DNA from: Acidobacteriota bacterium
Lineage (GTDB): Bacteria > Acidobacteriota > Vicinamibacteria > Vicinamibacterales > SCN-69-37
Direction of reading: 5' to 3'
Assembly: GCA_016716905.1 (NCBI GenBank)
Contig: JADJUS010000004.1
Location: forward strand, 1,163,603 to 1,227,602
Length of the DNA stretch: 64,000 bases
In this document: one piece after another, positions 1 to 64,000 of the stretch
How the letters are laid out: every line of letters begins with the position of its first letter
Numbering within the stretch: position 1 is the first letter of the stretch
Made by a program: the position numbers and the translations under genes
Notes under the pieces: generated by a model
Told to the model about the DNA's origin: nothing
Databases searched by the model: none
What the model saw: only the letters and a program-made list of their open reading frames with translations

Positions 1-194
1 ACCGAGCGCCGCCGCTTGGTGTAGTGGTAGGCGCTGAGGAAAACCGGAAACAACACGATTTGCGACATTCGATCGGCGGCTGATTCCGCGAGACCGAACA
101 TGCCGCCGACGAGTACGACCACGACGCTGAGGCTGACCGCTGGAATCAACGCAATCCCGACGATTTTCCAGTCAATGTTTTTCTTGAAGGTCAT
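1..194 (-). CDS. hypothetical small membrane protein, N-terminal part (continues beyond window start)
   Basis: Own minus-strand translation from the ATG at 192-194 gives MTFKKNIDWKIVGIALIPAVSLSVVVVLVGGMFGLAESAADRMSQIVLFPVFLSAYHYTKRRRS. It stays open to the window edge and has a clear hydrophobic helix. It is absent from the ORF track because it is truncated. Confidence 0.3.
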   Translation of the reverse strand, partial: MTFKKNIDWKIVGIALIPAVSLSVVVVLVGGMFGLAESAADRMSQIVLFPVFLSAYHYTKRRRS

Positions 195-455
195 AGCGGC
201 TCTCCCGTGATCTGACAGCTTAGCAAACACTCTCCCGGTGGTGGTCAACGTCAGGCATCAGCCGCGGCGGCACCAAATGCTTGCATTTGCCTGAAGTTCC
301 TCGGGAGAGCGTCCTCCCCGAACATTTCTTGCCAGAAGTTGGCGTTCTGTGACGAATTTCAGTCGCCAAGGTGAAACCGTCGTGAAGGGAGCGCTGGCCC
401 TTGTGGCCGACCAGGGCTTCGTGCGTGAGTGATCAGCGGAGGTGCGTGGACGATC

Positions 456-1808
456 TCAGGCGACCGCAGCCGGCATGACCAGTCGTTCACGATACTCGCG
501 GCGAAGGAACCAGAGGTTCATCGCCAGCTGCAGCCCGATCGTGCTGACCGCGAGCCACCAGATCCACGTCAAGCTGAAGCCAGGCCAGCGCGAGAGCGTG
601 ACGATCAGCGCCACCTGAAGAATCGTGCGGGTGGCGGCAGAGATAAGAGGCGGCACACTGTTGCCCAGCCCCTGGAAGAGGCTCGACGTCACGAACGTGA
701 TGCCTGATGGCACGAAGCTGAACGACACGATGCGCAGGTATGTGACGCCCGCCGCCAGCACGAGCGGGTCTGTGGAAAACGGCCGGATGAACGACTCCGG
801 AAAGAAGTGCGCGACCGAGGCGAAGATGAGCATGGCGCCGCCGGCCATGCCCGCCGCGTCGCGGAACGTGGCCTTCACGCGATCGAACTTGCCGGCGCCG
901 AAGTTCTGTCCTGCCACCGGACCCACGGCAAACCCCAGCGCCACCACCGGCAGGAAGCCCGACTGGAGCACGCGCATGCCGATGCCGAATCCGGCTTGCG
1001 CCGCCGCGCCAAACGGCCGGGCCACCGAATACACCACCACCATGTAGGCGGCCAGGAACGCGAACTCCGCACCGGCAGGAATGCCGATCCTGAGGATCGC
1101 CCGCCACCGCGGCAGGTCGAGCTTCCATCGCACCGTGGCAAATCGCAGGTACGCGTCCTGCGGCAGGAAATACCACGCCATGCCGACCGTGCCGGCGGCC
1201 ACAGACACCAGTGTGCCCAGCGCCGCACCCGCGATCCCCATCGGTTCACCAATACCCCAGCCGAACATGAAGATCGGACTCAGGATCATGTTGAGCGCCA
1301 CCGAACCGGCGTGCACCCACATGCCGGGACCGAAGCGCCCGGTGCCGCGCAGCGCCGCGCCCATCGAGACCAGTGGGAACTGCAAGGCCATCGCGGGCAG
1401 GAAGAAGCGCAGGAACTCATGCGCCATCGCCGCGGTGGCCGCGTCGGCCGCGAGCAAGGTGACGTAGCTGTCAAGAGCGACGAGCGAGACCAAAAAAAAC
1501 GCAGTGCCGATGAAGACGGCCATTAACTGCGACTGTCCGAACACATGCGTGGCTTCGACCGCATCCTTGCGGCCCGCCGCCTGCGCGATGAGTGACGTGG
1601 TGCCGACCCCAAGCGCCTGCGTGGCAGCCAGCACGATGAACGCCACGTTGCCTCCGATGCCGGCGGCCGTGACGGCGGTGGTGCCAAGGTGTCCCACCCA
1701 GTAGAGGTCCACCAACACGTACAGCGTCTGCAGGACCATGCCCACCAGCATCATCGCGGTGGTATTCAGCAGGTGCCGCGACACCGACCCCGTAGTCAGG
1801 TCTTTCAT
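456..1808 (-). CDS. MATE family multidrug/toxin efflux transporter
   Basis: 450-aa ORF that is hydrophobic throughout (about 12 TM segments). The N-terminus MKDLTTGSVSRHLLNTTAMMLVGMVLQTLYVLVDLYWVGHLG is typical of MatE-repeat transporters. Confidence 0.88.
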   Translation of the reverse strand: MKDLTTGSVSRHLLNTTAMMLVGMVLQTLYVLVDLYWVGHLGTTAVTAAGIGGNVAFIVLAATQALGVGTTSLIAQAAGRKDAVEATHVFGQSQLMAVFIGTAFFLVSLVALDSYVTLLAADAATAAMAHEFLRFFLPAMALQFPLVSMGAALRGTGRFGPGMWVHAGSVALNMILSPIFMFGWGIGEPMGIAGAALGTLVSVAAGTVGMAWYFLPQDAYLRFATVRWKLDLPRWRAILRIGIPAGAEFAFLAAYMVVVYSVARPFGAAAQAGFGIGMRVLQSGFLPVVALGFAVGPVAGQNFGAGKFDRVKATFRDAAGMAGGAMLIFASVAHFFPESFIRPFSTDPLVLAAGVTYLRIVSFSFVPSGITFVTSSLFQGLGNSVPPLISAATRTILQVALIVTLSRWPGFSLTWIWWLAVSTIGLQLAMNLWFLRREYRERLVMPAAVA

Positions 1809-1825
1809 AAATGCACTTTCAAATC

Positions 1826-1858
1826 GGACTCTGGACCCTGGACCCTGGACCCTGGACT
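1826..1858. repeat. 7-bp microsatellite (CTGGACC) x4 plus a partial unit, between the MATE start and the hldD stop
   Basis: Read directly: ggact ctggacc ctggacc ctggacc ctggact. The same unit recurs at 61716-61750. Confidence 0.9.
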
Positions 1859-1859
1859 G

Positions 1860-2837
1860 TTACCGGGGTTCCAAATGCTTGCCCGTCACCAAGTGGTCCA
1901 CCACGTATTCGCGCACCGCGTCTTCCACGCTCGTGGCCGCAGCCGTGTAACCCGCAGCGCGCAGCTTGGTCATGTCCGCGCACGTGTCGTACTGGTACGC
2001 CTTCGCGATGGCCTCCGGCATGTCGAAGTACTCGATGACTGGCGGCAGGTTGAGCGCCGCGAAGATGGCGCCCATCAACCGGTTCCAATCCGTGGACACG
2101 CCGCTGCCGACGTTGAAAATGCCGTGGTGTTCCGGATGGTCGAGCAGCCACAACGTCATGGCCACCGCGTCTTTCACGTAAAGGAAATCGCGTCGCTGGC
2201 CGCCGTCCGGGAACTCGGGCCTGTCGCTCTTGAAGAGCTTGACGCGCCCGGTGTCGCGAATCTGTTCATACCCCTTGCACACCATCGAGCGCATGTCGCC
2301 CTTGTGCCATTCGTTCGGGCCGTAGACGTTGAAGTACTTCAGCGATGCGATTGTGTTGAGCGCTCCGTTGTCGCGGGCCCACAAGTCGAACTCATGTTTG
2401 GACCGCGCATACAGATTCAGCGGCTTCAGCGCATCGAGCCCCGCGTGGTCGTCTGAGTACCCCTGTGCACCGTCACCGTACGTGGCCGCGCTGCTGGCCT
2501 GGATGAACCGCGCACCTCCCTCGAGCGCGGCCTGGCACAGCGTCTTGGAATACTCGAGGTTGTTCTCGCGAAGGTAGTCCCAGTTGGTTTCTGTCGTGCT
2601 GCTGCAGGCGCCCAGGTGAATCACCGCCGCCAGCCGGCCCTTGTAAGACCCTCGGGCCATGGCGCCCAGAAATTCGTCGTGGCACAGATACGCGGCATAT
2701 CGCAGGGGCTTCAGGTTTTCGTACCGGTGGGCCGAAAGGTCGGTGTCGACACAGAGGATGCCGCGTTGCTCTCGCTGGTTCAGGCCCCAGATCACCGCAC
2801 TGCCCAGAAAACCCGCCGCCCCAGTGACTGCAATCAT
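1860..2837 (-). CDS. hldD: ADP-L-glycero-D-manno-heptose 6-epimerase
   Basis: Rossmann start MIAVTGAAGFLGS matches the HldD/RfaD N-terminal pattern. SDR-type YxxxK is present (YARSK). Length about 325 aa. Start trimmed from ORF 1860..2864 to the second ATG at 2835-2837, though the 2864 start is also possible. Confidence 0.82.
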   Translation of the reverse strand: MIAVTGAAGFLGSAVIWGLNQREQRGILCVDTDLSAHRYENLKPLRYAAYLCHDEFLGAMARGSYKGRLAAVIHLGACSSTTETNWDYLRENNLEYSKTLCQAALEGGARFIQASSAATYGDGAQGYSDDHAGLDALKPLNLYARSKHEFDLWARDNGALNTIASLKYFNVYGPNEWHKGDMRSMVCKGYEQIRDTGRVKLFKSDRPEFPDGGQRRDFLYVKDAVAMTLWLLDHPEHHGIFNVGSGVSTDWNRLMGAIFAALNLPPVIEYFDMPEAIAKAYQYDTCADMTKLRAAGYTAAATSVEDAVREYVVDHLVTGKHLEPR

Positions 2838-2958
2838 GGCGTTGATTATAGGCGCGGGTGGCATGCTGAATCGGGCCGAATGGTGTCCAAGTGTGCGGCA
2901 TACTGGCGGCCACTATTCGCGGTTGCTTGAGGTCCATCGTCTCGGGCGGGAGGTAGGC

Positions 2959-4930
2959 ATGGTCAAGTCTGTGATCGTTGGTGCCGTGTTCATGTGCGCC
3001 GTTGTCGCGCCCATCAGCGGGGCCACGCAGGTTGTCACCATGCTGGACCTCGGCCAGCAGTCGCCCACCCCCCCAGAGGAACCGCCCTCGTCTTGGGGCA
3101 AGTGGTTGACGCCCACAGCGGCAGCCCGGCACCTGGGGCCTTCGTCCGCTTCGTCGTCCGGCGGCGGCCAGGACCAGGCGTCGCCCAGGAGCCCGCGAAC
3201 ATCAGGAGCGTCCTGACAAACGCCGAAGGCCGGTTCATGTTTCACGGCGTGCCAGCCGGGTATATCGGCCTGTCCGCGAACGCTTCAAGGTACATCTCCG
3301 CCAGTCCCGGGCAACGTCGTCCGATGGGGCCGTCACAACCGCTCCTGCTCGCCGACGGCGAAAGTCTCGCCTCTGTCACGATCAGGATGTGGAAGCACGC
3401 CGCAATTGAAGGGCGCGTGGTGGATGAGCACAATGAACCGCTCGTGCGTCGCAGCGTTCGAGCATTGCGCCGCGAATGGTCCGGTGGACAGGTACGCCTG
3501 ACGCTCGGTCCGCAGGTCTCCACCGACGACCGCGGCACCTTCCGTCTCTGGTCGCTGGTGCCGGGCGACTACTTCGTGGTTGTCCCTTCGGCGCAGATCA
3601 CGATGCCGGTATCTGTCGCCGCTGAATATCAGAAGCTGACTCGATGGACCCAAAGCTGCAAACCTGCAGACAGATCTGGTCCGCCGCCTAACGTTTTCAG
3701 GTGCACCATCGGCCGGCATCGGCGGTCAGCGCATTGGGGAGCATGTCCTTCAGGCCGGACGCGCGATTGCTGGACTTTCGAGGCCTGTTGGCGGCGGTCA
3801 GCGCGTGCTCGTGTATCCGACTGCGTTCGAGCCCCAACTCGATCAGGAGCCCATCAACCTGAATTCAGGTGACGAACGGCAGGGCATCGAGGCCATCGGT
3901 CCGCCTCGTTCCAGCGTCCCAGGTGTCGGGTGTCGCGACCGGCCCCGACGGGGCCCGTCGCATACCTGGGTCTGCGGCTGGTCCAAAGCCGCCTGGGCAA
4001 CGGTCGACGCAGTGCTGGGACTCGAAGCGGCGATGACCGCGACCGACGCCGCAGGGCGCTTCACCTTTCTCGGCATTCCGGGAGGCTACACACTCCCCGG
4101 GCTGTATGTGCCCCGTGCCGACCTGGGTGGCGCCACCACCATCATCACCAGCGGCAGCGGGACGACGGCGCTCGTTCGCACCGGCTCAGGGGCGCCCGGC
4201 CGAACGATGCCACCCTCTTCGTCGAGGCCGAGATGGACTGGCGGTAGGGGACGACGATCTGGCGGCCTGATGTGCGGGTCATCGTGGGTGCCGGCATCTC
4301 AGGTTCAGTGGAGTTCGAAGGCGCCACGACGCCGCCCACCGCCCAACAAATTGCGAGGATGTCGATCAACTTCCGTTCCGTCGGAGGCACCGGCGATATC
4401 CTCGCCCGCCCGCGTTGAACGCGGGCAGGCAGATTCGGACACCCGGCCATCCCGCCGGCCGCTATTTCCTGACCGCGTCCTCGCAGGTGCCGGGCTGGAC
4501 GATGGCGTCGGCGATGGAAGGTGCGCGCGACATCAGCCAGACCGGGGTCGAGCTTGAGGACGCCGATGTCACCAGCTGTGGTGGTGACATTCTCCGACAA
4601 GCGCACTGAAGTGCGGGCACGGTCCGCACCACCGAGGGTCGATGGGAGACAACGACGCGATCGTTGTCGTTGTTCCGTCTGACCTGCGTGGCTGGGTGAC
4701 TGGAGGGATGAACTCGCGGCTGAGTGCGACTGTTCGTACCTCGCCGACCGGCAGCTACACCGTCGCTGGTCTACCGTCTGGTGACTATCGGATCGTTGCG
4801 CTCAGTGAAGACGTGGCCATTGAAGCGCGCGACCCTGCGTTCATGAAGCAATTGGCGCAACTGGGCGACGATCTCGTTGCGACAGGGGGACAGCGGACAC
4901 AGGACCTGCGCACCGAGACGCGGCCTCTGG
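2959..4930 (+). pseudogene. carboxypeptidase-regulatory-like domain protein, frame-disrupted (copy 1 of a tandem pair)
   Basis: RBS gggagg, ATG at 2959 and signal peptide MVKSVIVGAVFMCAVVAPISGATQ. Recognisable segments then jump between frames: GQVVDAHSGSPAPGAFVRF...NAEGRFMFHGVPAGY, STDDRGTFRLWSLVPGDYFVVV, VLVYPTAFEP...GDERQGIE, QVSGVATGPDG, TDAAGRFTFLGIPGGY, TSPTGSYTVAGLPSGDYRIVAL. I count at least 8 frame switches. The 3' boundary is approximate. Confidence 0.6.
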
Positions 4931-6772
4931 CGCGCCATTGGCGGCATCGCGTTCGCAGGATCAGACCGCCGCAGATTTCGGCCCAGCGGCGACGAGCGTG
5001 CTGGCGGCCCGCTTGTTCCGACTTCCCCTCGCCCCACCCAACCGCCACGCCCGAGGCGTCACGCACAGCCCGCCTACGACCGGCACAGGCGCGATCTGCG
5101 GAGTTGTTGTCCACCGAGGAAGCCATCCGGAAACCACTTCGTCGGGCCACGGTGCAGTTGAGCGGCGTGGGCCTCATCCCTTCGCGTGTGGCCACGACGG
5201 ATGACGAGGGACGGTTTGTGTTTCGCGATTTGCCCGAAGGGCGCTTTAGTCTTTCAGCCAGCAAGCCACCATTTGTGGATGCCGCTTATGGCGCCACGCG
5301 ACAAGGCCGCTCGGGTGCGCCTATTGCACTCACGGCCGGGCAGCACGTGACGGGAGTCTCCATCCGGATGATCCGCGGCGCGGTGATCGAAGGCACCGTA
5401 CGGGATGGGTTCGGCTTGCCAGAGGAACAAGCCCAGGTATCCATCTTCCAGCGGCGGCCAGGCGCCAATGGCCCCCTGCAATTGGTATTGACGTCAGCGA
5501 CGCCGCTGCCAAGTGACCGACGACCGCGGCCTGCAGGTTCTACGGGTTGCCTCCCCGGCGACTACATCATCGGGGCGTAAGCAACCGAAGCTCGGCCGGC
5601 CAGGACCTGAGGGCGCACACGGACGCAGAGATGCACTGGGCGGCCGCCGCCCTCACGCCCCCTGGACCACGGGCCACGCCACCGCCAGCATCTCAATCAC
5701 TGGGCAGTGCGCCCGTGTATCTCCCGGGTGAGCCTCCGGCCAATGCGGCCCGACCACGGTGGCTGGCGGGAAAGAGCGGACCGGCGCGGACTTCACCACC
5801 ATGGACCGTCCCGGCTGCCAGGGTCGGAGGACGCGTCGTTGGCCCGGACGGTGCCCCGGCGCGCGCAGTTGCAGATGAACATGGTCCGAGAGGGCGGATG
5901 GTGGTGATCCTGTTCGGAGCCGATGGTCGCCAGGCCGCTTCCCTGACGGGTCATTCTCAGCTGTCCGGTGTGCCTCCCGGTCGCCATGTCATCGCCGGCC
6001 CAGGCAATCGTCTCGTCGCCAGTGCCGGGGAGGGGGAGTGCAGCGCGTCTCGACCTATGGGCGATGGGAACAGTCGAGATCGACCAGGACACCACCGTGA
6101 TCGCTGGCACTGGCGGCGGATGAGCGTGCGCGGACGCATCGTGTTTGAGAAGACGACCGCAACTCCGCCCAAGGACGGGTCGAGGCGTCTCGGTCCGCCT
6201 GCGCCCACAGCGACAACCAGGGTGTCTCTCGGCGCATCACCGGCCACCGCCGCACCTGACGCCACGTTTGTCTTGCCAGGCGTCCCGCCTAACGACTATC
6301 GAGTCAGCGTGAACGTGCCCGGCGGACGGCTGCGTTACCCACCTGGGTGATGAAGTCCGTGGTGGCGGGAGGTCGGGACCTCTCGGATGTTCCACTCAGA
6401 GTGCTCGCTGATTCCGGGATCGACGACCTCGTCATCACTCTCACCGATCGCGTGACTGAGATCACGGGATTGCTCACAGACGCCGTGGGGCGTCCGGCTC
6501 CAGAGTTCTCGATTCTTGTCTTTCCCGTCGATCGGACTCAGTGGGGGCAAGGGTCGCGTCGTCGCTTGCCCGCGACGCGACCGGCCAGTGATGGCCGGTA
6601 TCGTGTGGCCGGCCTGCCTCCCGGCGAGTACTTCATGGTCGCCCTCACGGAAATTGATGCGAACGAGATGTACGACGTGGCGTTTCTGGAGTCTCTGATT
6701 CCCGCCGCGTTGAAGTTCGCGCTCGCAGAAGGCGAGAAGAAGGTGCAGGATCTGAAACTGTCCGGCCGGTAG
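4931..6772 (+). pseudogene. carboxypeptidase-regulatory-like domain protein, frame-disrupted (copy 2 of a tandem pair)
   Basis: Segments are spread over three frames: TTDDEGRFVFRDLPEGRFSLSA, VTDDRG then LPGDYIIGA, GGRVVGPDGAP, TFVLPGVPPNDYRVSVNVPGG, and a C-terminal piece 6347-6772 (SDGRYRVAGLPPGEYFMVAL...KKVQDLKLSGR). The C-terminal piece parallels the end of copy 1 (...GGQRTQDLR). The 5' boundary is approximate. Confidence 0.6.
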
Positions 6773-6775
6773 AAA

Positions 6776-6816
6776 GCCTCTGCGTCTCTGCGCCTCCTGT
6801 AGTCCTGCGTGACTGC
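6776..6816. repeat. REP-B unit (inverted orientation) just after the stop of the copy-2 pseudogene
   Basis: gcctctgcgtctctgcgcctcctgtagtcctgcgtgactgc is the reverse complement of the unit cacgcaggaYtacaggaggcgc.gagac.cagaggc seen at 10121-10250. Confidence 0.8.
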
Positions 6817-6880
6817 AAGCCTCAGTGCCTCCCCGCCTCCCGTGATCTTTCGTGCAACGTGCGATACATTCTCGGACACC

Positions 6881-8176
6881 ATGAGAATGTTGCGGCAGAT
6901 TGGTATGTGCGCGGTGATGGCCCTCGGGGCCATCGCGGCTGTGGGCGGCACCCAGGCCGCGCCGCCCCAGGCGACAGCCCAGGAATACCTGCTGAAGCCC
7001 GCGCGGGTCTTCGACGGCAACCGGGTGCGCGAAGGCTACGTGGTGCATGTGCGAGGCGAGCGGATCATCGCCGCGGGGCCGGAAGCCGAGGTGAAAGCAC
7101 CAGGCGCGGAAGTGATGGACCTGCCCGGCATGACGCTGTTGCCGGGGTTGATCGACGCGCATTCGCACGTCCTGCTGCACCCCTACGACGAGGCCCCGTG
7201 GAACACCCAGGTGTTGAACGAGCCGCAGTCGCTTCGAGTGGCGCGTGCGGTCAATCACCTCAAAGCCACACTTGAAGCGGGCTTCACGACCGTGCGGGAT
7301 CTGGGCACCGAAGGGGCCGACTACGCGGACGTGGGATTGAAGCAGGCCGTGGCGCAGGGCATCATCCCCGGCCCGCGGTTGCTCATCGCCACACGTGCGC
7401 TGATCGCCACCGGCAGCTATGCGCCAAAGGGCTTTGCGCCCGAGTGGTCCATTCCTCAGGGCGCACAGGAAGCCGACGGCGTGGATGCGCTCGTGCGGGC
7501 CGTGCGCGAACAGATCGGCAAGGGCGCAGACTGGATCAAGGTCTATGGCGACTATCGCTGGGGCCCGCGCGGCGAAGCCCAGCCCACCTACTCCCTCGAC
7601 GAAATGCGCCTCATCGTCGAAACCGCCCGCAGCAGCGGCCGTGCGGTTGTCGTCCATGCGTCAACACCAGAGGGCATGCGCCGCGCGGTGCTGGCCGGCG
7701 CCGAGACCATTGAACACGGCGATGGGGGAACACCGGAAATATTCCGGCTGATGGCCGAGCGCGGCGTGGCTCTGTGCCCGACCCTGGCGGCAGGCGACGC
7801 CACGGCGCAGTACGCGGGCTGGAAGAAGGGCGCCGCACCCGAGCCTGCCGGCATCACGCGCAAGCGCGAAAGCTTCAAGGCCGCTCTGGCTGCCAAAGTG
7901 AAAATTGCCAGTGGCTCCGACGTCGGCGTGTTTGCCCATGGCGACAACGTCCGCGAACTGGAACTGATGGTGGCCTATGGCATGCCGGCGCTCGACGCGC
8001 TGCGCGCAGCCACGTCAGTAGACGCCGACGTGCTGCACATGGAAACCCAGATCGGCCGCATCGCGCCCACCCTGCTTGCCGATCTCGTGGCCGTGACCGG
8101 CGATCCGACGATGGATATCGGTGCGCTGCGGAAGGTGTCGCTTGTGATGAAAGGCGGGCGCATCGTGCGCCGATAG
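6881..8176 (+). CDS. secreted metal-dependent amidohydrolase family protein
   Basis: Signal peptide MRMLRQIGMCAVMALGAIAAVGG, then LPGLIDAHSHVLL (HxH metal motif). Later GSD...HG segments are typical of the amidohydrolase superfamily. Start trimmed from ORF 6809 to the ATG at 6881. Confidence 0.82.
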   Translation: MRMLRQIGMCAVMALGAIAAVGGTQAAPPQATAQEYLLKPARVFDGNRVREGYVVHVRGERIIAAGPEAEVKAPGAEVMDLPGMTLLPGLIDAHSHVLLHPYDEAPWNTQVLNEPQSLRVARAVNHLKATLEAGFTTVRDLGTEGADYADVGLKQAVAQGIIPGPRLLIATRALIATGSYAPKGFAPEWSIPQGAQEADGVDALVRAVREQIGKGADWIKVYGDYRWGPRGEAQPTYSLDEMRLIVETARSSGRAVVVHASTPEGMRRAVLAGAETIEHGDGGTPEIFRLMAERGVALCPTLAAGDATAQYAGWKKGAAPEPAGITRKRESFKAALAAKVKIASGSDVGVFAHGDNVRELELMVAYGMPALDALRAATSVDADVLHMETQIGRIAPTLLADLVAVTGDPTMDIGALRKVSLVMKGGRIVRR

Positions 8177-8177
8177 G

Positions 8178-10145
8178 ATGGCCGTGCGCTTGCTGCTCGC
8201 CGTCGTGCTGTCGGCGATGATCCCGGCCTCGATCGGGGCCCTGCCGCAGAACCCGGTTGTGTGGTCCATTGAGCGCGCCGACACCGCGCTCCTCAAGCCC
8301 GGAGCCACGTTCACGGTGCTGGTCAAGGCCGAGATCGAATTCGGCTGGCATCTGTATGGCACGACGCAGCCCTCCGGTGGCCCGATTGCGACGCAGGTGT
8401 GGGTGGCCGACACGGCACCGTTTTCGCAGGCCGGCGCGCTCGGCGCCGAAACCACCATCGAAGGCTTCGATCCGAACTTCAACATCGTCACGCAGTACTA
8501 CGACGACCACACGGTCTTTCGCGTGCCCGTCACGATTGCCGCCGGTGCGAAGGACGGCCGCTACACGCTGACTGTGAACGCACGCTACCAGAGCTGCAAC
8601 GACACGTTGTGCATTCCGCCGCGGACGCAGGCGCTTCGCCTCGCGTTAGTGGTGGGCAACCCCGCAGCGTTGCCGCCGGCCGTATCTGCGCCCACCGCTT
8701 CCGAAGCCGCGCCGGCATCGGAGGCGGTATTGACTCCATCAACGGCTGCAGCGGCGGCTGTTGCCGCGGAAACGTCTGCGGCTCCGAAGCGGAAGGTGCC
8801 GGACCTGGCGGCTGCCGACGCGGCGACGACGCTGAGCGCGTATGTGGGGTTGGCGGCACTGATGGGCGCGCTGTCGTTGCTCACGCCATGCGTGTTTCCC
8901 ATGGTGCCAATCACGGTGTCGTATTTCACGAATCGGGCGGGGCGAAGCCGTCGCGACTCGATCGCCCATGCTCTGGTCTATGGCCTTGGCATCGTCCTCA
9001 CGTTCACCGCGCTCGGATTTGCGCTGGCCATTCTATTCGGCGCCTCAGGGCTGAATCGATTCGCATCGAACCCGTGGCTCAACATCGGCATCGCGCTGCT
9101 GTTCGTGACGTTCGCGTTCAGTCTGTTCGGTGTCTACGAAGTGGCGCTGCCGTCGCGGGTGGTCACCGCCGCGTCGAAGGCCTCCAGCGGCGGAGGATAT
9201 GGCGGCACGTTGCTGATGGGCCTCGCGTTCACGCTGACGTCATTCACCTGCACGGCGCCGTTCCTGGGCACACTGCTGGTGGTGGCGGCGCAGGGAGACT
9301 GGCAGTGGCCGATGGTCGGCATGCTCGCGTTTTCAGCGGTGTTCGCACTGCCGTTCGTGGGGCTGGCGCTCGCGCCGCGGCTGCTGGCGTCACTGCCGCG
9401 ATCGGGTTCCTGGCTCGTGGGCGTGAAGGCCACCATGGGCCTGCTCGAACTGGCCGCCGCGATGAAGTTCATTTCAAACGTCGATCTGGTGTGGGGATGG
9501 GGCGTGTTCACGCGCGATGTCGTGCTCACCACATGGATCGCCATCGCCGCCGTGCTGGCGGTGTACCTGGCGGGGCTCGTCCGGCTTGGCCATGCCCCTC
9601 GCATGAGCCGCCCGGGCGTGGGCCGGCTGGTGGCGACCGCCGCTGCGGTCACGCTCGGTGTCTGGCTCGCGCTTGGCGTGTCAGGCCGGCGACTGGGTGA
9701 ACTGGAAGCATTCCTGCCGCCCGCTGACGCGGCGCACCTCGCGGAAGGTGGCGAGCTGCCGTGGCTGGTCAACGACTACGACGCGGCGCTTGCGCAAGCC
9801 GCCGCCACCGGTCAGCGCATCCTGGTGGATTTCACCGGCTACACCTGCACCAACTGCCGGTGGATGGAAGCCAACATGTTTCCGCGGCCCGAGGTCGCGC
9901 TCGAGATGTCGCGCTTCGTGCGCGTGCGCCTCTATACAGACGGCCAGGGGGAGTTGTACGAACGCTTCCAGAAAATGGAGGAAGACATGCTCGGCACCGT
10001 CGCGCTGCCGTACTACGCCGTGCTCGATCCAGACGGCCAACCTGTGGTGGCGTTCGGAGGGCTGACCCGCGACGCGCAGCAGTTTGTGCGGTTTCTGCAA
10101 CGGGGGCAAACCGACACGATCACGCAGGATTACAGGAGGCGCTGA
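8178..10145 (+). CDS. dsbD: thiol:disulfide interchange protein DsbD family (N-terminal periplasmic domain + CcdA-like membrane core + C-terminal thioredoxin)
   Basis: Membrane core motif LTPCVFPMVPITVSYF and a second cysteine motif FTCTAPFLG. C-terminal thioredoxin motif FTGYTCTNCRWME. 655 aa. Starts 2 nt after the amidohydrolase stop. Confidence 0.85.
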   Translation: MAVRLLLAVVLSAMIPASIGALPQNPVVWSIERADTALLKPGATFTVLVKAEIEFGWHLYGTTQPSGGPIATQVWVADTAPFSQAGALGAETTIEGFDPNFNIVTQYYDDHTVFRVPVTIAAGAKDGRYTLTVNARYQSCNDTLCIPPRTQALRLALVVGNPAALPPAVSAPTASEAAPASEAVLTPSTAAAAAVAAETSAAPKRKVPDLAAADAATTLSAYVGLAALMGALSLLTPCVFPMVPITVSYFTNRAGRSRRDSIAHALVYGLGIVLTFTALGFALAILFGASGLNRFASNPWLNIGIALLFVTFAFSLFGVYEVALPSRVVTAASKASSGGGYGGTLLMGLAFTLTSFTCTAPFLGTLLVVAAQGDWQWPMVGMLAFSAVFALPFVGLALAPRLLASLPRSGSWLVGVKATMGLLELAAAMKFISNVDLVWGWGVFTRDVVLTTWIAIAAVLAVYLAGLVRLGHAPRMSRPGVGRLVATAAAVTLGVWLALGVSGRRLGELEAFLPPADAAHLAEGGELPWLVNDYDAALAQAAATGQRILVDFTGYTCTNCRWMEANMFPRPEVALEMSRFVRVRLYTDGQGELYERFQKMEEDMLGTVALPYYAVLDPDGQPVVAFGGLTRDAQQFVRFLQRGQTDTITQDYRRR

Positions 10146-10314
10146 GGCACCGAGGCTTCGCAGTCACGCAGGATTACAGGAGGCGCGGAGACACAGAGGC
10201 TTTGGGTCAACGCAGGATCACAGGAGCCGCGGAGACGCAGAGCTTTGGATTTCAAAGAAAGAAGAAGGAATTCCTCCCTGTCTCGGAGTCTCCTGTGATC
10301 CGTCGTGGTCGCGG
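10121..10314. repeat. REP-B array: three direct ~43-nt units plus one inverted unit
   Basis: Units at 10121-10164, 10165-10207 and 10208-10250 (cacgcaggattacaggaggcgc[t/g]gag.cac.gaggct...). An inverted partial unit lies at 10274-10314 (ctcggagtctcctgtgatccgtcgtgg). Unit 1 supplies the last codons and the stop of dsbD. Confidence 0.85.
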
Positions 10315-10324
10315 ATGCGGCGTG

Positions 10325-12193
10325 TTATTGCCGCGCGCTGGCAGGCGCGGCGATTACGTCGGCTCTGGCAGCCTGCAGGATTTTCCTATTCGGCGCCTGC
10401 ACGAATGCGACGGCGACGAGTTCCCCGGGATTGATCTTCGTCATCGCCTTGTCTTCGGCGGCGAATGTCTGGGGCGCGCCGGCTGCGGCGCCACGGCGGC
10501 GCGCGATGTCCGTCGCCAGGCTGCGCGTGATCGACTGGCCAATCGCAGCCAGATCAAACGTGTGCTGCACCGAGCCAGTCGCGGCGATCGGAAGTCCCTC
10601 GCTTTTGTCGCCAGCCACTCCCCGCACCACCATGTGGTGGCTCCTGATACCGTTCTCGCCGCCGAACATCAGCTGTTTCTCCGCCAGCACCACCACCAGC
10701 CTGAGGTCCGCGGTGTTCGCCGGCAACTTCGAGACGTCCGCGGTCACCATCACCTTGGTGCCCTGGATGGTCGCACGCACGGAGACCGCCGCGTCTGATG
10801 CCACTTCAAGCGCGCGGTCGATCAGGCCCACGTACTTCTCGTACACCTCGGGCGCGCGGTTCCTGCCGCCGCCACCCAGATTCTCTCCAGCCGGATTCGC
10901 CGCCATCGCGCCACTAATCTGCATCGTCGGCACGCCGTTCACGGCGTAGAACAGCCGCCGGGCATTGCTCTCGGGTGTGGTCATCGGATCCGGCCCCGGG
11001 ATGTGCACGTGGTACGCAAGCGGGATGACGATGTCGGCGGGGTAGCGGTCGAGGGTGGTGTCAAAGGCGAGGTCGGCGGCCACGCAGGGAGGGCAGGCCG
11101 AGCCGGTAAACATCTCAAGGACCACGACGCGGTCGGTGCGGCGCGCGGTCGGCACGTAGGGTTCGGCCTTCATCATCTTCGGCAGGGCGCGATACCGTTC
11201 GTTGATGTCTGCGTCGAGCTTCGCCTCCAGCGCCGGCGTCATCACATCGGAGTTGCCGTGCTGCTTCGCGTACAGGGAACGCAGAGCCTCGCCATCGGCG
11301 CCGCGAAGGAATGAGAGCGCGGCCGCTTTCATGTAGTGGTCCAGCGCTTCGGCCACCGCGCCACGGTCATGTTCGAGTTTGGCCAGTGAGATCAGGGCGC
11401 CAGGCAACAGCGGATCGCGGCCGACTGCATCGAGCAGGATCGCTTCGGCCCTGGCCGGCTCGGCTTTGTACAGGTTCGTGAGTGAACTCAGCGCGGCCAT
11501 GTTCACAGGGGCCGTTTTGATCACGTCGAGCAGGAAGCTCTCGGCGCGGGCCCGCTCATTGCGATCGACGTACAAGCTCACGAGGGCCGCGACGGCGGCG
11601 GGGGATTCCGACGCCGCTGCGCGGTATTCCACCTCGGCGCGCGCGGGGTCGCCCTTTGCCGCGTAGAGGCGGCCCAGCTGATAGCGGCCGGTCGCGCGGT
11701 TCTGGCTGGTGAGCGTGGGCGGCGCCATCGCGTCCACAAGCACGGCTTCAGCGCGGTCCAGCAGGACCTTGCGCGTCACCAGGCGCGCCGCCGCGCCGAT
11801 GGTCTCGGTGAAACGCGCATCGGGCGTTGCGTTGGCCGGAATCCTGGCCAGCATGCGGTTGAGCACTTCGTTGGCGGAGCCTTCAGCATCGGGCATCTGC
11901 AGGACGGCCGAGAGTACCTGTGAATCAACGACATTCAACAGGGACGAACCCGGGTATCCAATCCGAATCTTCTCGAGTGCAGTGAGCCGATCGGCCAGTG
12001 TCGTGATGCGCAGCGCGGCGTCGAGCGCCTTCTGTTCGGGCAGCACCACGGCCGGTGCGGAGTCGTCGGACATTTCGCGCAACGACGGGTCCTGCGCCGG
12101 CGCCTGTTGTGCGCGGCCACTGGTCGTGACAAGGCCCATGCCGAACACGCCGGCAATGACGATCAGCGGCGCGACGATTCGCGAGACAGACAT
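10325..12193 (-). CDS. secreted TPR-like repeat protein with C-terminal thioredoxin-like CPPC domain
   Basis: Signal anchor MSVSRIVAPLIVIAGVFGMGLVTTSGRAQQ and alpha-helical repeat region. C-terminal VVVLEMFTGSACPPCVAADLAFD thioredoxin-fold motif. Start trimmed to the ATG at 12191-12193. Confidence 0.72.
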   Translation of the reverse strand: MSVSRIVAPLIVIAGVFGMGLVTTSGRAQQAPAQDPSLREMSDDSAPAVVLPEQKALDAALRITTLADRLTALEKIRIGYPGSSLLNVVDSQVLSAVLQMPDAEGSANEVLNRMLARIPANATPDARFTETIGAAARLVTRKVLLDRAEAVLVDAMAPPTLTSQNRATGRYQLGRLYAAKGDPARAEVEYRAAASESPAAVAALVSLYVDRNERARAESFLLDVIKTAPVNMAALSSLTNLYKAEPARAEAILLDAVGRDPLLPGALISLAKLEHDRGAVAEALDHYMKAAALSFLRGADGEALRSLYAKQHGNSDVMTPALEAKLDADINERYRALPKMMKAEPYVPTARRTDRVVVLEMFTGSACPPCVAADLAFDTTLDRYPADIVIPLAYHVHIPGPDPMTTPESNARRLFYAVNGVPTMQISGAMAANPAGENLGGGGRNRAPEVYEKYVGLIDRALEVASDAAVSVRATIQGTKVMVTADVSKLPANTADLRLVVVLAEKQLMFGGENGIRSHHMVVRGVAGDKSEGLPIAATGSVQHTFDLAAIGQSITRSLATDIARRRGAAAGAPQTFAAEDKAMTKINPGELVAVAFVQAPNRKILQAARADVIAAPASARQ

Positions 12194-12258
12194 TCCGGCC
12201 CCCTTCAGGTCTACGTGATGGGCCTCATTGTAGATCACTCAGTTAGACTAGCCGGGCG

Positions 12259-13056
12259 ATGTCTCTAGCCACCTTGCCCAGGCCGTTACGGCCACCGCTC
12301 AAGTGGGCAGGGGGCAAGCGTTGGCAGGTGCCGCACCTGCGTCCCTTGTGGGAGCCACATCGCCAGCGCCGCCTGGTCGAACCGTTCTGCGGCGGACTGG
12401 CTGTCGCGCTGGGCCTGATGCCGGAGCGCGCGGTCCTGAATGACGCGAATCCACACCTCATCAACTTCTATCGGTGGCTTCAGCGCGGCTTGCGCATCAA
12501 GCTGCCGATGGAAAACGATGAGGCGCTCTTCTATCAGCATCGGGAGCGCTTTAACGCCCTGTTGGAAGCGAACAAGAGCGACACAAGCGAAGCCGCGTCG
12601 CTGTTCTACTACCTCAATCGGACCGGCTACAACGGACTGTGCCGTTTCAACAGTCGTGGTTTGTTCAACGTGCCTTTTGGCCGGTATGCCCGCATCGGCT
12701 ACGTCACGGATTTCGCCGCTTACAAGGAGACGTTCGCTGACTGGGTGTTCACCCTGGGCGATATCGAAGACCTCGCCTTGGAGCGCCGCGACTTCGTGTA
12801 CGCGGACCCGCCGTATGACGTGGAGTTCACCACCTACTCCAAGGGCGGCTTCTCGTGGGACGACCAGGAGCGCACGGCAAGCGCGCTGGCGCGACATCGG
12901 GGTCCGGTGGTCCTGGTGAACCAGGCGACAGAGCGCATTGAACAGCTTTATAGGAAGCTCGGGTTCGCCGTCCGGTTCCTCGACGCCCCTCGCCGCATCA
13001 GTTGCACGGGGGACCGCACGCAGGTCCGGGAGATCCTGGCGACACGCAACTTGTGA
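12259..13056 (+). CDS. dam: Dam-type (D12 class) N6-adenine DNA methyltransferase
   Basis: LKWAGGKRW, EPFCGG (SAM motif), YLNRTGYNGLCRFN, NVPFGRY and YADPPYD (DPPY catalytic motif) are collinear with E. coli Dam. Confidence 0.9.
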   Translation: MSLATLPRPLRPPLKWAGGKRWQVPHLRPLWEPHRQRRLVEPFCGGLAVALGLMPERAVLNDANPHLINFYRWLQRGLRIKLPMENDEALFYQHRERFNALLEANKSDTSEAASLFYYLNRTGYNGLCRFNSRGLFNVPFGRYARIGYVTDFAAYKETFADWVFTLGDIEDLALERRDFVYADPPYDVEFTTYSKGGFSWDDQERTASALARHRGPVVLVNQATERIEQLYRKLGFAVRFLDAPRRISCTGDRTQVREILATRNL

Positions 13057-13066
13057 CGACGCGTGT

Positions 13067-13195
13067 CCACGACGGATTACAGGGAGGAAAGGAGGCCGGG
13101 AGTATCTTCCTTAGAAGGCGAAACCTCTGCGCCTCGGCGTCTCTGTGTGATCCGTCGTTGTCTCGTTCCCTCCGTGCCTCCTGTGATCCGTCGTG
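13067..13195. repeat. REP-B cluster (one forward, two inverted units) between dam and the MoxR operon
   Basis: ccacgacggattacagggagg lies opposite ctctgtgtgatccgtcgttg and cctcctgtgatccgtcgtgg. These can form long hairpins. Confidence 0.8.
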
Positions 13196-13228
13196 GCTGC
13201 GGTCGTGTAAGATTGCCCGTAATCCGAC

Positions 13229-14839
13229 ATGGTTGGGCACTCCCGGACCCGAATCTGGCGCACGCTTCTCTCGGTGGCGCTCGTGTGCTGTGTGGGAACC
13301 GGTGGCACAGGTGATCGCGTTTCCGCGCAGGCGCAGCCGCAGTTCGCGGACACCGGGACCATTCCCATTCGTGTCGTCAACGGCCGTGTGATCGTGCTGA
13401 CGGACCTGGTGGGTCTGCGTTACACGAACGAAGCGAGCTTCGAGATTTCCTTCGAGTATCCGGATGCGCTGACGCTGCATCCGGATCAGTACGGCTGGCT
13501 GGGGCTGGATCCCAATGACCTCGGCCTGGGCGAGTCGCCACTGATTCACATCCTCATCTCGCCTGGGATCAAGTTGTCGATCCCCGCAAAAGAGGTGGTC
13601 GCCGAGACCTCAGAAGAACGTGTGGCGTTCCAGAACGCGATGACCAAGCTTCACTCGGCCGACATGGGTGAGCGCAAACTCAAGGGGACCATCGGCATTG
13701 GGTTGCTGAAGAAGTACTTCGTCACGCTCGACCTTGTGGAGAAGCAGCTCATCCTGGCGCCCCCCAAAGACACTGGCGAGGCGTCTGCCACGGCCGACCT
13801 CGCGGATGTGGTCATCACCCCGTTTGAGTACGCCAACAACCGTATCCAGGTCGGCCTCAGCTACGGCGACGACCGCCGCGGTGTTCTCGCCATCGGCGGC
13901 GCCAATTACGACACCGTGATCGATTCGCGCGTGACGAAGCCGCTGGGCAAGCCCGCCGGTGACGTCAGTCCGCTGTTCGTGGCGGACTCGGGCACCGCCG
14001 GCAAGCGCCTGGATCTGTCGCGGTCGCTGGCGTTCCGCCCGCGTGCGTTCGGGCTGGCCGCCACGCCCGGGGTCGATAGTCCGCTGGTCATCACCGGCGT
14101 CAACTTCCTTGAGCAGTTTCGCATCGAACTCGACTGGAACAACCAGCGCCTGGCCCTCACGCAGAAGGGCATCCCCAGGTATCCCCAACAGGACTTTGCG
14201 TTCTTCGAGGCTGAAAGCCGAGGCACGCCCGAGGCCCTGGAAGGCTACCTGACGAAGTATCCGAAAGAGCGGCTGAGCGCTGATGCTGCTGCGCTGCTGG
14301 TGAAGTCGCGGCTTGATGCCGCCGGGTCTGCAGACGCGGACGTCCTGAAGGCTATGCAGTGGGCTGTCAACACAGCCGGCGTCGGCCGCCGCACCGAGAC
14401 GTGCCTCGAGTACGCGATGAGCTTTGGTGAAATGCCCGGCCGCACCGACCTGGCCATCGCCGCGGGGAAAGAGGGGTTGAAGTACTCGCGCGAAGCGTTT
14501 GACGCCCGCGTGGTGTACGACCTGCACCACCTGCTCGGGCAGCTTCACATGAAGCAGTCGAAGTGGACCGACGCCTGGAAGCACCTGCTCTCGGCGGCGT
14601 TCATGGCGCCTGACGATCTGGAAATCGCGCTCGATTTGGCGCGCGTCTATGACAAACAAGGGCAGAGCCGGCGCGCCTACGCGCGCTACAAGCGCGTGGC
14701 AGCCGCGGGCGGGGTGCCTCCCGAGATCGCCGTCGAAGTAAAAAGCGCGATGGACCGCATCCGCGTGTTGCTGCCGAAGGATGATCCTCTGCTGCGCGAC
14801 GAAAAGGCTGCTGCTGGAAAAGGTGGAGGCGGCCGCTGA
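13229..14839 (+). CDS. secreted hypothetical protein, two beta-rich modules (possibly degenerate retropepsin-like) + C-terminal TPR-like helices; first gene of the operon
   Basis: Signal peptide MVGHSRTRIWRTLLSVALVCCVGTGG. Two modules end in ...KKYFVTLDLVEKQLILAPP and ...EQFRIELDWNNQRLALTQ. The helical C-terminus ends DLARVYDKQGQSRRAYARYKRV. The stop overlaps the next start (TGATG). Confidence 0.7.
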   Translation: MVGHSRTRIWRTLLSVALVCCVGTGGTGDRVSAQAQPQFADTGTIPIRVVNGRVIVLTDLVGLRYTNEASFEISFEYPDALTLHPDQYGWLGLDPNDLGLGESPLIHILISPGIKLSIPAKEVVAETSEERVAFQNAMTKLHSADMGERKLKGTIGIGLLKKYFVTLDLVEKQLILAPPKDTGEASATADLADVVITPFEYANNRIQVGLSYGDDRRGVLAIGGANYDTVIDSRVTKPLGKPAGDVSPLFVADSGTAGKRLDLSRSLAFRPRAFGLAATPGVDSPLVITGVNFLEQFRIELDWNNQRLALTQKGIPRYPQQDFAFFEAESRGTPEALEGYLTKYPKERLSADAAALLVKSRLDAAGSADADVLKAMQWAVNTAGVGRRTETCLEYAMSFGEMPGRTDLAIAAGKEGLKYSREAFDARVVYDLHHLLGQLHMKQSKWTDAWKHLLSAAFMAPDDLEIALDLARVYDKQGQSRRAYARYKRVAAAGGVPPEIAVEVKSAMDRIRVLLPKDDPLLRDEKAAAGKGGGGR

Positions 14840-16347
14840 TGGCGCAGGGACCGGTCCTTCAACAGCAACTCAATGCACTGGCCACGCGCGCTCAGCGCAG
14901 CCTCGGCCGGTGGGCGTTCGCGCGCGACCTTCGCATGACCGTGCGCGACTCACTCGTGTGGCTGCTGGTTGCACCCATCCTCCTGTTCAGCGCGCAAGTC
15001 GTGATGCTGCTCGTTGGTCGCGGGCCTCTGGCATGGCCCGCCATGGTGTGGGTGCTGCTCGCAGTGGCCGGACCGGTCGCCTATGTGGCCGTTCGCATGG
15101 CATCGCTCGCGAAGGGGCGGCACCTCGACCGTCGCGCGTGCCTTGGCGCGTTTGACCTGCAGCTCACCAGCAACGATCGGCTGGTGACCGCCGATGAATT
15201 TCTCGCCGCCGGCGCATCCGACCACTTCCGGCAGGCGGCGATTGACGATGCCGCGGATCACATCGCTCGGGCGGGCGCCACGACGCTCGAAGAAAAGGCG
15301 CTGCCGGCATGGGCCATCTCGCGGCGCAGTTGGGCGGCCACAGTCGCCGCCGCGGCTCTGATCGTCGGCGCGTTGTGGCTTGGTGATGTGGCGTCGGGCA
15401 TCCGGAATGCACCGGATGCGGAAACGGTTTTGACCACCGCCGACCTGCAGACGGTACCGGCGCGTGTGGCGGCGGCATTGCTCGATCTGCGGCCCAATCC
15501 GCCGAGGCCCGATCGCCCCGAGGCCGCCGAGGCGGTGCCGGCGAACGCCTCGCAGCCCTCGGCTGATGCGTCGCCGAAGACGCCGAGGACGGATCAGGAG
15601 GCCGATGGCCAGTCACACGCCGGCGGTCAGGCGAGCAGCAAATCGGCGAGCCAGGCGATGAGCAGCAGCGGAACGCCGTCCAACCAGCAGACACCATCGC
15701 AGCCCCTTGAAGAAGACCCGCCACAGCCGCAGGACGCAGCGGCCACCACGCAGGCGAAAAAGGCCGAGGGGAAAAAAGGCCAGCAGCAGGCGTCGTCTGC
15801 CACGTCAGGCCAAGGCCAGTCCAAGTCATCCAGCAGCGATTCAAATTCCATCCCCGCCACCGACCAGCCCGATCGCGCCGGCGCGAACAAGGATGACGGG
15901 AAGGACGAAGAGGGGATGCAGGACGAGGAAGAGGAAGAGAAGACGAGCGGTGTGGAGCGGCCGTCATTGCGTCGCAACAAACCGCCGGTCGATCGCAACC
16001 TCTCGAATCGCCCTGCCACCGACCAGGCGGGTCCCAACGCGAACGGGCGTAGCGGACCCGGCGGTCGCAAGAAAACGCGCGGCGTGCCCGCGATGATCCT
16101 GGGTGTGCCAACGCCCGACCGCATTCAGGGGATGACCAACCCCGGCCGCTCGAAGGTGACACAGGAGAACTCGACGCCGAAGGAAGAACCGCAGTCGGCG
16201 CTGACCGCCGAGGAGCGGGCCGCGCGCGAAAATCCCTTCGGCTACATCGAGCACCCGGTGCTGCGGCCATGGATGCAGACCCTGGTCGAGAAGTATTTCC
16301 TGCAACTGCGTGGGAAGACTGAGCTTCCCCCAATCAGAAAAGAGTGA
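14839..16347 (+). CDS. membrane protein with ~250-aa S/Q/P/D/E-rich disordered region and conserved C-terminal tail
   Basis: Three to four hydrophobic helices (LVWLLVAPILLFSAQVVMLLV, MVWVLLAVAGPVAYVAV, ATVAAAALIVGALWL). A low-complexity stretch follows, then NPFGYIEHPVLRPWMQTLVEKYFLQL. It sits 4 nt upstream of moxR. Confidence 0.75.
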   Translation: MAQGPVLQQQLNALATRAQRSLGRWAFARDLRMTVRDSLVWLLVAPILLFSAQVVMLLVGRGPLAWPAMVWVLLAVAGPVAYVAVRMASLAKGRHLDRRACLGAFDLQLTSNDRLVTADEFLAAGASDHFRQAAIDDAADHIARAGATTLEEKALPAWAISRRSWAATVAAAALIVGALWLGDVASGIRNAPDAETVLTTADLQTVPARVAAALLDLRPNPPRPDRPEAAEAVPANASQPSADASPKTPRTDQEADGQSHAGGQASSKSASQAMSSSGTPSNQQTPSQPLEEDPPQPQDAAATTQAKKAEGKKGQQQASSATSGQGQSKSSSSDSNSIPATDQPDRAGANKDDGKDEEGMQDEEEEEKTSGVERPSLRRNKPPVDRNLSNRPATDQAGPNANGRSGPGGRKKTRGVPAMILGVPTPDRIQGMTNPGRSKVTQENSTPKEEPQSALTAEERAARENPFGYIEHPVLRPWMQTLVEKYFLQLRGKTELPPIRKE

Positions 16348-16351
16348 CGTG

Positions 16352-17371
16352 ATGACAACCACAACAGGCGCGGCCGAGGCGCGTGAAGCGGCGGCGCGGT
16401 TCCGCACGGTGTATGCGGATATCAAGCGGCGCGTGAACCAGATGATGGTGGGCCAGGACGAGATCGTGGACGGCGTCATGACCGCGCTCCTCGCCGGCGG
16501 CCACGTGCTGCTCGAGGGCGTCCCCGGGCTGGGTAAGACGATGCTCGTGCGGTGCCTGAGTTCGGCAATTGAAACCAAGTTTTCGCGCATCCAGTTCACG
16601 CCCGACATGATGCCCGCCGACATTCAGGGCACCTGGGTGCTGATGGAGAACGATCAGGGACGCCACGACCTGCGATTCCAGGAAGGTCCGCTCATCGCGA
16701 ACCTGGTGCTGGCCGACGAAATCAACCGCGCCACGCCCAAGACGCAGTCGGCGTTGCTCGAAGCGATGCAAGAGCGTCAGGTCACCGTGGGCAAGCGCAC
16801 GATCAAGCTGGACGAGCCTTTTTGCGTGCTCGCGACCCAGAACCCGGTGGAGCAGGAAGGCACGTATCCGCTCCCGGAAGCGCAGCTCGACCGTTTCCTG
16901 CTGAAGCTTGTCGTCGGTTACCCGAAGGAAGAGGACTACAGCGCCATCCTTGACCGTACGATCGGCGACCACGAAGTGACGATTGAGCCGGTGACCAATG
17001 CCGCGGAAATCGTGCGGCTGCGGCATATCGTCCGCGCGGTGCCGGTGCCGGCGCATGCGCAGCAATACGCCATTCAGGTGGTGATGGGCACGCAGCCTGG
17101 CAGCCCGTATGCGCCCAAGAAGGTCAACGAGTATGTCGCGCTCGGCTCCAGCCCGCGTGGCGCGCAGTCGCTGTTGCTGGCCGCCAAGGTGCGGGCGCTG
17201 GTCAACGGCCGATTTGCCGTGAGCATCGACGACATCAAGCACCTTGCGCTGCCGGTGCTGCGTCACCGGTTGCTCATCAATTTCCATGGGCAGTCCGATC
17301 GCGTGACCGATGCAGATATTGTGGCGGCGGTGCTGGCGGCTGTCAGAGAGCCGCTCGAAGTTGCTTCATGA
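16352..17371 (+). CDS. MoxR-family AAA+ ATPase
   Basis: Walker A LLEGVPGLGKT, Walker B LVLADEINRATPKTQSALLEAMQE, then ATQNP...EAQLDRF. Length and order are typical of AAA_3/MoxR. Start trimmed from 16310 to the ATG at 16352. Confidence 0.92.
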   Translation: MTTTTGAAEAREAAARFRTVYADIKRRVNQMMVGQDEIVDGVMTALLAGGHVLLEGVPGLGKTMLVRCLSSAIETKFSRIQFTPDMMPADIQGTWVLMENDQGRHDLRFQEGPLIANLVLADEINRATPKTQSALLEAMQERQVTVGKRTIKLDEPFCVLATQNPVEQEGTYPLPEAQLDRFLLKLVVGYPKEEDYSAILDRTIGDHEVTIEPVTNAAEIVRLRHIVRAVPVPAHAQQYAIQVVMGTQPGSPYAPKKVNEYVALGSSPRGAQSLLLAAKVRALVNGRFAVSIDDIKHLALPVLRHRLLINFHGQSDRVTDADIVAAVLAAVREPLEVAS

Positions 17372-18273
17372 GCGCGGCCCCCATTCCGTTCGACAAACTC
17401 TTTGACCCGGGTTTCCTCGCCTCGCTCTCGCACCTGAGCATCACCGTGCAGCGCGTGGCGGCGGGGGGCCGGTTTGGAGATCGCCTGTCGAAGGACCTGG
17501 GAGCCGGCATCGAATTCCGTGACTATCGCGGCTATTCCCCCGGTGACGACCCGCGCGCGATCGACTGGAACATCTACCGGCGGCTCGGCAAGGTGTTCCT
17601 GCGGCTGTATGAAGAGCAGCAGGACCTGCCGCTGTATCTCATGCCCGACGTCTCCACGAGCATGTTTCACGAGCCGGAGCCGCGCGCACTGACGGCGCTG
17701 CGCACGGCACTCGCGCTGGCGACCATCAGCCTGTCGCATCACGACTCGACGGCGCTTTTTCCGTTCGCGGAAAAAATGGAGATGCGCGTGAAGTCCATGT
17801 CCGGCAAGGCCAGCACCATGGCATTTGCCGAGCATCTGGCCCGGTTGTCGCCCCCGGCTGAGGCAGGCACGAATCTGTCGGCCGCACTTCGAAGGCTGGC
17901 CGATATGAACCTGCGCCGCGGCCTGCTGGTAGTGATCAGTGACTTCTTCGATCCGGCCGGCCTCGATGCCATCCGTGATGCGCTCAGGAGCATCCGGCAC
18001 CGGATGTTGTTCGTGCAGCTCGTCCGCCCCTCCGATGAACAGCCCAACCTGGACGGCGATCTCAGGCTCGTGGACTGTGAGACGGGCGAGGCGGCCGAGA
18101 TCACCATCACGCCTCATGTGCTGGAGCGGTATCGCGACGCGTACGCGCAGTTCAATCGCGACCTCGCGGCGCTTGTGAAGTACCACCACGGTGGGTTGCT
18201 GCGTCTTGATGTGGAAGAGGACCTGGTCACGCAGCTCAACACGCTGTTTGCCGCCGGAAGCCTCGTGGTATGA
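17368..18273 (+). CDS. DUF58 domain protein (MoxR partner)
   Basis: GIEFRDYRGYSPGDDPRAIDWNIYRRLGK signature. ATGA overlap with moxR. Confidence 0.88.
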   Translation: MSAAPIPFDKLFDPGFLASLSHLSITVQRVAAGGRFGDRLSKDLGAGIEFRDYRGYSPGDDPRAIDWNIYRRLGKVFLRLYEEQQDLPLYLMPDVSTSMFHEPEPRALTALRTALALATISLSHHDSTALFPFAEKMEMRVKSMSGKASTMAFAEHLARLSPPAEAGTNLSAALRRLADMNLRRGLLVVISDFFDPAGLDAIRDALRSIRHRMLFVQLVRPSDEQPNLDGDLRLVDCETGEAAEITITPHVLERYRDAYAQFNRDLAALVKYHHGGLLRLDVEEDLVTQLNTLFAAGSLVV

Positions 18274-20036
18274 CCTTCGCGAATCTGTCGGCGCTCGGGG
18301 TGGTGGCGGGCCTGGCCGGGCTGGCCGCGCTGCTGTTCGCGTTGCAGCAACTTCGCACCCGCTACCGCAACGTGACCGTCGTCACCACCTTGTTCTGGAA
18401 GCAGGTGGTGCACGAAGCGCCGGTCAGAAAACTGCGTGACAAATTTCGCCACCCGCTCGCCTACGCCCTGGTGCTCGCGATTTGCTCGCTCCTGTGGCTC
18501 GCCGTGGCCGAGCCGCAATTCGGTCGTCGGCCGGATCAGACATTCCACATCCTGGTGCTCGACGGATCGGCGGGCATGGCCGCCGGAAACCGGTTCGCCG
18601 ACGCTGTGGACGCGCTCGAACGGCAGGTCGCCCGTTTGCCCAGCGACCGGCGCCAGGTGATCTGGAGCGGCGCGGACACTCGACCGTTGCTCAACCCTGG
18701 TGAACACGCGCTGCTCTTGCGCGCGCGCCTGGACCGGTTGGCGCCGCAGGCCGCCCCGGCGTCGCTTGAGCGGCTGCTGCGGCAGCTCAGTGCGACCTCG
18801 GCCAATGGCGGCAGTGAGTCGCCCACATCGATTCTGGTGTTTGGAGACGCCCCCGTTCGGAAACAGGTACTGGACCTGGTCCCCGCGTCGATGACGGTGA
18901 AGCGGGCCACCGCGCCGGCGCCGCTTGCGGGCAACAGCGGCATCACGGCGCTTGGGGTGTCTGATGCCGCTTCCGGCGCCTGGGACAAGGTGGACGTCTT
19001 CGTGCAGGTGCAAAGCACAGGCGACCGCCGCGCGGCACCGGTCGTGACGGCGGCGAATGCGCCCGGTGTCCGAATCGAAGTCAACGGACAGGCTGTGCCA
19101 GGCAACGCGATCGCGCGTGTCGGCCAGGGCTACGTTCTGTCTGACGTGCCGGCCGCGGGCGGCCTCCTGACCGCACGGGTTGTTGATGACCGATCAGGCG
19201 CCGACAGCCTTCCACTCGACGACGTGGCCCGCCTGCGATTGCCCACCAAGCCCATTCTCAGCGTGCAACTCTCGTCGTCATTGCAGGCCGTGCTCGGGCC
19301 GCTGCTTGAGGCGGACGCCGGCGTGACGCTCGTCGCGGAGCAGGCCGATGTGGTCATCCGGCGGAAAGGCGAGTCGGTGGGCGGCAACGCGCCCGCGCTT
19401 GAGTTCGTGCCTGCGGCGTCCCAGACCCAGGCGTTCCTGTTGACGCATCCGGATTCCCTGAGTTCGAGTGCGGTGTTCACCAACGCGGTCGCCGACATCG
19501 GGTTGCAGCAGATCGACGCGATGAGCCTGGCGCGCTCGTCTGGCCGTCCGATCGAAGTCTCAATCACGTCCGGCAGTCAGTGGCGCTTCTCCGTGTGGGA
19601 GGAACTGCTCGCGGACGAGTTCGACTTCACACGGTCTCGCGCCTTCCCGCTGTTTGTGGCCAACGCGGTGCGCTGGCTCGCCGATACGGAGAGCTGGCAT
19701 CCGTATGTCGCCGCCGGCCGGCCGCTCATCACGTCTTCCACCGGTCGTAGCACTGAGATTCTCAACGCCGCCGGCCGCGTGCTGGATCCCATCGGCGCCA
19801 GTTTTGTTCCCGTCGTCGCAGGCGACCTCAAGGTGAACGGACGTGCGGCGCCGTTGTCGGTCTCGCTGCTCGACGCCGAAGTGACGACCGGTGCGCGCGA
19901 CGAGTCATTGGCGATAGCGACGTTGGCGCCGGTCGATCTCACGCCGGCGACGGGGCTCGTCACGGGCCTGTTAATCCTCGCGCTGCTGCTCCTCGCGGCC
20001 GAGTGGTACTTCTTCCAGATGGGCCGGATGCCGTAG
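18270..20036 (+). CDS. BatA-N (aerotolerance-regulator N-terminal, double-TM) domain membrane protein
   Basis: N-terminus MTFANLSALGVVAGLAGLAALLFALQQLRTRYRNVTVVTTLFWKQVV fits the BatA N-terminal pattern. A C-terminal TM helix is present (LVTGLLILALLLLAAEWYFF). ATGA overlap with the DUF58 gene. Confidence 0.78.
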   Translation: MTFANLSALGVVAGLAGLAALLFALQQLRTRYRNVTVVTTLFWKQVVHEAPVRKLRDKFRHPLAYALVLAICSLLWLAVAEPQFGRRPDQTFHILVLDGSAGMAAGNRFADAVDALERQVARLPSDRRQVIWSGADTRPLLNPGEHALLLRARLDRLAPQAAPASLERLLRQLSATSANGGSESPTSILVFGDAPVRKQVLDLVPASMTVKRATAPAPLAGNSGITALGVSDAASGAWDKVDVFVQVQSTGDRRAAPVVTAANAPGVRIEVNGQAVPGNAIARVGQGYVLSDVPAAGGLLTARVVDDRSGADSLPLDDVARLRLPTKPILSVQLSSSLQAVLGPLLEADAGVTLVAEQADVVIRRKGESVGGNAPALEFVPAASQTQAFLLTHPDSLSSSAVFTNAVADIGLQQIDAMSLARSSGRPIEVSITSGSQWRFSVWEELLADEFDFTRSRAFPLFVANAVRWLADTESWHPYVAAGRPLITSSTGRSTEILNAAGRVLDPIGASFVPVVAGDLKVNGRAAPLSVSLLDAEVTTGARDESLAIATLAPVDLTPATGLVTGLLILALLLLAAEWYFFQMGRMP

Positions 20037-20043
20037 TGACGTC

Positions 20044-22596
20044 ATGACGGTCAGCTTCCTGTATCCGTGGTTTCTCCTGCTGGCGCCCGCCATCGCGCTG
20101 CTGTGGTTCCTGCCGCGCCGCAGTAGGGGCCGCGATCGTACTCAGCGAATCTTGCGCACCGGCGTGTTCCTTCTTGTCGTGCTGGCCCTGGCTCGTCCGG
20201 TGTTGCTCACATCCGACAGCGAGACCTACCAGGTGTTTGTGGTGGATGAGTCCGGGAGCGTCAGCCCTGCACGGAGAGTCCGGCAGCGCGAGGCTGTGGC
20301 ACAACTTCGCGGTGAATTCCCCGCCTCGACCTCGTCGCTTGTCGTCGTAGGAGCCGGCTTCGAGGATCGCACCGGGTTTGGTGCGGTCACTGAGATTCGC
20401 GACAGTCACAGCGGGTCGCCACTGGGTGCGGCTATCGGTGCCGCGGCACGACAGGTGCCCGAAGGCGCCCGCGGCGTCATTCATCTGTTCACAGATGGCC
20501 TGGCCACCGACCGGCGTTGGGCCCCCGAGGTGCAGCAGGTCATCGATCGCGGCATCACGCTGCACACCTACGATCTCGGATACGACCCCGCCGACGTGTA
20601 CCCCGCCGGACTGACGGCCAGGGGTCTGTTGCGAGTGGGCCAGACAGCGCATGTCGAAGTGAGCGTGGCAGGCACCGGCACCGGGCTGCGTGTGCGTCTT
20701 GTGGGCGCCGGCGGTGAAGAGATCGCGGTCTCGGCCCCGTTTGACAGCGACGAACACGCAACAGTGCCGCTGACGTTCGAACCGAAGTCGGCCGGGTTCC
20801 TCAGTGTGGCAGCGCAGGTGGTTGACGCGGAGAAGGACTCGAATTCCAGCAACAACGAGTTCCGTGGAACTCTGGCCGTCCAGGATCCGCTTCGCGTGTT
20901 TTACCTCGGCGATCGGGTCCGGGGCGCAGCCTCCAGAATGGGCGGCCTGCTCGGTCGCGGATTTGATGTGGCCGATGGAAGCACACAGGCCCTGTCGCCA
21001 AACATCAATTTGTCGTCGTACGACATGGTGCTGCTCGACGACCGGCCGGCCAGCCTGGTGCCGGAGTCGTTTCAGCAGCACCTGGCGGATGCAGTGGCGC
21101 ACCAGGGTCTTGGCCTGGTGTTCTCAGGCGGCAAATCCGCATTTGGCACGGGTGGCTACGACGGCACTCCCGTCGCGACCATCTCGCCTGTGGAGTTTGT
21201 GCAGCGGACAGAGAAGCGCGACCCCAGCACCGCGTTGGCGATCATCATCGATACGTCGGGGTCGATGACCGGCACGCGCCTCGAGTTGGCGAAGCAGGTG
21301 GCCCGCCTGGCCGTCAGACGCCTCAAGGCCCACGACCGCATCGGCATCGTCGAGTTCTACGGCAACAAACATTGGGCGGTGCCGCTGCAGTCGGCGGCCA
21401 ACAAGATCACGATTGACCGCGCCATTGGCCGCATGCAGGCGATTGGCGGCACGGTGCTCCGACCGGGCCTGGAAGAGGCGTACTACGGACTGAAAAACGT
21501 GGACACGCGCTACAAGCACATCCTGGTCATCACCGACGCCGGCGTCGAGACCTCCGACTACGAGACCATCATCCGGCAACTGACGAAGGACGGCATCAAC
21601 CTGTCCACAGTGCTGGTGGGCGCGCAGGCGCACAACCAGTTGCTCATCGACCTCGCGTCGTGGGGCAAGGGACGCTTCTACTCGGCCATCGATCGGTACA
21701 GCCTGCCGGAAGTCATCCTGAAGCAGCCGTCCACGATGAAGCTGCCGGCGTACAAGACTGGTGCGTTCGGCGTGCAGAGTCGCGGTGGTGAAGGCTGGTG
21801 GAGTGATATCGACCGCCGCGCGATGCCTGCGCTCAACGGCTACGTGGAAACCACGATGCGCGATGGCGCCGACGCCCTCATGGAAGTGGCGGGCAGCGGC
21901 GACCCCCTGCTGGCGACATGGCGCTACGGGCTTGGGCGCGTCACGGCCATGATGACCGAGCCCGTGGGTGAAGGCACCACAGGCTGGGCGAGGTGGCGCG
22001 ACTACGGCCGTATGATGGCGCGCATCGTTTCTCGCACGGCCGACGACTCGCGGCTGTTCGACTACCAGGTCCAGCGAATCGATCACGAGGTGGAGGTCAC
22101 CGCGCGGCGCACCAGCCGCGACTCCACGTTGTATCCGGAAGCTGCGGTGCTCGACACCGAAGGCCGCCAGACTGGAGTCGTCACATTACGTGAACTGGCG
22201 CCCGGCCATTTTTCCGGTCGCGTCGCTGTAGACCCGGCTGAGGCCGTGCGAGTGCTGGCCTCCGCGCATCACGTGAGTGGGGCGCAGGCAGGCCAGCAAC
22301 CGACCCACCTCATCTCACCTGCACTCGACGATGTGGCTGGTGAACAGCAGGTTGATCCCGTGAAGGGCCTGGATCTGGAAGCGCTGGCGGCGGCCACGGG
22401 CGGTGCGTATACCGACCCCGAGCTGCTCACCGCCGGCACATTCACGAGCACCACCGCGCTTGGTCCTACGCAGGATGCCGGCGCGTCACTCTCGGCGGTC
22501 CGGTTGTGGCCGGTGCTGCTGCTGTTGGGTCTGTTGCTGTATCTTGCTGAAATCACCTATCGTCGCTGGCCGTCTGCCTCCACAGAAGGGAACTGA
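20044..22596 (+). CDS. BatA-N membrane protein with two von Willebrand factor A domains
   Basis: N-terminus MTVSFLYPWFLLLAPAIALLWFLPRR. MIDAS motifs VFVVDESGSVS (about 20241) and IIIDTSGSMTG (about 21241). C-terminal TM helix LWPVLLLLGLLLYLAEI. Confidence 0.85.
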   Translation: MTVSFLYPWFLLLAPAIALLWFLPRRSRGRDRTQRILRTGVFLLVVLALARPVLLTSDSETYQVFVVDESGSVSPARRVRQREAVAQLRGEFPASTSSLVVVGAGFEDRTGFGAVTEIRDSHSGSPLGAAIGAAARQVPEGARGVIHLFTDGLATDRRWAPEVQQVIDRGITLHTYDLGYDPADVYPAGLTARGLLRVGQTAHVEVSVAGTGTGLRVRLVGAGGEEIAVSAPFDSDEHATVPLTFEPKSAGFLSVAAQVVDAEKDSNSSNNEFRGTLAVQDPLRVFYLGDRVRGAASRMGGLLGRGFDVADGSTQALSPNINLSSYDMVLLDDRPASLVPESFQQHLADAVAHQGLGLVFSGGKSAFGTGGYDGTPVATISPVEFVQRTEKRDPSTALAIIIDTSGSMTGTRLELAKQVARLAVRRLKAHDRIGIVEFYGNKHWAVPLQSAANKITIDRAIGRMQAIGGTVLRPGLEEAYYGLKNVDTRYKHILVITDAGVETSDYETIIRQLTKDGINLSTVLVGAQAHNQLLIDLASWGKGRFYSAIDRYSLPEVILKQPSTMKLPAYKTGAFGVQSRGGEGWWSDIDRRAMPALNGYVETTMRDGADALMEVAGSGDPLLATWRYGLGRVTAMMTEPVGEGTTGWARWRDYGRMMARIVSRTADDSRLFDYQVQRIDHEVEVTARRTSRDSTLYPEAAVLDTEGRQTGVVTLRELAPGHFSGRVAVDPAEAVRVLASAHHVSGAQAGQQPTHLISPALDDVAGEQQVDPVKGLDLEALAAATGGAYTDPELLTAGTFTSTTALGPTQDAGASLSAVRLWPVLLLLGLLLYLAEITYRRWPSASTEGN

Positions 22597-22598
22597 TC

Positions 22599-23084
22599 AT
22601 GAAATCACCATGGGTCGTGTTCACGAATGCCTTCGTGTTTTTCGGGACAACGCTGTATGTCGGCGTGCTCTGGGCGCTCCACTTCTTCTGGTTTCCCAGT
22701 TGGAACAACCTGAAGGTGGACAACTACTACGATCAGTTCATTCCACAGACGTCCACGGCCACCGAGTTCTTCACGGTGCTGGTGCCCCTGATGTTTCTGG
22801 GGCACGTGATCATGTGCTGGAAGGACTGGAAGACGCGGATGCGGTGGGTCAGCATCGGCGCGCTTGCCTGCCTGGGCGCGGCCACCTACGTCGGCACCCT
22901 GCACATCATTCCGGTGAACAAGATTCTGGCCGGCCGCCTGACCGACCAGGCCCAGGTGACCGAGTTGCTGCAGAAGTGGATGTGGCTCAACGACATCCGC
23001 ATGGTGCTGATGACGCTGGGCTGGATTCTGTTGATGTACTACTTCGGGTCCAAAGCGTATCGCGCCGATCGAGCCGGACTATAA
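22599..23084 (+). CDS. four-TM membrane protein, DUF1772-like
   Basis: 161 aa with four hydrophobic helices. HIIPVNKILAG...LLQKWMWLNDIRMVL resembles the DUF1772 signature (P-x-N ... W ... R). Starts 2 nt after the VWA gene stop. Confidence 0.62.
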   Translation: MKSPWVVFTNAFVFFGTTLYVGVLWALHFFWFPSWNNLKVDNYYDQFIPQTSTATEFFTVLVPLMFLGHVIMCWKDWKTRMRWVSIGALACLGAATYVGTLHIIPVNKILAGRLTDQAQVTELLQKWMWLNDIRMVLMTLGWILLMYYFGSKAYRADRAGL

Positions 23085-23088
23085 CCGC

Positions 23089-26000
23089 ATGCATGTGTTC
23101 GTAGTCGTTTCCCTGTTCGCCGGCCTGCTGGGCACCGTTCCCCAGCAGGCGCGGACGATCACCGTACCCGTGCGGATCGAGCCGCGGGTGGTTGAGCGGC
23201 TGTACAACGAGGCCATCATCAGGGACGGGTCCATCGACCCGCTGGTCGGGCAACTGGGCGCGCTGTGTGCGGATGTCGCGCGGCCGAAACGTTCGCGTGC
23301 AAACGCGTGCCTGCTGCGCAGCCACCTCGAGTGGCGGCACGGACGGATGGCGCCGGCCATGGCTGCGGCTGACGAGGGACTCGCCGTTGATCCGTACGAC
23401 GACATGGTGTTTCACAAGGCGCGGCTGTTCGACGCGTCTGGCAAGATGGACGAGACGCGCGAGTGGTACCAGAAGGCGCTGTCGCTCACGACCAACCCGC
23501 AGCTGAAGGAGACCATCCGCCTCCGCCTGACATTCACTGAAGTCATCGCGAAGGATGTGCAGGGCCTGGTGGCGTTGGCGAAAGCCAGTCCGCGTGACTT
23601 CAGGAATCGCGCGGCGATCGCGCTCGCGATTCTCGACTTCGACAAAGAGGCGGCGGACCTGTACCAGGTCTTCGGTGAAGGCACCGACCGGTTTCGGCAC
23701 CATATCCGGGTGGCCCAGTGGGCCATCCAGGCGGGCGACGCACCCAAGGCGCAGACCGAAAGCTGGCAGGCGGTACAAACCGCGACCTTCGATCGCGATC
23801 GCAACTATGGGCTGAGCCTGCTGGTGGAAGCCCACACGCTGGACAAATCACTCGACAAGCTCCTGGACCGGTTTGCGCAGCAGCCCACGCTTTCCCCGGA
23901 AGCCCAGAGCGTGCGCATCGATCTGTTGCGCCAGACGGGGCAGTACGACAAGGCCATCGAACTCTTCAAGAGTGCGAATGGCCAGCAGCTCGGTCCTGAG
24001 ATGCGCCGCGAGTTGTTGCGGATGTACCGCGACGCCGGGCAGGATGCCGCCATGGTGGCCGAATATCGCCGCCTCATTTCAAGTGAGCCGGCGCTCACCG
24101 ACTGGGTGGAGGGCCTGAGCCAGTACTACCTGGAGCAAGGCGACCAGCAAAGCGCACGCGCCTTGTGGAAGGACTTCCTCGATCGCAACACCGTGGTCGG
24201 CACGTTGCTCATCGGCAGCGATGCGATGACCGACTTTGGCCTGCACGATCTGGCGGTGGCCGCCACTGAAAAGGCCCTCGCCAACAGTCCAGGCATCGAA
24301 GACGCTGCGCAGGTCCGCCTCGCGCAATTCGAACTCCATCGTCAGCGCGGGGCCAACGCAGATGCCGAGGCTGCTCTGGCGGCGCTCGATGCGCTGCTGC
24401 CTGCCCAGTCACCCTTCAGAACGGAGTTGGCAGACGCGTACGAGCGCATCCAGAAACCACAGCTCGCCGCCACCACACTGGAGCGCCTCTCTGCCAGCAA
24501 GGGCGGCCTGAGTATTGACGAACGCATGCGCCTGGCCTGGCTCTTCGATTCAACCGGTCGGCGAGACGATGCCCTGCTGATCTGGCGGGAGTTGTGGAAT
24601 AGCGAGAGCCTGGCGGCACGGCGCAAGCTGGTGGAAGAACGGCTGCTGATGCTGGCTGCGGAACTGGGCACGCTCGGCGAACTCGCGGTGGACCTGGAAG
24701 AGAAACTCGCGAATGGCACCGCCGTCCCTCGCGACGTCAGCTTGCTCGTGAGCATCTACACCAAGGTGGGCGACTCGGTCTCGGCCATCGAGGTGGTGAC
24801 CAGCGCGGCAGCCCAGAAGGGCAATGCGAAGACCGAAGTCGAGAGTCTGAAAGAGCAGGCGCAAATCTACCTGGCGCTCGCCGAGTATCCCGACTTCACC
24901 CGTGTGACGCGACGGCTGATGGAGGTCGATCCCGACCGGAAGGTTGACTATCTCCAGTCGTTGTTGTTGAACCAGATCGAAGCCGGCGCCGATGGCGTGC
25001 AGGATGGCCAGGACGGCACCGTTCAGTTACGCGAGTGGCTGGGCCAACTCAGGAAAGTGGGCGGCGATGCCGTGGGCGCCGAGTTCGAAGCCGGCGTGCT
25101 TGAGATGGCGGGCTTCCGCGATCAGGCGCTGGAATCGTATCGCCGGGCGCTTGCGCAGCACCCCGAGCGCGCCGACGACCATCTGCTGCTCGCAGACCTG
25201 CTGCGCCAGGCCGGCCGTCAGGCCGAGGCCGTGACGAGCCTGCAGTACGTGACCGAAACGGCCGAGAGCGACGAGCTGTTCCTCGTGGCCATCGACGGCA
25301 TCACCAACATGCGCGCCGGCGAGACCACCATCAAGTGGGCGCAGCGGCGCGCGCTGGAGCGTCTCACGTCGCGCGATGACAAGTTGTATCTCTACGAGAT
25401 GCTGGCCGAGCTGGCCGAGGAGACCAAAGACGCCAAGGCCTACATCGCGACGCTTGAAACGTCGCTGGCGCACGCCGACAGCCGCCGGTCGCACGTGCTG
25501 CGCGAACTGCTGGCCGCCACGGCCGAGGTCACTACGTACGAAGCCAGCCTTCGCCTGGCCAATCCAGAGGCGGCACTCAACGTGGCGTACGCCAGGCGCC
25601 TCATTGCGCTGGGTGAAGAGCTGCCGCCCGACGTGTACGTGGATCTTGGCCGTACGTTCATCAAGATGAACGATCCGGCAGCCGCGAGACGGGCGTTCGA
25701 CCTCGCCGTGGATCGCACCGGCCGGACGTCGGTGGTGGTGGACGCCGCCAAGTTGTTTGAGCGGGGCGGATTTGATCGCGAGGCCATCAGGGAATACGAG
25801 CGCGCGCTGGTGGCCAACAGTAGCGACCTCGAAACGATGGTGAGGCTGGCGCGCCTGCGTGAACGTGCCGGTGCGGTGGACACCGCCAACGAGCTCTACC
25901 TGCGCGCCCTCCTCGGCGTCCTGGGCCGTCAGAACCGGAAGATCGAAGGGAGCGGACCGGCCCCGGCCCTCGAGACTCAGGTGACGTTTGAATACAAGCG

Positions 26001-29000
26001 GTACTACCAAATCCTGCTGAGTGGGGTGCTCGCGACGCTGCCGCAGGCGACGGCGCCGGCCGGCGCCACCGTGGCGCGCCTGGCTCCGATTGAAGCGGCG
26101 TTCGATCAGGAACTGCGTCAGGTGGCCGCGTCAGAAACGACGACCGCGCCCCTCGGACATTTCCCGCGCCTGGCCGTGTATACCCAGACGTTACGCGCGT
26201 TGGCGTATGGCGCTGGCGTGCCGGCCGTGTCCGATCGCGCCGATGCGGCACTGCGCCGGCAGTTCAGCGCGGATCCGAGCGTGGCGGCGCAGGCCGTGCA
26301 GGAGCGCGAACGCTGGGGTTATTCGACGCCCGAAGCCGCGTCGGCGAATCGGCCGATGGACAGCGCCGACTATATGCGGGATGTCGGTGTGGCGTTGAGC
26401 GCCGGCGATCAGGACGCCGCGCTCACGGCCTACCGGCAGTGGGCCCGGTTCGCCGGCTCGCCCAAGCCGCCGATTTTCCTGGGCACCATTGAGTTGCCGG
26501 ATCGATCGCCGGGCATTCCGGAAGTGGCGACCCACGCCTGGCAGCGTCTCGATGAACGTCACTTCGGTAGCCTCGCGCAACACATCCAGGGCATCATCGC
26601 CGACGACGACACGTACGCTGAGAAGCTCGTGCTCGATTTGATCTACCAGTACGAAGTGCCCGAGGTGCCGATCCTCACTCGCGTCGAGCAGGTGCTGGGG
26701 CAACCGTTGATCGCCGAGGAACGGTTGTGGCGGCTGGTCAATCAGCGCAAGGACTGGAGCCTGCTGAACGTGGCGTACGTCATCAGCCGTCTCGCTCCGG
26801 ATCGCCAGATCGATTTCATCGATCGGTATGCGAAGGCATCCGAACTCAATTGGCTGACGTTGCTCAAGTCGTGGGGCATCGTGCTGCAGAAGCCCATGGA
26901 CGCCCCGCGCGCCGCCCGCTTCATGACGGTGGTGAAAGCCGCGCTGGTGGGGAGTCTCAAGCGAGGCAGCGGCAGCGCGTTGCTGCCCAATTTCATGATC
27001 TATACGTTCTCGGCAGGGATTGCTCCCGTCAACGCGCCACTCGTGGAGGAGATTGAACAGTTCCTCGCCGAAAAGCATCCCCAGGTGTTCAAGGTGGGCT
27101 ACTGGAAGGCGTCCCTTTTGCGCGACCTTGGTCGCGACCAGGAAGCCATTGCCGCGTTTGTGGACGCCGCGCTGCAGATGTATGTGCCGCTGCCGCAGCC
27201 GGGCACCGCCATCCCGCAAGGCGCTCCGAGTCCGTACGCGTACAGCGGCTTCGTCAGTGCGTTCGCACCATTCCTGCTGCCGAAGTACAGAGGGGAGTTG
27301 CTGGCGCTGCTGGAACAGAAGGAGTCGGCGCCGGCGGGCCTCACAGAGGCGCTCATCAGCCTGCGCATGGAGTTGAGCCGCTTCGACCCGACGGGTGACT
27401 CGCGACAGCTCATGGCCGCTCTGCAGGGGTTGGCCGATCGCCATCCGAAAAACGAGCAGGTGCGCAACCTGCTGCATCCGCTGTACGACCAGTGGGGGAA
27501 CACGAACAAGGCGATTGAGGTACTGACCGAGTTGACGCGCCTGAAGCCCGACAATCGCGAGTACCGCTACAAATTGATTTCGCTGTGGCAGAAGCTCGAC
27601 TACCCCGAGAACGTGGTCAAGGTCGCCGGCGCGCAGACCGTGGACGAACTGGCGCCGCCGGTGGTGCGCAACTACTACATGGAGTCGGTGACCGGTGCGC
27701 CGACCGTGCGTTTCCCGACGCTGAAACGCGCACTTGATCAAATTAAGGCGTTGGCAACCGGTGGTGATCCGAAAGAGGCGGCCATGGGGTTGCGGACGTT
27801 GCTGCAGACGCTGCCGCCGGCCGGAATGTCGATCAACGAGTTTGCCCAGGCGCGCGACCAGGCCGACCCGTATCTGTACATCCGCGACTTCCTCATGCTC
27901 GATGGCGAGCCGCATCCAAAGACCGCCGACGCGCCGGAGTCGTCGGCCCCCGCAGTCCCGGTTGCGGCTGGCGGGATGGTCGCATTGCGGCCGGCCGCTC
28001 CGGCCGGCACGCCGCCAACGGCGAGCCGGACGCTGAACACGTACGACCGCTTGATGAAGTCGCTCGAATTGACAACCGCGGAGGTGACGCCGCGGGCCGC
28101 CAAACTCACGGAGGTCGTGGGGCGATCGGGATTTGGCATCGCCGAGCTTGAAGCGTTTCTCAGCAATCTGCGGGCCGCGGACATCGACAAGCAGTACGTC
28201 TTCATCAACATGCTGGTGGACGCCTATGTCAGCGGCGGTCGGGCCGATGACGAACTGCAGCGGCGATCGGCCGATGCAGCGTCCGGCCAGATGGGCCAGA
28301 AGAACGCGACCGTCTGGCTCGGCCTCGCAGCGAGGCAGCCGGGCGCACGTGCGAAGGACCTGCTACAGACTGCCGAAGCCGGTGGTCTGTTGAGCCGCGC
28401 CCAGAGTGCGTTGTCACAGATGTTCCTGGCGCGCTTGTATGCAGCGGCGGGCCAGCCGGACAACGCGCTGAAGACCTACATCCGCGTGGCCACAATGGTG
28501 CTGGCGGGCGCCGCAAATAACGTGCAGCCGAACCTGACCCAGACCGATGCCTACGGTCGCGACAACGGGCTGATGTTGTTTACCGGCCTTGGGTTGTTCG
28601 ACGAGGCGCGGCCGCGCCTTGACGCCGCCGGCCTGGACGCGCTTGTCGCGGAGATGCTGGCCCTGAGCCGGCCACCGGTCGGCCCGGTGGTGCAACAGAT
28701 GCACGCGCGCTTCGTGAACATCTTGTATGTGCGTGCGACAGGAGCGGGCCTGAGCCTGCCGTCGCTGCAGAAGGAAGCCGCGGCCATGCAGGTGACCTCG
28801 GCGTGGCCCAGGGCCGAGGTGCTGCAGGCGTCGTTTGTGCGGGCGCACATGGGCTCGCTCGATGAAGCGCTTCGGTTATTGCAGACGACGCTGAGCCGCG
28901 ACTTTGAGACGCGCGACATGATGACGAGCGCGCAATCAAACGCGCAGTTTGCCTGGCGGCAGTACCAGATCGCACTCGGACTAGCCGGCGACGCGCAGTT

Positions 29001-29601
29001 GCTGGGTCCATTCGGCACTAGCGGCGCCGGTGTGGAACAACTCAAGCCCCTGTTTCCGGTCAAGGCTGACGCGTGGCCGGGCGCCGGCGCGTGGGTGGCC
29101 GGTGTCGCGCGCGCGTTGCCTTTGTGGCTTGAGCAGGGGGCCGCCAACCCGGATGCCGGCATTCAAGCCTTGTCGCTTGTGGCCCTGCGCCTCCACCAGA
29201 TGGGGGATCGAGAGGGCGCTCAGACCGCCGCGCGCCACCTCACGGCGGTGCTTCGCCGGAGTCCTGTCTCGTTGAAGGCGTCCACACTGGCGATGTCGGT
29301 GGGCGACCACGTGGGGGCGGCGGTTGATCTGCCCGTCCTGCAGGAACTGACGCGGCAAGGCCGCCTGGATCTGAGTCGCGTGCAGTTGGTCATCACGCGA
29401 ACCGCAGCGGCCGACGGCGCCGAGGCCGCGCTTCGCCTGGGCGAGGTCGCCGCCCAGTCCACGTCCAACGCAGATCTGCTCAAGCAGCTCATCAGCATCG
29501 CGCAGACCGCCGGCAACGCCCAGGAAGCGCAGCGCTGGACCGCCCGGCAAGCCGAAGCCGACGCCGCCCGCGCCCAGTTGAAAAAAGCGCCACCGAAGTA
29601 G
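23089..29601 (+). CDS. giant (2170 aa) TPR/alpha-solenoid repeat protein with N-terminal signal or anchor
   Basis: A single uninterrupted 6.5-kb ORF. N-terminus MHVFVVVSLFAGLLGTVPQQA. Repeated A/L/Y-rich helical hairpins run throughout (for example ...KARLFDASGKMDETREWYQKALSL..., ...YYLEQGDQQSARALWKDFL...). Starts 4 nt after the preceding gene. Confidence 0.85.
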   Translation: MHVFVVVSLFAGLLGTVPQQARTITVPVRIEPRVVERLYNEAIIRDGSIDPLVGQLGALCADVARPKRSRANACLLRSHLEWRHGRMAPAMAAADEGLAVDPYDDMVFHKARLFDASGKMDETREWYQKALSLTTNPQLKETIRLRLTFTEVIAKDVQGLVALAKASPRDFRNRAAIALAILDFDKEAADLYQVFGEGTDRFRHHIRVAQWAIQAGDAPKAQTESWQAVQTATFDRDRNYGLSLLVEAHTLDKSLDKLLDRFAQQPTLSPEAQSVRIDLLRQTGQYDKAIELFKSANGQQLGPEMRRELLRMYRDAGQDAAMVAEYRRLISSEPALTDWVEGLSQYYLEQGDQQSARALWKDFLDRNTVVGTLLIGSDAMTDFGLHDLAVAATEKALANSPGIEDAAQVRLAQFELHRQRGANADAEAALAALDALLPAQSPFRTELADAYERIQKPQLAATTLERLSASKGGLSIDERMRLAWLFDSTGRRDDALLIWRELWNSESLAARRKLVEERLLMLAAELGTLGELAVDLEEKLANGTAVPRDVSLLVSIYTKVGDSVSAIEVVTSAAAQKGNAKTEVESLKEQAQIYLALAEYPDFTRVTRRLMEVDPDRKVDYLQSLLLNQIEAGADGVQDGQDGTVQLREWLGQLRKVGGDAVGAEFEAGVLEMAGFRDQALESYRRALAQHPERADDHLLLADLLRQAGRQAEAVTSLQYVTETAESDELFLVAIDGITNMRAGETTIKWAQRRALERLTSRDDKLYLYEMLAELAEETKDAKAYIATLETSLAHADSRRSHVLRELLAATAEVTTYEASLRLANPEAALNVAYARRLIALGEELPPDVYVDLGRTFIKMNDPAAARRAFDLAVDRTGRTSVVVDAAKLFERGGFDREAIREYERALVANSSDLETMVRLARLRERAGAVDTANELYLRALLGVLGRQNRKIEGSGPAPALETQVTFEYKRYYQILLSGVLATLPQATAPAGATVARLAPIEAAFDQELRQVAASETTTAPLGHFPRLAVYTQTLRALAYGAGVPAVSDRADAALRRQFSADPSVAAQAVQERERWGYSTPEAASANRPMDSADYMRDVGVALSAGDQDAALTAYRQWARFAGSPKPPIFLGTIELPDRSPGIPEVATHAWQRLDERHFGSLAQHIQGIIADDDTYAEKLVLDLIYQYEVPEVPILTRVEQVLGQPLIAEERLWRLVNQRKDWSLLNVAYVISRLAPDRQIDFIDRYAKASELNWLTLLKSWGIVLQKPMDAPRAARFMTVVKAALVGSLKRGSGSALLPNFMIYTFSAGIAPVNAPLVEEIEQFLAEKHPQVFKVGYWKASLLRDLGRDQEAIAAFVDAALQMYVPLPQPGTAIPQGAPSPYAYSGFVSAFAPFLLPKYRGELLALLEQKESAPAGLTEALISLRMELSRFDPTGDSRQLMAALQGLADRHPKNEQVRNLLHPLYDQWGNTNKAIEVLTELTRLKPDNREYRYKLISLWQKLDYPENVVKVAGAQTVDELAPPVVRNYYMESVTGAPTVRFPTLKRALDQIKALATGGDPKEAAMGLRTLLQTLPPAGMSINEFAQARDQADPYLYIRDFLMLDGEPHPKTADAPESSAPAVPVAAGGMVALRPAAPAGTPPTASRTLNTYDRLMKSLELTTAEVTPRAAKLTEVVGRSGFGIAELEAFLSNLRAADIDKQYVFINMLVDAYVSGGRADDELQRRSADAASGQMGQKNATVWLGLAARQPGARAKDLLQTAEAGGLLSRAQSALSQMFLARLYAAAGQPDNALKTYIRVATMVLAGAANNVQPNLTQTDAYGRDNGLMLFTGLGLFDEARPRLDAAGLDALVAEMLALSRPPVGPVVQQMHARFVNILYVRATGAGLSLPSLQKEAAAMQVTSAWPRAEVLQASFVRAHMGSLDEALRLLQTTLSRDFETRDMMTSAQSNAQFAWRQYQIALGLAGDAQLLGPFGTSGAGVEQLKPLFPVKADAWPGAGAWVAGVARALPLWLEQGAANPDAGIQALSLVALRLHQMGDREGAQTAARHLTAVLRRSPVSLKASTLAMSVGDHVGAAVDLPVLQELTRQGRLDLSRVQLVITRTAAADGAEAALRLGEVAAQSTSNADLLKQLISIAQTAGNAQEAQRWTARQAEADAARAQLKKAPPK

Positions 29602-30340
29602 GCGCGTTTTCGAGAACGTAGCTCGGCCTCCGGAATTTCGTAGCTCGGCCTCGCGGGGTGGACACGTTGTGCGTGTTCATCGCGCGGCCTCCCGAATTTC
29701 GTAGCGCGGCCTGGGGGCGAAGGAATGGCGTGCGTGTCCTGAATTTCGTAGCGCGGCCTGGTTCTCAAGGCCGCGGCTCTTTCACCTGCGCGGAGCGCAG
29801 CGCCTTCAGCGGGGGCACGTCGTGTCGCCTCCGCGGAGTGAGGCGAGAAACGCGCGCCTCCGCCGGCGTGTCCTGCCGTCAGACCGCGTGGGGGCCCCCA
29901 TCCCCACGCTTGGGGTCATCGACTCCGGCGCACGTTTCGACCTGTCGCAGTCGCCTCACTCCGAGTCGGCGTCACGACGTCCCCCCGCCGAAGCCGCCGC
30001 GGGTGTCCGTGAATGTCCTGTGGGTGACGTAGCGCGGCTTGTAAGGAGAAGGGACGCCGTGCGTGTCCGGAATTTCGTAGCGCGGCCTTGGGCGTGGACA
30101 CGTTGGGGGGGTTCCGGGGGGGGGCGCCGGGATTCGTAGCGCTGGGTCTCAAGGCCGCGGCACTTGGGCCTGCGCGGAGCGCGTCGCCTTCTGCGGGTCA
30201 CCTAATGCCAATTGCGCGGACCAAAGGGAGAGACCCGCGCCTCCGCCGGCTGTCTTGGGTTCAAAACCTCCGCCGAAAACGCCGCATGTGTCTTCGGCCC
30301 TTGCAGTTCTTCGTGCTAGGCTCGGCCCGTCAGTGAGCGG
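29602..30340. repeat. REP-A cluster (many ttcgtagcgcggcc... units, two ~150-nt higher-order units)
   Basis: gaatttcgtagc[gt]cggcc occurs at about 29632, 29692, 29740 and 30070, and ggattcgtagcgctgg at 30130. Units 29740-29900 and 30125-30290 share ctcaaggccgcggc...ctgcgcggagcgc...cgccttc.gcggg...cgcgcctccgccggc. Confidence 0.8.
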
Positions 30341-30390
30341 AGGCCGTGGATCACAAGTCGGCGGCATGACCCAGCACGCTGACGAGGGGG

Positions 30391-30882
30391 ATGCAGATTA
30401 TGGTTCGTCAGACGGTGGTCGTCTTCGTGCTTTCGGTCTTGTTTGCAGGTGCTCGAAGCGGCGCAGAGGTTAGAGACATGGTCGGTACACCCCAATCAAC
30501 TCAGGAGACTCTTGGGCTGAACAACGGACGTTTTTGGGAACTGTTGCCCAACGACCCAGGTGTTCGAGCCCTCACTTGGCGGGGATCTTGATGGGTGGAG
30601 GCCGGGGGGGGCGAACAGGATGTTGCGGCGAGTTCCACTCTGGCCGTCATGGCAGCCGGAGGCACGTTCACCCTCGGTGAATTGGTGGCATTTACTAACG
30701 GCGTTTACGCGCAGCCTGAGAACCTGAGCCTCCCTGTTGGGTGGGTCTTGATGACCGCATTTGCGGTTCAGAGAGGAGAAGCGGCGAAGGAACCACTTCT
30801 GACCGCGCTGCGAGCTCATCTGGCGGCCCTTTTTTCAAGGAATCGGACCCCAATGCCGTCCGAGATCCGTCCAACGCCCTGA
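30391..30882 (+). pseudogene. secreted hypothetical protein interrupted by an in-frame TGA (30589-30591) next to a G8 run
   Basis: ORFs 30391..30591 and 30595..30882 share one frame. The N-terminus MQIMVRQTVVVFVLSVLFAGARSG looks like a signal peptide. A gggggggg homopolymer lies about 15 nt downstream of the stop. Confidence 0.4.
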
Positions 30883-31374
30883 TTCTCAGCTTCAAGAAGA
30901 TTCGGTAGTGTTGAGTTTGAAATTCGCCGGGCTTCCAAGTCGCCGATTCTGACTGGCTTACTGGGCTAGAATCACCGCCCATGACCCAGCACCGGAAGAC
31001 GTTCTTTCAGTGGGCCTCCGCTTTCGTTGGACTGTCATCGTCGATTCTTTTGGCGGCTGGAAGTCTGGGGTCGTCTGCAGCCTCAATTGCAGGTATTGCC
31101 TCACCCAAGTGGGACTACAGCCCAGAACTAGCCAGATCCTGCGGAGCACCGCAGACGGCACGGTAGGCTTCTTCCTTTTGACGATTTCCTTCGCCATGGC
31201 CATTCCCGCCTGATCCCAGATGCCAGGACCGAGACGCAGGATGCCGACTTAAGGCTCGCGAGGGCCTTCGGAGTGATTGTCGGGGTGTCTCTCCTCGCGG
31301 TCGGATGCTTTATCTGGGATCTACGCTGACAACATCACGGCTGCCTCAGCGGCGATGGCGGCTTCGCCTGCTGG

Positions 31375-31635
31375 GTGATGAACGCTCACCGCGCACAAAA
31401 GAATGGGTACCTTCTGATTGTTAGGCATGGGCAAAATGGTCATCGTTTTGCGATAACCACTCCCGACAACTTAGTGGTGTACTCGGACGGCTATCCGGCC
31501 TACGAATCAGACCTCGAGGCCCGGAAGGCAGCCGTGGAGTTCCTGGAATCTAGCTTTGGCATCGCCGCCGAATACGAGTCCCTTCCCTGGACGCCAACGT
31601 CCATTGAATCGCTTGCGGTTACGCCCAGTGACTAA
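31375..31635 (+). CDS. small hypothetical protein, possibly DUF1508 (YegP-like)
   Basis: 86 aa. GHRFAITTPDNLVVYSDGYPAYESDLEARKAAVEFLE loosely fits the YegP repeat pattern ([FY]RF..a.NG.vi..Se.Y.s...a..gi.sv). Lies in the low-GC islet. Confidence 0.35.
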   Translation: MMNAHRAQKNGYLLIVRHGQNGHRFAITTPDNLVVYSDGYPAYESDLEARKAAVEFLESSFGIAAEYESLPWTPTSIESLAVTPSD

Positions 31636-31677
31636 AACTGAGACCAGACCGAGAGGCGTCCAAGCAGTGGTTGGCCT

Positions 31678-32761
31678 TTGCCAGCGGTAGGTAGTTGGGA
31701 CTCGAAGAAGATGCCATCACAGGGCCTGACGACAGGCAAAGAGAGACTCCGGCGGGATTGCGGGCAGCTCGTCAGAGAGCTGGAGGCCGTCCTGTGCCTC
31801 TCGTGTGCTCTGGACCAGCCCGGGCGCGCAAATCGAAAGGCCGACCTGGCCTTCATTGAGACCGCCACCAAGAAGGAGTTGCAAACCTTCTTCAATGCGG
31901 CGGAAGGCCGCCTGTTCGAGGTTCGCCAGTACTTCAGGGTGACCGCCAAGTCGCGCGAAGTCCGGCAGCTTTACAAAGACATGAAGGATGCCGGCGCTGA
32001 GCGAGTCTCTTGGCTGCCGCTTTTCACGCTTCGATCGATGTTTGTCGACTATTCGCAAATCCTTACGGGATCCGAGCGGTTTCCCGCTCACGCGAGGGTT
32101 TCATTCGACCCAGACGGAACTCACTATCCTGAAAGTCCGCACCCTGAGATTTTTCTCTTGGAGGCGAGTCTTTTCGAGGACATGGCAGCTCTCTACAACA
32201 TGGCTGGCACTGAGCCGCGGTGGACTTCCGGCGGAAGCAAACAGCTGCTCAAGCAGGAGATTGCACTGAGTCGGGCAACAGTTTTGGCGTCCTTGCACTT
32301 TGTTGAGGCCTATCTCAATGGTGTCGCATTTGACTGCCTGCGCGCAGGAGGCGGCGGGCTGTCGCCGAAGCAGAGGGACGAATTGGCGGATTGGGACACA
32401 GGGGACCGGCCGATGCCCTCTGAGCGAGAAATTTCTCGCCTATCAGCGAATAATCTTAAACGTGAAGCATGCGCCCTTGCAGGAGAGCAATTGTCACGAA
32501 TGGCAGGCGATTGCCAAGTTTGCAAAACAACTGCGAGACGCATTGGCACACCCCTCTGCTGGCGTCGACCCGCGGACCCGTCGCCAGGAGAAGGAGCTTG
32601 CGATCTTGTCGCTTTCCTTGGAGCAGGTGACAGAAGTGGTGGACTCAGCGGTCGGAGTGGTCCGTAGGTTGAATCACGTCCTGGCACGGGCCGGCACGGA
32701 ACTGTGGTGGTTACACGATCGCGATGCATCAGGGCGTTTCCCTGTCGGAGCGTTCGATTAA
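31678..32761 (+). pseudogene. hypothetical protein with one apparent frameshift near 32410-32440; C-terminal part carries an Rx4H (HEPN-like) motif
   Basis: ORF 31678..32667 reads sensibly to ...SPKQRDELADWDTGDR. Sensible sequence then continues in ORF 32300..32761 (...EKFLAYQRIILNVKHAPLQESNCHEWQAIAKFAKQLRDALAHPSAG...). The start may be the internal MPSQGL at 31711. Confidence 0.45.
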
Positions 32762-33133
32762 ACAGAAGCCCGAGTGAGCAAGCGTCTGACTACTGGCGGA
32801 AATTCATCACGGCTGCCGTTCTTGTGCGCCATATCGTGATCAGCGAGCAGGTCTGGTCGGCCAAGGTGGCCCCGCAGACGTCGCCAGAGTTTCGCGATGC
32901 CCAGGTGCCCCCGGAACGTCTCGGCTGACGACACTCGATCTGGCTTGTCGAACAATCCCGTCTTCAGAGCCAAATCGCCGTTATTGTCGATTCGGAGCGC
33001 GAAGAGTTGGCGGCGCTACCGCTTTTGGGCACCTCCGGCCTGAGATATTGCGCGCAGATCCCCGTAGATCACCATGCCCCGCATGGTGTACCTTTGCCGC
33101 GTCTGTCCCACCATTCAGCGAGGCTCTAGTCTT

Positions 33134-34762
<1,629 letters not shown>

Positions 34763-34853
34763 GAAGGTTTTGGGGGCGGCCCGGGCCCGGGCGCGGCCCC
34801 CGGGCGGGGTTTTCGTAGCGGGGCGCCGGGGCCCGGGGGCGCCCCCCGGCGCT
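34763..34853. repeat. GC-rich palindromic spacer related to REP-A (terminator-like)
   Basis: ttttggggg cggcccgggcccgggcgcggcc...ggggttttcgtagc ggggcgcc ggggcccggg ggcgcccc. The second block is an 8-bp stem hairpin. Confidence 0.45.
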
Positions 34854-34854
34854 G

Positions 34855-34886
34855 GGGAACTTAGGAACTGAGGAACTGGGGAACTG
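34855..34886 (+). repeat. 8-bp microsatellite (RGGAACTG) x4 abutting the start codon of the DUF1080 gene
   Basis: gggaactt aggaactg aggaactg gggaactg, followed directly by the ATG at 34887. Confidence 0.9.
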
Positions 34887-35579
34887 ATGACGAAGTGTCT
34901 CGCCGCAGCGGCGATCAGTGTAGCGCTCGCGGCTGCGGCGCCGGTGTCGGCTCAGTCGGGCTGGGTGTCGCTGTTCGATGGCAAGGATATTTCGACGCAC
35001 TGGCGCGGGTTCAAGCAGCCGGGCATGCCGGCCGGGTGGGAAATCGTGGACGGCACGATCACCTGGACCGGGGCAGGACGGCCCACCGGGCGTCCGGTCG
35101 ATTCGGATCTGGTGAGCCTCGAGCAGTACGCCAACTTCGAGCTTGAGTGGGAGTGGAAACTGCCGCCCGGGGGCAACAGCGGCATCATGTTCCGCGTGTC
35201 AGAAAATCTTGAAGCCACGTATCACAGCGGTCCCGAGTATCAGCTCCTGGATAACGCGCGTCACCCCGACGGCAAAGATCCCCGGACCTCCACTGGTGCC
35301 AACTACGCGATTCAGGCGCCCCCTCACGACATGTCGAAGCCCATCGGTGAGTGGAACCAGAGCAAGCTGGTGGTCAACGGCGCCCACGTCGAGCACTGGC
35401 TCAACGGGATGAAGGTGGTGGAGTACGAGTTGTGGACGCCGGAATGGACAGCGCTGGTGAAGAAGAGCAAGTTCAACCAGTGGCCGGCGTACGGGATGAA
35501 CAAGTCAGGACACATTGTCATTCAGGAGCACGGGGCACGCGTGCAGTACCGCAACGTGCGTGTGCGGAGACTGCAGTAA
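34887..35579 (+). CDS. DUF1080 (3-keto-disaccharide hydrolase-like) domain protein, secreted
   Basis: Signal peptide, then GWVSLFDGKDISTHWRGF, GGNSGIMFRV, GPEYQLLDN, KPIGEWNQSKLVVNGAHVEHWLNG and GHIVIQEHGARVQYRNVRVR. This is the classic DUF1080 layout. Confidence 0.88.
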   Translation: MTKCLAAAAISVALAAAAPVSAQSGWVSLFDGKDISTHWRGFKQPGMPAGWEIVDGTITWTGAGRPTGRPVDSDLVSLEQYANFELEWEWKLPPGGNSGIMFRVSENLEATYHSGPEYQLLDNARHPDGKDPRTSTGANYAIQAPPHDMSKPIGEWNQSKLVVNGAHVEHWLNGMKVVEYELWTPEWTALVKKSKFNQWPAYGMNKSGHIVIQEHGARVQYRNVRVRRLQ

Positions 35580-35581
35580 CC

Positions 35582-36880
35582 ATGAATACACGCCAGCGCT
35601 TGTTCGTGATGATGGTGCTCGAGTTTTTTATCTGGGGCGCCTGGCTTCCGTTGATTTTCGGGTACCTGCCGAGTCTGGGCTTCACCCCGCTTGAGCAGTC
35701 GCTGATTCTCAGCGCCTTCCCCGTGGCGTCCATCATCGGCATGTTCTTCAGCAACCAATGGGCGGACCGGTCGGCATCCCCTGAGCGCGTATTGGCGTTG
35801 TCTCACCTAGTCGGCGGACTGGCGATTCTGGGCTGTGGGTTCACCCGCTCCTTCCTGCCGTTCTTTGCGCTGATGTTCGTGCATTGCCTCCTCTACGTGC
35901 CGACGATCTCGATCACCAACTCGATCGCGTTCGCCAACATGAAGAACCCCGACAAGGAGTTCGGTATCGTGCGCATGGGCGGCACCATCGGCTGGATCCT
36001 TGCCGCCTGGCCGTTCACGTTCATTTTCGTCAACTGGGCGGCCGTGGATGCCGCGCAGCCGATTGGCCTGGTGAACTGGCTCGGCACCGCACTCGCGAAT
36101 CCGCTCACCGGTGATGCCGCCAAAGCCGCCACCCGCTGGACATTCATCGTTGCCGGGCTCGCGTCACTCGCGCTGGCAGCATTCAGCCTCGTGCTGCCGA
36201 AATCCGCGCCGCAAACTCGCCCGGCCGGTGCCGGCGGCACGGCGTGGTCGGAAGCCTTCGGCCTGCTCAAGCATCCGTTCATCCTGGTGCTCTGGCTGGT
36301 CACTCTGGTTGACTCGTTCGTGCACAACGCCTACTTCAACTGGACTGGCGTGTTCCTCGGCACCGCGCGCGAGGCAGGCGGCGTGGGCATCGCCTCCAAC
36401 TGGATTACGCCCGTGATGAGCATCGGCCAGGTCGCCGAAATTCTGACGATGCTGGTGTTGGGCGCGACGCTGGTCAAACTCGGCTGGCGGACGACGATGG
36501 TGATTGGCATCCTGGGGCATGCGGCGCGGTTCGCGGTGTATGCGTTGTTCCCGGCCAGCGCCGCCATGATCATCGCGGTGCAGATCCTGCACGGCATCTG
36601 TTACGCGTTCTTCTTTGCCACGGTCTACATCTTTGTGGATGCGTACAGCCCGAAGAACATCAGGGCGAGCGCGCAGGGATTGTTCAACCTGCAGATTCTG
36701 GGCATCGGCGCGCTGTTAGCCAACTTCATCTGTCCGTGGCTGATGCAGAGCGTCTACACCACCGGCGGAGTCACGGACTTCAAGGGCCTGTTCATGGTGC
36801 CGCTGGCGGCGGCGTCCATCGGAGCCATTGCACTGGCGCTGTTCTTCCGGCCCCCTGCTTCGGGACCCGCGGCCACGTAG
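35582..36880 (+). CDS. MFS transporter, nucleoside:H+ symporter-like family
   Basis: 12-TM profile. The N-terminus MNTRQRLFVMMVLEFFIWGAWLPLIFGYL resembles the Nuc_H_symport family. Start trimmed from 35351 to the ATG at 35582, 2 nt after the DUF1080 stop. Confidence 0.78.
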   Translation: MNTRQRLFVMMVLEFFIWGAWLPLIFGYLPSLGFTPLEQSLILSAFPVASIIGMFFSNQWADRSASPERVLALSHLVGGLAILGCGFTRSFLPFFALMFVHCLLYVPTISITNSIAFANMKNPDKEFGIVRMGGTIGWILAAWPFTFIFVNWAAVDAAQPIGLVNWLGTALANPLTGDAAKAATRWTFIVAGLASLALAAFSLVLPKSAPQTRPAGAGGTAWSEAFGLLKHPFILVLWLVTLVDSFVHNAYFNWTGVFLGTAREAGGVGIASNWITPVMSIGQVAEILTMLVLGATLVKLGWRTTMVIGILGHAARFAVYALFPASAAMIIAVQILHGICYAFFFATVYIFVDAYSPKNIRASAQGLFNLQILGIGALLANFICPWLMQSVYTTGGVTDFKGLFMVPLAAASIGAIALALFFRPPASGPAAT

Positions 36881-36884
36881 ATCG

Positions 36885-36959
36885 GCGCGCTTGAGACCCA
36901 GCGCGCCCTACGAAAGGCGGTTTCGTAGCGCGGCCTGGGTCTCAAGGCCGCGGCTTTTT
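36885..36959. terminator. inverted REP-A pair forming a long hairpin followed by a T-run
   Basis: gcgcgcttgagacccagcgcgccctacgaaa ggcgg tttcgtagcgcggcctgggtctcaaggccgcgg cttttt. The inner hairpin is gcggcc-N10-ggccgc plus T5. Confidence 0.5.
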
Positions 36960-36985
36960 GACTGGGCAAGGCCAAGGAGAAACGC

Positions 36986-38542
36986 ATGATGAGAGTGTTG
37001 TGCACTGGTCTGCTCGTCGTCCTGGGCGCGGTCACGTCGGCCACGCCGGCGCAGACGCCGCGCGGCGGCCGTCCGAACATCATTTACATCATGACCGACG
37101 ACCATGCGGCGCATGCCATCAGCGCCTATGGCTCGAAGGTGAACAAGACGCCGCATCTGGATCGCCTGGCGCGCGAAGGCGCGTTGCTGACGTCGGTGTT
37201 TGCCACAAACTCGATCTGCACGCCAAGCCGGGCGGCCATCCTGACGGGGCAGTACGCGCATATCAACGGCGTCACCATGTTCAATCGGTTCGACAGTTCG
37301 CGCATGACCGTGGCGCGGCTGCTGCAGCAGGGCGGGTATTACACCGGCATGGTGGGCAAGTGGCATCTGGGCAGCGACCCGGTGGGATTCGATCGCTGGG
37401 AGATTCTGCCTGGGCAAGGGGTGTATCGCGATCCGGTGTTCTACACGGCCACCGACGAGAAGGTGTACAAGGGCGAGTACGCCACCGATGTCATCACAGA
37501 CCGCGCGCTGGATTTCTTGCAGAACCGGGCGCGGGACAAGCCATTCTTCCTGATGATGCATCACAAGGCGCCACATCGCCCGTGGCAGCCCAACGACGAA
37601 CATGGCGCGCACTTCGCGGCCCAGCGAATTCCCGAACCGGTCACGTTCTGGGATTCGTACGCCACCAGAACGGACGCGCTGCATGAGAACCAGCAGCGCG
37701 TGGCAGAAGACCTCACGAATCGCGACTTGAAGCTCACGCCACCGGAGGGCCTGGTGGGCCCGGACCTCACGCGGTGGTTCGGCACCAAACCCCAGTCGGT
37801 GACGATCGTGCGTGACGGCAAGGACGTGACGCTGACGGGCGAGGAACTCACGCGCTGGAAGTATCAGCGCTACATGCAGGACTACCTGGCCACCGTGCAG
37901 TCGGTGGACGACAGCGTCGGGCGTGTCCTTGCGTACCTCGACAAGGCCGGACTCGCCAGAAACACCATGGTGGTCTATACGAGTGACCAGGGCTTCTTCC
38001 TGGGCGACCACGGCATGTTCGACAAGCGATTCATGTACGAAGAGTCCATTCGCATGCCGTTCCTGGTGCGCTGGCCGGCGGGCATCAAGCCGGGCACCCG
38101 GAGTGACGCCCTCGGCCTCAACGTGGACTTTGCCCCGACGTTCCTTGAGGTGGCCGGCCTCCCGGCATCTGCGGAGATGCAGGGCCGCAGCCTGGCCCCA
38201 GTGCTGCGCGGCCGCACTCCGGCCGATTGGCGCAGCTCGATGTACTACCGCTACTACCACGACCCCGGCGACCACAACACGCGGGCACACTACGGTGTGC
38301 GCACGCGGACGCACAAACTGATCACCTTCTGGAAGAAGGACCAGTGGGAGCTGTACGACCTGGTCAACGATCCGTACGAACTCCACAATCTGTACGGTCA
38401 GCCCGGCCAGGAAGCCCTGACGGCCACGTTGAAAGCCGAGCTTGTGCGACTGAAACGGGAGCTGCGAGACGACGACCAGTTGGCCGACGTGCAGCTGCCC
38501 AATGGTGTGGACGGGGCGGTGGCCCGGCTCAGGGGGAAATAG
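36986..38542 (+). CDS. secreted sulfatase (formylglycine-dependent)
   Basis: Signal peptide, PNIIYIMTDDH, and CTPSRAAILTGQY (C-x-P-x-R formylglycine motif). GKWHLG and later sulfatase blocks are present. Confidence 0.92.
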   Translation: MMRVLCTGLLVVLGAVTSATPAQTPRGGRPNIIYIMTDDHAAHAISAYGSKVNKTPHLDRLAREGALLTSVFATNSICTPSRAAILTGQYAHINGVTMFNRFDSSRMTVARLLQQGGYYTGMVGKWHLGSDPVGFDRWEILPGQGVYRDPVFYTATDEKVYKGEYATDVITDRALDFLQNRARDKPFFLMMHHKAPHRPWQPNDEHGAHFAAQRIPEPVTFWDSYATRTDALHENQQRVAEDLTNRDLKLTPPEGLVGPDLTRWFGTKPQSVTIVRDGKDVTLTGEELTRWKYQRYMQDYLATVQSVDDSVGRVLAYLDKAGLARNTMVVYTSDQGFFLGDHGMFDKRFMYEESIRMPFLVRWPAGIKPGTRSDALGLNVDFAPTFLEVAGLPASAEMQGRSLAPVLRGRTPADWRSSMYYRYYHDPGDHNTRAHYGVRTRTHKLITFWKKDQWELYDLVNDPYELHNLYGQPGQEALTATLKAELVRLKRELRDDDQLADVQLPNGVDGAVARLRGK

Positions 38543-38546
38543 GCAC

Positions 38547-39695
38547 GTGCCGGGTGCCGTGGCGCCTTCGGTTGAGGACGTGGAGCAGGTCTCCCGGCTG
38601 TCAGACCCTGTCCTTCGCAATCTCTGGATCACGAATCACTATCACCGCCTCGCGGTGAGTTTTCCTCCCGGTGCCGGCGGGGGGGCGAACTGGTGCACGT
38701 TCGCCGTGTGGGCGTCGCGGCAGGCGGGGCAGACCATCCGCGGCGAGGATGTGCTTGATGTGATCGAGCGGCGCCTGGGGCGCGAGTCCAGGCTCATCAA
38801 CGGGATCAACCGATTGTGGCGCGGTGTCTTCGTCTACGCGATGGAACATCCGGAGTCGAAACGCGCACGAGCGCTCCGGATCGTGACAGCCGGGCCTTTG
38901 TCTCGCGCCAGCGATGCCGTCGCCCGTGGCAATCGCAAGGTCTATGAAGAAATCGCGCGCGAGTTCGCGCGCTTCCTGCCGCTCTGCAGGAACGGAGTGA
39001 TCGCCCCCAATGAACTGGCCGTGTTTCTGGCCGGCCTGCGACCGGGTGACGCGCCCGAAGGCCAGGACTATCTTCGGCGGGCGTTCACGCACTACGCGGC
39101 CGCACTGGAAACGGCCGACCCTGTGGCCCGCGCGGAGTTGGTGCTGCTCTCCAATCTGATAATCGGGTTGCATGAGCAGACGCGGCTCCAGCCTGAGATT
39201 CTCGAAGCACTGGAGGTGCCATTCGCCACGTTCGATGACGTGGGTCGCCGCTTGCTGCATGTGTTCGTGCCCGGCTGCATGAAGTGGCACTGGACGGTGA
39301 AAACGCCGATCGCCGTAGCCGTGGGGGCAGTGGCGCGAACGGCAGGACTCACGCTGCGTGGCGCGACGCGCTTTCTCATCACGGAGCGGATGATGACGTT
39401 ATCTTTCCCCGACGCGATGATCCATCTCGGCCGGGACCTCCGCGGGGATTACCCGGCGCCGTTGCGTGATCCGCGCAACGCCGATCTCGTCGAACTGCTC
39501 AACCGCTTCCGGCCGCCCGGCCATGATCCCAACGGCGTCGGCGCGTGCGACTGGTCTGTGCTCGAGCAGCGGATGTGCCTGATTGCGCAGCTGTTCCGAC
39601 TTCGTCAGACCGACCCCGTACTGTTCAACGCGCCCTACAACGCCGATCAGGTGACGGCGTTCGAGGCGGGCCGCCTGCCTGAGGGAGAGCTGTGA
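38547..39695 (+). CDS. hypothetical protein (no family recognised)
   Basis: Long ORF with normal-looking composition. GTG at 38547 is preceded by aggggga. Contains LRNLWITNHYHRL and ANWCTFAVWASRQAGQTIRGED. Confidence 0.65.
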   Translation: MPGAVAPSVEDVEQVSRLSDPVLRNLWITNHYHRLAVSFPPGAGGGANWCTFAVWASRQAGQTIRGEDVLDVIERRLGRESRLINGINRLWRGVFVYAMEHPESKRARALRIVTAGPLSRASDAVARGNRKVYEEIAREFARFLPLCRNGVIAPNELAVFLAGLRPGDAPEGQDYLRRAFTHYAAALETADPVARAELVLLSNLIIGLHEQTRLQPEILEALEVPFATFDDVGRRLLHVFVPGCMKWHWTVKTPIAVAVGAVARTAGLTLRGATRFLITERMMTLSFPDAMIHLGRDLRGDYPAPLRDPRNADLVELLNRFRPPGHDPNGVGACDWSVLEQRMCLIAQLFRLRQTDPVLFNAPYNADQVTAFEAGRLPEGEL

Positions 39696-39704
39696 AGGAT
39701 ACAC

Positions 39705-40091
39705 ATGACCAAACACGCCAGCGACGTTGACGCCTTCTTCTCGACACTGAAACACCCGCATACAGATGCCCTGCGCGCTGTGAGACAAGTGATCCTCGAT
39801 GCCGACCCGAAGATCACCGAAGGCATCAAGTGGAATGTGCCGAGCTTTCAGACGACCGAATATTTTGCGACCCTCCACGTGCGCACAAAGAAGGGCATTG
39901 GCGTCATCCTGCACTTCGGCGCGAAGAAGCGTGCCGGGCTCACCGCCCGCGCCGAAATCAAAGACGCGACGTCGGCGCTGGCGTGGCTGGCCGACGACCG
40001 CGCCGTCGTCGCGTTTGCGGATCTGAAAGACGTGAAGGCAAAGAAGCCCGCCTTCACCGCGATCATCAGACAGTGGATTACTTATCTGTAA
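39705..40091 (+). CDS. DUF1801 (YdhG-like) domain protein
   Basis: 128 aa. ...LRAVRQVILDADPKITEGIKWNVPSF... is the typical DUF1801 core. RBS gaagga lies upstream. Confidence 0.78.
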   Translation: MTKHASDVDAFFSTLKHPHTDALRAVRQVILDADPKITEGIKWNVPSFQTTEYFATLHVRTKKGIGVILHFGAKKRAGLTARAEIKDATSALAWLADDRAVVAFADLKDVKAKKPAFTAIIRQWITYL

Positions 40092-40095
40092 AGCG

Positions 40096-40148
40096 TCATT
40101 CCGTCATGGCAGTTCGCCATTTCGGACATTTGTGACATTTCGCCATTC
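40096..40148. mobile_element. MITE-like element fragment (one terminal arm only)
   Basis: gcagttcgccatttcggacatttgtgacatttcgccatt matches the right arm of the full copies at 48296, 49382 and 52527. Confidence 0.8.
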
Positions 40149-40149
40149 C

Positions 40150-41112
40150 CTAGGCCCAATAGGCTTCGCCCTTGGGCTGCGAGATGACGATGGGGCGGAG
40201 GAAGTCGATGGCTTTGCGCAGCCCCTCGGCCGGTGACATCAGGCTGTCTTCGTGCTCGATGCTGATGACGTGGTCGTAGCCCACCAGGCGCAGGTTGGAG
40301 ACGATGTCTTTCCAGACGCGCGGGTCGTGACCGTAGCCAACCGTGCGGAAGATCCAGGAGCGGTCGAGCTCTTTTGTGTAGGGCTTGGCGTCCAGCACGC
40401 CGTTGAGCGCGGTGTTGGCCGCGTCAATCCGGCAGTCCTTGGCGTGGACGTGGAAGATGCGATCGCCGAGCGCGCGGATCGACTGCACGGGATCCGCCTG
40501 CTGCCAAAAGAGGTGACTGGGATCGAAGTTGCAGCCGATCACTTTCGGAGCGATCGCTGACAACCGCAGCATCGTCTCGGCGTTGTACGCCACGAAGTTC
40601 GGATGCATCTCGACTGCGACCCGTACGCCTGCCGACCGGCATTTCTTGGCCGTCGCAGTCCAGTACGGCACCACGCGCTCGGTCCACTGCCATTCGAGGG
40701 CGGCCGCAAACTCGGGCGGCCACGGAGACACGATCCATGACGGCTGCTGCGCCTTGCCGTCGCTGCCGGGGCAGCCGCTGAACGTGATGACCGTCTGCAC
40801 CTCGAGCTTCGCGGCGAGCTGCACCGTCCGCTGAAACACCTCGTCGTGTGCCTTGGCGATGCGGCGATCGGGGTGCAGGGGATTGCCATGGCAGCTGAGT
40901 GCGCTGATCGTGAGACCCCGCGCGCGGATGGCATCGCGAAACGCCTTGAGCTTACGGTCGCTCGAGAGCAGTTCGCCCGGATTGCAGTGCGCGTTCCCAG
41001 GATACGCGCCCGTGCCCAGTTCCACGGCGTCAAGACCGAGTTCGACCACCGCATCGAGCATCGGCTCGAGGGGACGGTCGGATAACAAAACGGCAAACAC
41101 TCCTAATTTCAC
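40150..41112 (-). CDS. sugar phosphate isomerase/epimerase (xylose-isomerase-like TIM barrel)
   Basis: 320 aa. MKLGVFAVLL...GLDAVELGTG, HGNPLHPD, VAVEMHPNFV, FDPSHLFWQ and ISIEHED metal-ligand blocks are typical of AP_endonuc_2 / xylose-isomerase-like proteins. Confidence 0.88.
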   Translation of the reverse strand: MKLGVFAVLLSDRPLEPMLDAVVELGLDAVELGTGAYPGNAHCNPGELLSSDRKLKAFRDAIRARGLTISALSCHGNPLHPDRRIAKAHDEVFQRTVQLAAKLEVQTVITFSGCPGSDGKAQQPSWIVSPWPPEFAAALEWQWTERVVPYWTATAKKCRSAGVRVAVEMHPNFVAYNAETMLRLSAIAPKVIGCNFDPSHLFWQQADPVQSIRALGDRIFHVHAKDCRIDAANTALNGVLDAKPYTKELDRSWIFRTVGYGHDPRVWKDIVSNLRLVGYDHVISIEHEDSLMSPAEGLRKAIDFLRPIVISQPKGEAYWA

Positions 41113-41126
41113 GTCCTCACCTCAGT

Positions 41127-41193
41127 CCTCGTAGGGCGCGCTGGTTCTCCTGCCGAGTCCCGCGGCCTTGAGACCCAGGCCGCGCTACGAAAT
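41127..41193. repeat. REP-A unit pair
   Basis: cctcgtagggcgcgctgg...ccgcggccttgagacccaggccgcgctacgaaatg. Confidence 0.8.
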
Positions 41194-41194
41194 G

Positions 41195-41218
41195 CAGTTC
41201 CCCAGTTCCCCAGTTCCT
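41195..41218. repeat. 8-bp microsatellite (CAGTTCCC) x3 at the 3' end of the oxidoreductase gene
   Basis: cagttccc cagttccc cagttcct. This is the reverse complement of the GGGAACTG unit at 34855-34886. Confidence 0.9.
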
Positions 41219-42381
41219 CACTTGACTACTTCCCAACGACGCGATTTCGAGGCGCGTTCGATTGCCGTGAGGACGCGCTGGTTCTCGACCCCATCCGAGA
41301 AGTTCGGTGATGGCACCTTTTCATCCGCGATCGCTTCAAGGAGGTCGTATACCGTATGCACAAACGTGTGCTCGTAGCCGATGACGTGCCCGGGCGGCCA
41401 CCAGTGCCCGATGAACGGGTGCGAACTTTCCGTGACCATGATGGTGCGGAAGCCCCGCAGGTGGGGCGGATCGTTGTCGAAGTAGACCTCGAGCTCGTTC
41501 ATCCGTTCCAGGTTGAACGCCACGCTGCCCAGGCGGCCGTTGATCTCAAAGCGGTTGTAGTTCTTGCGGCCGTTGGCCATGCGTGTGGCTTCGATGGTGC
41601 CCGTCGCGCCGCCGGAAAAATGCACCAGCGCCATCGCCGCATCGTCTACCGTCACTTCGGCCAGTTCCGTCAGTTCCGTCAGTTCCGTCAGTTCCGTCAG
41701 TTCCGCCAGTTCCGCCAGTTTCCTAGGGCGCGTCTTCACGAACGTCGTGAGATCTGCCGAGACCTCGGAGATCTCGCCCACCAGGTACCGTGCGAGGTCG
41801 ATCGAGTGCGACGCGATGTCGCCCAGAGCCCCCGACCCGGCCTTGGTGCGGTCGAGCCGCCAGTTGAACGGTGCGGCCGGGTCCGACATCCAGTCCTGAA
41901 GGTAGGTGCCGCGATAGTGGCGGATCTCGCCGAGTGCGCCTTCGCTGATGAGTTGCCGGGCCAGCATCACTGCGGGCGCGCGCCGGTAGTTGTGGCAAAT
42001 CATGTGCGCCACACCGGCCTTTTCAACCGCGGCCAGCATGCGCTCGGCGTCCTTGAGCGAGTTGGCGAGCGGCTTTTCGCAGAACACGTGTTTGCCGGCG
42101 CGTGCGGCCGCGATGGCGATTTCTGCGTGACTGTCGCCGGGCGTGCACACATCCACGAGATCGACGTCTTTGCGGCGCACGACCTCGCGCCAATCGGTGG
42201 CGCCTTCGTCCCAGCCGAGCGTCTGACGCGCGCGCTCCACCTCGGTGGCCGTCCGGCCACAGATGACCTTCATTCGGGCAGGCCGACGCGGCGAAAAAAA
42301 CGCCGACGTCTGGCGATAGGCGTTGCTGTGCGCCCGCCCCATGAACGCGTAGCCGATGAGCGCAACGTTGATTGGAGCCAT
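41218..42381 (-). CDS. Gfo/Idh/MocA family oxidoreductase (cytoplasmic type) carrying an in-frame (ELT/ELA)n insertion
   Basis: [22 protein letters not shown] Rossmann start, FCEKPLANS and ICHNYRR. Start trimmed from ORF end 42627 to the ATG at 42379-42381. The upstream 82 aa of that ORF is an out-of-frame read of the cytochrome c gene. Confidence 0.88.
41653..41724. repeat. 9-bp microsatellite (CAGTTCCGY) about 8 units, inside the oxidoreductase CDS
   Basis: cagttccgt x4, cagttccgc x2, and degenerate flanking units. On the minus strand it is translated as [23 protein letters not shown]. Confidence 0.92.
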
Positions 42382-42398
42382 AAAGTCCTGAGCGTCCG

Positions 42399-42769
42399 TT
42401 ACTTTTCGGGAGGCAGCGTCTTGTCGAACGAGCGGACATGGGCGGCCAGCGCCTTGATCTCGTCGGCTTTGAGTTTGCCCTTGAACGACATCATCGGCGT
42501 GCCTTTCACGCCGTCCGTGATGACCTTCACCATGTCCGTGGACTTCGTGCCGTGTTTCCACTTGCGTCCGATAAAGGCCATCGTGGGAATCGCGGCTTTG
42601 CCCATGGGGCCGTGGCACATCACGCAATGCACGCGATAGAGCGTGGCGACGTTGGGCGCGACTGAGAAGTGGCGGAACTGACAGAACTGGCGGAACTGGC
42701 GGAACTGGCGGAACTGGCGGAAATGGCAGAACTGATGGAAATGGCCGTAATCAGCAGAAAGACTCGCAT
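42399..42769 (-). pseudogene. class I c-type cytochrome; signal peptide and haem domain lie in different frames (apparent frameshift near 42650-42662)
   Basis: The haem domain ORF 42399..42632 has CVMCH and a later methionine ([10 protein letters not shown]). A signal-peptide-like [26 protein letters not shown]... starts at the ATG 42767-42769 but stops at 42620 in another frame. The haem frame has no ATG or signal peptide upstream. Confidence 0.55.
42664..42744. repeat. 9-bp microsatellite (GCGGAACTG family) 9 units, inverted relative to 41653-41724
   Basis: gagaagtgg cggaactga cagaactgg cggaactgg x3 cggaaatgg cagaactga tggaaatgg. Confidence 0.92.
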
Positions 42770-42796
42770 TGGGCTATTTTCCCACGCCAACGGCGG

Positions 42797-42893
42797 AAAA
42801 AGACCTGTGTACACGAAACGACCTCAGAGGTCGTTTTCCTGGATCGGCTATGAAAACGACCTCTGAGGTCGTTTCGTGTACACAGGTCTTTTT
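42797..42893. terminator. perfect 41-bp inverted repeat with 15-nt loop, flanked by A5/T5 (bidirectional terminator-like)
   Basis: Left arm 42797-42837 is aaaaagacctgtgtacacgaaacgacctcagaggtcgtttt. Right arm 42853-42893 is its exact reverse complement (checked base by base). Each arm contains a nested palindrome acgacctc-a-gaggtcgt. Confidence 0.7.
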
Positions 42894-44917
42894 CATTCGC
42901 GCGGGCGGGCAATCAACGCTCCCGCATAACACAGGGCCACCAGGCCGATGAGGGCGCCGTAGCCGGTGATCAGCGCCAGATACTCCGCCACGCCGCCGGC
43001 CATCGCCCCCAAAAGGTTGGTGCCGTAGTCGCGAGGGAGAGATGTTGATCGCTTGATCGCGGAGCCGAACAGCAGGCCCGCGCAGAAGATGGGGCTGAAG
43101 CCAAGCAGGACATAGGTCAGGGACTCAGCGGCGAGACTGTCGAAGGCGAGCCGGCCCACAGGCACCATGTAGCTGAGGCCGAGCAAACCGAGGAGCACAG
43201 CACCAATCATCCAGGGCCGGCGAATCTCCCACCGCGACACCACAAAATTGGCCGCGAGTGCCATCACCAGCACCGAGACAATCGCCAGCGATGCCACCAC
43301 CCAGGTTGAGCCCCACAACAGGGCAAACTGCGTGATGGACTTCGTTTCCAGCAGCATGAACCCGGCGCCCAACAGGAAGAATTCCCACGACCATCGTCCC
43401 GACGCCCTGCGGACGACGGGCGCGACAACCAGTAGTGAGGCGCCGAGGATCAGCAGGAGCGTGTAGATGTAGTGGCGCGGGATGTGACGGTCGCGCAGGT
43501 AGAGGAACGGCCAGTCATCCGACGCAGGCTCGATGTTGCGATCCCGCTGATGCAGGCGCGCCGGGCTCGGTGCGTGCGACTGGCCAAAGGCCGTCACGCG
43601 CTCAGGAATCGCCGGAGAGGCAGGCATCTGCGCCACACGCGGTCCCGCCAGCATGACGCCCAGGAACGACCGCGCCTCGTGCACGTGCACGTAAGGCTCG
43701 GTCCCGAAGGCCACAGCGGCGCTGTTGGCGAGCCGATCGACCAGCCACGGTTCGCGGAAGTAGTTGTAGACCGCCAGCACCCCGTTGTCGGTCAAGCGGT
43801 CGCGGACATCCGCAAACGCCTCCTGCGTGAACATGTAGCTCTCGAGGCGCACGCCTGAAAAGCCCGACTGCAGCGTCAGCGAGTCTATGAGCGCAAACAC
43901 CACCATGTCGTACTTCTTGGTGGTCGTCCTCAGGTAATGCCGCGCATCGTCATTAATCACCGTCACACGCGGGTCCGAGAAGGGTTGGTCCGGATGCAAC
44001 TCCCGCCCAAGCCTGATGATGGTGGGATCGATTTCGACGGCATCAACGTGTTTGGCGCCATGCCGCAAGGCCGCTGACACGTCGCTGCCCGAGCCGGCGC
44101 CAAGCACGAGCACGTTTTCGAACGTGTCGCCGAAGACGGAGTAGGGCCACTGGTAGAAGTACTCCTTCTGATCGAGTGACGCCATCGACTGGTGGAAGAT
44201 GTTGTTGACCTCCACCACCGTGTCTCCGCCCTGCTGGCGAACCACGATCTTGTAGTACGGCGACCACAACGTGTTGGCGGAGATCATGTGCACCAGCACC
44301 ACCGTGGCGGCGACGAGAGTGACGCCGACCGCACCCAGCACGCGGCTTCTGCCGGATGTGGCGCCTGGTTCCGCAGACAAGAGCAGCGGCGTGGCCACCA
44401 CGGCACCGATCCCGAACCACACCGACGGTGGCAGCTCGAACCACGACATCACGCCCAGCATCAACACGCCGGCCAGGCTGCCCGCCACGTTCCACGTGTA
44501 GGCCGGCAGTGAGGGAAGCGTGCTCATCTCGCGGCCCATGCGCTGCGCCAGTGCCGTGAAGAGCGCCACCACCACAAAGAAGATCGCGGGCAGCAACAGC
44601 ACGCTTTCGATCTGAAGAATGTCTTCGTTCGTGCCGCTGGTGAAGTAGATGGCGCCTGTGGCCACCACGTTGACCTCGAGCCGGAAGAAGGCGGCGCCGG
44701 CGACGATGGCGAGGAGGATGAACGGGAACCACGCAAAGAGCCGCGTGCGCGCATCAGCGAGCAGGCAGCCCAGGCCGATGCCGAGGAAGCTGGCCAGCAG
44801 GATGAAGTTCGAGAAGAACGAGAGCAACCGGATGTTCGCCGGGAGCCAGCGAATCAACGCGATTTCCAGAAAAAGAACGAGGAACGAGACCGAGAAGATC
44901 TTCAGGGCAGCCATCAA
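42893..44917 (-). CDS. polytopic membrane protein with central spermidine-synthase-like methyltransferase-fold domain
   Basis: 674 aa. About 7 N-terminal and about 5 C-terminal TM helices flank VLVLGAGSGSDVSAALRHGAKHVDAVEIDP...VINDDARHYL...YDMVVFALIDS (spermidine synthase / SAM-fold motifs). Confidence 0.82.
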   Translation of the reverse strand: MMAALKIFSVSFLVLFLEIALIRWLPANIRLLSFFSNFILLASFLGIGLGCLLADARTRLFAWFPFILLAIVAGAAFFRLEVNVVATGAIYFTSGTNEDILQIESVLLLPAIFFVVVALFTALAQRMGREMSTLPSLPAYTWNVAGSLAGVLMLGVMSWFELPPSVWFGIGAVVATPLLLSAEPGATSGRSRVLGAVGVTLVAATVVLVHMISANTLWSPYYKIVVRQQGGDTVVEVNNIFHQSMASLDQKEYFYQWPYSVFGDTFENVLVLGAGSGSDVSAALRHGAKHVDAVEIDPTIIRLGRELHPDQPFSDPRVTVINDDARHYLRTTTKKYDMVVFALIDSLTLQSGFSGVRLESYMFTQEAFADVRDRLTDNGVLAVYNYFREPWLVDRLANSAAVAFGTEPYVHVHEARSFLGVMLAGPRVAQMPASPAIPERVTAFGQSHAPSPARLHQRDRNIEPASDDWPFLYLRDRHIPRHYIYTLLLILGASLLVVAPVVRRASGRWSWEFFLLGAGFMLLETKSITQFALLWGSTWVVASLAIVSVLVMALAANFVVSRWEIRRPWMIGAVLLGLLGLSYMVPVGRLAFDSLAAESLTYVLLGFSPIFCAGLLFGSAIKRSTSLPRDYGTNLLGAMAGGVAEYLALITGYGALIGLVALCYAGALIARPRE

Positions 44918-44920
44918 GTG

Positions 44921-45515
44921 CTACTCGCCCGCCGACAAGAGGCCGAGCTTCTTCAGCACGTCGTCTGGACAGCCGTTCCATGTGGGCACAAACGTGTTGC
45001 CCATGTACTGAAGGTCTTCGATGCCCATCTGGCTCGACCAGAAACCGCTGGCGGTGAGGTCGCGGAAGCTGTTGAAAAAGGGAACGCCGTGCGAGGTTGC
45101 GGGATTCACACGCTGGGGCCACGCGATGTCATCGAGGACGGCGCGCCGCTGGGCGTCGGAACATCGCACGAAGTCGAGGTCGAACCGCCGATGGCACTCG
45201 AGGTCGAGCCAGGCGAGTCCGCCGCGCATCGCGTTCTGGCGGTTGAGTCTGCTCGTTGAGGATGAAGTCCATGAACTGGGGCACGCCCGCGTCGGTCGCG
45301 CTGCCAGACTTGGCGTCCTTCGGAATGATGAGATCCACCAGCACCTTGACGGTCTCGTATTCGTGCGCGGTGAAGAACACCGGCTTGAAGGGCGCCTGCG
45401 CGGTTCGAGTGAGGATGCTGGCATGGACCACTTCTTCGCCGGTCCAGGAAAACGCCGCGGCCATCGGCGCCGCCGCCGCCAGTTTGAGCAATGCCCGTCG
45501 ATTCATCGTCGCCAT
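44921..45515 (-). pseudogene. gluconate 2-dehydrogenase subunit 3 family TAT small subunit, apparent frameshift near 45240-45260
   Basis: The N-terminal part (frame of ORF 45129..45899) reads MATMNRRALLKLAAAAPMAAAF...DAGVPQFMDFILNEQ. The C-terminal part (ORF 44921..45424) reads ...RLNRQNAMRGGLAWLDLECHRRFDLDFVRCSDAQRRAVLDDIAWP.... The start ATG overlaps the GMC gene stop (TAATG). Confidence 0.6.
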
Positions 45516-47227
45516 TACAGTGCGCCCCGTTTCCGTTCTGCCGCGATGAAGTCGCTCGTGCGCCATGACAGCGCGAGGATGGTCCACGTGGGGTTTTTGT
45601 CCGCCTGCGACACGAACGGTCCACCGTCGGCCACAAACAGATTCTTCACGTCGTGCGCCTGGCAGTTCTTGTTGACCACCGACGTCTTGGGGTCGTTGCC
45701 CATGCGTGTCACACCCAGTTCGTGGATGATGCTGCCGCCGGTGGAGATGCCATAGCCGCGTTCCTTGCTCGGCATCGCCGACATCGGTGTGGCGCCCATC
45801 TCCGCAAAGATCGACCGGAAGGTCTCCTGCATGTGTTTGACCTGGTTGTGTTCGTGGTCGGTCCAGTTCCAGTGGAACCGCAGCACCGGGATGCCCCACT
45901 TGTCCACGGTGGTCGGGTCAATCTCGCAGTAGCTCTTGTCGTTCGGAATCATTTCGCCGCGCCCGGCCAGACTGACCGTGGCGCCGTAGAACTTGCGATA
46001 GTCGGCCTTGAGCCTGGCGCCGTATCCGCCGATCTCGCGTCCGTTGTCGAAGCCGCTGAAGCGCTGAATGCCGCCGCCGAAACCCGAGCCCGGCATGCCC
46101 AGGCCGCCGCTGATTTCGATGTGGTAACCACGCGGGAAGTCGAGCTTGGTGTTGTCGAGCACCCACGGCATGTAGAGGTGCGCGCCCCCCACGCCATCTT
46201 CGTTGTGGGGAATCTGATCCATCAACTGGGGCACAAACGCCGACACGCTGCCGCCGGTGCTGTCGGTGATGTATTTGCCCACCACGCCGCTGGAGTTGCC
46301 CACGCCCTGCGGGAACTGCGACGACTTCGAGTTCAGCATGATGCGCGCGGTTTCGCAGGCGCTTGCCGCCAGCACCACCACGCGCGCCTGCACGTGATTC
46401 TCGCGGCCGGTTGTTTTGTCGATGTACGCCACGCCCGTCGCCAGCCCCGCGCTGTTGACGGTGACCTCACGCGCCATCGCATCGGTGATGATCGTCAGCC
46501 GGCCGGTGGCCATGGCCGGTGGCAGCAGTACCGAAGGGGAAGAAAAGTTCGAGTGCATCGCACAGCCGCGGAAGCACTGGCCGCAGTAGTGGCAGGCCGA
46601 GCGGCCGTTTAAGGGCTGCGTGAGAATCGACAGGCGATTCGGGATGCACTTGATGTTGAGACGATCGGACGCGCGCTTGATGAGCTGTTCGTAGCAGCGC
46701 GGCTTGGGCGGCGGTTGGAAAATGCCGTCCGGCTCATTCGGTATCCCTTCCACCGAGCCAAACAACCCGACGAACCGATCCACCTGGTCGTAGTACGGCT
46801 TCACATCGTCGTACGTGATGGGCCAGTCGTCGCCCAGGCCGTCAAGGCTCTTGCGCTTGAAGTCGTTGGGACCGAAGCGCAGTGAAATGCGGCCCCAGTG
46901 ATTGGTGCGGCCTCCCAGCATGCGCGTGCGGAACCACTGGAAGCTGTTGCCGGGCGCGGTGGTGTACGGTTCGCCGTCGATCGCGAAGCCGCCGATCCAG
47001 GCGCCAAATTCGCCCCACGGCCGTTCGGGTGTGCCGCCGCCTCGGCGTGGTGAGTCATACGGCCACGCAAACATCTGGCTGTCTTTGACCGGGTCCCAGT
47101 TCACGCCCGCTTCCAGCATGACGACCTTGGCGCCCGACTCTGTCAGCACCTTGGCGGCCATCCCGCCACCGGCTCCAGACCCGACAATACAGACGTCGTA
47201 CGTTTCGCGGCTTCGAATGATTTGCAC
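45515..47227 (-). CDS. GMC family FAD-dependent oxidoreductase
   Basis: YDVCIVGSGAGGGMAAKVLTESGAKVVMLEAG FAD-binding start and a C-terminal GMC block (...HELGVTRMG...NLFVADGGPF). Start set at the GTG 47225-47227, which is uncertain. Confidence 0.88.
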   Translation of the reverse strand: MQIIRSRETYDVCIVGSGAGGGMAAKVLTESGAKVVMLEAGVNWDPVKDSQMFAWPYDSPRRGGGTPERPWGEFGAWIGGFAIDGEPYTTAPGNSFQWFRTRMLGGRTNHWGRISLRFGPNDFKRKSLDGLGDDWPITYDDVKPYYDQVDRFVGLFGSVEGIPNEPDGIFQPPPKPRCYEQLIKRASDRLNIKCIPNRLSILTQPLNGRSACHYCGQCFRGCAMHSNFSSPSVLLPPAMATGRLTIITDAMAREVTVNSAGLATGVAYIDKTTGRENHVQARVVVLAASACETARIMLNSKSSQFPQGVGNSSGVVGKYITDSTGGSVSAFVPQLMDQIPHNEDGVGGAHLYMPWVLDNTKLDFPRGYHIEISGGLGMPGSGFGGGIQRFSGFDNGREIGGYGARLKADYRKFYGATVSLAGRGEMIPNDKSYCEIDPTTVDKWGIPVLRFHWNWTDHEHNQVKHMQETFRSIFAEMGATPMSAMPSKERGYGISTGGSIIHELGVTRMGNDPKTSVVNKNCQAHDVKNLFVADGGPFVSQADKNPTWTILALSWRTSDFIAAERKRGAL

Positions 47228-47254
47228 GCGGGAATTGTAGCGTAGGATACGGCC

Positions 47255-48247
47255 ATGAGACTCAAACCCGCCCTTCTCGTTGTCGGCGTCCTGCTCGGGC
47301 TTTCGGTGTTCGCGCCTGCGGTTCGTGCCCAGCAATCACCGTTTGTGGGGGCGTGGAACTTCACCGGGACGGGGCCGGACACGGCGTTTGTGTACTGGGT
47401 CGAGATCAAAGAAGAGAACGGGCAGCTCACCGGCCGCTTTCTCAACCGTACGGGCAACCCGATTCCGCTCGGCGCGGTGAAAGTGGAGAACGGCGAGTTG
47501 ATCTTCCAGGCCAGCCGGTTCGACCGGGTCACGAACAAGATCGAGCCCACTGGCCCAGAGTTCCGCGCGCGTCTGGAAGGGGACCGTCTGGTGGGCCGCC
47601 ACATGCTGCGAACCGGTGGACGAGGCGGCGCGCCGGCGGTTGAGCGCGAGGTCAACTGGGCCGGCGCCCGGCGTCCCGCATTCCCGGCGTCGAACGCGAA
47701 TGCCGCGCACAAGTATGGCGCTCCCGTCGTGTTGTTTGATGGCACCTCCCTTGATGCGTTCGGTGTCCAACATGCCGATCGGCCGCTCAACTGGGCGGTG
47801 GCCGATGGCCTGCTCGTGAATACGCCGCCGTCCAACAACCTCGTGAGCAAGCAGAAGTTCGCCGACTTCAAGGTCGACCTGGAGTATCGGCTCGAGGCCA
47901 ACAGCAACAGTGGCCTCTATCTGCGGGGCCGGTACGAGCTTCAGCTCCTGGACGACTTCGGCAAGCCGACCCAGATTCTGGGCCACGCGGCGGTCTACGG
48001 TCGCGCGGTGCCGATGGTCAACGCCAGCAAGCCCGCCGGCGAATGGCAGCAGCTCACCGCGGTGCTCGTGGGCGATCGCGTGACGGTGACGCTCAACGGC
48101 CAGAAGCTCCACGACAACGTGGCCATCGACGGCATCACCGGCGGCGCGCTCGACAACGCCGAACTCACGCCGGGACCGATCATGATCCAGGGCGACCATT
48201 CTAAAGTGGCGATTCGGCGCCTCGTCGTGACGCCCATCGTGAAGTGA
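47255..48247 (+). CDS. secreted two-domain protein with C-terminal DUF1080 domain
   Basis: Signal peptide MRLKPALLVVGVLLGLSVFAPAVRAQ. C-terminal VVLFDGTSLDAF, NSNSGLYLRGRYELQLLDD, KPAGEWQQLTAVLVGDRVTVTLNG and IMIQGDHSKVAIRRLVV. Confidence 0.86.
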   Translation: MRLKPALLVVGVLLGLSVFAPAVRAQQSPFVGAWNFTGTGPDTAFVYWVEIKEENGQLTGRFLNRTGNPIPLGAVKVENGELIFQASRFDRVTNKIEPTGPEFRARLEGDRLVGRHMLRTGGRGGAPAVEREVNWAGARRPAFPASNANAAHKYGAPVVLFDGTSLDAFGVQHADRPLNWAVADGLLVNTPPSNNLVSKQKFADFKVDLEYRLEANSNSGLYLRGRYELQLLDDFGKPTQILGHAAVYGRAVPMVNASKPAGEWQQLTAVLVGDRVTVTLNGQKLHDNVAIDGITGGALDNAELTPGPIMIQGDHSKVAIRRLVVTPIVK

Positions 48248-48295
48248 CGCAGGGCGTGGCGCTCACTGCGCCCATTGCGCCCATTGCGCCCTGGC

Positions 48296-48504
48296 GTAAT
48301 GGCGAAATGTCACAAATGTCCGAAATGGCGAAGTGCGGACAGACCATTGTAGGGAAGAATGCCGGAATGTCTGCCCTCCAATGGTTGAATCTGCTGCTCC
48401 AAGGTCATTCGTTCATTGCGCGCCTTGGACATTCCAACATTCTTCCCTGCAATGGGTTGTCCGGCATTTCGCCATTTCGGTCATTTGTGACATTTCGCCA
48501 TTAC
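48296..48504 (+). mobile_element. MITE-like near-palindromic element, copy A (full length, 209 bp)
   Basis: Terminal inverted repeats gtaatggcgaaatgtcacaaatgtccgaaatggcgaa / ttcgccatttcggtcatttgtgacatttcgccattac. The arms are complementary for about 78 nt around an asymmetric ~55-nt core. Confidence 0.85.
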
Positions 48505-48639
48505 ACGCGCCAGCACCGCGGCGCCGATTTCGCGCGAGCGGTGTCTCAGTAGATAGGGAAGCTTCTCCAATTTGTTAACCAAGCCGCGTGAGCGGCCTTG
48601 CGAGAGCCGCGCGGTGTCTCGCGCAATAGGAGAGGTGCC

Positions 48640-49344
48640 ATGCCCCGAACGTTGTTTGAGCAAGTGCTCGTCACAGAAACACCCCGGAAGGCGCCGCGCT
48701 GGATGAGGCTCGGGTCGCTGGTGCTTCACGTCGTCGTTGTCCTCGTGCTGCTCGTGCTGCCGATCACCGCAGCGCTTGATCTGCCTGGGATCCAGACGCG
48801 GCTGCCAACGGTCATGCTCGCGTCGGTGCCCTCGCCGCCGCCACCGGCGAGTCAACCGGTTGCCACCACCGCGTCTGTCCCGACGACGGCGCCGAGTGTG
48901 CCGCTAGCGCCACCAGACGGGATTACACCCGAGGTGGCTCCGCCCGCCCCGGCCGCACTCGGGGTCCCCGGAGGCGTCGGCACCGGAGTCCCGTATGTGG
49001 GCGCCCTGAATACGTCGGCGCTCGGCCCGCCGCCTCCGCCGATGGCCGTGCCCGAACCCCCGCGTCGCGTTGGTGGAATCATCCGCCCGCCCGAGCGCAC
49101 TGTCTTCAAGGCGCCCGAGTACCCGCCCGTTGCGAAGGCGGCCCGCATCGAGGGCACAGTGGTGCTCGAAGCCACGCTCGATGAGCGCGGCGTCGTGCAG
49201 AACGTCACCGTGCTCAGGTCTGTGCCGCTCCTCGACCAGGCGGCCATCGACGCCGTCCGCCAATGGCGCTACTCTCCGACGCGACTCAACGGCGTCGCGA
49301 TCCCCATCATCATGACCGTCACCGTGACGTTCTCGATTCGTTAG
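48640..49344 (+). CDS. energy transducer TonB C-terminal domain protein
   Basis: RBS aggagagg and ATG at 48640. TM anchor LGSLVLHVVVVLVLLVLP and a Pro-rich linker. C-terminal PEYPPVAKAARIEGTVVLEATLDERGVVQNVTVLRSVPLLDQAAIDAVRQWRYSP. Confidence 0.85.
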   Translation: MPRTLFEQVLVTETPRKAPRWMRLGSLVLHVVVVLVLLVLPITAALDLPGIQTRLPTVMLASVPSPPPPASQPVATTASVPTTAPSVPLAPPDGITPEVAPPAPAALGVPGGVGTGVPYVGALNTSALGPPPPPMAVPEPPRRVGGIIRPPERTVFKAPEYPPVAKAARIEGTVVLEATLDERGVVQNVTVLRSVPLLDQAAIDAVRQWRYSPTRLNGVAIPIIMTVTVTFSIR

Positions 49345-49381
49345 AGCTCTGCGAGAACGTCGCGTGACGATGCGCGACGGC

Positions 49382-49590
49382 GTAATGGCGAAATGTCACA
49401 AATGTCCGAAATGGCGAAATGTCTGCAGTGCGGGAATCCTCGAATCCTCGAATGTCCAAGGCGCGCAATGAACGAATGACCTTGGAGCAGCAGATTCAAC
49501 CATTGGAGGGCAAAGACATTCGGACATTCTTCCCTGCATTGGTTTATCCGCAGTTCGCCATTTCGGACATTTGTGACATTTGTCCATTGC
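49382..49590 (-). mobile_element. MITE-like element, copy B (core inverted relative to copy A; variant left sub-arm; degenerate right tip)
   Basis: It has the same TIRs. The core ccaaggcgcgcaatgaacgaatgaccttggagcagcagattcaaccattggagggca is the reverse complement of the copy A core. Confidence 0.85.
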
Positions 49591-49607
49591 GAGCGTCAGC
49601 GCCACGT

Positions 49608-49637
49608 GTTACAGTGCGTAACATGACAGCGCGTAAC
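49608..49637 (+). promoter_or_regulatory. candidate BlaI-family operator: dyad GTTAC-N5-GTAAC abutting the blaI-like start codon plus a third GCGTAAC half-site
   Basis: gttacagtgcgtaac ATG acagc gcgtaac, read directly. The link to the repressor is inference. Confidence 0.3.
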
Positions 49638-50000
49638 ACATCGAGCCTGACCCGACTGCAGCAGGCGATTCTGGACTACGTGGCCTCCAAAGGGCCGGCG
49701 ACCGCCGATCAGGTTCGAGAGGCGTTGCGATCGGACCATCCGCTCAAGGACTCGAGCGTACGGACGCTCCTGCGTCGGCTTGAGGCGCGAGGGCTTGTGA
49801 GCCACGTGGTGGAGGGCAAGACCTTTGTCTATCGCGCGGAGGTGGCGTCCACGAGTGTGGCCGCAGCGGCCGTGCGACGGTTGATCGATGGGTTCTGGAA
49901 AGGGTCGGCAGAGCAGTTCCTGACCGGGTTGGTGGACGAGAAGGTGCTGTCGGCGGCCGATCTGCGACGTCTTGCGAAAAAAGTGGGAGGACGGAAATGA
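49623..50000 (+). CDS. BlaI/MecI/CopY family transcriptional repressor
   Basis: 125 aa. LTRLQQAILDYVASKGPATADQVREAL...SVRTLLRRLEARGLVSHVVEGKTFVYRA is a winged helix typical of the Penicillinase_R family. Overlaps the downstream M56 gene by 4 nt. Confidence 0.88.
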   Translation: MTARNTSSLTRLQQAILDYVASKGPATADQVREALRSDHPLKDSSVRTLLRRLEARGLVSHVVEGKTFVYRAEVASTSVAAAAVRRLIDGFWKGSAEQFLTGLVDEKVLSAADLRRLAKKVGGRK

Positions 50001-52492
50001 CCGCTGCCGTGATTCTCGACACTCTGGTCGAAGCGTCCACCCGGGCGCTTGTCGTCGCGGCCCTTGTCGCCCTCGCCCTTGCCACCTTCCGCGTAAAGGT
50101 ACCGGCCATTCGGCATGCGGCCTGGACAGCCGCGCTGGTCGCGATGCTTCTACTGCCGGCGGTATCGGGCTGGATGCCCACATTGCCGTTACCCGCCTGG
50201 GTGCCTGACGTTCGGGTGCTTGGCCCTGCCGCGGTCTCAACGCCTGCGACGGCCTCTGTGGTTGCGTCACCCGTGGCCGCGCGGCTCGCTGAGCGTTCGG
50301 CTGGCTCGGTCGAGGAGACAGGTGCAACCGGGCGAGCGGTGACGACCCTGGCCGCGGATTCGTCTGGCCCGTCGGCGTCAGCTCAGGTGCCGCCGGCCGC
50401 ACGCGCATCGACATGGCGCGAGTGGACTGTGATCGCCTGGCTCGTGGTGGCGTGCATCCTTCTCCTGCGGGAACTGGCCGGTGCGTGGGTGGCGCATCGC
50501 CTCGCCAGCAGCGGCGTGCCGGTTGACGGCGAGGGCCAGGTGTTCGAATCGCCCCGCATCATTTCGCCGGTCGTCGTCGGTGTCCTCGCGCCTCGTGTGA
50601 TGGTGCCCTCGTCATGGCCGCAGTGGGGAGCCGGCGTACGCGAAATGGTCCTGCTCCACGAACGCGCCCACGTCACGCGAAGGGACCCTCTCGTGGCGTG
50701 CCTCGCACGCGTCAATCGCGCGGTGTTCTGGTTCCATCCCGTCGCCTGGTGGCTCGAGCGCCATCTCAAAACCGTCTCGGAAAAAGCGTGCGACGAAGTG
50801 GTGGTGCGCGCCGTGCGCGAACCACGACTGTATGCGGCGATGCTCGTCGAGATGGCCCGGCGTCTGCAGCGCGACGGCCGACGCGTGGCGTGGCAGGGCA
50901 TCGGCATCGTCGACAGCCGCAGGTTCGAAGACCGCGTCGATCGCGTGCTTGCCGGGCCATCGCCGGAATTGTCCCGTCTCCGGAAGGCGACTCTGACCGG
51001 TCTGTGTGCGCTGCTCGTCGCCGTCGGCGTCGCGTGTGGCACGCCCGTGCCGCCGTTGGCCGAAGACCCGGAGCTTGCGAAGTCCATCACCAGGCAATAC
51101 GCGCGGCTGGCTGACTATGAAGCGGCGCAGAAGCTGACGCTCGAACAGGTGGCCGAACTGGAGCGGGTTGTTGCCGCAAACCCAGACGACCTCAGGGCCA
51201 CCGAGAAGTTGATCACGTTCTACAGCCAGCGCGGCCAGAAACTGATGGGCTGGAACGAGATGCTCGCCGCACGGCGGCCGCACATCCTGCGCATGATTGC
51301 GCAGCACCCAGAGTCGGGCCTCGTCCGCTGGCCGTACGTCCGTCGCCTGGACCCGGATGGGTACGACCAGGCCAGGGCGTTGTGGCTGGCGCACACCGAA
51401 CGTCCCGATGTCAGTACCCACGTGCTCTCGGAAGCCGCAACATTCTTTGAACGCTCCGAAAAGCCACTCGCGGAGCAACTGCTTCTTCGGGCCCAGGCGG
51501 CAGATCCCGACGGTCCGACACCACGGGTGGCCGTCAGTGGTGTCTATCGCCTTCCGTGGGCGCGCCGACTCGGCGCCCTCTACGCCATGGCGATTGTCGG
51601 TTCCGACGGCGACTCGTCGTACGACACCGTGACGACGGTGAGCACTGAAGTGATGAGGAGCCCGTTCGCAAAACACGCGAGGCAGAAGCTGGATGAGTCA
51701 ACGGACTCGGACATGCTTCTGGGTGCGAGCGAATTCCTTTCTCGCAACGCGGCCAATGCGAAGGTGGACTTTGTTCCAAAGGACCTTGGGCTTGTCTACG
51801 CCGAGCGACTGCTGAAACTCAATCCGGCGTCAGAGACCGCGCGCCGGATTCTGGCAGGGCCGGCGCACGACGCCGAATATGCCCGGATGGTGAAACTGCT
51901 CGGCCAGACGGCTCCGGGATTGCCACTGAAGTCACCAGCGTCAACGCGGCCTGATGAAAACGCGGCGTTTGAGCAGTTATCCGACGCGCTGAAGCTTGAA
52001 TACGCGCACCAACTCTTGTGGCAGCCGTACGGCCTGGCAATGCGGGCGTATGACCAGAACGACGAGCCCGCAGCGAAGGCCGCGCTGGAGAACTTCAAGC
52101 GGCGTGCCGAGGTCATCGAGCGTCTTGCAGCGGCCGCCCCCGCATCCGGAGCCACTGCCTCGATCGTCGCCGACCTGCACATTGCGTTTGGTACCTACGC
52201 GATGCGCCAGGGCGACCGGCGCGAAGCCGTGCGCCGGTTGACGATGGCGACGACCGCGGCTGCCACGGCGCCGGCCCAGGCGGACTCTGTGACGGGCATT
52301 AGTGCCGGCGCCACGCGTCTGACCCACGACTTGCTCACCGCAGGCGAACGCGAATCAGTGGCGGCGTTTTACGACGCGGTCTCTAAGAACGTCGAGCCGT
52401 GGCAACGGCGCGTCTTCGAGGACGCCGCCGCGGCCATCCGCGCCGGACGCATGCCGCGCGAGTACCAAAGCTATCTCGCGCACATGCGCTGA
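49997..52492 (+). CDS. BlaR1-like M56 peptidase-domain signal transducer with ~500-aa helical extracytoplasmic C-terminal region
   Basis: N-terminal TM helices and LLHERAHVTRRDP (HExxH) followed by FWFHPVAWW. The C-terminal region is alpha-helical and repeat-like, with no obvious penicillin-binding SxxK module. Confidence 0.85.
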   Translation: MTAAVILDTLVEASTRALVVAALVALALATFRVKVPAIRHAAWTAALVAMLLLPAVSGWMPTLPLPAWVPDVRVLGPAAVSTPATASVVASPVAARLAERSAGSVEETGATGRAVTTLAADSSGPSASAQVPPAARASTWREWTVIAWLVVACILLLRELAGAWVAHRLASSGVPVDGEGQVFESPRIISPVVVGVLAPRVMVPSSWPQWGAGVREMVLLHERAHVTRRDPLVACLARVNRAVFWFHPVAWWLERHLKTVSEKACDEVVVRAVREPRLYAAMLVEMARRLQRDGRRVAWQGIGIVDSRRFEDRVDRVLAGPSPELSRLRKATLTGLCALLVAVGVACGTPVPPLAEDPELAKSITRQYARLADYEAAQKLTLEQVAELERVVAANPDDLRATEKLITFYSQRGQKLMGWNEMLAARRPHILRMIAQHPESGLVRWPYVRRLDPDGYDQARALWLAHTERPDVSTHVLSEAATFFERSEKPLAEQLLLRAQAADPDGPTPRVAVSGVYRLPWARRLGALYAMAIVGSDGDSSYDTVTTVSTEVMRSPFAKHARQKLDESTDSDMLLGASEFLSRNAANAKVDFVPKDLGLVYAERLLKLNPASETARRILAGPAHDAEYARMVKLLGQTAPGLPLKSPASTRPDENAAFEQLSDALKLEYAHQLLWQPYGLAMRAYDQNDEPAAKAALENFKRRAEVIERLAAAAPASGATASIVADLHIAFGTYAMRQGDRREAVRRLTMATTAAATAPAQADSVTGISAGATRLTHDLLTAGERESVAAFYDAVSKNVEPWQRRVFEDAAAAIRAGRMPREYQSYLAHMR

Positions 52493-52526
52493 AGGACGCA
52501 ACGCGCGCGCGCTCGCCGCGTTGGGC

Positions 52527-52738
52527 GTAATGGCGAAATGTCACAAATGTCCGAAATGGCGAAATGTCGGACAAACCGATTGCAGGGAAGAATGACCGAA
52601 TGTCTTTGCCCTCCAATGGTTGAATCTGCTGCTCCGAGGTCATTCGTTCATTGCGCGCCTTGGACATTCCCAGATTCTTCCCTGCATTGGTTTATCCGCA
52701 GTTCGCCATTTCGGACATTTGTGACATTTCGCCATTAC
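52527..52738 (+). mobile_element. MITE-like element, copy C (full length, 212 bp)
   Basis: Both 37-nt TIRs are intact. The core has the same orientation as copy A. Confidence 0.88.
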
Positions 52739-52762
52739 GCGGCGCATCGCCAAGCGCCCTGC

Positions 52763-53770
52763 CTAGACGTCGTGCCCTTTCACCTCATGCGCCGTGTAAG
52801 GCGCTTCCAGCGCCGCGCACTCTGCGGCGTCCAGCGCGATCGACGTGCCGCTGATCGCGTCGTCGAGGTGCGTCATCTTGGTGGCGCCGATGATTGGCGC
52901 GACGACGCCGGGGCGTGAGAGGAGCCAGGCGAGCGCGACCTGGGCCATGGGGAGGCCACGCGCGGTGGCGACGCGCTCAACGGCATCCACAACAAGCCAG
53001 TCCGCCGGATCGCCGTAGAGGGTGGGGGAGTAGGTGTCGGACAATGACCGCGGTGTGCCTGGGCCCTTCACGTGGCCGTCGGACGGGCGCGGGCGCGTGA
53101 GCAGGCCGCGGCCAAGCGGGCTCCACGGAACGAGGCCGACTCCGGCATCGAGGCAGAGCGGGATCATCTCGCGTTCCTCTTCGCGATAGAGCAGGTTGTA
53201 GTGATTCTGCATGGAGATGAAACGCGCCCAGCCATTCCGCTCTGAGATCGACAGGGCTTGCGCCATCCTCCAGGCTGAACCTGAACTTGCGCCCAGGTAA
53301 CGGACCTTGCCGGCGCGCACCAGGTCGTGCAGCGCCTCCAGCGTTTCCTCTATCGGCACATCCCGATCGAAGCGGTGGATTTGGTACAGGTCGATGACGT
53401 CAACGCCAAGGCGCCTGAGGCTGGCGTCGCAGGCCTGCAGGATGTGTTTGCGCGACAGGCCGCCCATATTGGGCGTATCCGCACTGGCGCCCATGGGGAA
53501 GTTGACCTTGGTCGCGATCACCAGTTCTTCGCGGCGCCCCAGTTCCTTCAGCAGGCGCCCGGTGACTTCCTCGCTGGCGCCCATCGAGTACATGTCGGCG
53601 GTATCGAAGTAGTTGATTCCGGCTTCGATCGCCCGCACAAAAAACGGCCGCGCCGCATCTTCATCCAGCACCCACGGCCGCCACGCCGAGGAGCCGTAGC
53701 TCATGCACCCGACGCCGATGCGCGACACCTTCAGGCCGCTTCTTCCTAACCGCTCGTATTTCATTGCCAC
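52763..53770 (-). CDS. aldo/keto reductase
   Basis: MKYERLGRSGLKVSRIGVGCMSYG..., FDTADMYS, LVIATKV and DLYQIHRFD are classic AKR blocks. Confidence 0.92.
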   Translation of the reverse strand: MAMKYERLGRSGLKVSRIGVGCMSYGSSAWRPWVLDEDAARPFFVRAIEAGINYFDTADMYSMGASEEVTGRLLKELGRREELVIATKVNFPMGASADTPNMGGLSRKHILQACDASLRRLGVDVIDLYQIHRFDRDVPIEETLEALHDLVRAGKVRYLGASSGSAWRMAQALSISERNGWARFISMQNHYNLLYREEEREMIPLCLDAGVGLVPWSPLGRGLLTRPRPSDGHVKGPGTPRSLSDTYSPTLYGDPADWLVVDAVERVATARGLPMAQVALAWLLSRPGVVAPIIGATKMTHLDDAISGTSIALDAAECAALEAPYTAHEVKGHDV

Positions 53771-53794
53771 AGTCTACTTGCTGCTCCGTGCGGT

Positions 53795-53866
53795 ATTTCG
53801 TAGCGCGGCGTGAACCTCAACGCCGCGATGTACGGCGGCCTTGAGACCCAGGCCGCCCTACGAGGT
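53795..53866 (+). repeat. REP-A composite double-hairpin unit (~70 nt)
   Basis: atttcgtagcgcggcgtgaacctcaacgccgcgatgtacggcggccttgagacccaggccgccctacgagg. Near-identical copies lie at 57211-57282, and in inverted orientation at 60275-60345 and 61636-61706. Confidence 0.88.
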
Positions 53867-53875
53867 CAGGCCAAT

Positions 53876-54038
53876 GCACGAGTGCCCAAATCCTCGAATG
53901 TCCAAGGCGCGCAATGAACGAATGACCTTGGAGCGGCAGATTCAGACATTGGAGGGCAAAGACATTCCCACATTCTTCCCTGCAATCGGTTTGTCCGACA
54001 TTTCGCCATTTCGGACATTTGTGACATTTCGCCATTAC
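53876..54038 (-). mobile_element. MITE-like element, copy D (left TIR missing, abutted by REP-A)
   Basis: It begins within the variant left sub-arm (gcacgagtgcccaaatcctcgaatgtccaagg...). The right arm and TIR are intact. Confidence 0.82.
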
Positions 54039-54094
54039 CGCGTGGCAAACTTTTCGGCGCTCCGCACGTCTATTACTCCTACGGAGCAGAGTAA

Positions 54095-54442
54095 ATGCCA
54101 CGAACAGAGTCCTTGGGCGAGTTTGAACAGTCTGTCCTGCTGGCCATCGCGCACCTCATTCAGGCCAACGAGGACGTGTATGGCGTGAGTGTCCGGCAGG
54201 TCATCGAGTCGCGCACCGGGCGCAGTGTGCCCGTCGGCGCCCTGTATACGGCCCTCGATCGCCTGGAGCGCAAGGGCTACGTCTCCTCGGAGATGGGTGA
54301 CCCCACGCCGTCGCGCGGCGGCCGCGCCAAGCGGCATTTCGTCCTTCGCCCGGCAGGCGCCGCCGCCCTTGAACGCTCGCGCGACTACCTCGCCAGGATG
54401 TGGCAGGGCCTGGCCCCCATCTCACGGCGGACCCGCGCATGA
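54095..54442 (+). CDS. PadR family transcriptional regulator
   Basis: LGEFEQSVLLAIAHL...YGVSVRQVIESRTGRSVPVGALYTALDRLERKGYVSS is a PadR winged helix. ATGA overlap with the downstream permease. Confidence 0.9.
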   Translation: MPRTESLGEFEQSVLLAIAHLIQANEDVYGVSVRQVIESRTGRSVPVGALYTALDRLERKGYVSSEMGDPTPSRGGRAKRHFVLRPAGAAALERSRDYLARMWQGLAPISRRTRA

Positions 54443-57183
54443 CGCCGACCCCCCCACGCCTGGCCCGGTGGCTGCTTGAGCGCTTCACCATTGCCGCCGA
54501 CCGTGACGCGGTTCTTGGTGACCTGAACGAAGAGTTCGAAACGCGCGCCCAGGTGTCGCCGGCCGATGCCGCCCGGTGGTACCGGCGCCAGGCCATCCAA
54601 TCACTCGTGCCGGTGTTGCGCCGACGCTGGCCGGCCAGCATCTCTCCCACACCCTCAGGAGCCCTCATGGATTCGTTGTGGCAGGACGTCCGGTTTGCGT
54701 TTCGACTCTCGCGGCGCAAGCCGTTGGTCTCAGTGGTGGCGATTCTGTCGCTCGTCATCGGCATCGCACTGGCCACCGTCGTGTTTTCCATCCTGAACGC
54801 CGCAGTGCTCAGGCCGCTGCCGGTCTCGGCGCCCGACGATCTGGTGGTGGTGCTCGAGCAGCGCCCCACCAGCATCCAACACCAGATGTCGTATCCCGAC
54901 TACCTCGACATCCGCGCTGAACAGCGCGCGTTCGTGGACATCTTCGGGTGGAGCCCGCGGCAAATGGTGGCGACCGTGGGCAACGCCACCACCATCGTGG
55001 ACGCGGAGCTTGTCACCGGCGGCTACTTCACCACCCTCGGCGTGCGAACCATCTCCGGTCGTCCCATCGGTGACGATGACGATAAGCCGGGGCAGCCACC
55101 GGTGGCTGTGGTGAGCGAACGATTGTGGCGGGCGTGGGGGCGCTCCCTGCCGCTCGAATCCGGCGCGACCGTGGTCTTCAACAACGCGCCCTTCGCCATC
55201 GTGGGTATCGTGCCCAACACCTTTTCGGGAGTTGAGATCGGCCGCAGGGCAGACGTGTGGGTGCCTGTGGTGCAGCGAGCGATCGCCACTGGAAACCCGA
55301 CCGATGCGGCCATCTCGTCTCGACGCACGAGCTGGCTGACGGTGATGGGCCGACGGCGCCCCGGCACCAGCCACGCCGCGCTCACGAGCGACCTGATGCA
55401 AATCGAGCAAGGGCTGTATCCCAAGTGGGAACGCACCGAGCCGCGACGCCTCTATGCCGGACCTGGGTCTCACGGTGACTTCACCGTGCCTGAGTCGGTT
55501 GTCTCGACGCTGCAGGCGCTGTTGATAGCCACCTTCGTTGTGCTGCTTGTGGCGTGCGCCAATGTGGCGAACCTGCTGATGGCCCGGGCGGCCGATCGGA
55601 GTCGTGAACTGGCGCTCCGGCTGGCGCTGGGGGCGGGTCGATGGCGGTTGTTCCGTCTCATCGTGGCGGAAGCCGTGTTGTTGTGTGTGGGCAGTGCGAT
55701 CCTCGGTCTCGGGCTTGCCAGCGCAGGCGCCACCGCGGCCTCACGCCTGATGTTGCGGTTTGGCGAACCGGTCGCGCTTGATCTGTCGATCGACTGGCGA
55801 CTGGCGCTGTTTGTGTCGGGACTGGCGTTGGCCTCAGCGCTGCTGTCGAGTCTCGCGCCTGCGGTTCACGTGTTGCGATCCACCCGCCTGGCCGCGATGG
55901 CTGATGGTGGCCGCGGCGGCACGGCCACTCGCCTTGCCGGCCTCCTGCGATCGGGAATGCTCGTCGGTCAGTTCGCGCTCTCACTTGCGCTGGTCGTCTC
56001 AGCGCTGTTACTCGTCAGGACGGTGGGCAATCTCAGGAACGCGCCCACCGGTTTTGCCACGAATGAAGTGGCGCTGCTGGCCGTGGCGCCGGGCGCGGCG
56101 CAGTTCAGTGAGAGTCGCGCGGACGCGTACGTCACCGAAGGCATCGATCGGCTATCGGCGATCCCCGGCGTTCGGGCAGCGGCCTTCGCGCGCGTTCGCC
56201 CCGTCAACACGGGCGGCTCACGCATGACCATTCATGTGTCCGGCTATGCGCCGCAGCCCGACGAGGACATGGAGATCAACTACAACTCGGTGACCAGTGC
56301 GTACTTTGAAGCCATGGGCATTCGGTTGCTTGATGGCGCGGCGCTTCGCGCACGACCGGTCGCGGCTGCGGCGCCCGCCGCTTCCCAGGCGGCAGCGACG
56401 GCCGCAGGTCCTCAGGCTGCAGGCCCACCGGCTCCGCCGCCGTTGATCGAGGGTGTCGTCAACGAGACCATGGCCAGGCGCTACTGGCCCAACGCACGCG
56501 CGGTCGGCCAACGGTTCTACCTCGGCGACGACACCACGGGCCAGCCGGTTGAAGTGGTTGGAATGGTGGCCGATGCGAAATATCGCGAGGTGCGCGAGGA
56601 GCCGCGACCCAGTTTCTACGTGCACATGTCGCCCAGGCACGCGCTGGACGGTGTCTTTCACGTACGCGTCGCCGGGGCACTGTCAACCACGATGCCGGCG
56701 CTCAGGCGGGCGCTGGTGGATCTGGCGCCCTCCGTCCCCATCACCCAGACGCGCACCCTGCGCAATCAGATCGACGTGAACATCACGGACGATCGCCTGG
56801 CGATGACCATCGGCGCCGTGCTGGCGGGTGCGGCAATCTTCCTGGCCGGCGTCGGGCTCTTCAGCGCGATGGCACACATGGTGGGCCAGCGCACCAGGGA
56901 GATCGGCGTGCGCGTGGCTCTGGGCGCAACCGCGCTCGGCATTCAGGGGCTCGTGTTTCGCCAGGCCCTGTCGATCACCCTGCTTGGCGCGGCGATTGGA
57001 TTCGGACTGGCGATGTGGGCCACTTCTGTCACCGCGAGCCGACTCTACGGCGTTGACCGATTCGACGGGGCAAGCTTCGGCGGAGCCGCGCTGGTTCTGG
57101 CGGCGGTCGCCCTTGGGGCGGCGCTCATTCCAGCGCGACGCGCATCGCGCGTCGATCCTGTGGACGCGCTGCGACGCGACTAG
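54439..57183 (+). CDS. duplicated FtsX/MacB-type ABC transporter permease (acidobacterial duplicated orphan permease type)
   Basis: 914 aa. Two MacB_PCD-like periplasmic regions are each followed by FtsX helices (...ANVANLLMARAADRSRELALRLALGAG..., ...MVGQRTREIGVRVALGAT...). The pairing with PadR is typical of this family. Start trimmed from 54400 to the ATG at 54439. Confidence 0.88.
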   Translation: MTPTPPRLARWLLERFTIAADRDAVLGDLNEEFETRAQVSPADAARWYRRQAIQSLVPVLRRRWPASISPTPSGALMDSLWQDVRFAFRLSRRKPLVSVVAILSLVIGIALATVVFSILNAAVLRPLPVSAPDDLVVVLEQRPTSIQHQMSYPDYLDIRAEQRAFVDIFGWSPRQMVATVGNATTIVDAELVTGGYFTTLGVRTISGRPIGDDDDKPGQPPVAVVSERLWRAWGRSLPLESGATVVFNNAPFAIVGIVPNTFSGVEIGRRADVWVPVVQRAIATGNPTDAAISSRRTSWLTVMGRRRPGTSHAALTSDLMQIEQGLYPKWERTEPRRLYAGPGSHGDFTVPESVVSTLQALLIATFVVLLVACANVANLLMARAADRSRELALRLALGAGRWRLFRLIVAEAVLLCVGSAILGLGLASAGATAASRLMLRFGEPVALDLSIDWRLALFVSGLALASALLSSLAPAVHVLRSTRLAAMADGGRGGTATRLAGLLRSGMLVGQFALSLALVVSALLLVRTVGNLRNAPTGFATNEVALLAVAPGAAQFSESRADAYVTEGIDRLSAIPGVRAAAFARVRPVNTGGSRMTIHVSGYAPQPDEDMEINYNSVTSAYFEAMGIRLLDGAALRARPVAAAAPAASQAAATAAGPQAAGPPAPPPLIEGVVNETMARRYWPNARAVGQRFYLGDDTTGQPVEVVGMVADAKYREVREEPRPSFYVHMSPRHALDGVFHVRVAGALSTTMPALRRALVDLAPSVPITQTRTLRNQIDVNITDDRLAMTIGAVLAGAAIFLAGVGLFSAMAHMVGQRTREIGVRVALGATALGIQGLVFRQALSITLLGAAIGFGLAMWATSVTASRLYGVDRFDGASFGGAALVLAAVALGAALIPARRASRVDPVDALRRD

Positions 57184-57195
57184 GGCGCCGCGGGC

Positions 57196-57385
57196 GTAAT
57201 GGCGAAATGCATTTCGTAGCGCGGCGTGAACCTCAACGCCGCGATAAACGGCGGCCTTGAGACCCAGGCCGCCCTACGAGGACAGGCCGCCCTACGAGGA
57301 GGGCAGAGACATTCCTACATTCTTCCCTGCAATCGGTTTGTCCGACATTTCGCCATTTCGGACATTTGTGACATTTCGCCATTAC
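57196..57385 (-). mobile_element. MITE-like element, copy E, central part replaced by a REP-A composite unit
   Basis: gtaatggcgaaatg | catttcgtagcgcggcgtgaacc...ccctacgaggacaggccgccctacgagga | gggcagagacattcctacattcttccctgcaatcgg...cgccattac. Confidence 0.85.
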
Positions 57386-57399
57386 ACGCGGGAGCGCGC

Positions 57400-60114
57400 C
57401 TAGCGCCGTGCGAGAATGCGCTCCCGCACCATCGCCGCCACCGTTTGTTTCTCGCCGGCGATATCCACCGAAACCGCGTAGGTTCCAACGGCGAGCGGAC
57501 CACTGGCCGCAGCGCCACCTGGAGCGCCCCCGCGCCCAGCGCCGCCACCTCGACCGCCACCGCCTCCCGCCAGAGGGACGTTCACGCGATTGAGCCCGGC
57601 GCGCGTCGGGCCGGTCAGTTGCCGCACGGTGCGACCTGCCGCATCGGCCAAAGTGATCTGTGCCTGACCGGTGCCGGCCGCCGCGAGGTGATACTGCACG
57701 ACAAGCGCTTCCGGCTCATTAGGCACCTCGAGGTATTTGTCGCCGAAGAGGTGATAGTTCATCCCCTGCAGGCTGAATCCGTAGCGTGCTTTCGGCTCCA
57801 CGGCGAACAGATGGAATTTCTTCGCGAGCACGTCGGCGGACAGTTCCTGCAGCGGTGTGATGTCGCCCGCCCAGATCGCACGCCCGTAGGTGGCGATCAC
57901 CAGATCGTTCTCGCGAGGATGGACGGTCAGGTCGTGCACCGCCACGGTGGGGAGGTTGGCCTTCAGGCGCGTCCACTCACCGCCGCCATTGATCGAGACG
58001 TATACGCCGATGTCGTTGCCGACGATGAGCAGGTTCGCGTTTTTGCGATCCTGCACCACTACGTTGATCGGAGACGCGGGCAGGTTGCCGCTGACAGACG
58101 TCCACGTCTTGCCCAAGTCCGTCGTCTTGTACAAGAACGGCCGGAAGTCGTCGTTGCGAAAGCCGCTCTTCGACACAAACGCCGTGGCCGCATCGTGTGA
58201 CGACGCGTAGACGCGGCTGACCCAGCGATCCACCGGCGCGCCCACTGCGGTCAGCGCGGGCGTGAGATCCGTCCACGCTCCACCGTGATTCTGCGACACG
58301 TGCACTTTGCCGTCGTCGGTTCCGACCCAGAGGACGCCCGCCTTCAGCGGCGACTCGGAGATCGACGTGATCGTGCAGTACGGCACGTTGAGGCCGATCT
58401 TCGCCGGGTCGTTGGTCGTCAGGTCGGGACTGATCTCTTCCCATGTGTCGCCGCGGTTCAACGAGCGGAACAGCACCTGTGCGCCCGCGTACAGAATCTG
58501 CGGGTTGTGCGGCGAGAGCGCGATCGGCGCAATCCAGTTGTAGCGCAACCGCGGCGCACTCGCATCACGCCGGGGTCGGATGTCGGTGCGGACGCCGGTC
58601 AACTGGTCCATACGTCCAAGCTGGTTCAGCTCGCGCGTGTTGTAAACCCAGCGGCTGTCGGTGGGGTCGATGACGTTATACATGCCGTCACCGGGGCCCA
58701 CGGTCGTCCAGTGCTCCAGCGTGATGCGCCCGGTCGTGCTGTTGCTGGGGCCCTTCCACGAGTCGTGATCCTGGAAGCCGGCATAGACGTTGTACGGGTC
58801 GTCCATATCCACGCCCAGCGCGTATGCCTCGCCGATCCCCAGGTTCGGGAAGTAGTCGGACGTGCGGCCGCCGTCATACGACACATTCACGCCGCCGTCG
58901 CTGCCCAGCATGATGCGCTGCTCATCCAGCGGATCCCACCACATGCTGCGGAAGTCGCCGAAGACGCCGCGGAAAAAATTGCTGTCCCACGTCTTGCCGC
59001 CGTCTCGTGAGATGTACATCGAGTCGCTGGTGACGATGACCGTCTGGTCGTTGTGCGGATTGATGCGCACCTGGTTGAACGAATACGGCGCTTTGCCGCC
59101 CGCGACGTTGACGTCGGTGACGCTTCGCCACGTCACGCCGGCGTCATCGCTGCGATAGAGCTGGTTACCGATGATGCCGCTCGCGAGTGGGCTCGTCGGA
59201 TTCGCGCCACCTACGCGACCTGCTGCACCTGGGGCTGGGTTCTGATTCTCCAGCAACGCGTACAACACGCGCGGGTTGCGCTGATAGATGTCGATGCCGA
59301 TGCGGCCAATCTTCCCTGTCGGCAGTCCGCCGGCCAGTCGCGTCCACTTCGTGCCGCCATCAGTGGTCTTGTAGATGCCGCTCTCAGGGCCGCTCTCGAT
59401 GATCTGCCACGGCTTGCGGTCTTTCTCATACATCGCCGCGTACAACACGGTGGGCGTCTGACGGTTGATCACGATGTCGATCGCGGCCACACCGTCGTTG
59501 ATGTAGAGCACCTTGTCCCAGGTCTTGCCGCCATCCATCGTCCTGAACACGCCGCGTTCTTCGTTGCGTGAAAAGAGATGGCCGATCGCCGCCACATACA
59601 CGACGTCCGGATTTTTCGGATGAATGACGATGCGGGCGATGTGGTGGGAGTCGGGCAGGCCCATGAACTGCCAGGTGGCGCCGGCGTCCACAGATTTGAA
59701 GACGCCCTTACCGGAGTAGGAGGAACGCGCCACGTCCTGAGCGCCCGTGCCCATCCAGACCACGTTGGGGTTGGATGGGGCGATGGTGACTGCGCCCACG
59801 GCGGCCGCGTCCACGCTGTCGGAGATGGCATTCCAGGTGATGCCGTTGTTGGTGGTCTTCCAGAGGCCGCCACTGCGGGTGGCGGCGTAAATTGTGTAGA
59901 GCTGGTCGCGGCCGGTGGTCTCGGGCACGGCAATTTCGGTGACCCACGCCGACGAGCGAAACGGGCCGAGGTTACGGAAGGTGAGCGCATTGGCCACCGC
60001 CTCAACGCCGGCAGCCGACTGCGCCTGCAGTGGGGTGGAGGGAATCAGAGCAGCAACGTTGAACAGCACCAAGCCGGCTGCAAGAACGGAAATACGGGAG
60101 ATACGAGACGTCAT
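57400..60114 (-). CDS. secreted BNR/sortilin (VPS10)-type beta-propeller repeat protein (glycosidase-like)
   Basis: Signal peptide MTSRISRISVLAAGLVLFNVAALIPS. Many SxDxGxTW repeats are present (SVDAGATW, TMDGGKTW, TTDGGTKW, SDDAGVTW, SRDGGKTW, TTDLGKTW). The tail is Gly-rich. Start trimmed from 60186 to the ATG at 60112-60114. Confidence 0.85.
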   Translation of the reverse strand: MTSRISRISVLAAGLVLFNVAALIPSTPLQAQSAAGVEAVANALTFRNLGPFRSSAWVTEIAVPETTGRDQLYTIYAATRSGGLWKTTNNGITWNAISDSVDAAAVGAVTIAPSNPNVVWMGTGAQDVARSSYSGKGVFKSVDAGATWQFMGLPDSHHIARIVIHPKNPDVVYVAAIGHLFSRNEERGVFRTMDGGKTWDKVLYINDGVAAIDIVINRQTPTVLYAAMYEKDRKPWQIIESGPESGIYKTTDGGTKWTRLAGGLPTGKIGRIGIDIYQRNPRVLYALLENQNPAPGAAGRVGGANPTSPLASGIIGNQLYRSDDAGVTWRSVTDVNVAGGKAPYSFNQVRINPHNDQTVIVTSDSMYISRDGGKTWDSNFFRGVFGDFRSMWWDPLDEQRIMLGSDGGVNVSYDGGRTSDYFPNLGIGEAYALGVDMDDPYNVYAGFQDHDSWKGPSNSTTGRITLEHWTTVGPGDGMYNVIDPTDSRWVYNTRELNQLGRMDQLTGVRTDIRPRRDASAPRLRYNWIAPIALSPHNPQILYAGAQVLFRSLNRGDTWEEISPDLTTNDPAKIGLNVPYCTITSISESPLKAGVLWVGTDDGKVHVSQNHGGAWTDLTPALTAVGAPVDRWVSRVYASSHDAATAFVSKSGFRNDDFRPFLYKTTDLGKTWTSVSGNLPASPINVVVQDRKNANLLIVGNDIGVYVSINGGGEWTRLKANLPTVAVHDLTVHPRENDLVIATYGRAIWAGDITPLQELSADVLAKKFHLFAVEPKARYGFSLQGMNYHLFGDKYLEVPNEPEALVVQYHLAAAGTGQAQITLADAAGRTVRQLTGPTRAGLNRVNVPLAGGGGGRGGGAGRGGAPGGAAASGPLAVGTYAVSVDIAGEKQTVAAMVRERILARR

Positions 60115-60191
60115 GTGGACCCTCCGGAACGGGGCAATTGTACTTGCGCCGCGGGTGGAAGCACTGTGGGAGATTTCCGCTACCACCGCGG

Positions 60192-60345
60192 GATTTCGCC
60201 CGTAGTTCCGCGGCCTTGAGACCCAGGCCGCGCTACGAAATGCGCGTCACTCGTAGTTCCGCGGCCTGGGTCCGTCCTCGTAGGGCGGCCTGGGTCTCAA
60301 GGCCGCCGTGTGCCGCGGCGTTGAGATTCACGCCGCGCTACGTTA
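60192..60345. repeat. REP-A cluster (three units, last one the ~70-nt composite)
   Basis: ...ccgcggccttgagacccaggccgcgctacgaaatg...cctcgtagggcggcctgggtctcaaggccgccgtgtgccgcggcgttgagattcacgccgcgctacg. Confidence 0.85.
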
Positions 60346-60389
60346 GGAGGACCTGTCGGCACAGGGTGTGCAAGAGAACCCGACGCCGA

Positions 60390-61622
60390 ATGCTCACCCT
60401 GGCCACATTGCGCGAGAACTCTGCGCTTCTGAAGCTCGACCTGTACTGCAAGGGCGCGCGCCTGGACGAGTCGTGTCTGGACGGCGAGGGCACCGGTCGC
60501 GGGCTGCTGAGGACGCGGGCAGGCCTCGGGTCGGGCCTTGAAGTGGTGTTGCCAGGGGGATTCTGGACCAACGTGCCGGTGCTGGAGGCCTTCGCCCAGC
60601 GGTCGCCCTATGTCATTCGCCGCGAGGCCGGCGGCCTCACGCTTTATCGCAATGACGAGGCGGTCACGTCCCTCACGTTGTCGCCCAGGCCGGCGTGGTA
60701 CGACGCCAAGACCCGATCCGGCAAACCGATGACGCGCGTCGGCACCCTTCAGGGCACCTACCTCGGTGTGTATCCCGCGAAGGTCTGTGACTACTGGGTG
60801 GCCGAACCCACGAAGACCAATTGTCACTTCTGTTCGGTGGGGCTGAACCTCGGGGTAGACGACGCGTCGGAGAAGTCCGTGGAGGAAGTGCTGGAGGTGG
60901 TGCGCGCGGCGCGCAATGAATCCGGCATCACGTACGTGGACTTCAATACCGGGCACTACGAGGGCGACACCTACCTCGATATTCTGGAGCCCTACCTTCG
61001 GCGCATCAAGAAAGAGACGGGCCTGCTCGTGGGCGTGCAGACGCCGCCGCATCACGATTTGTCCCGCTACGATCGCCTGCGCGCGATGGGCGTGAATCGC
61101 GTGTCGTTTTGTTTCGAGATTTTTGACCGGGACGTGTTTCGCGACGTGTGCCCAGGCAAAGACGCGCAGTATGGACTGGATCGCTACCTGGATGCCATCC
61201 GGTATTGCGCCCGGCTGGGAGCCCAGGGACCGGCGTCTGAGCCGTGGGTCACCAATGGCGAGATCATCGCGGGGCTCGAGCCGCCGGAGTCATCCATCGC
61301 AGCCATCAACTGGATCACGGCCGCCGGCGCCATTCCCACGGTGTGTGTCTTCCGCCCGCTGCGCGGCACCGACTACGAAGACCGCGAGCCGCCCGACACC
61401 GAGAGCCTCATCCCCGTGTTCCGCCGGCTCTACGAGGCGTGTATGGAGGCAGGCTTGCCCATTGGCTGCGCGCCCGACGTCCATGTCTCGCTCGTGCTGT
61501 TGCCCGAGGAGTGCGAGTCACTGTCCACACGTCAGTTCCGGTGGCACCGGATGAAACTCGCCGTCATGAAACGCGTCTTCGCCGCCCAGTTCGCGCGCCG
61601 CCTCCGGCGCCACGCGGTGTAG
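60390..61622 (+). CDS. radical-SAM-like protein with non-canonical C-x11-C-x2-C cysteine cluster
   Basis: 410 aa. ...VYPAKVCDYWVAEPTKTNCHFCSVGLNLG... (Cys codons at 60786, 60822, 60831). A TIM-barrel-like alternation follows (GITYVDFNTG, LLVGVQTPP, VNRVSFCFEIFD). Start trimmed from 60138 (which reads through REP units) to the ATG at 60390. The family assignment is from memory and tentative. Confidence 0.6.
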   Translation: MLTLATLRENSALLKLDLYCKGARLDESCLDGEGTGRGLLRTRAGLGSGLEVVLPGGFWTNVPVLEAFAQRSPYVIRREAGGLTLYRNDEAVTSLTLSPRPAWYDAKTRSGKPMTRVGTLQGTYLGVYPAKVCDYWVAEPTKTNCHFCSVGLNLGVDDASEKSVEEVLEVVRAARNESGITYVDFNTGHYEGDTYLDILEPYLRRIKKETGLLVGVQTPPHHDLSRYDRLRAMGVNRVSFCFEIFDRDVFRDVCPGKDAQYGLDRYLDAIRYCARLGAQGPASEPWVTNGEIIAGLEPPESSIAAINWITAAGAIPTVCVFRPLRGTDYEDREPPDTESLIPVFRRLYEACMEAGLPIGCAPDVHVSLVLLPEECESLSTRQFRWHRMKLAVMKRVFAAQFARRLRRHAV

Positions 61623-61635
61623 CCAGGGTGTCAGT

Positions 61636-61706
61636 CCTCGTAGGGCGGCCTGAATCTCAAGGCCGCCGAAGGGCCGCGGCGTTGAAGTGCACGCCGCGCT
61701 ACGAAG
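61636..61706 (-). repeat. REP-A composite double-hairpin unit (inverted orientation)
   Basis: cctcgtagggcggcctgaatctcaaggccgccgaagggccgcggcgttgaagtgcacgccgcgctacgaag. Confidence 0.88.
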
Positions 61707-61715
61707 ACCGGAACT

Positions 61716-61750
61716 CTGGACCCTGGACCCTGGACTCTGGACCCTGGACT
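61716..61750. repeat. 7-bp microsatellite (CTGGACY) x5 overlapping the stop codon of the PP2C gene
   Basis: ctggacc ctggacc ctggact ctggacc ctggact. Same unit as 1826-1858. Confidence 0.9.
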
Positions 61751-62915
61751 AGTGCGCGTTGCGCATGAGCACGAGCACCGTCTGGTCGTCGATCTGGGGC
61801 CCGTGTTTCTCGCACGCTTCAAACACGGCGGTCTCGATCGCCTCGAGCGATCCCGACGCGGCGGCCGTCGTCACGGCCGCCTTCAGACCATCCAGTCCCA
61901 GCTCGCGGTCCTGCCGGTCGAACACCTCAAGCAGGCCGTCCGTCACGATGACCAGGACGTCGCCGTGAGCCAGCACCAGCTCGTGGCTCCGGTAGACCGT
62001 GTCGTCGAGCAGTGCGAGCGCCAGTTGTGATTGGCCGACCCAGACAGACGTGCCAGTGGCGCGCGAGTAGTGCAGCATCGGCGGATGACCGGCCAGCAGG
62101 TACGCGAGGCGCCCCGGCGCCGTCTGCTGAATGCACGCGGCCGTGATGAACATGTGGGGCTGCCGCAACGGGCTGATGACCCGGTTGATGTGCGTCACCA
62201 CCTCGCCGACTTCGCGCCCATCGTCGAGCGCCGAGCGGAACGCGGTCTTGAACATGCCCATGAGCACGCCGGCGGCCACTCCGTGTCCGCTGACGTCGGC
62301 CACGGTGGCAAACCATCCGTGCCGGGCATCCACTTCGTCCACCAGATCGCCGCCCACGTCGCCGCTTGGACGAGAACGCCCGACCCACGTGATGTCGCCA
62401 TTGCGGCCCGCAAGACGCGGCACGAGCGCGGTGTGAATATCGCGCGCCAGTCGAATCTCGGCGTGGGCGCCCGAGAAGCGCAGTCCTTCACGGCGGATGA
62501 GATAAAAGAATGACGAATACGCGCCCATGAGGCTCGTCACCGTCAGGCCTGCAAGAATCGTCAGCCGTGTTTTCAGGGCCTCAAGCCCGCCTGCGTCGAG
62601 TGCCGTCGGGGCGGGGTCCGTCACCGTGACCGTGAGGTTGAGCAGGTACGTCACTCCGAGCTGCACCGCGACAGGAATTGGAAACCAGCGGGGGTAGTTG
62701 ATGATGGTCCAGGCGTAGGTCACGGCGATCCCGCCAGAGAACAGCGTCATGGTCACCACCACCCACCAGGGACCCACATTGAGGGTGACCGATTCCTGCA
62801 AGAGCCCGATCGGCGCGAAGCAGAAGAAGATGCCCGCATAAAAGGCGACTTTCGCGCCTGTGGGCATCGTGCGGAAAAACTGGGCGATGAGTCGTTTACG
62901 TCGTTCGGCTGACAT
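61749..62915 (-). CDS. membrane-anchored PP2C-family (SpoIIE-type) serine/threonine phosphatase
   Basis: About 5 N-terminal TM helices, then SGDVGGDLVD, ATVADVSGHGVAAGVLMGMFK, LLAGHPPML and VLVIVTDGLLE. Confidence 0.86.
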   Translation of the reverse strand: MSAERRKRLIAQFFRTMPTGAKVAFYAGIFFCFAPIGLLQESVTLNVGPWWVVVTMTLFSGGIAVTYAWTIINYPRWFPIPVAVQLGVTYLLNLTVTVTDPAPTALDAGGLEALKTRLTILAGLTVTSLMGAYSSFFYLIRREGLRFSGAHAEIRLARDIHTALVPRLAGRNGDITWVGRSRPSGDVGGDLVDEVDARHGWFATVADVSGHGVAAGVLMGMFKTAFRSALDDGREVGEVVTHINRVISPLRQPHMFITAACIQQTAPGRLAYLLAGHPPMLHYSRATGTSVWVGQSQLALALLDDTVYRSHELVLAHGDVLVIVTDGLLEVFDRQDRELGLDGLKAAVTTAAASGSLEAIETAVFEACEKHGPQIDDQTVLVLMRNAH

Positions 62916-62947
62916 CGGGGCGAACCAAGTCTACAATCGCCCCTGTC

Positions 62948-64000
62948 ATGGTGATTCGAATTCTCGTCTTGTTGTCTCTTCTCGCGTGGCCGACCGTTCC
63001 GGCTCAGACAAACGTACCGCTCACGGCCTTGACCTGGCGCAACGTCGGACCGGCCGTGACCGGCACGCGGATTGTGGAACTGGCGGTCGTCGAACGTGAC
63101 CCACGCACCTTCTACGCCGCCACGGCGTCGAGCGGTGTGTGGAAGACCGGCAACGCCGGCACCACGTGGTCACCGGTGTTTGAGCGAGCCGGCCGCATCT
63201 CGATCGGCGGCATGGCCGTGGCGCCGTCGAATCCCGACATCCTCTGGGTCGCCACCGGTGAACCGAACATGCGCAACCTGCGCAGCACCTCGCCCGGCGA
63301 TGGGATCTATCGATCCGACGATGGAGGCCGGTCGTGGCAGCACAGAGGCTTGCGCAACAGCCAGCACATGGGGCGTGTGGTGGTGCATCCCACCAACCCC
63401 GACATCGTGTACGCGTCGGCGGTTGGGTCGATGTGGGACTCGAACAACGAGGCTCGCGGCCTGTGGAAGACCACCGACGGCGGCTCGACGTGGAGGAACG
63501 TGCTGGCGCCTGGTGGGCGCACGGGCGTGGTGGACATCGCCATGGATCCGCGAAATGCCAGTGTGCTGTATGCGGCCGCGTGGCATCGCGAGCGCCGCGA
63601 TTGGAGCTTCATCAGCACGGGCACGGGAAGCGGCGTCTACAAGTCCACGGACGCGGGCGAAACATGGTCCCGCCTCGCCGCCGGACTTCCAGCCGGGCCG
63701 ATGGGACGCATCGGTCTTTCGGTCTGCCGCTCACAGCCGGCAACAGTCTTCGCCGCTGTTGAAGGTGACGCGGCCACTCGCGGCGTCTATCGCTCCACCG
63801 ATGCGGGCGCCACGTGGACCCGCCGCGCTCCCATCAGCGCATCGTCGTACTACTACGGCCAGATTCGGTGTGACCCAGGCGACCCCCAACGTGTGCACGT
63901 GTTGCAGACGGAGATTGCGACGTCGAGTGATGGCGGCGCCACATTCCGTACAGAGCTACCAGGTCCGGGTGTGCATGTGGATCACCACGATCTGTGGACG
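62948..64000 (+). CDS. secreted BNR/sortilin-type beta-propeller repeat protein, paralogue of 57400-60114 (partial, runs off window end)
   Basis: Own translation from the ATG at 62948 gives MVIRILVLLSLLAWPTVPAQTNVPLTALTWRNVGPAVTGTRIVELAVV...SGVWKTGNAGTTWSPVF. SDDGGRSW, TTDGGSTW, STDAGETW, STDAGATW and SSDGGATF follow. It is open to position 64000 and absent from the ORF track because it has no stop. Confidence 0.85.
   Translation, partial: MVIRILVLLSLLAWPTVPAQTNVPLTALTWRNVGPAVTGTRIVELAVVERDPRTFYAATASSGVWKTGNAGTTWSPVFERAGRISIGGMAVAPSNPDILWVATGEPNMRNLRSTSPGDGIYRSDDGGRSWQHRGLRNSQHMGRVVVHPTNPDIVYASAVGSMWDSNNEARGLWKTTDGGSTWRNVLAPGGRTGVVDIAMDPRNASVLYAAAWHRERRDWSFISTGTGSGVYKSTDAGETWSRLAAGLPAGPMGRIGLSVCRSQPATVFAAVEGDAATRGVYRSTDAGATWTRRAPISASSYYYGQIRCDPGDPQRVHVLQTEIATSSDGGATFRTELPGPGVHVDHHDLWT

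What the first reader, a model, noticed from the sequence alone, without database searches (positions are those of the whole stretch)
13229..29601. Nine-gene translationally coupled MoxR / DUF58 / BatA-N / double-VWA operon, extended by four unrelated membrane or secreted proteins and a 2170-aa TPR giant
Seen: nine same-strand ORFs are packed with overlaps or gaps of -4 to +7 nt. These are TGATG at 14837-14841, a 4-nt gap before moxR, ATGA overlaps at 17368 and 18270, then gaps of 7, 2 and 4 nt. REP clusters bound the block on both sides (13067-13195 and 29602-30340), so it looks like one 16.4-kb transcription unit. The core is a MoxR AAA+ ATPase (GVPGLGKT), a DUF58 protein, a BatA-N double-TM protein, and a BatA-N protein with two MIDAS-bearing VWA domains (DESGS, DTSGS). 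Established: this core is the Bat / aerotolerance-type module of Bacteroides, Leptospira and others, and its molecular mechanism is still unresolved. Inference: this version adds a secreted two-module beta-rich/TPR protein, a membrane protein with a ~250-aa acidic/Ser/Gln-rich disordered region, a DUF1772-like four-TM protein and a 2170-aa TPR scaffold. Together these suggest a large envelope-spanning, chaperone-driven (MoxR-VWA) assembly rather than a simple stress operon. It is the most system-like uncharacterised unit in the window.
Basis: partly seen in the sequence, partly recalled or inferred. Interest (0 to 1): 0.72.

Follow-up and report, generated by a model that had tools for sequence, protein, structure and literature searches.

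The report
Conserved MoxR-driven periplasmic VWA–TPR gene cassette
This is a tightly packed eight-gene (not nine-gene) operon in a soil Acidobacterium; seven of its genes form an undescribed cassette shared by several bacterial phyla, which probably builds an ATPase-serviced protein platform on the outer face of the inner membrane and works with thiol-redox enzymes.

Summary
The block is real, but it holds eight genes, not nine. All seven junctions are as stated, and NCBI calls the same eight proteins (MBK9240447-54). The MoxR (AAA_3), DUF58, BatA-N/VWA-like and double-VWA proteins are confirmed.

Seven genes (g1-g2-MoxR-DUF58-g5-g6-TPR giant) keep the same order in about 25 genomes. These come from Acidobacteriota, Planctomycetota, Verrucomicrobiota and Gamma- and Alphaproteobacteria. 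The DUF1772 gene is a genus-level insertion.

New findings:
- g1 is a secreted two-lobed pepsin-fold protein that lacks the catalytic dyad, followed by a TPR domain.
- g2 is a 3-TM protein with a cytoplasmic helical domain, a disordered periplasmic tail and a conserved basic end motif.
- g6 and the TPR giant are fused in several planctomycetes.
- Predicted topology puts the VWA and TPR bulk in the periplasm, while MoxR and DUF58 are cytoplasmic.
- A Trx-fold partner recurs beside the cassette: Redoxin genes, a TPR-Trx(CPPC) gene next to DsbD here, or a Cys-less domain fused to g1.
- Some proteobacterial copies lie between a TonB-dependent receptor and an M16 peptidase.

Best reading: this is a Bat-like, inner-membrane-anchored periplasmic assembly serviced by MoxR/DUF58 and linked to thiol-redox maintenance. 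It is a new variant of a known kind, and its function is unproven.

The parts
8178..10145 (+). DsbD (thiol:disulfide electron transporter); conserved neighbour and candidate electron source for the adjacent Trx-like protein
   Evidence: Pfam DsbD_TM 1e-30, DsbD_N, Thioredoxin_7. The same gene sits at the same position in L001, L002 and L088.
10325..12193 (-).
   Evidence: NCBI protein MBK9240445, 622 aa. Sequence FTGSACPPCVAAD; weak DUF1223/TPR_2 hits. It is the divergent neighbour of g1 in L001, L002, L088 and L090. Its residues 318-630 are homologous to the C-terminal extension of planctomycete g1 (BLASTP E 1e-9; tblastn).
12259..13056 (+). D12-class (Dam-like) DNA methyltransferase; a lineage-variable insertion between up637 and g1, not part of the system
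   Evidence: Pfam MethyltransfD12 7.7e-38. Present in L090 but absent in L001, L002 and L088.
13062..13196 (.). REP-like inverted repeats in the 5' intergenic region
   Evidence: Arms 13067-13083 and 13180-13196 are 94% complementary. The element also occurs at 10292.
13229..14839 (+). g1: Sec-exported protein with a bilobal pepsin-like fold (about residues 43-312, no catalytic dyad) and a TPR-like helical domain (about 320-512)
   Evidence: AF2 model pLDDT 80, pTM 0.71. The top 50 Foldseek PDB hits are all A1 aspartic proteases, E ~1e-7, TM 0.42-0.47. The two lobes share a terminal motif (hhalign E 5e-5). No D[TS]G is conserved. No Pfam protease hit in the window protein or 10 orthologues.
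14839..16347 (+). g2: 3-TM protein with a cytoplasmic helical domain (invariant DRLVTADEF / F..AA..DA), a ~250-aa disordered acidic/Ser/Gln tail and a conserved basic C-terminal motif (NGRSGPGGRKKTRGVPAMILGVPxPD...NPGRSKVTQE)
   Evidence: Alignment A3; TM scan. AF2: residues 1-190 pLDDT 80-93, residues 200-470 below 50. No Pfam family in 25 homologues and no structural match.
16352..17371 (+). g3: MoxR-proper AAA+ ATPase (cytoplasmic)
   Evidence: AAA_3 1.9e-62 and AAA_lid_2 8e-17. Walker A GVPGLGKT and Walker B LADEINR. No TM segment.
17368..18273 (+). g4: DUF58 protein, a cytoplasmic VWA-like adaptor with a DxSxS motif (DVSTS)
   Evidence: DUF58 9.9e-35; VWA_CoxE and VWA_2 weak. Sequence. 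No TM segment.
18270..20036 (+). g5: BatA-N-type double-TM anchor, a periplasmic VWA-like domain with degenerate MIDAS (DGSAG) plus a beta-rich region, and a C-terminal TM
   Evidence: BatA 22.9 bits and VWA_2 26.1 bits, both just below cut-off. BatA is hit in orthologues L004, L007, L088 and L090. TM segments and K/R distribution.
20044..22596 (+). g6: double-TM anchor, VWA (DESGS), a GATase1-like domain with a second VWA (DTSGS) inserted, a beta region and a C-terminal TM; the bulk is periplasmic
   Evidence: VWA 7.4e-21 and GATase1_like weak. PDB profile hits: 49-181 VWA (5a8j), 282-397 and 592-661 GATase1-like (3rht, 2gk3, 3soz), 398-555 VWA. Invariant MIDAS residues. Topology.
22599..23084 (+). 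g7: DUF1772/Anthrone_oxy 4-TM protein; a genus-level insertion, not part of the conserved cassette
   Evidence: Pfam 28.7 bits against a cut-off of 27.3. Present only in L088/L089 at 88% identity. Absent in L001, L090 and all other loci.
23089..29601 (+). g8: 2170-aa exported TPR/alpha-solenoid protein; the N-terminal ~1080 aa are the conserved part
   Evidence: Many TPR families. Invariant residues cluster in residues 56-1077. Orthologues start with Sec signal peptides. It is fused to g6 through a second TM in L015, L016, L023, L024, L026, L027, L031, L033 and L034.
29617..30250 (.). Array of dispersed REP-like repeats downstream of the operon
   Evidence: Direct-repeat families D1-D6. The core 16-mer occurs 10 times in the window against 0.04 expected.

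Best explanation
The block is one operon of eight genes. Seven of them make a conserved cassette: g1, g2, MoxR, DUF58, g5, g6 and the TPR giant g8. The cassette most likely builds an inner-membrane-anchored complex that faces the periplasm.

Shown:
- The gene order, tight coupling and synteny across phyla.
- The domain content of the proteins.
- The g6-g8 fusions.
- The recurrent Trx-fold neighbours.

Inferred from sequence rules, plus one experimental precedent (Borrelia BB0173):
- g5 and g6 are held in the inner membrane by TM segments at both ends, with their VWA/MIDAS and GATase1-like bulk in the periplasm.
- g8 (TPR solenoid) and g1 (catalytically dead pepsin-fold cleft plus TPR) are exported there too.
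- Only MoxR, DUF58, the ~80-aa helical domain of g2 and short K/R-rich loops are cytoplasmic.

Proposed mechanism (inference):
1. The MoxR hexamer, with its VWA-like adaptor DUF58 (MIDAS DVSTS), engages the cytoplasmic face of the membrane subunits. The best candidate target is the invariant acidic DRLVTADEF segment of g2.
2. ATP hydrolysis is used to assemble or remodel the periplasmic platform.
3. On the periplasmic side, the TPR grooves and the dead protease cleft bind extended polypeptides. These may include the conserved basic C-terminal motif of g2.
4. The platform cooperates with a thiol:disulfide oxidoreductase. Here that is the CPPC protein at 10325-12193, probably fed by DsbD; elsewhere it is a Redoxin.
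5. The outcome would be keeping envelope proteins reduced or correctly folded.

This would be a larger, differently built relative of the Bat and RL3499-RL3502 type of MoxR operon. The DUF1772 gene is a recent passenger.
For: - Operon structure and gene count.
- Domain assignments.
- Synteny: the same seven genes in the same order in L001, L002, L004, L006-L011, L014, L017, L019, L021, L024, L027, L030 and L088-L093, spanning Acidobacteriota, Planctomycetota, Opitutaceae, Gammaproteobacteria and Emcibacter.
- Fusions: g6 and g8 are fused in nine loci, with two hydrophobic segments and a K/R-rich loop at the joint.
- Export of g8: its orthologues start with Sec signal peptides.
- Topology: the positive-inside pattern of g5 and g6 agrees with the experimentally mapped periplasmic VWA domain of BB0173 (PMC5700661).
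- g1: pepsin-like fold without a dyad.
- g2: ordered cytoplasmic/TM part plus a disordered tail and a conserved end motif.
- Thiol-redox link: Redoxin genes (WCGPC or WCGWC) directly flank the cassette in L008, L091, L092 and L093. TPR-Trx(CPPC) plus DsbD lie next to g1 in all Acidobacterial loci. A homologous Cys-less domain is fused to g1 in planctomycetes.
- Literature: Bat proteins were proposed to reduce periplasmic proteins or export reducing power, and to form a periplasmic complex (PMC3557215). MRP-type MoxR RL3499 affects envelope integrity and morphology (PMC3893208), and RL3499/RL3500 mutants are impaired on complex medium (PMC5118466). MoxR ATPases act with VWA cofactors as chaperone-like maturases (PMC3893208).
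Against: - There are no experimental data for any member of this cassette.
- How a cytoplasmic ATPase would act on periplasmic domains is unknown. The only cytoplasmic handles are short loops and the g2 domain, and no interaction was modelled.
- The Trx-fold neighbour is missing from the TonB/M16-flanked proteobacterial loci (L004, L005, L007, L012), and it has no cysteines in planctomycetes, so redox chemistry cannot be universal.
- Leptospira bat mutants showed no oxidative-stress phenotype (PMC3557215).
- The pepsin-fold call rests on an AF2 model with modest TM-scores (0.42-0.47) and has no sequence-level support.
- g1 is missing in L005 and L020, so it is dispensable in some lineages.
- The topology is predicted, not measured.
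Confidence: 0.45

Rival explanations
1. Periplasmic receiving and processing station for substrates imported through a TonB-dependent transporter. The cassette would hold or unfold an imported protein or peptide cargo for cleavage by a partner M16 peptidase, as an elaboration of protease-associated import systems.
For: In proteobacterial loci the cassette is directly preceded by a TonB-dependent receptor, which carries an STN domain in L004, L005 and L007. FecR is present in L005 and L012, and an ECF sigma factor in L005. The cassette is directly followed by a 900-950-aa M16 peptidase in L004, L005, L007 and L012. L093 also has a TonB receptor upstream. TBDT plus M16 pairs define protease-associated import systems (PMC6793856). 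Peptide-binding modules (TPR, dead pepsin cleft) would suit cargo handling.
Against: The window and all Acidobacterial, Opitutaceae and planctomycete loci lack an adjacent TBDT or M16 gene. The PAIS paper mentions no MoxR, VWA or TPR genes. The association is seen in only five loci of one phylum and may reflect shared ECF-sigma regulation rather than shared mechanism.
Confidence: 0.15
2. Purely structural envelope scaffold. The VWA and TPR proteins would form a static periplasmic lattice that maintains envelope integrity or cell shape, MoxR/DUF58 would be needed only once for its assembly, and there would be no client handling and no redox role.
For: [quoted passage not shown] The huge TPR solenoid and two-ended membrane anchoring suit a scaffold. 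The planctomycete Trx-like domain lacks cysteines.
Against: It does not explain the recurrent redox-active Trx/Redoxin neighbours with intact CxxC motifs. It also does not explain the conserved peptide-like motif of g2 or the cleft-bearing pseudo-protease.
Confidence: 0.2
3. A MoxR-vWA conflict (anti-phage or programmed-death) system of the ternary NTPase type.
For: The Pfam bpMoxR model hits MoxR at 7.5e-18. MoxR-vWA systems with TPR or beta-propeller sensors are described as conflict systems (PMC7159879, listed).
Against: AAA_3 scores far higher than bpMoxR (209 against 65 bits). There is no beta-propeller or effector domain. No PADLOC family matches beyond trivial AAA hits. The cassette keeps a stable chromosomal context and a broad, largely lineage-coherent spread, and most of its proteins are exported or membrane-bound.
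Confidence: 0.03
4. The eight genes are not one functional unit. The accessory genes would merely be packed next to a MoxR/DUF58/VWA core by genome compaction.
For: One of the eight, DUF1772, is indeed an unrelated recent insertion. A DNA methyltransferase has also been inserted just upstream in some relatives.
Against: g1, g2 and g8 keep their place and order across phyla at 25-40% identity. g6 and g8 are fused in nine loci. The overlapping stop/start codons are conserved.
Confidence: 0.04

Closest known systems
Bat (Bacteroides aerotolerance) operon and its spirochaete/Francisella homologues (MoxR, DUF58, BatA-E)
   Same: Both have an MRP-type MoxR, DUF58, membrane proteins with the BatA-N double-TM anchor and MIDAS-bearing VWA domains, and a TPR protein, in one co-directional cluster. 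A periplasmic complex is proposed for both, with a possible link to periplasmic reducing power (PMC3557215). The function of both is unresolved.
   Different: BatD and BatE (SH3) are absent. The VWA proteins are 588 and 850 aa with a GATase1-like domain and two-ended anchoring, instead of ~330-aa BatA/B. The TPR protein is 2170 aa. The cassette adds a pseudo-pepsin/TPR protein and a 3-TM protein with a disordered tail, neither of which has a Pfam family. The NCBIfam BatA model scores 26.6 against a cut-off of 380.
Rhizobium leguminosarum RL3499-RL3502 operon (MRP MoxR; envelope integrity and morphology)
   Same: It is a broadly conserved MoxR-led operon with membrane proteins, and mutants show envelope and growth-on-complex-medium defects. 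This gives the most relevant phenotype precedent.
   Different: It has four genes only. From the cited descriptions it has no TPR giant and no pepsin-fold protein. The sequences were not at hand, so homology of RL3501/RL3502 to g5, g6 or g2 was not tested.
Borrelia burgdorferi BB0170-BB0176 cluster (BB0173 VWA inner-membrane protein)
   Same: It combines MoxR, DUF58 and VWA membrane proteins. BB0173 is an inner-membrane protein whose VWA domain faces the periplasm (PMC5700661), which is the topology predicted here for g5 and g6.
   Different: Its proteins are small, single-VWA, Bat-type proteins, and it has none of the accessory genes.
MoxR-vWA-YebA (transglutaminase-like peptidase) operon proposed as a membrane-proximal degradation system
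   Same: It pairs MoxR and a DUF58-type vWA adaptor with a membrane-associated peptidase-fold protein (PMC3495828).
   Different: There the peptidase domain is cytoplasmic and often active. Here the peptidase-fold protein is exported, has the pepsin fold and lacks the catalytic dyad.
Protease-associated import systems (FusA/FusC, YddB/PqqL)
   Same: Proteobacterial copies of the cassette sit between a TonB-dependent receptor and an M16 peptidase.
   Different: The window itself has neither gene nearby, and known PAIS have no MoxR, VWA or TPR components.

Membership tests
Bat (aerotolerance) operon | MoxR (AAA_3) ATPase and a DUF58 gene at the head of the cluster | tested here: met
   AAA_3 1.9e-62; DUF58 9.9e-35; the two genes are adjacent with an ATGA overlap.
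Bat (aerotolerance) operon | BatA/BatB-type proteins: a BatA-N double-TM anchor plus a single VWA domain, about 330 aa | tested here: inconclusive
   g5 scores BatA 22.9 bits (cut-off 25.9) and VWA_2 26.1 bits (cut-off 27). g6 has two VWA domains but no BatA hit. NCBIfam VWA_BatA_Lepto scores 26.6 against 380. The sizes are 588 and 850 aa with extra domains. Orthologues of g5 do hit BatA.
Bat (aerotolerance) operon | BatD (oxygen-tolerance protein) and BatE (TPR plus SH3) present | tested here: not met
   No BatD or SH3 family among the Pfam hits of any of the eight proteins at E <= 0.01.
Bat (aerotolerance) operon | Aerotolerance or oxidative-stress phenotype | not testable with these tools
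   This needs mutants. Only indirect support is available, from the thiol-redox neighbours.
MoxR-proper (MRP) subfamily MoxR/VWA chaperone-like system | AAA_3 core with intact Walker A/B, an AAA lid, and an adjacent VWA-type cofactor | tested here: met
   AAA_3 and AAA_lid_2. GVPGLGKT and LADEINR. DUF58 with DVSTS lies next door. Subfamily definition as given in PMC3893208.
MoxR-vWA-beta-propeller ternary conflict systems | bpMoxR-type ATPase with a beta-propeller or effector partner | tested here: not met
   bpMoxR scores 64.8 bits against 209 for AAA_3. No propeller or effector domains. No PADLOC system hit.
Pepsin-like (A1) / retropepsin-like (A2) aspartic peptidases (for g1) | Bilobal double-psi-barrel fold made of two homologous lobes | tested here: met
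   The top 50 Foldseek hits are all A1 proteases, E ~1e-7, prob 1.0, TM 0.42-0.47, on a model with pLDDT 80. Lobe-lobe hhalign gives E 5e-5.
Pepsin-like (A1) / retropepsin-like (A2) aspartic peptidases (for g1) | A catalytic Asp-Thr/Ser-Gly in each lobe | tested here: not met
   At the positions expected from the strand pattern, lobe 1 reads FEYPDA (an acidic residue in most orthologues, but never D-T/S-G). Lobe 2 reads IGGANYDT, with Gly, Ser or Thr in place of Asp in all 13 orthologues aligned there. No protease Pfam or PDB sequence hit.
DUF1772 / Anthrone_oxy (for g7) | Pfam PF08592 match above the gathering score | tested here: met
   28.7 bits against 27.3. NCBI names it a DUF1772 domain-containing protein.
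   No Pfam family for g2, and no shared family among 25 homologues at E <= 0.1.
Protease-associated import system | A TonB-dependent transporter and an M16 peptidase encoded together with the system | tested here: not met
   Neither is adjacent in the window or in the Acidobacterial relatives. The pair is present only in proteobacterial loci L004, L005, L007 and L012.

The most novel reading that the evidence does not exclude
The cassette is an ATP-powered chaperone/repair machine for the ATP-free periplasm. Cytoplasmic MoxR/DUF58 would pull on the cytoplasmic domain of the 3-TM protein g2 and so transmit work across the inner membrane to a periplasmic holdase platform (TPR giant, dead-pepsin cleft, MIDAS modules). 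That platform would present oxidised or misfolded envelope proteins to a dedicated thioredoxin-fold reductase fed by DsbD. This would also give the long-sought mechanism of Bat-type operons.
Probability: 0.12. Interest if true: 0.85.

Novelty: new variant of a known kind. Interest (0 to 1): 0.55.

Why it matters
MoxR/DUF58/VWA operons of the Bat type are among the most widespread bacterial gene clusters that still lack a mechanism. This cassette is a larger, sharply defined version of them. It has seven conserved parts, and four of the eight proteins here are annotated only as 'hypothetical'.

The comparative data turn a vague 'stress operon' into testable statements:
- which parts are cytoplasmic and which periplasmic;
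- which proteins touch each other (the g6-g8 fusions, and the Trx-like domain fused to g1);
- which enzyme class it works with (thiol:disulfide oxidoreductases and DsbD).

If cytoplasmic ATP hydrolysis really drives work in the periplasm through g2, that would be a new way of energising envelope protein quality control.

The cassette also occurs in cultured bacteria where it can be tested: Stenotrophomonas sp. MMGLT7, Porticoccaceae LTM1 and Porticoccus sp. W117.

Tried and rejected
- Pfam, NCBIfam and PADLOC scans of g1 and g2 gave no family.
- Pfam on ten distant g1 orthologues gave only weak TPR hits and no protease family.
- A PDB sequence search with the g1 N-domain profile gave only chance hits.
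- A PDB sequence search with g8 gave nothing.
- Foldseek of the g2 model against PDB gave nothing below E = 2.
- Foldseek of the g1 model against the viral library returned only TPR look-alikes and was uninformative.
- The idea that the upstream 637-aa gene is a paralogue of window g1 was rejected (BLASTP E 0.06). It is instead homologous to the C-terminal extension of planctomycete g1.
- The ~890-950-aa genes downstream of g8 in planctomycetes were checked as possible M16 peptidases. They are unrelated: CotH, a histidine kinase and others.
- The promoter/terminator scan gave nothing usable.
- The look-up of P0073 (Pseudoxanthomonas) found no record.
- Vanderlinde 2011 (PMC3133104) is not held in the library.
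- Five literature searches found no paper on this cassette.
- The defence-system reading was rejected.

Full report
OBSERVATION. The + strand between 13229 and 29601 carries eight ORFs, not nine:
- g1, 13229-14839 (536 aa)
- g2, 14839-16347 (502 aa)
- g3 MoxR, 16352-17371 (339 aa)
- g4 DUF58, 17368-18273 (301 aa)
- g5, 18270-20036 (588 aa)
- g6, 20044-22596 (850 aa)
- g7, 22599-23084 (161 aa)
- g8, 23089-29601 (2170 aa)

Seven junctions join eight genes. An exact-sequence look-up shows that NCBI calls the same eight proteins as consecutive records MBK9240447-MBK9240454 of an Acidobacteria bacterium MAG on a 1.93-Mb contig. g1, g2, g5 and g8 are named 'hypothetical protein'. Close relatives are labelled Vicinamibacterales.

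Dispersed repeats flank the block. A 17-nt element forms inverted repeats at 13067-13196 and recurs at 10292. The array at 29617-30250 contains a 16-mer found 10 times in the window against 0.04 expected.

DOMAINS. Pfam and NCBIfam give the following.
- MoxR: AAA_3 at 1.9e-62 plus AAA_lid_2, with intact Walker A (GVPGLGKT) and Walker B.
- g4: DUF58 at 9.9e-35. Its sequence also carries a DxSxS motif (DVSTS).
- g5: BatA (22.9 bits) and VWA_2 (26.1 bits), both just below their cut-offs, with a degenerate MIDAS (DGSAG). Orthologues of g5 do reach BatA.
- g6: VWA at 7.4e-21.
- g7: Anthrone_oxy/DUF1772, just above cut-off.
- g8: many TPR families.
- g1: only weak C-terminal TPR hits.
- g2: nothing, also across 25 homologues.

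A profile search of g6 against PDB sequences gives its layout. It has VWA (49-181), then a GATase1-like domain (282-397 and 592-661) interrupted by the second VWA (398-555). Both DxSxS motifs of g6 are invariant or nearly so across 15 homologues.

SYNTENY. I looked up the contigs that encode g6 homologues. I also scanned one genome per GTDB species with a g6 profile and scored all loci with tblastn for each window protein.

The order g1-g2-MoxR-DUF58-g5-g6-g8 recurs in about 25 loci:
- Acidobacterial relatives (L001, L002, L088, L090);
- Opitutaceae (L008);
- many Planctomycetota, including Brocadiaceae and Isosphaeraceae (L006, L009-L011, L014, L017, L019, L021, L024, L027, L030);
- Gammaproteobacteria (L004, L093; partly L005, L012 and L018 Stenotrophomonas);
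- Emcibacter (L007);
- two unnamed 4-Mb chromosomes (L091, L092).

Identities to the window proteins fall to 25-40% for g1, g2 and g8, so this is conservation and not recent transfer of a block. More distant clusters (Sedimentisphaerales, Lentisphaeria, Victivallales, Clostridia) keep MoxR, DUF58 and a g6-like protein, and some also a fused TPR part. They largely lack g1 and g2 (L033 has weak matches).

g7 is found only in the 88%-identical relative (L088/L089). It is absent at 70-73% identity (L001, L090) and everywhere else. It is therefore a genus-level insertion between g6 and g8.

A profile search of g1 against 1.84 billion cluster representatives finds 106 at E <= 1e-30. They fall into a ~500-545-aa class and a ~760-830-aa class. 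The family is small and coherent.

FUSIONS AND TOPOLOGY. In nine loci, g6 and g8 are a single ORF of 1766-3151 aa: Rubripirellula L015, Rhodopirellula L016, and L023, L024, L026, L027, L031, L033 and L034. At the joint there are two hydrophobic segments separated by a K/R-rich loop. These correspond to the C-terminal TM of g6 and the N-terminal hydrophobic segment of g8. Free-standing g8 orthologues begin with ordinary Sec signal peptides.

In g5 and g6 the short N-terminus carries no charge and the TM1-TM2 loop holds 5-7 Lys/Arg. The region after TM2 has few or none, and basic residues follow the last TM. By the positive-inside rule, the VWA/GATase-like bulk and the TPR giant lie in the periplasm. 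This matches the experimentally mapped topology of the Borrelia Bat-type protein BB0173 (PMC5700661).

g1 has a signal peptide. MoxR and DUF58 have no TM segment. The cytoplasmic side therefore consists of MoxR, DUF58, short loops, and the g2 N-terminal region.

THE TWO UNKNOWN PROTEINS. g1 was modelled with 24 homologues (pLDDT 80, pTM 0.71).
- Residues ~43-312 form two beta-rich lobes.
- The best 50 PDB matches are all pepsin-family proteases such as renin, plasmepsins and proteinase A, with E ~1e-7, probability 1.0 and TM 0.42-0.47.
- The two lobes share the terminal motif G-x-[IL]-G-x-x-x-L-x-x-[YF]-x-[VI]-x-[LFI]-D (hhalign E 5e-5), as expected for a duplicated retropepsin-like unit.
- The catalytic D-T/S-G is absent. 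At the positions expected from the strand pattern, lobe 1 reads FEYPDA and lobe 2 reads IGGANYDT. Gly, Ser or Thr replaces the Asp in all orthologues.
- No sequence method sees a protease.
- I read g1 as a pseudo-protease, that is, a cleft that binds peptides, followed by a TPR-like helical domain (320-512).

g2 was modelled with 25 homologues.
- Residues 1-190 are confident helices. They comprise three TM segments and a cytoplasmic stretch carrying the invariant DRLVTADEF and F..AA..DA motifs.
- Residues ~200-470 are disordered and acidic/Ser/Gln-rich.
- Within that disordered tail, the near-invariant basic motif NGRSGPGGRKKTRGVPAMILGVPxPD...NPGRSKVTQE behaves like a short linear motif.
- No structure matches g2.

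In g8, the invariant positions are concentrated in the first ~1080 residues.

NEIGHBOURS. It has a thioredoxin-like, DUF1223-type domain carrying CPPC. It is preceded by DsbD at 8178-10145. Both are conserved next to the cassette in the Acidobacterial relatives whose contigs reach that far. In relatives that lack the inserted Dam-like methyltransferase (12259-13056), this gene is the divergent neighbour of g1.

Its residues 318-630 are homologous to the ~300-aa C-terminal extension that planctomycete g1 orthologues carry (25% identity over 327 aa, E 1e-9; alignment). That fused version has lost the cysteines.

Independently, AhpC-TSA/Redoxin genes with WCGPC or WCGWC motifs lie directly beside the cassette in L008, L091, L092 and L093. 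A Trx-fold partner is therefore recurrent in at least four lineages. By my own rough estimate, such genes make up well under 1% of a genome, so this is unlikely to be chance. A formal census was not run.

A second context class occurs in Proteobacteria. Here a TonB-dependent receptor lies upstream, with an STN domain, FecR or an ECF sigma factor in some loci, and an M16 peptidase lies downstream (L004, L005, L007, L012). L093 has both a TonB receptor and Redoxins.

HOW IT MOST LIKELY WORKS.

Shown:
- one tightly coupled operon;
- a seven-gene conserved core;
- the g6-g8 fusions;
- the Trx-like domain fused to g1 in planctomycetes;
- the recurrent thiol-redox neighbours.

Inferred:
- g5, g6 and g8 form an inner-membrane-anchored periplasmic platform. 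g1 and the tail of g2 probably belong to it too.
- Cytoplasmic MoxR, with its VWA-like adaptor DUF58, assembles or remodels that platform. This follows the general behaviour of MoxR/VWA pairs as chaperone-like maturases (PMC3893208).
- The invariant acidic segment of the g2 cytoplasmic domain is the best candidate docking site, because MIDAS sites are typically completed by an acidic ligand residue (established knowledge).
- The TPR grooves and the dead protease cleft are peptide-binding modules.
- The associated CxxC proteins suggest that the platform serves thiol-redox maintenance or folding of envelope proteins. This echoes the original proposal for Bat proteins (summarised in PMC3557215).
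- It also agrees with the envelope phenotypes of the RL3499-RL3502 operon.

Weak points: no interaction was modelled or measured, the Trx partner is not universal, and Leptospira bat mutants had no oxidative phenotype. I put this reading at about 0.45.

Rivals:
- a TonB-import/M16 processing station, 0.15;
- a purely structural scaffold, 0.2;
- a conflict system, 0.03. It is disfavoured because AAA_3 scores far above bpMoxR, there are no effector domains and PADLOC finds nothing;
- chance adjacency, 0.04.

COMPARISON AND NOVELTY. The cassette works like, and is related to, Bat-type MRP MoxR operons. It is not a Bat operon in the strict sense. BatD and BatE are absent, the VWA proteins have a different and larger architecture, the BatA models score below cut-off, and there are two extra protein families without any Pfam model.

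Searches of the held literature found only classic Bat, MoxR and PAIS papers and nothing on this arrangement. I rate it a new variant of a known kind.

It is interesting mainly for three reasons. It gives the unresolved Bat/MoxR-VWA problem concrete, testable structure. It may show how cytoplasmic ATP is used for work in the periplasm. It also occurs in cultivable bacteria.

Noticed in passing
window 12259-13056 (+): A D12-class (Dam-like) adenine methyltransferase gene sits between the Trx-like gene and g1. It is present in relative L090 but absent in L001, L002 and L088, so it is a mobile or lineage-variable insertion into the divergent promoter region.
   Followed up: partly
window 29602-33070: About 3.4 kb separate the g8 stop from the GFO_IDH_MocA oxidoreductase gene at 33074, against ~430 bp in the 88%-identical relative L088. 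The extra DNA is lower in GC (0.60) and holds the repeat array and an ORF (31678-32667) with no Pfam hit. It looks like an insertion.
   Followed up: partly
window 29636, 29697, 29744, 30073, 36921, 41177, 53796, 57212, 60225, 61691: A REP-like 16-mer, TTTCGTAGCGCGGCCT, occurs 10 times on both strands (0.04 expected), apparently in intergenic spots. It is a genome-wide dispersed repeat family of this Acidobacterium.
   Followed up: partly
L012 (Woeseiaceae MAG) 3304-22535: A rearranged version of the cassette reads FecR, TonB receptor, g2, g6, g8, M16 peptidase and then MoxR at the locus end. This suggests that g2-g6-g8 and MoxR-DUF58-g5 are separable sub-modules.
   Followed up: no
P0072 and P0075: Porticoccus sp. 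W117, a named and probably cultured strain, encodes two different g6 homologues (46% and 45% identity to the window protein) on different contigs, so it may carry two copies of the cassette.
   Followed up: no
L005 (Porticoccaceae LTM1, CP127080) and L020: g1 is missing from otherwise complete cassettes, so the pseudo-protease is dispensable in some lineages.
   Followed up: no
L009 19083-21761 and L014 19164-21848: In two planctomycete loci, a CotH-kinase/lamin-tail-domain protein of ~893 aa (65% identical between the two) directly follows the TPR giant on the same strand.
   Followed up: no
window 49997-52492, 54400-57183, 57400-60186: The rest of the window looks ordinary. It holds a BlaR1-type M56 peptidase, a MacB/FtsX permease and a Sortilin/BNR-repeat protein, and there is no second MoxR cluster among the large ORFs scanned.
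   Followed up: partly
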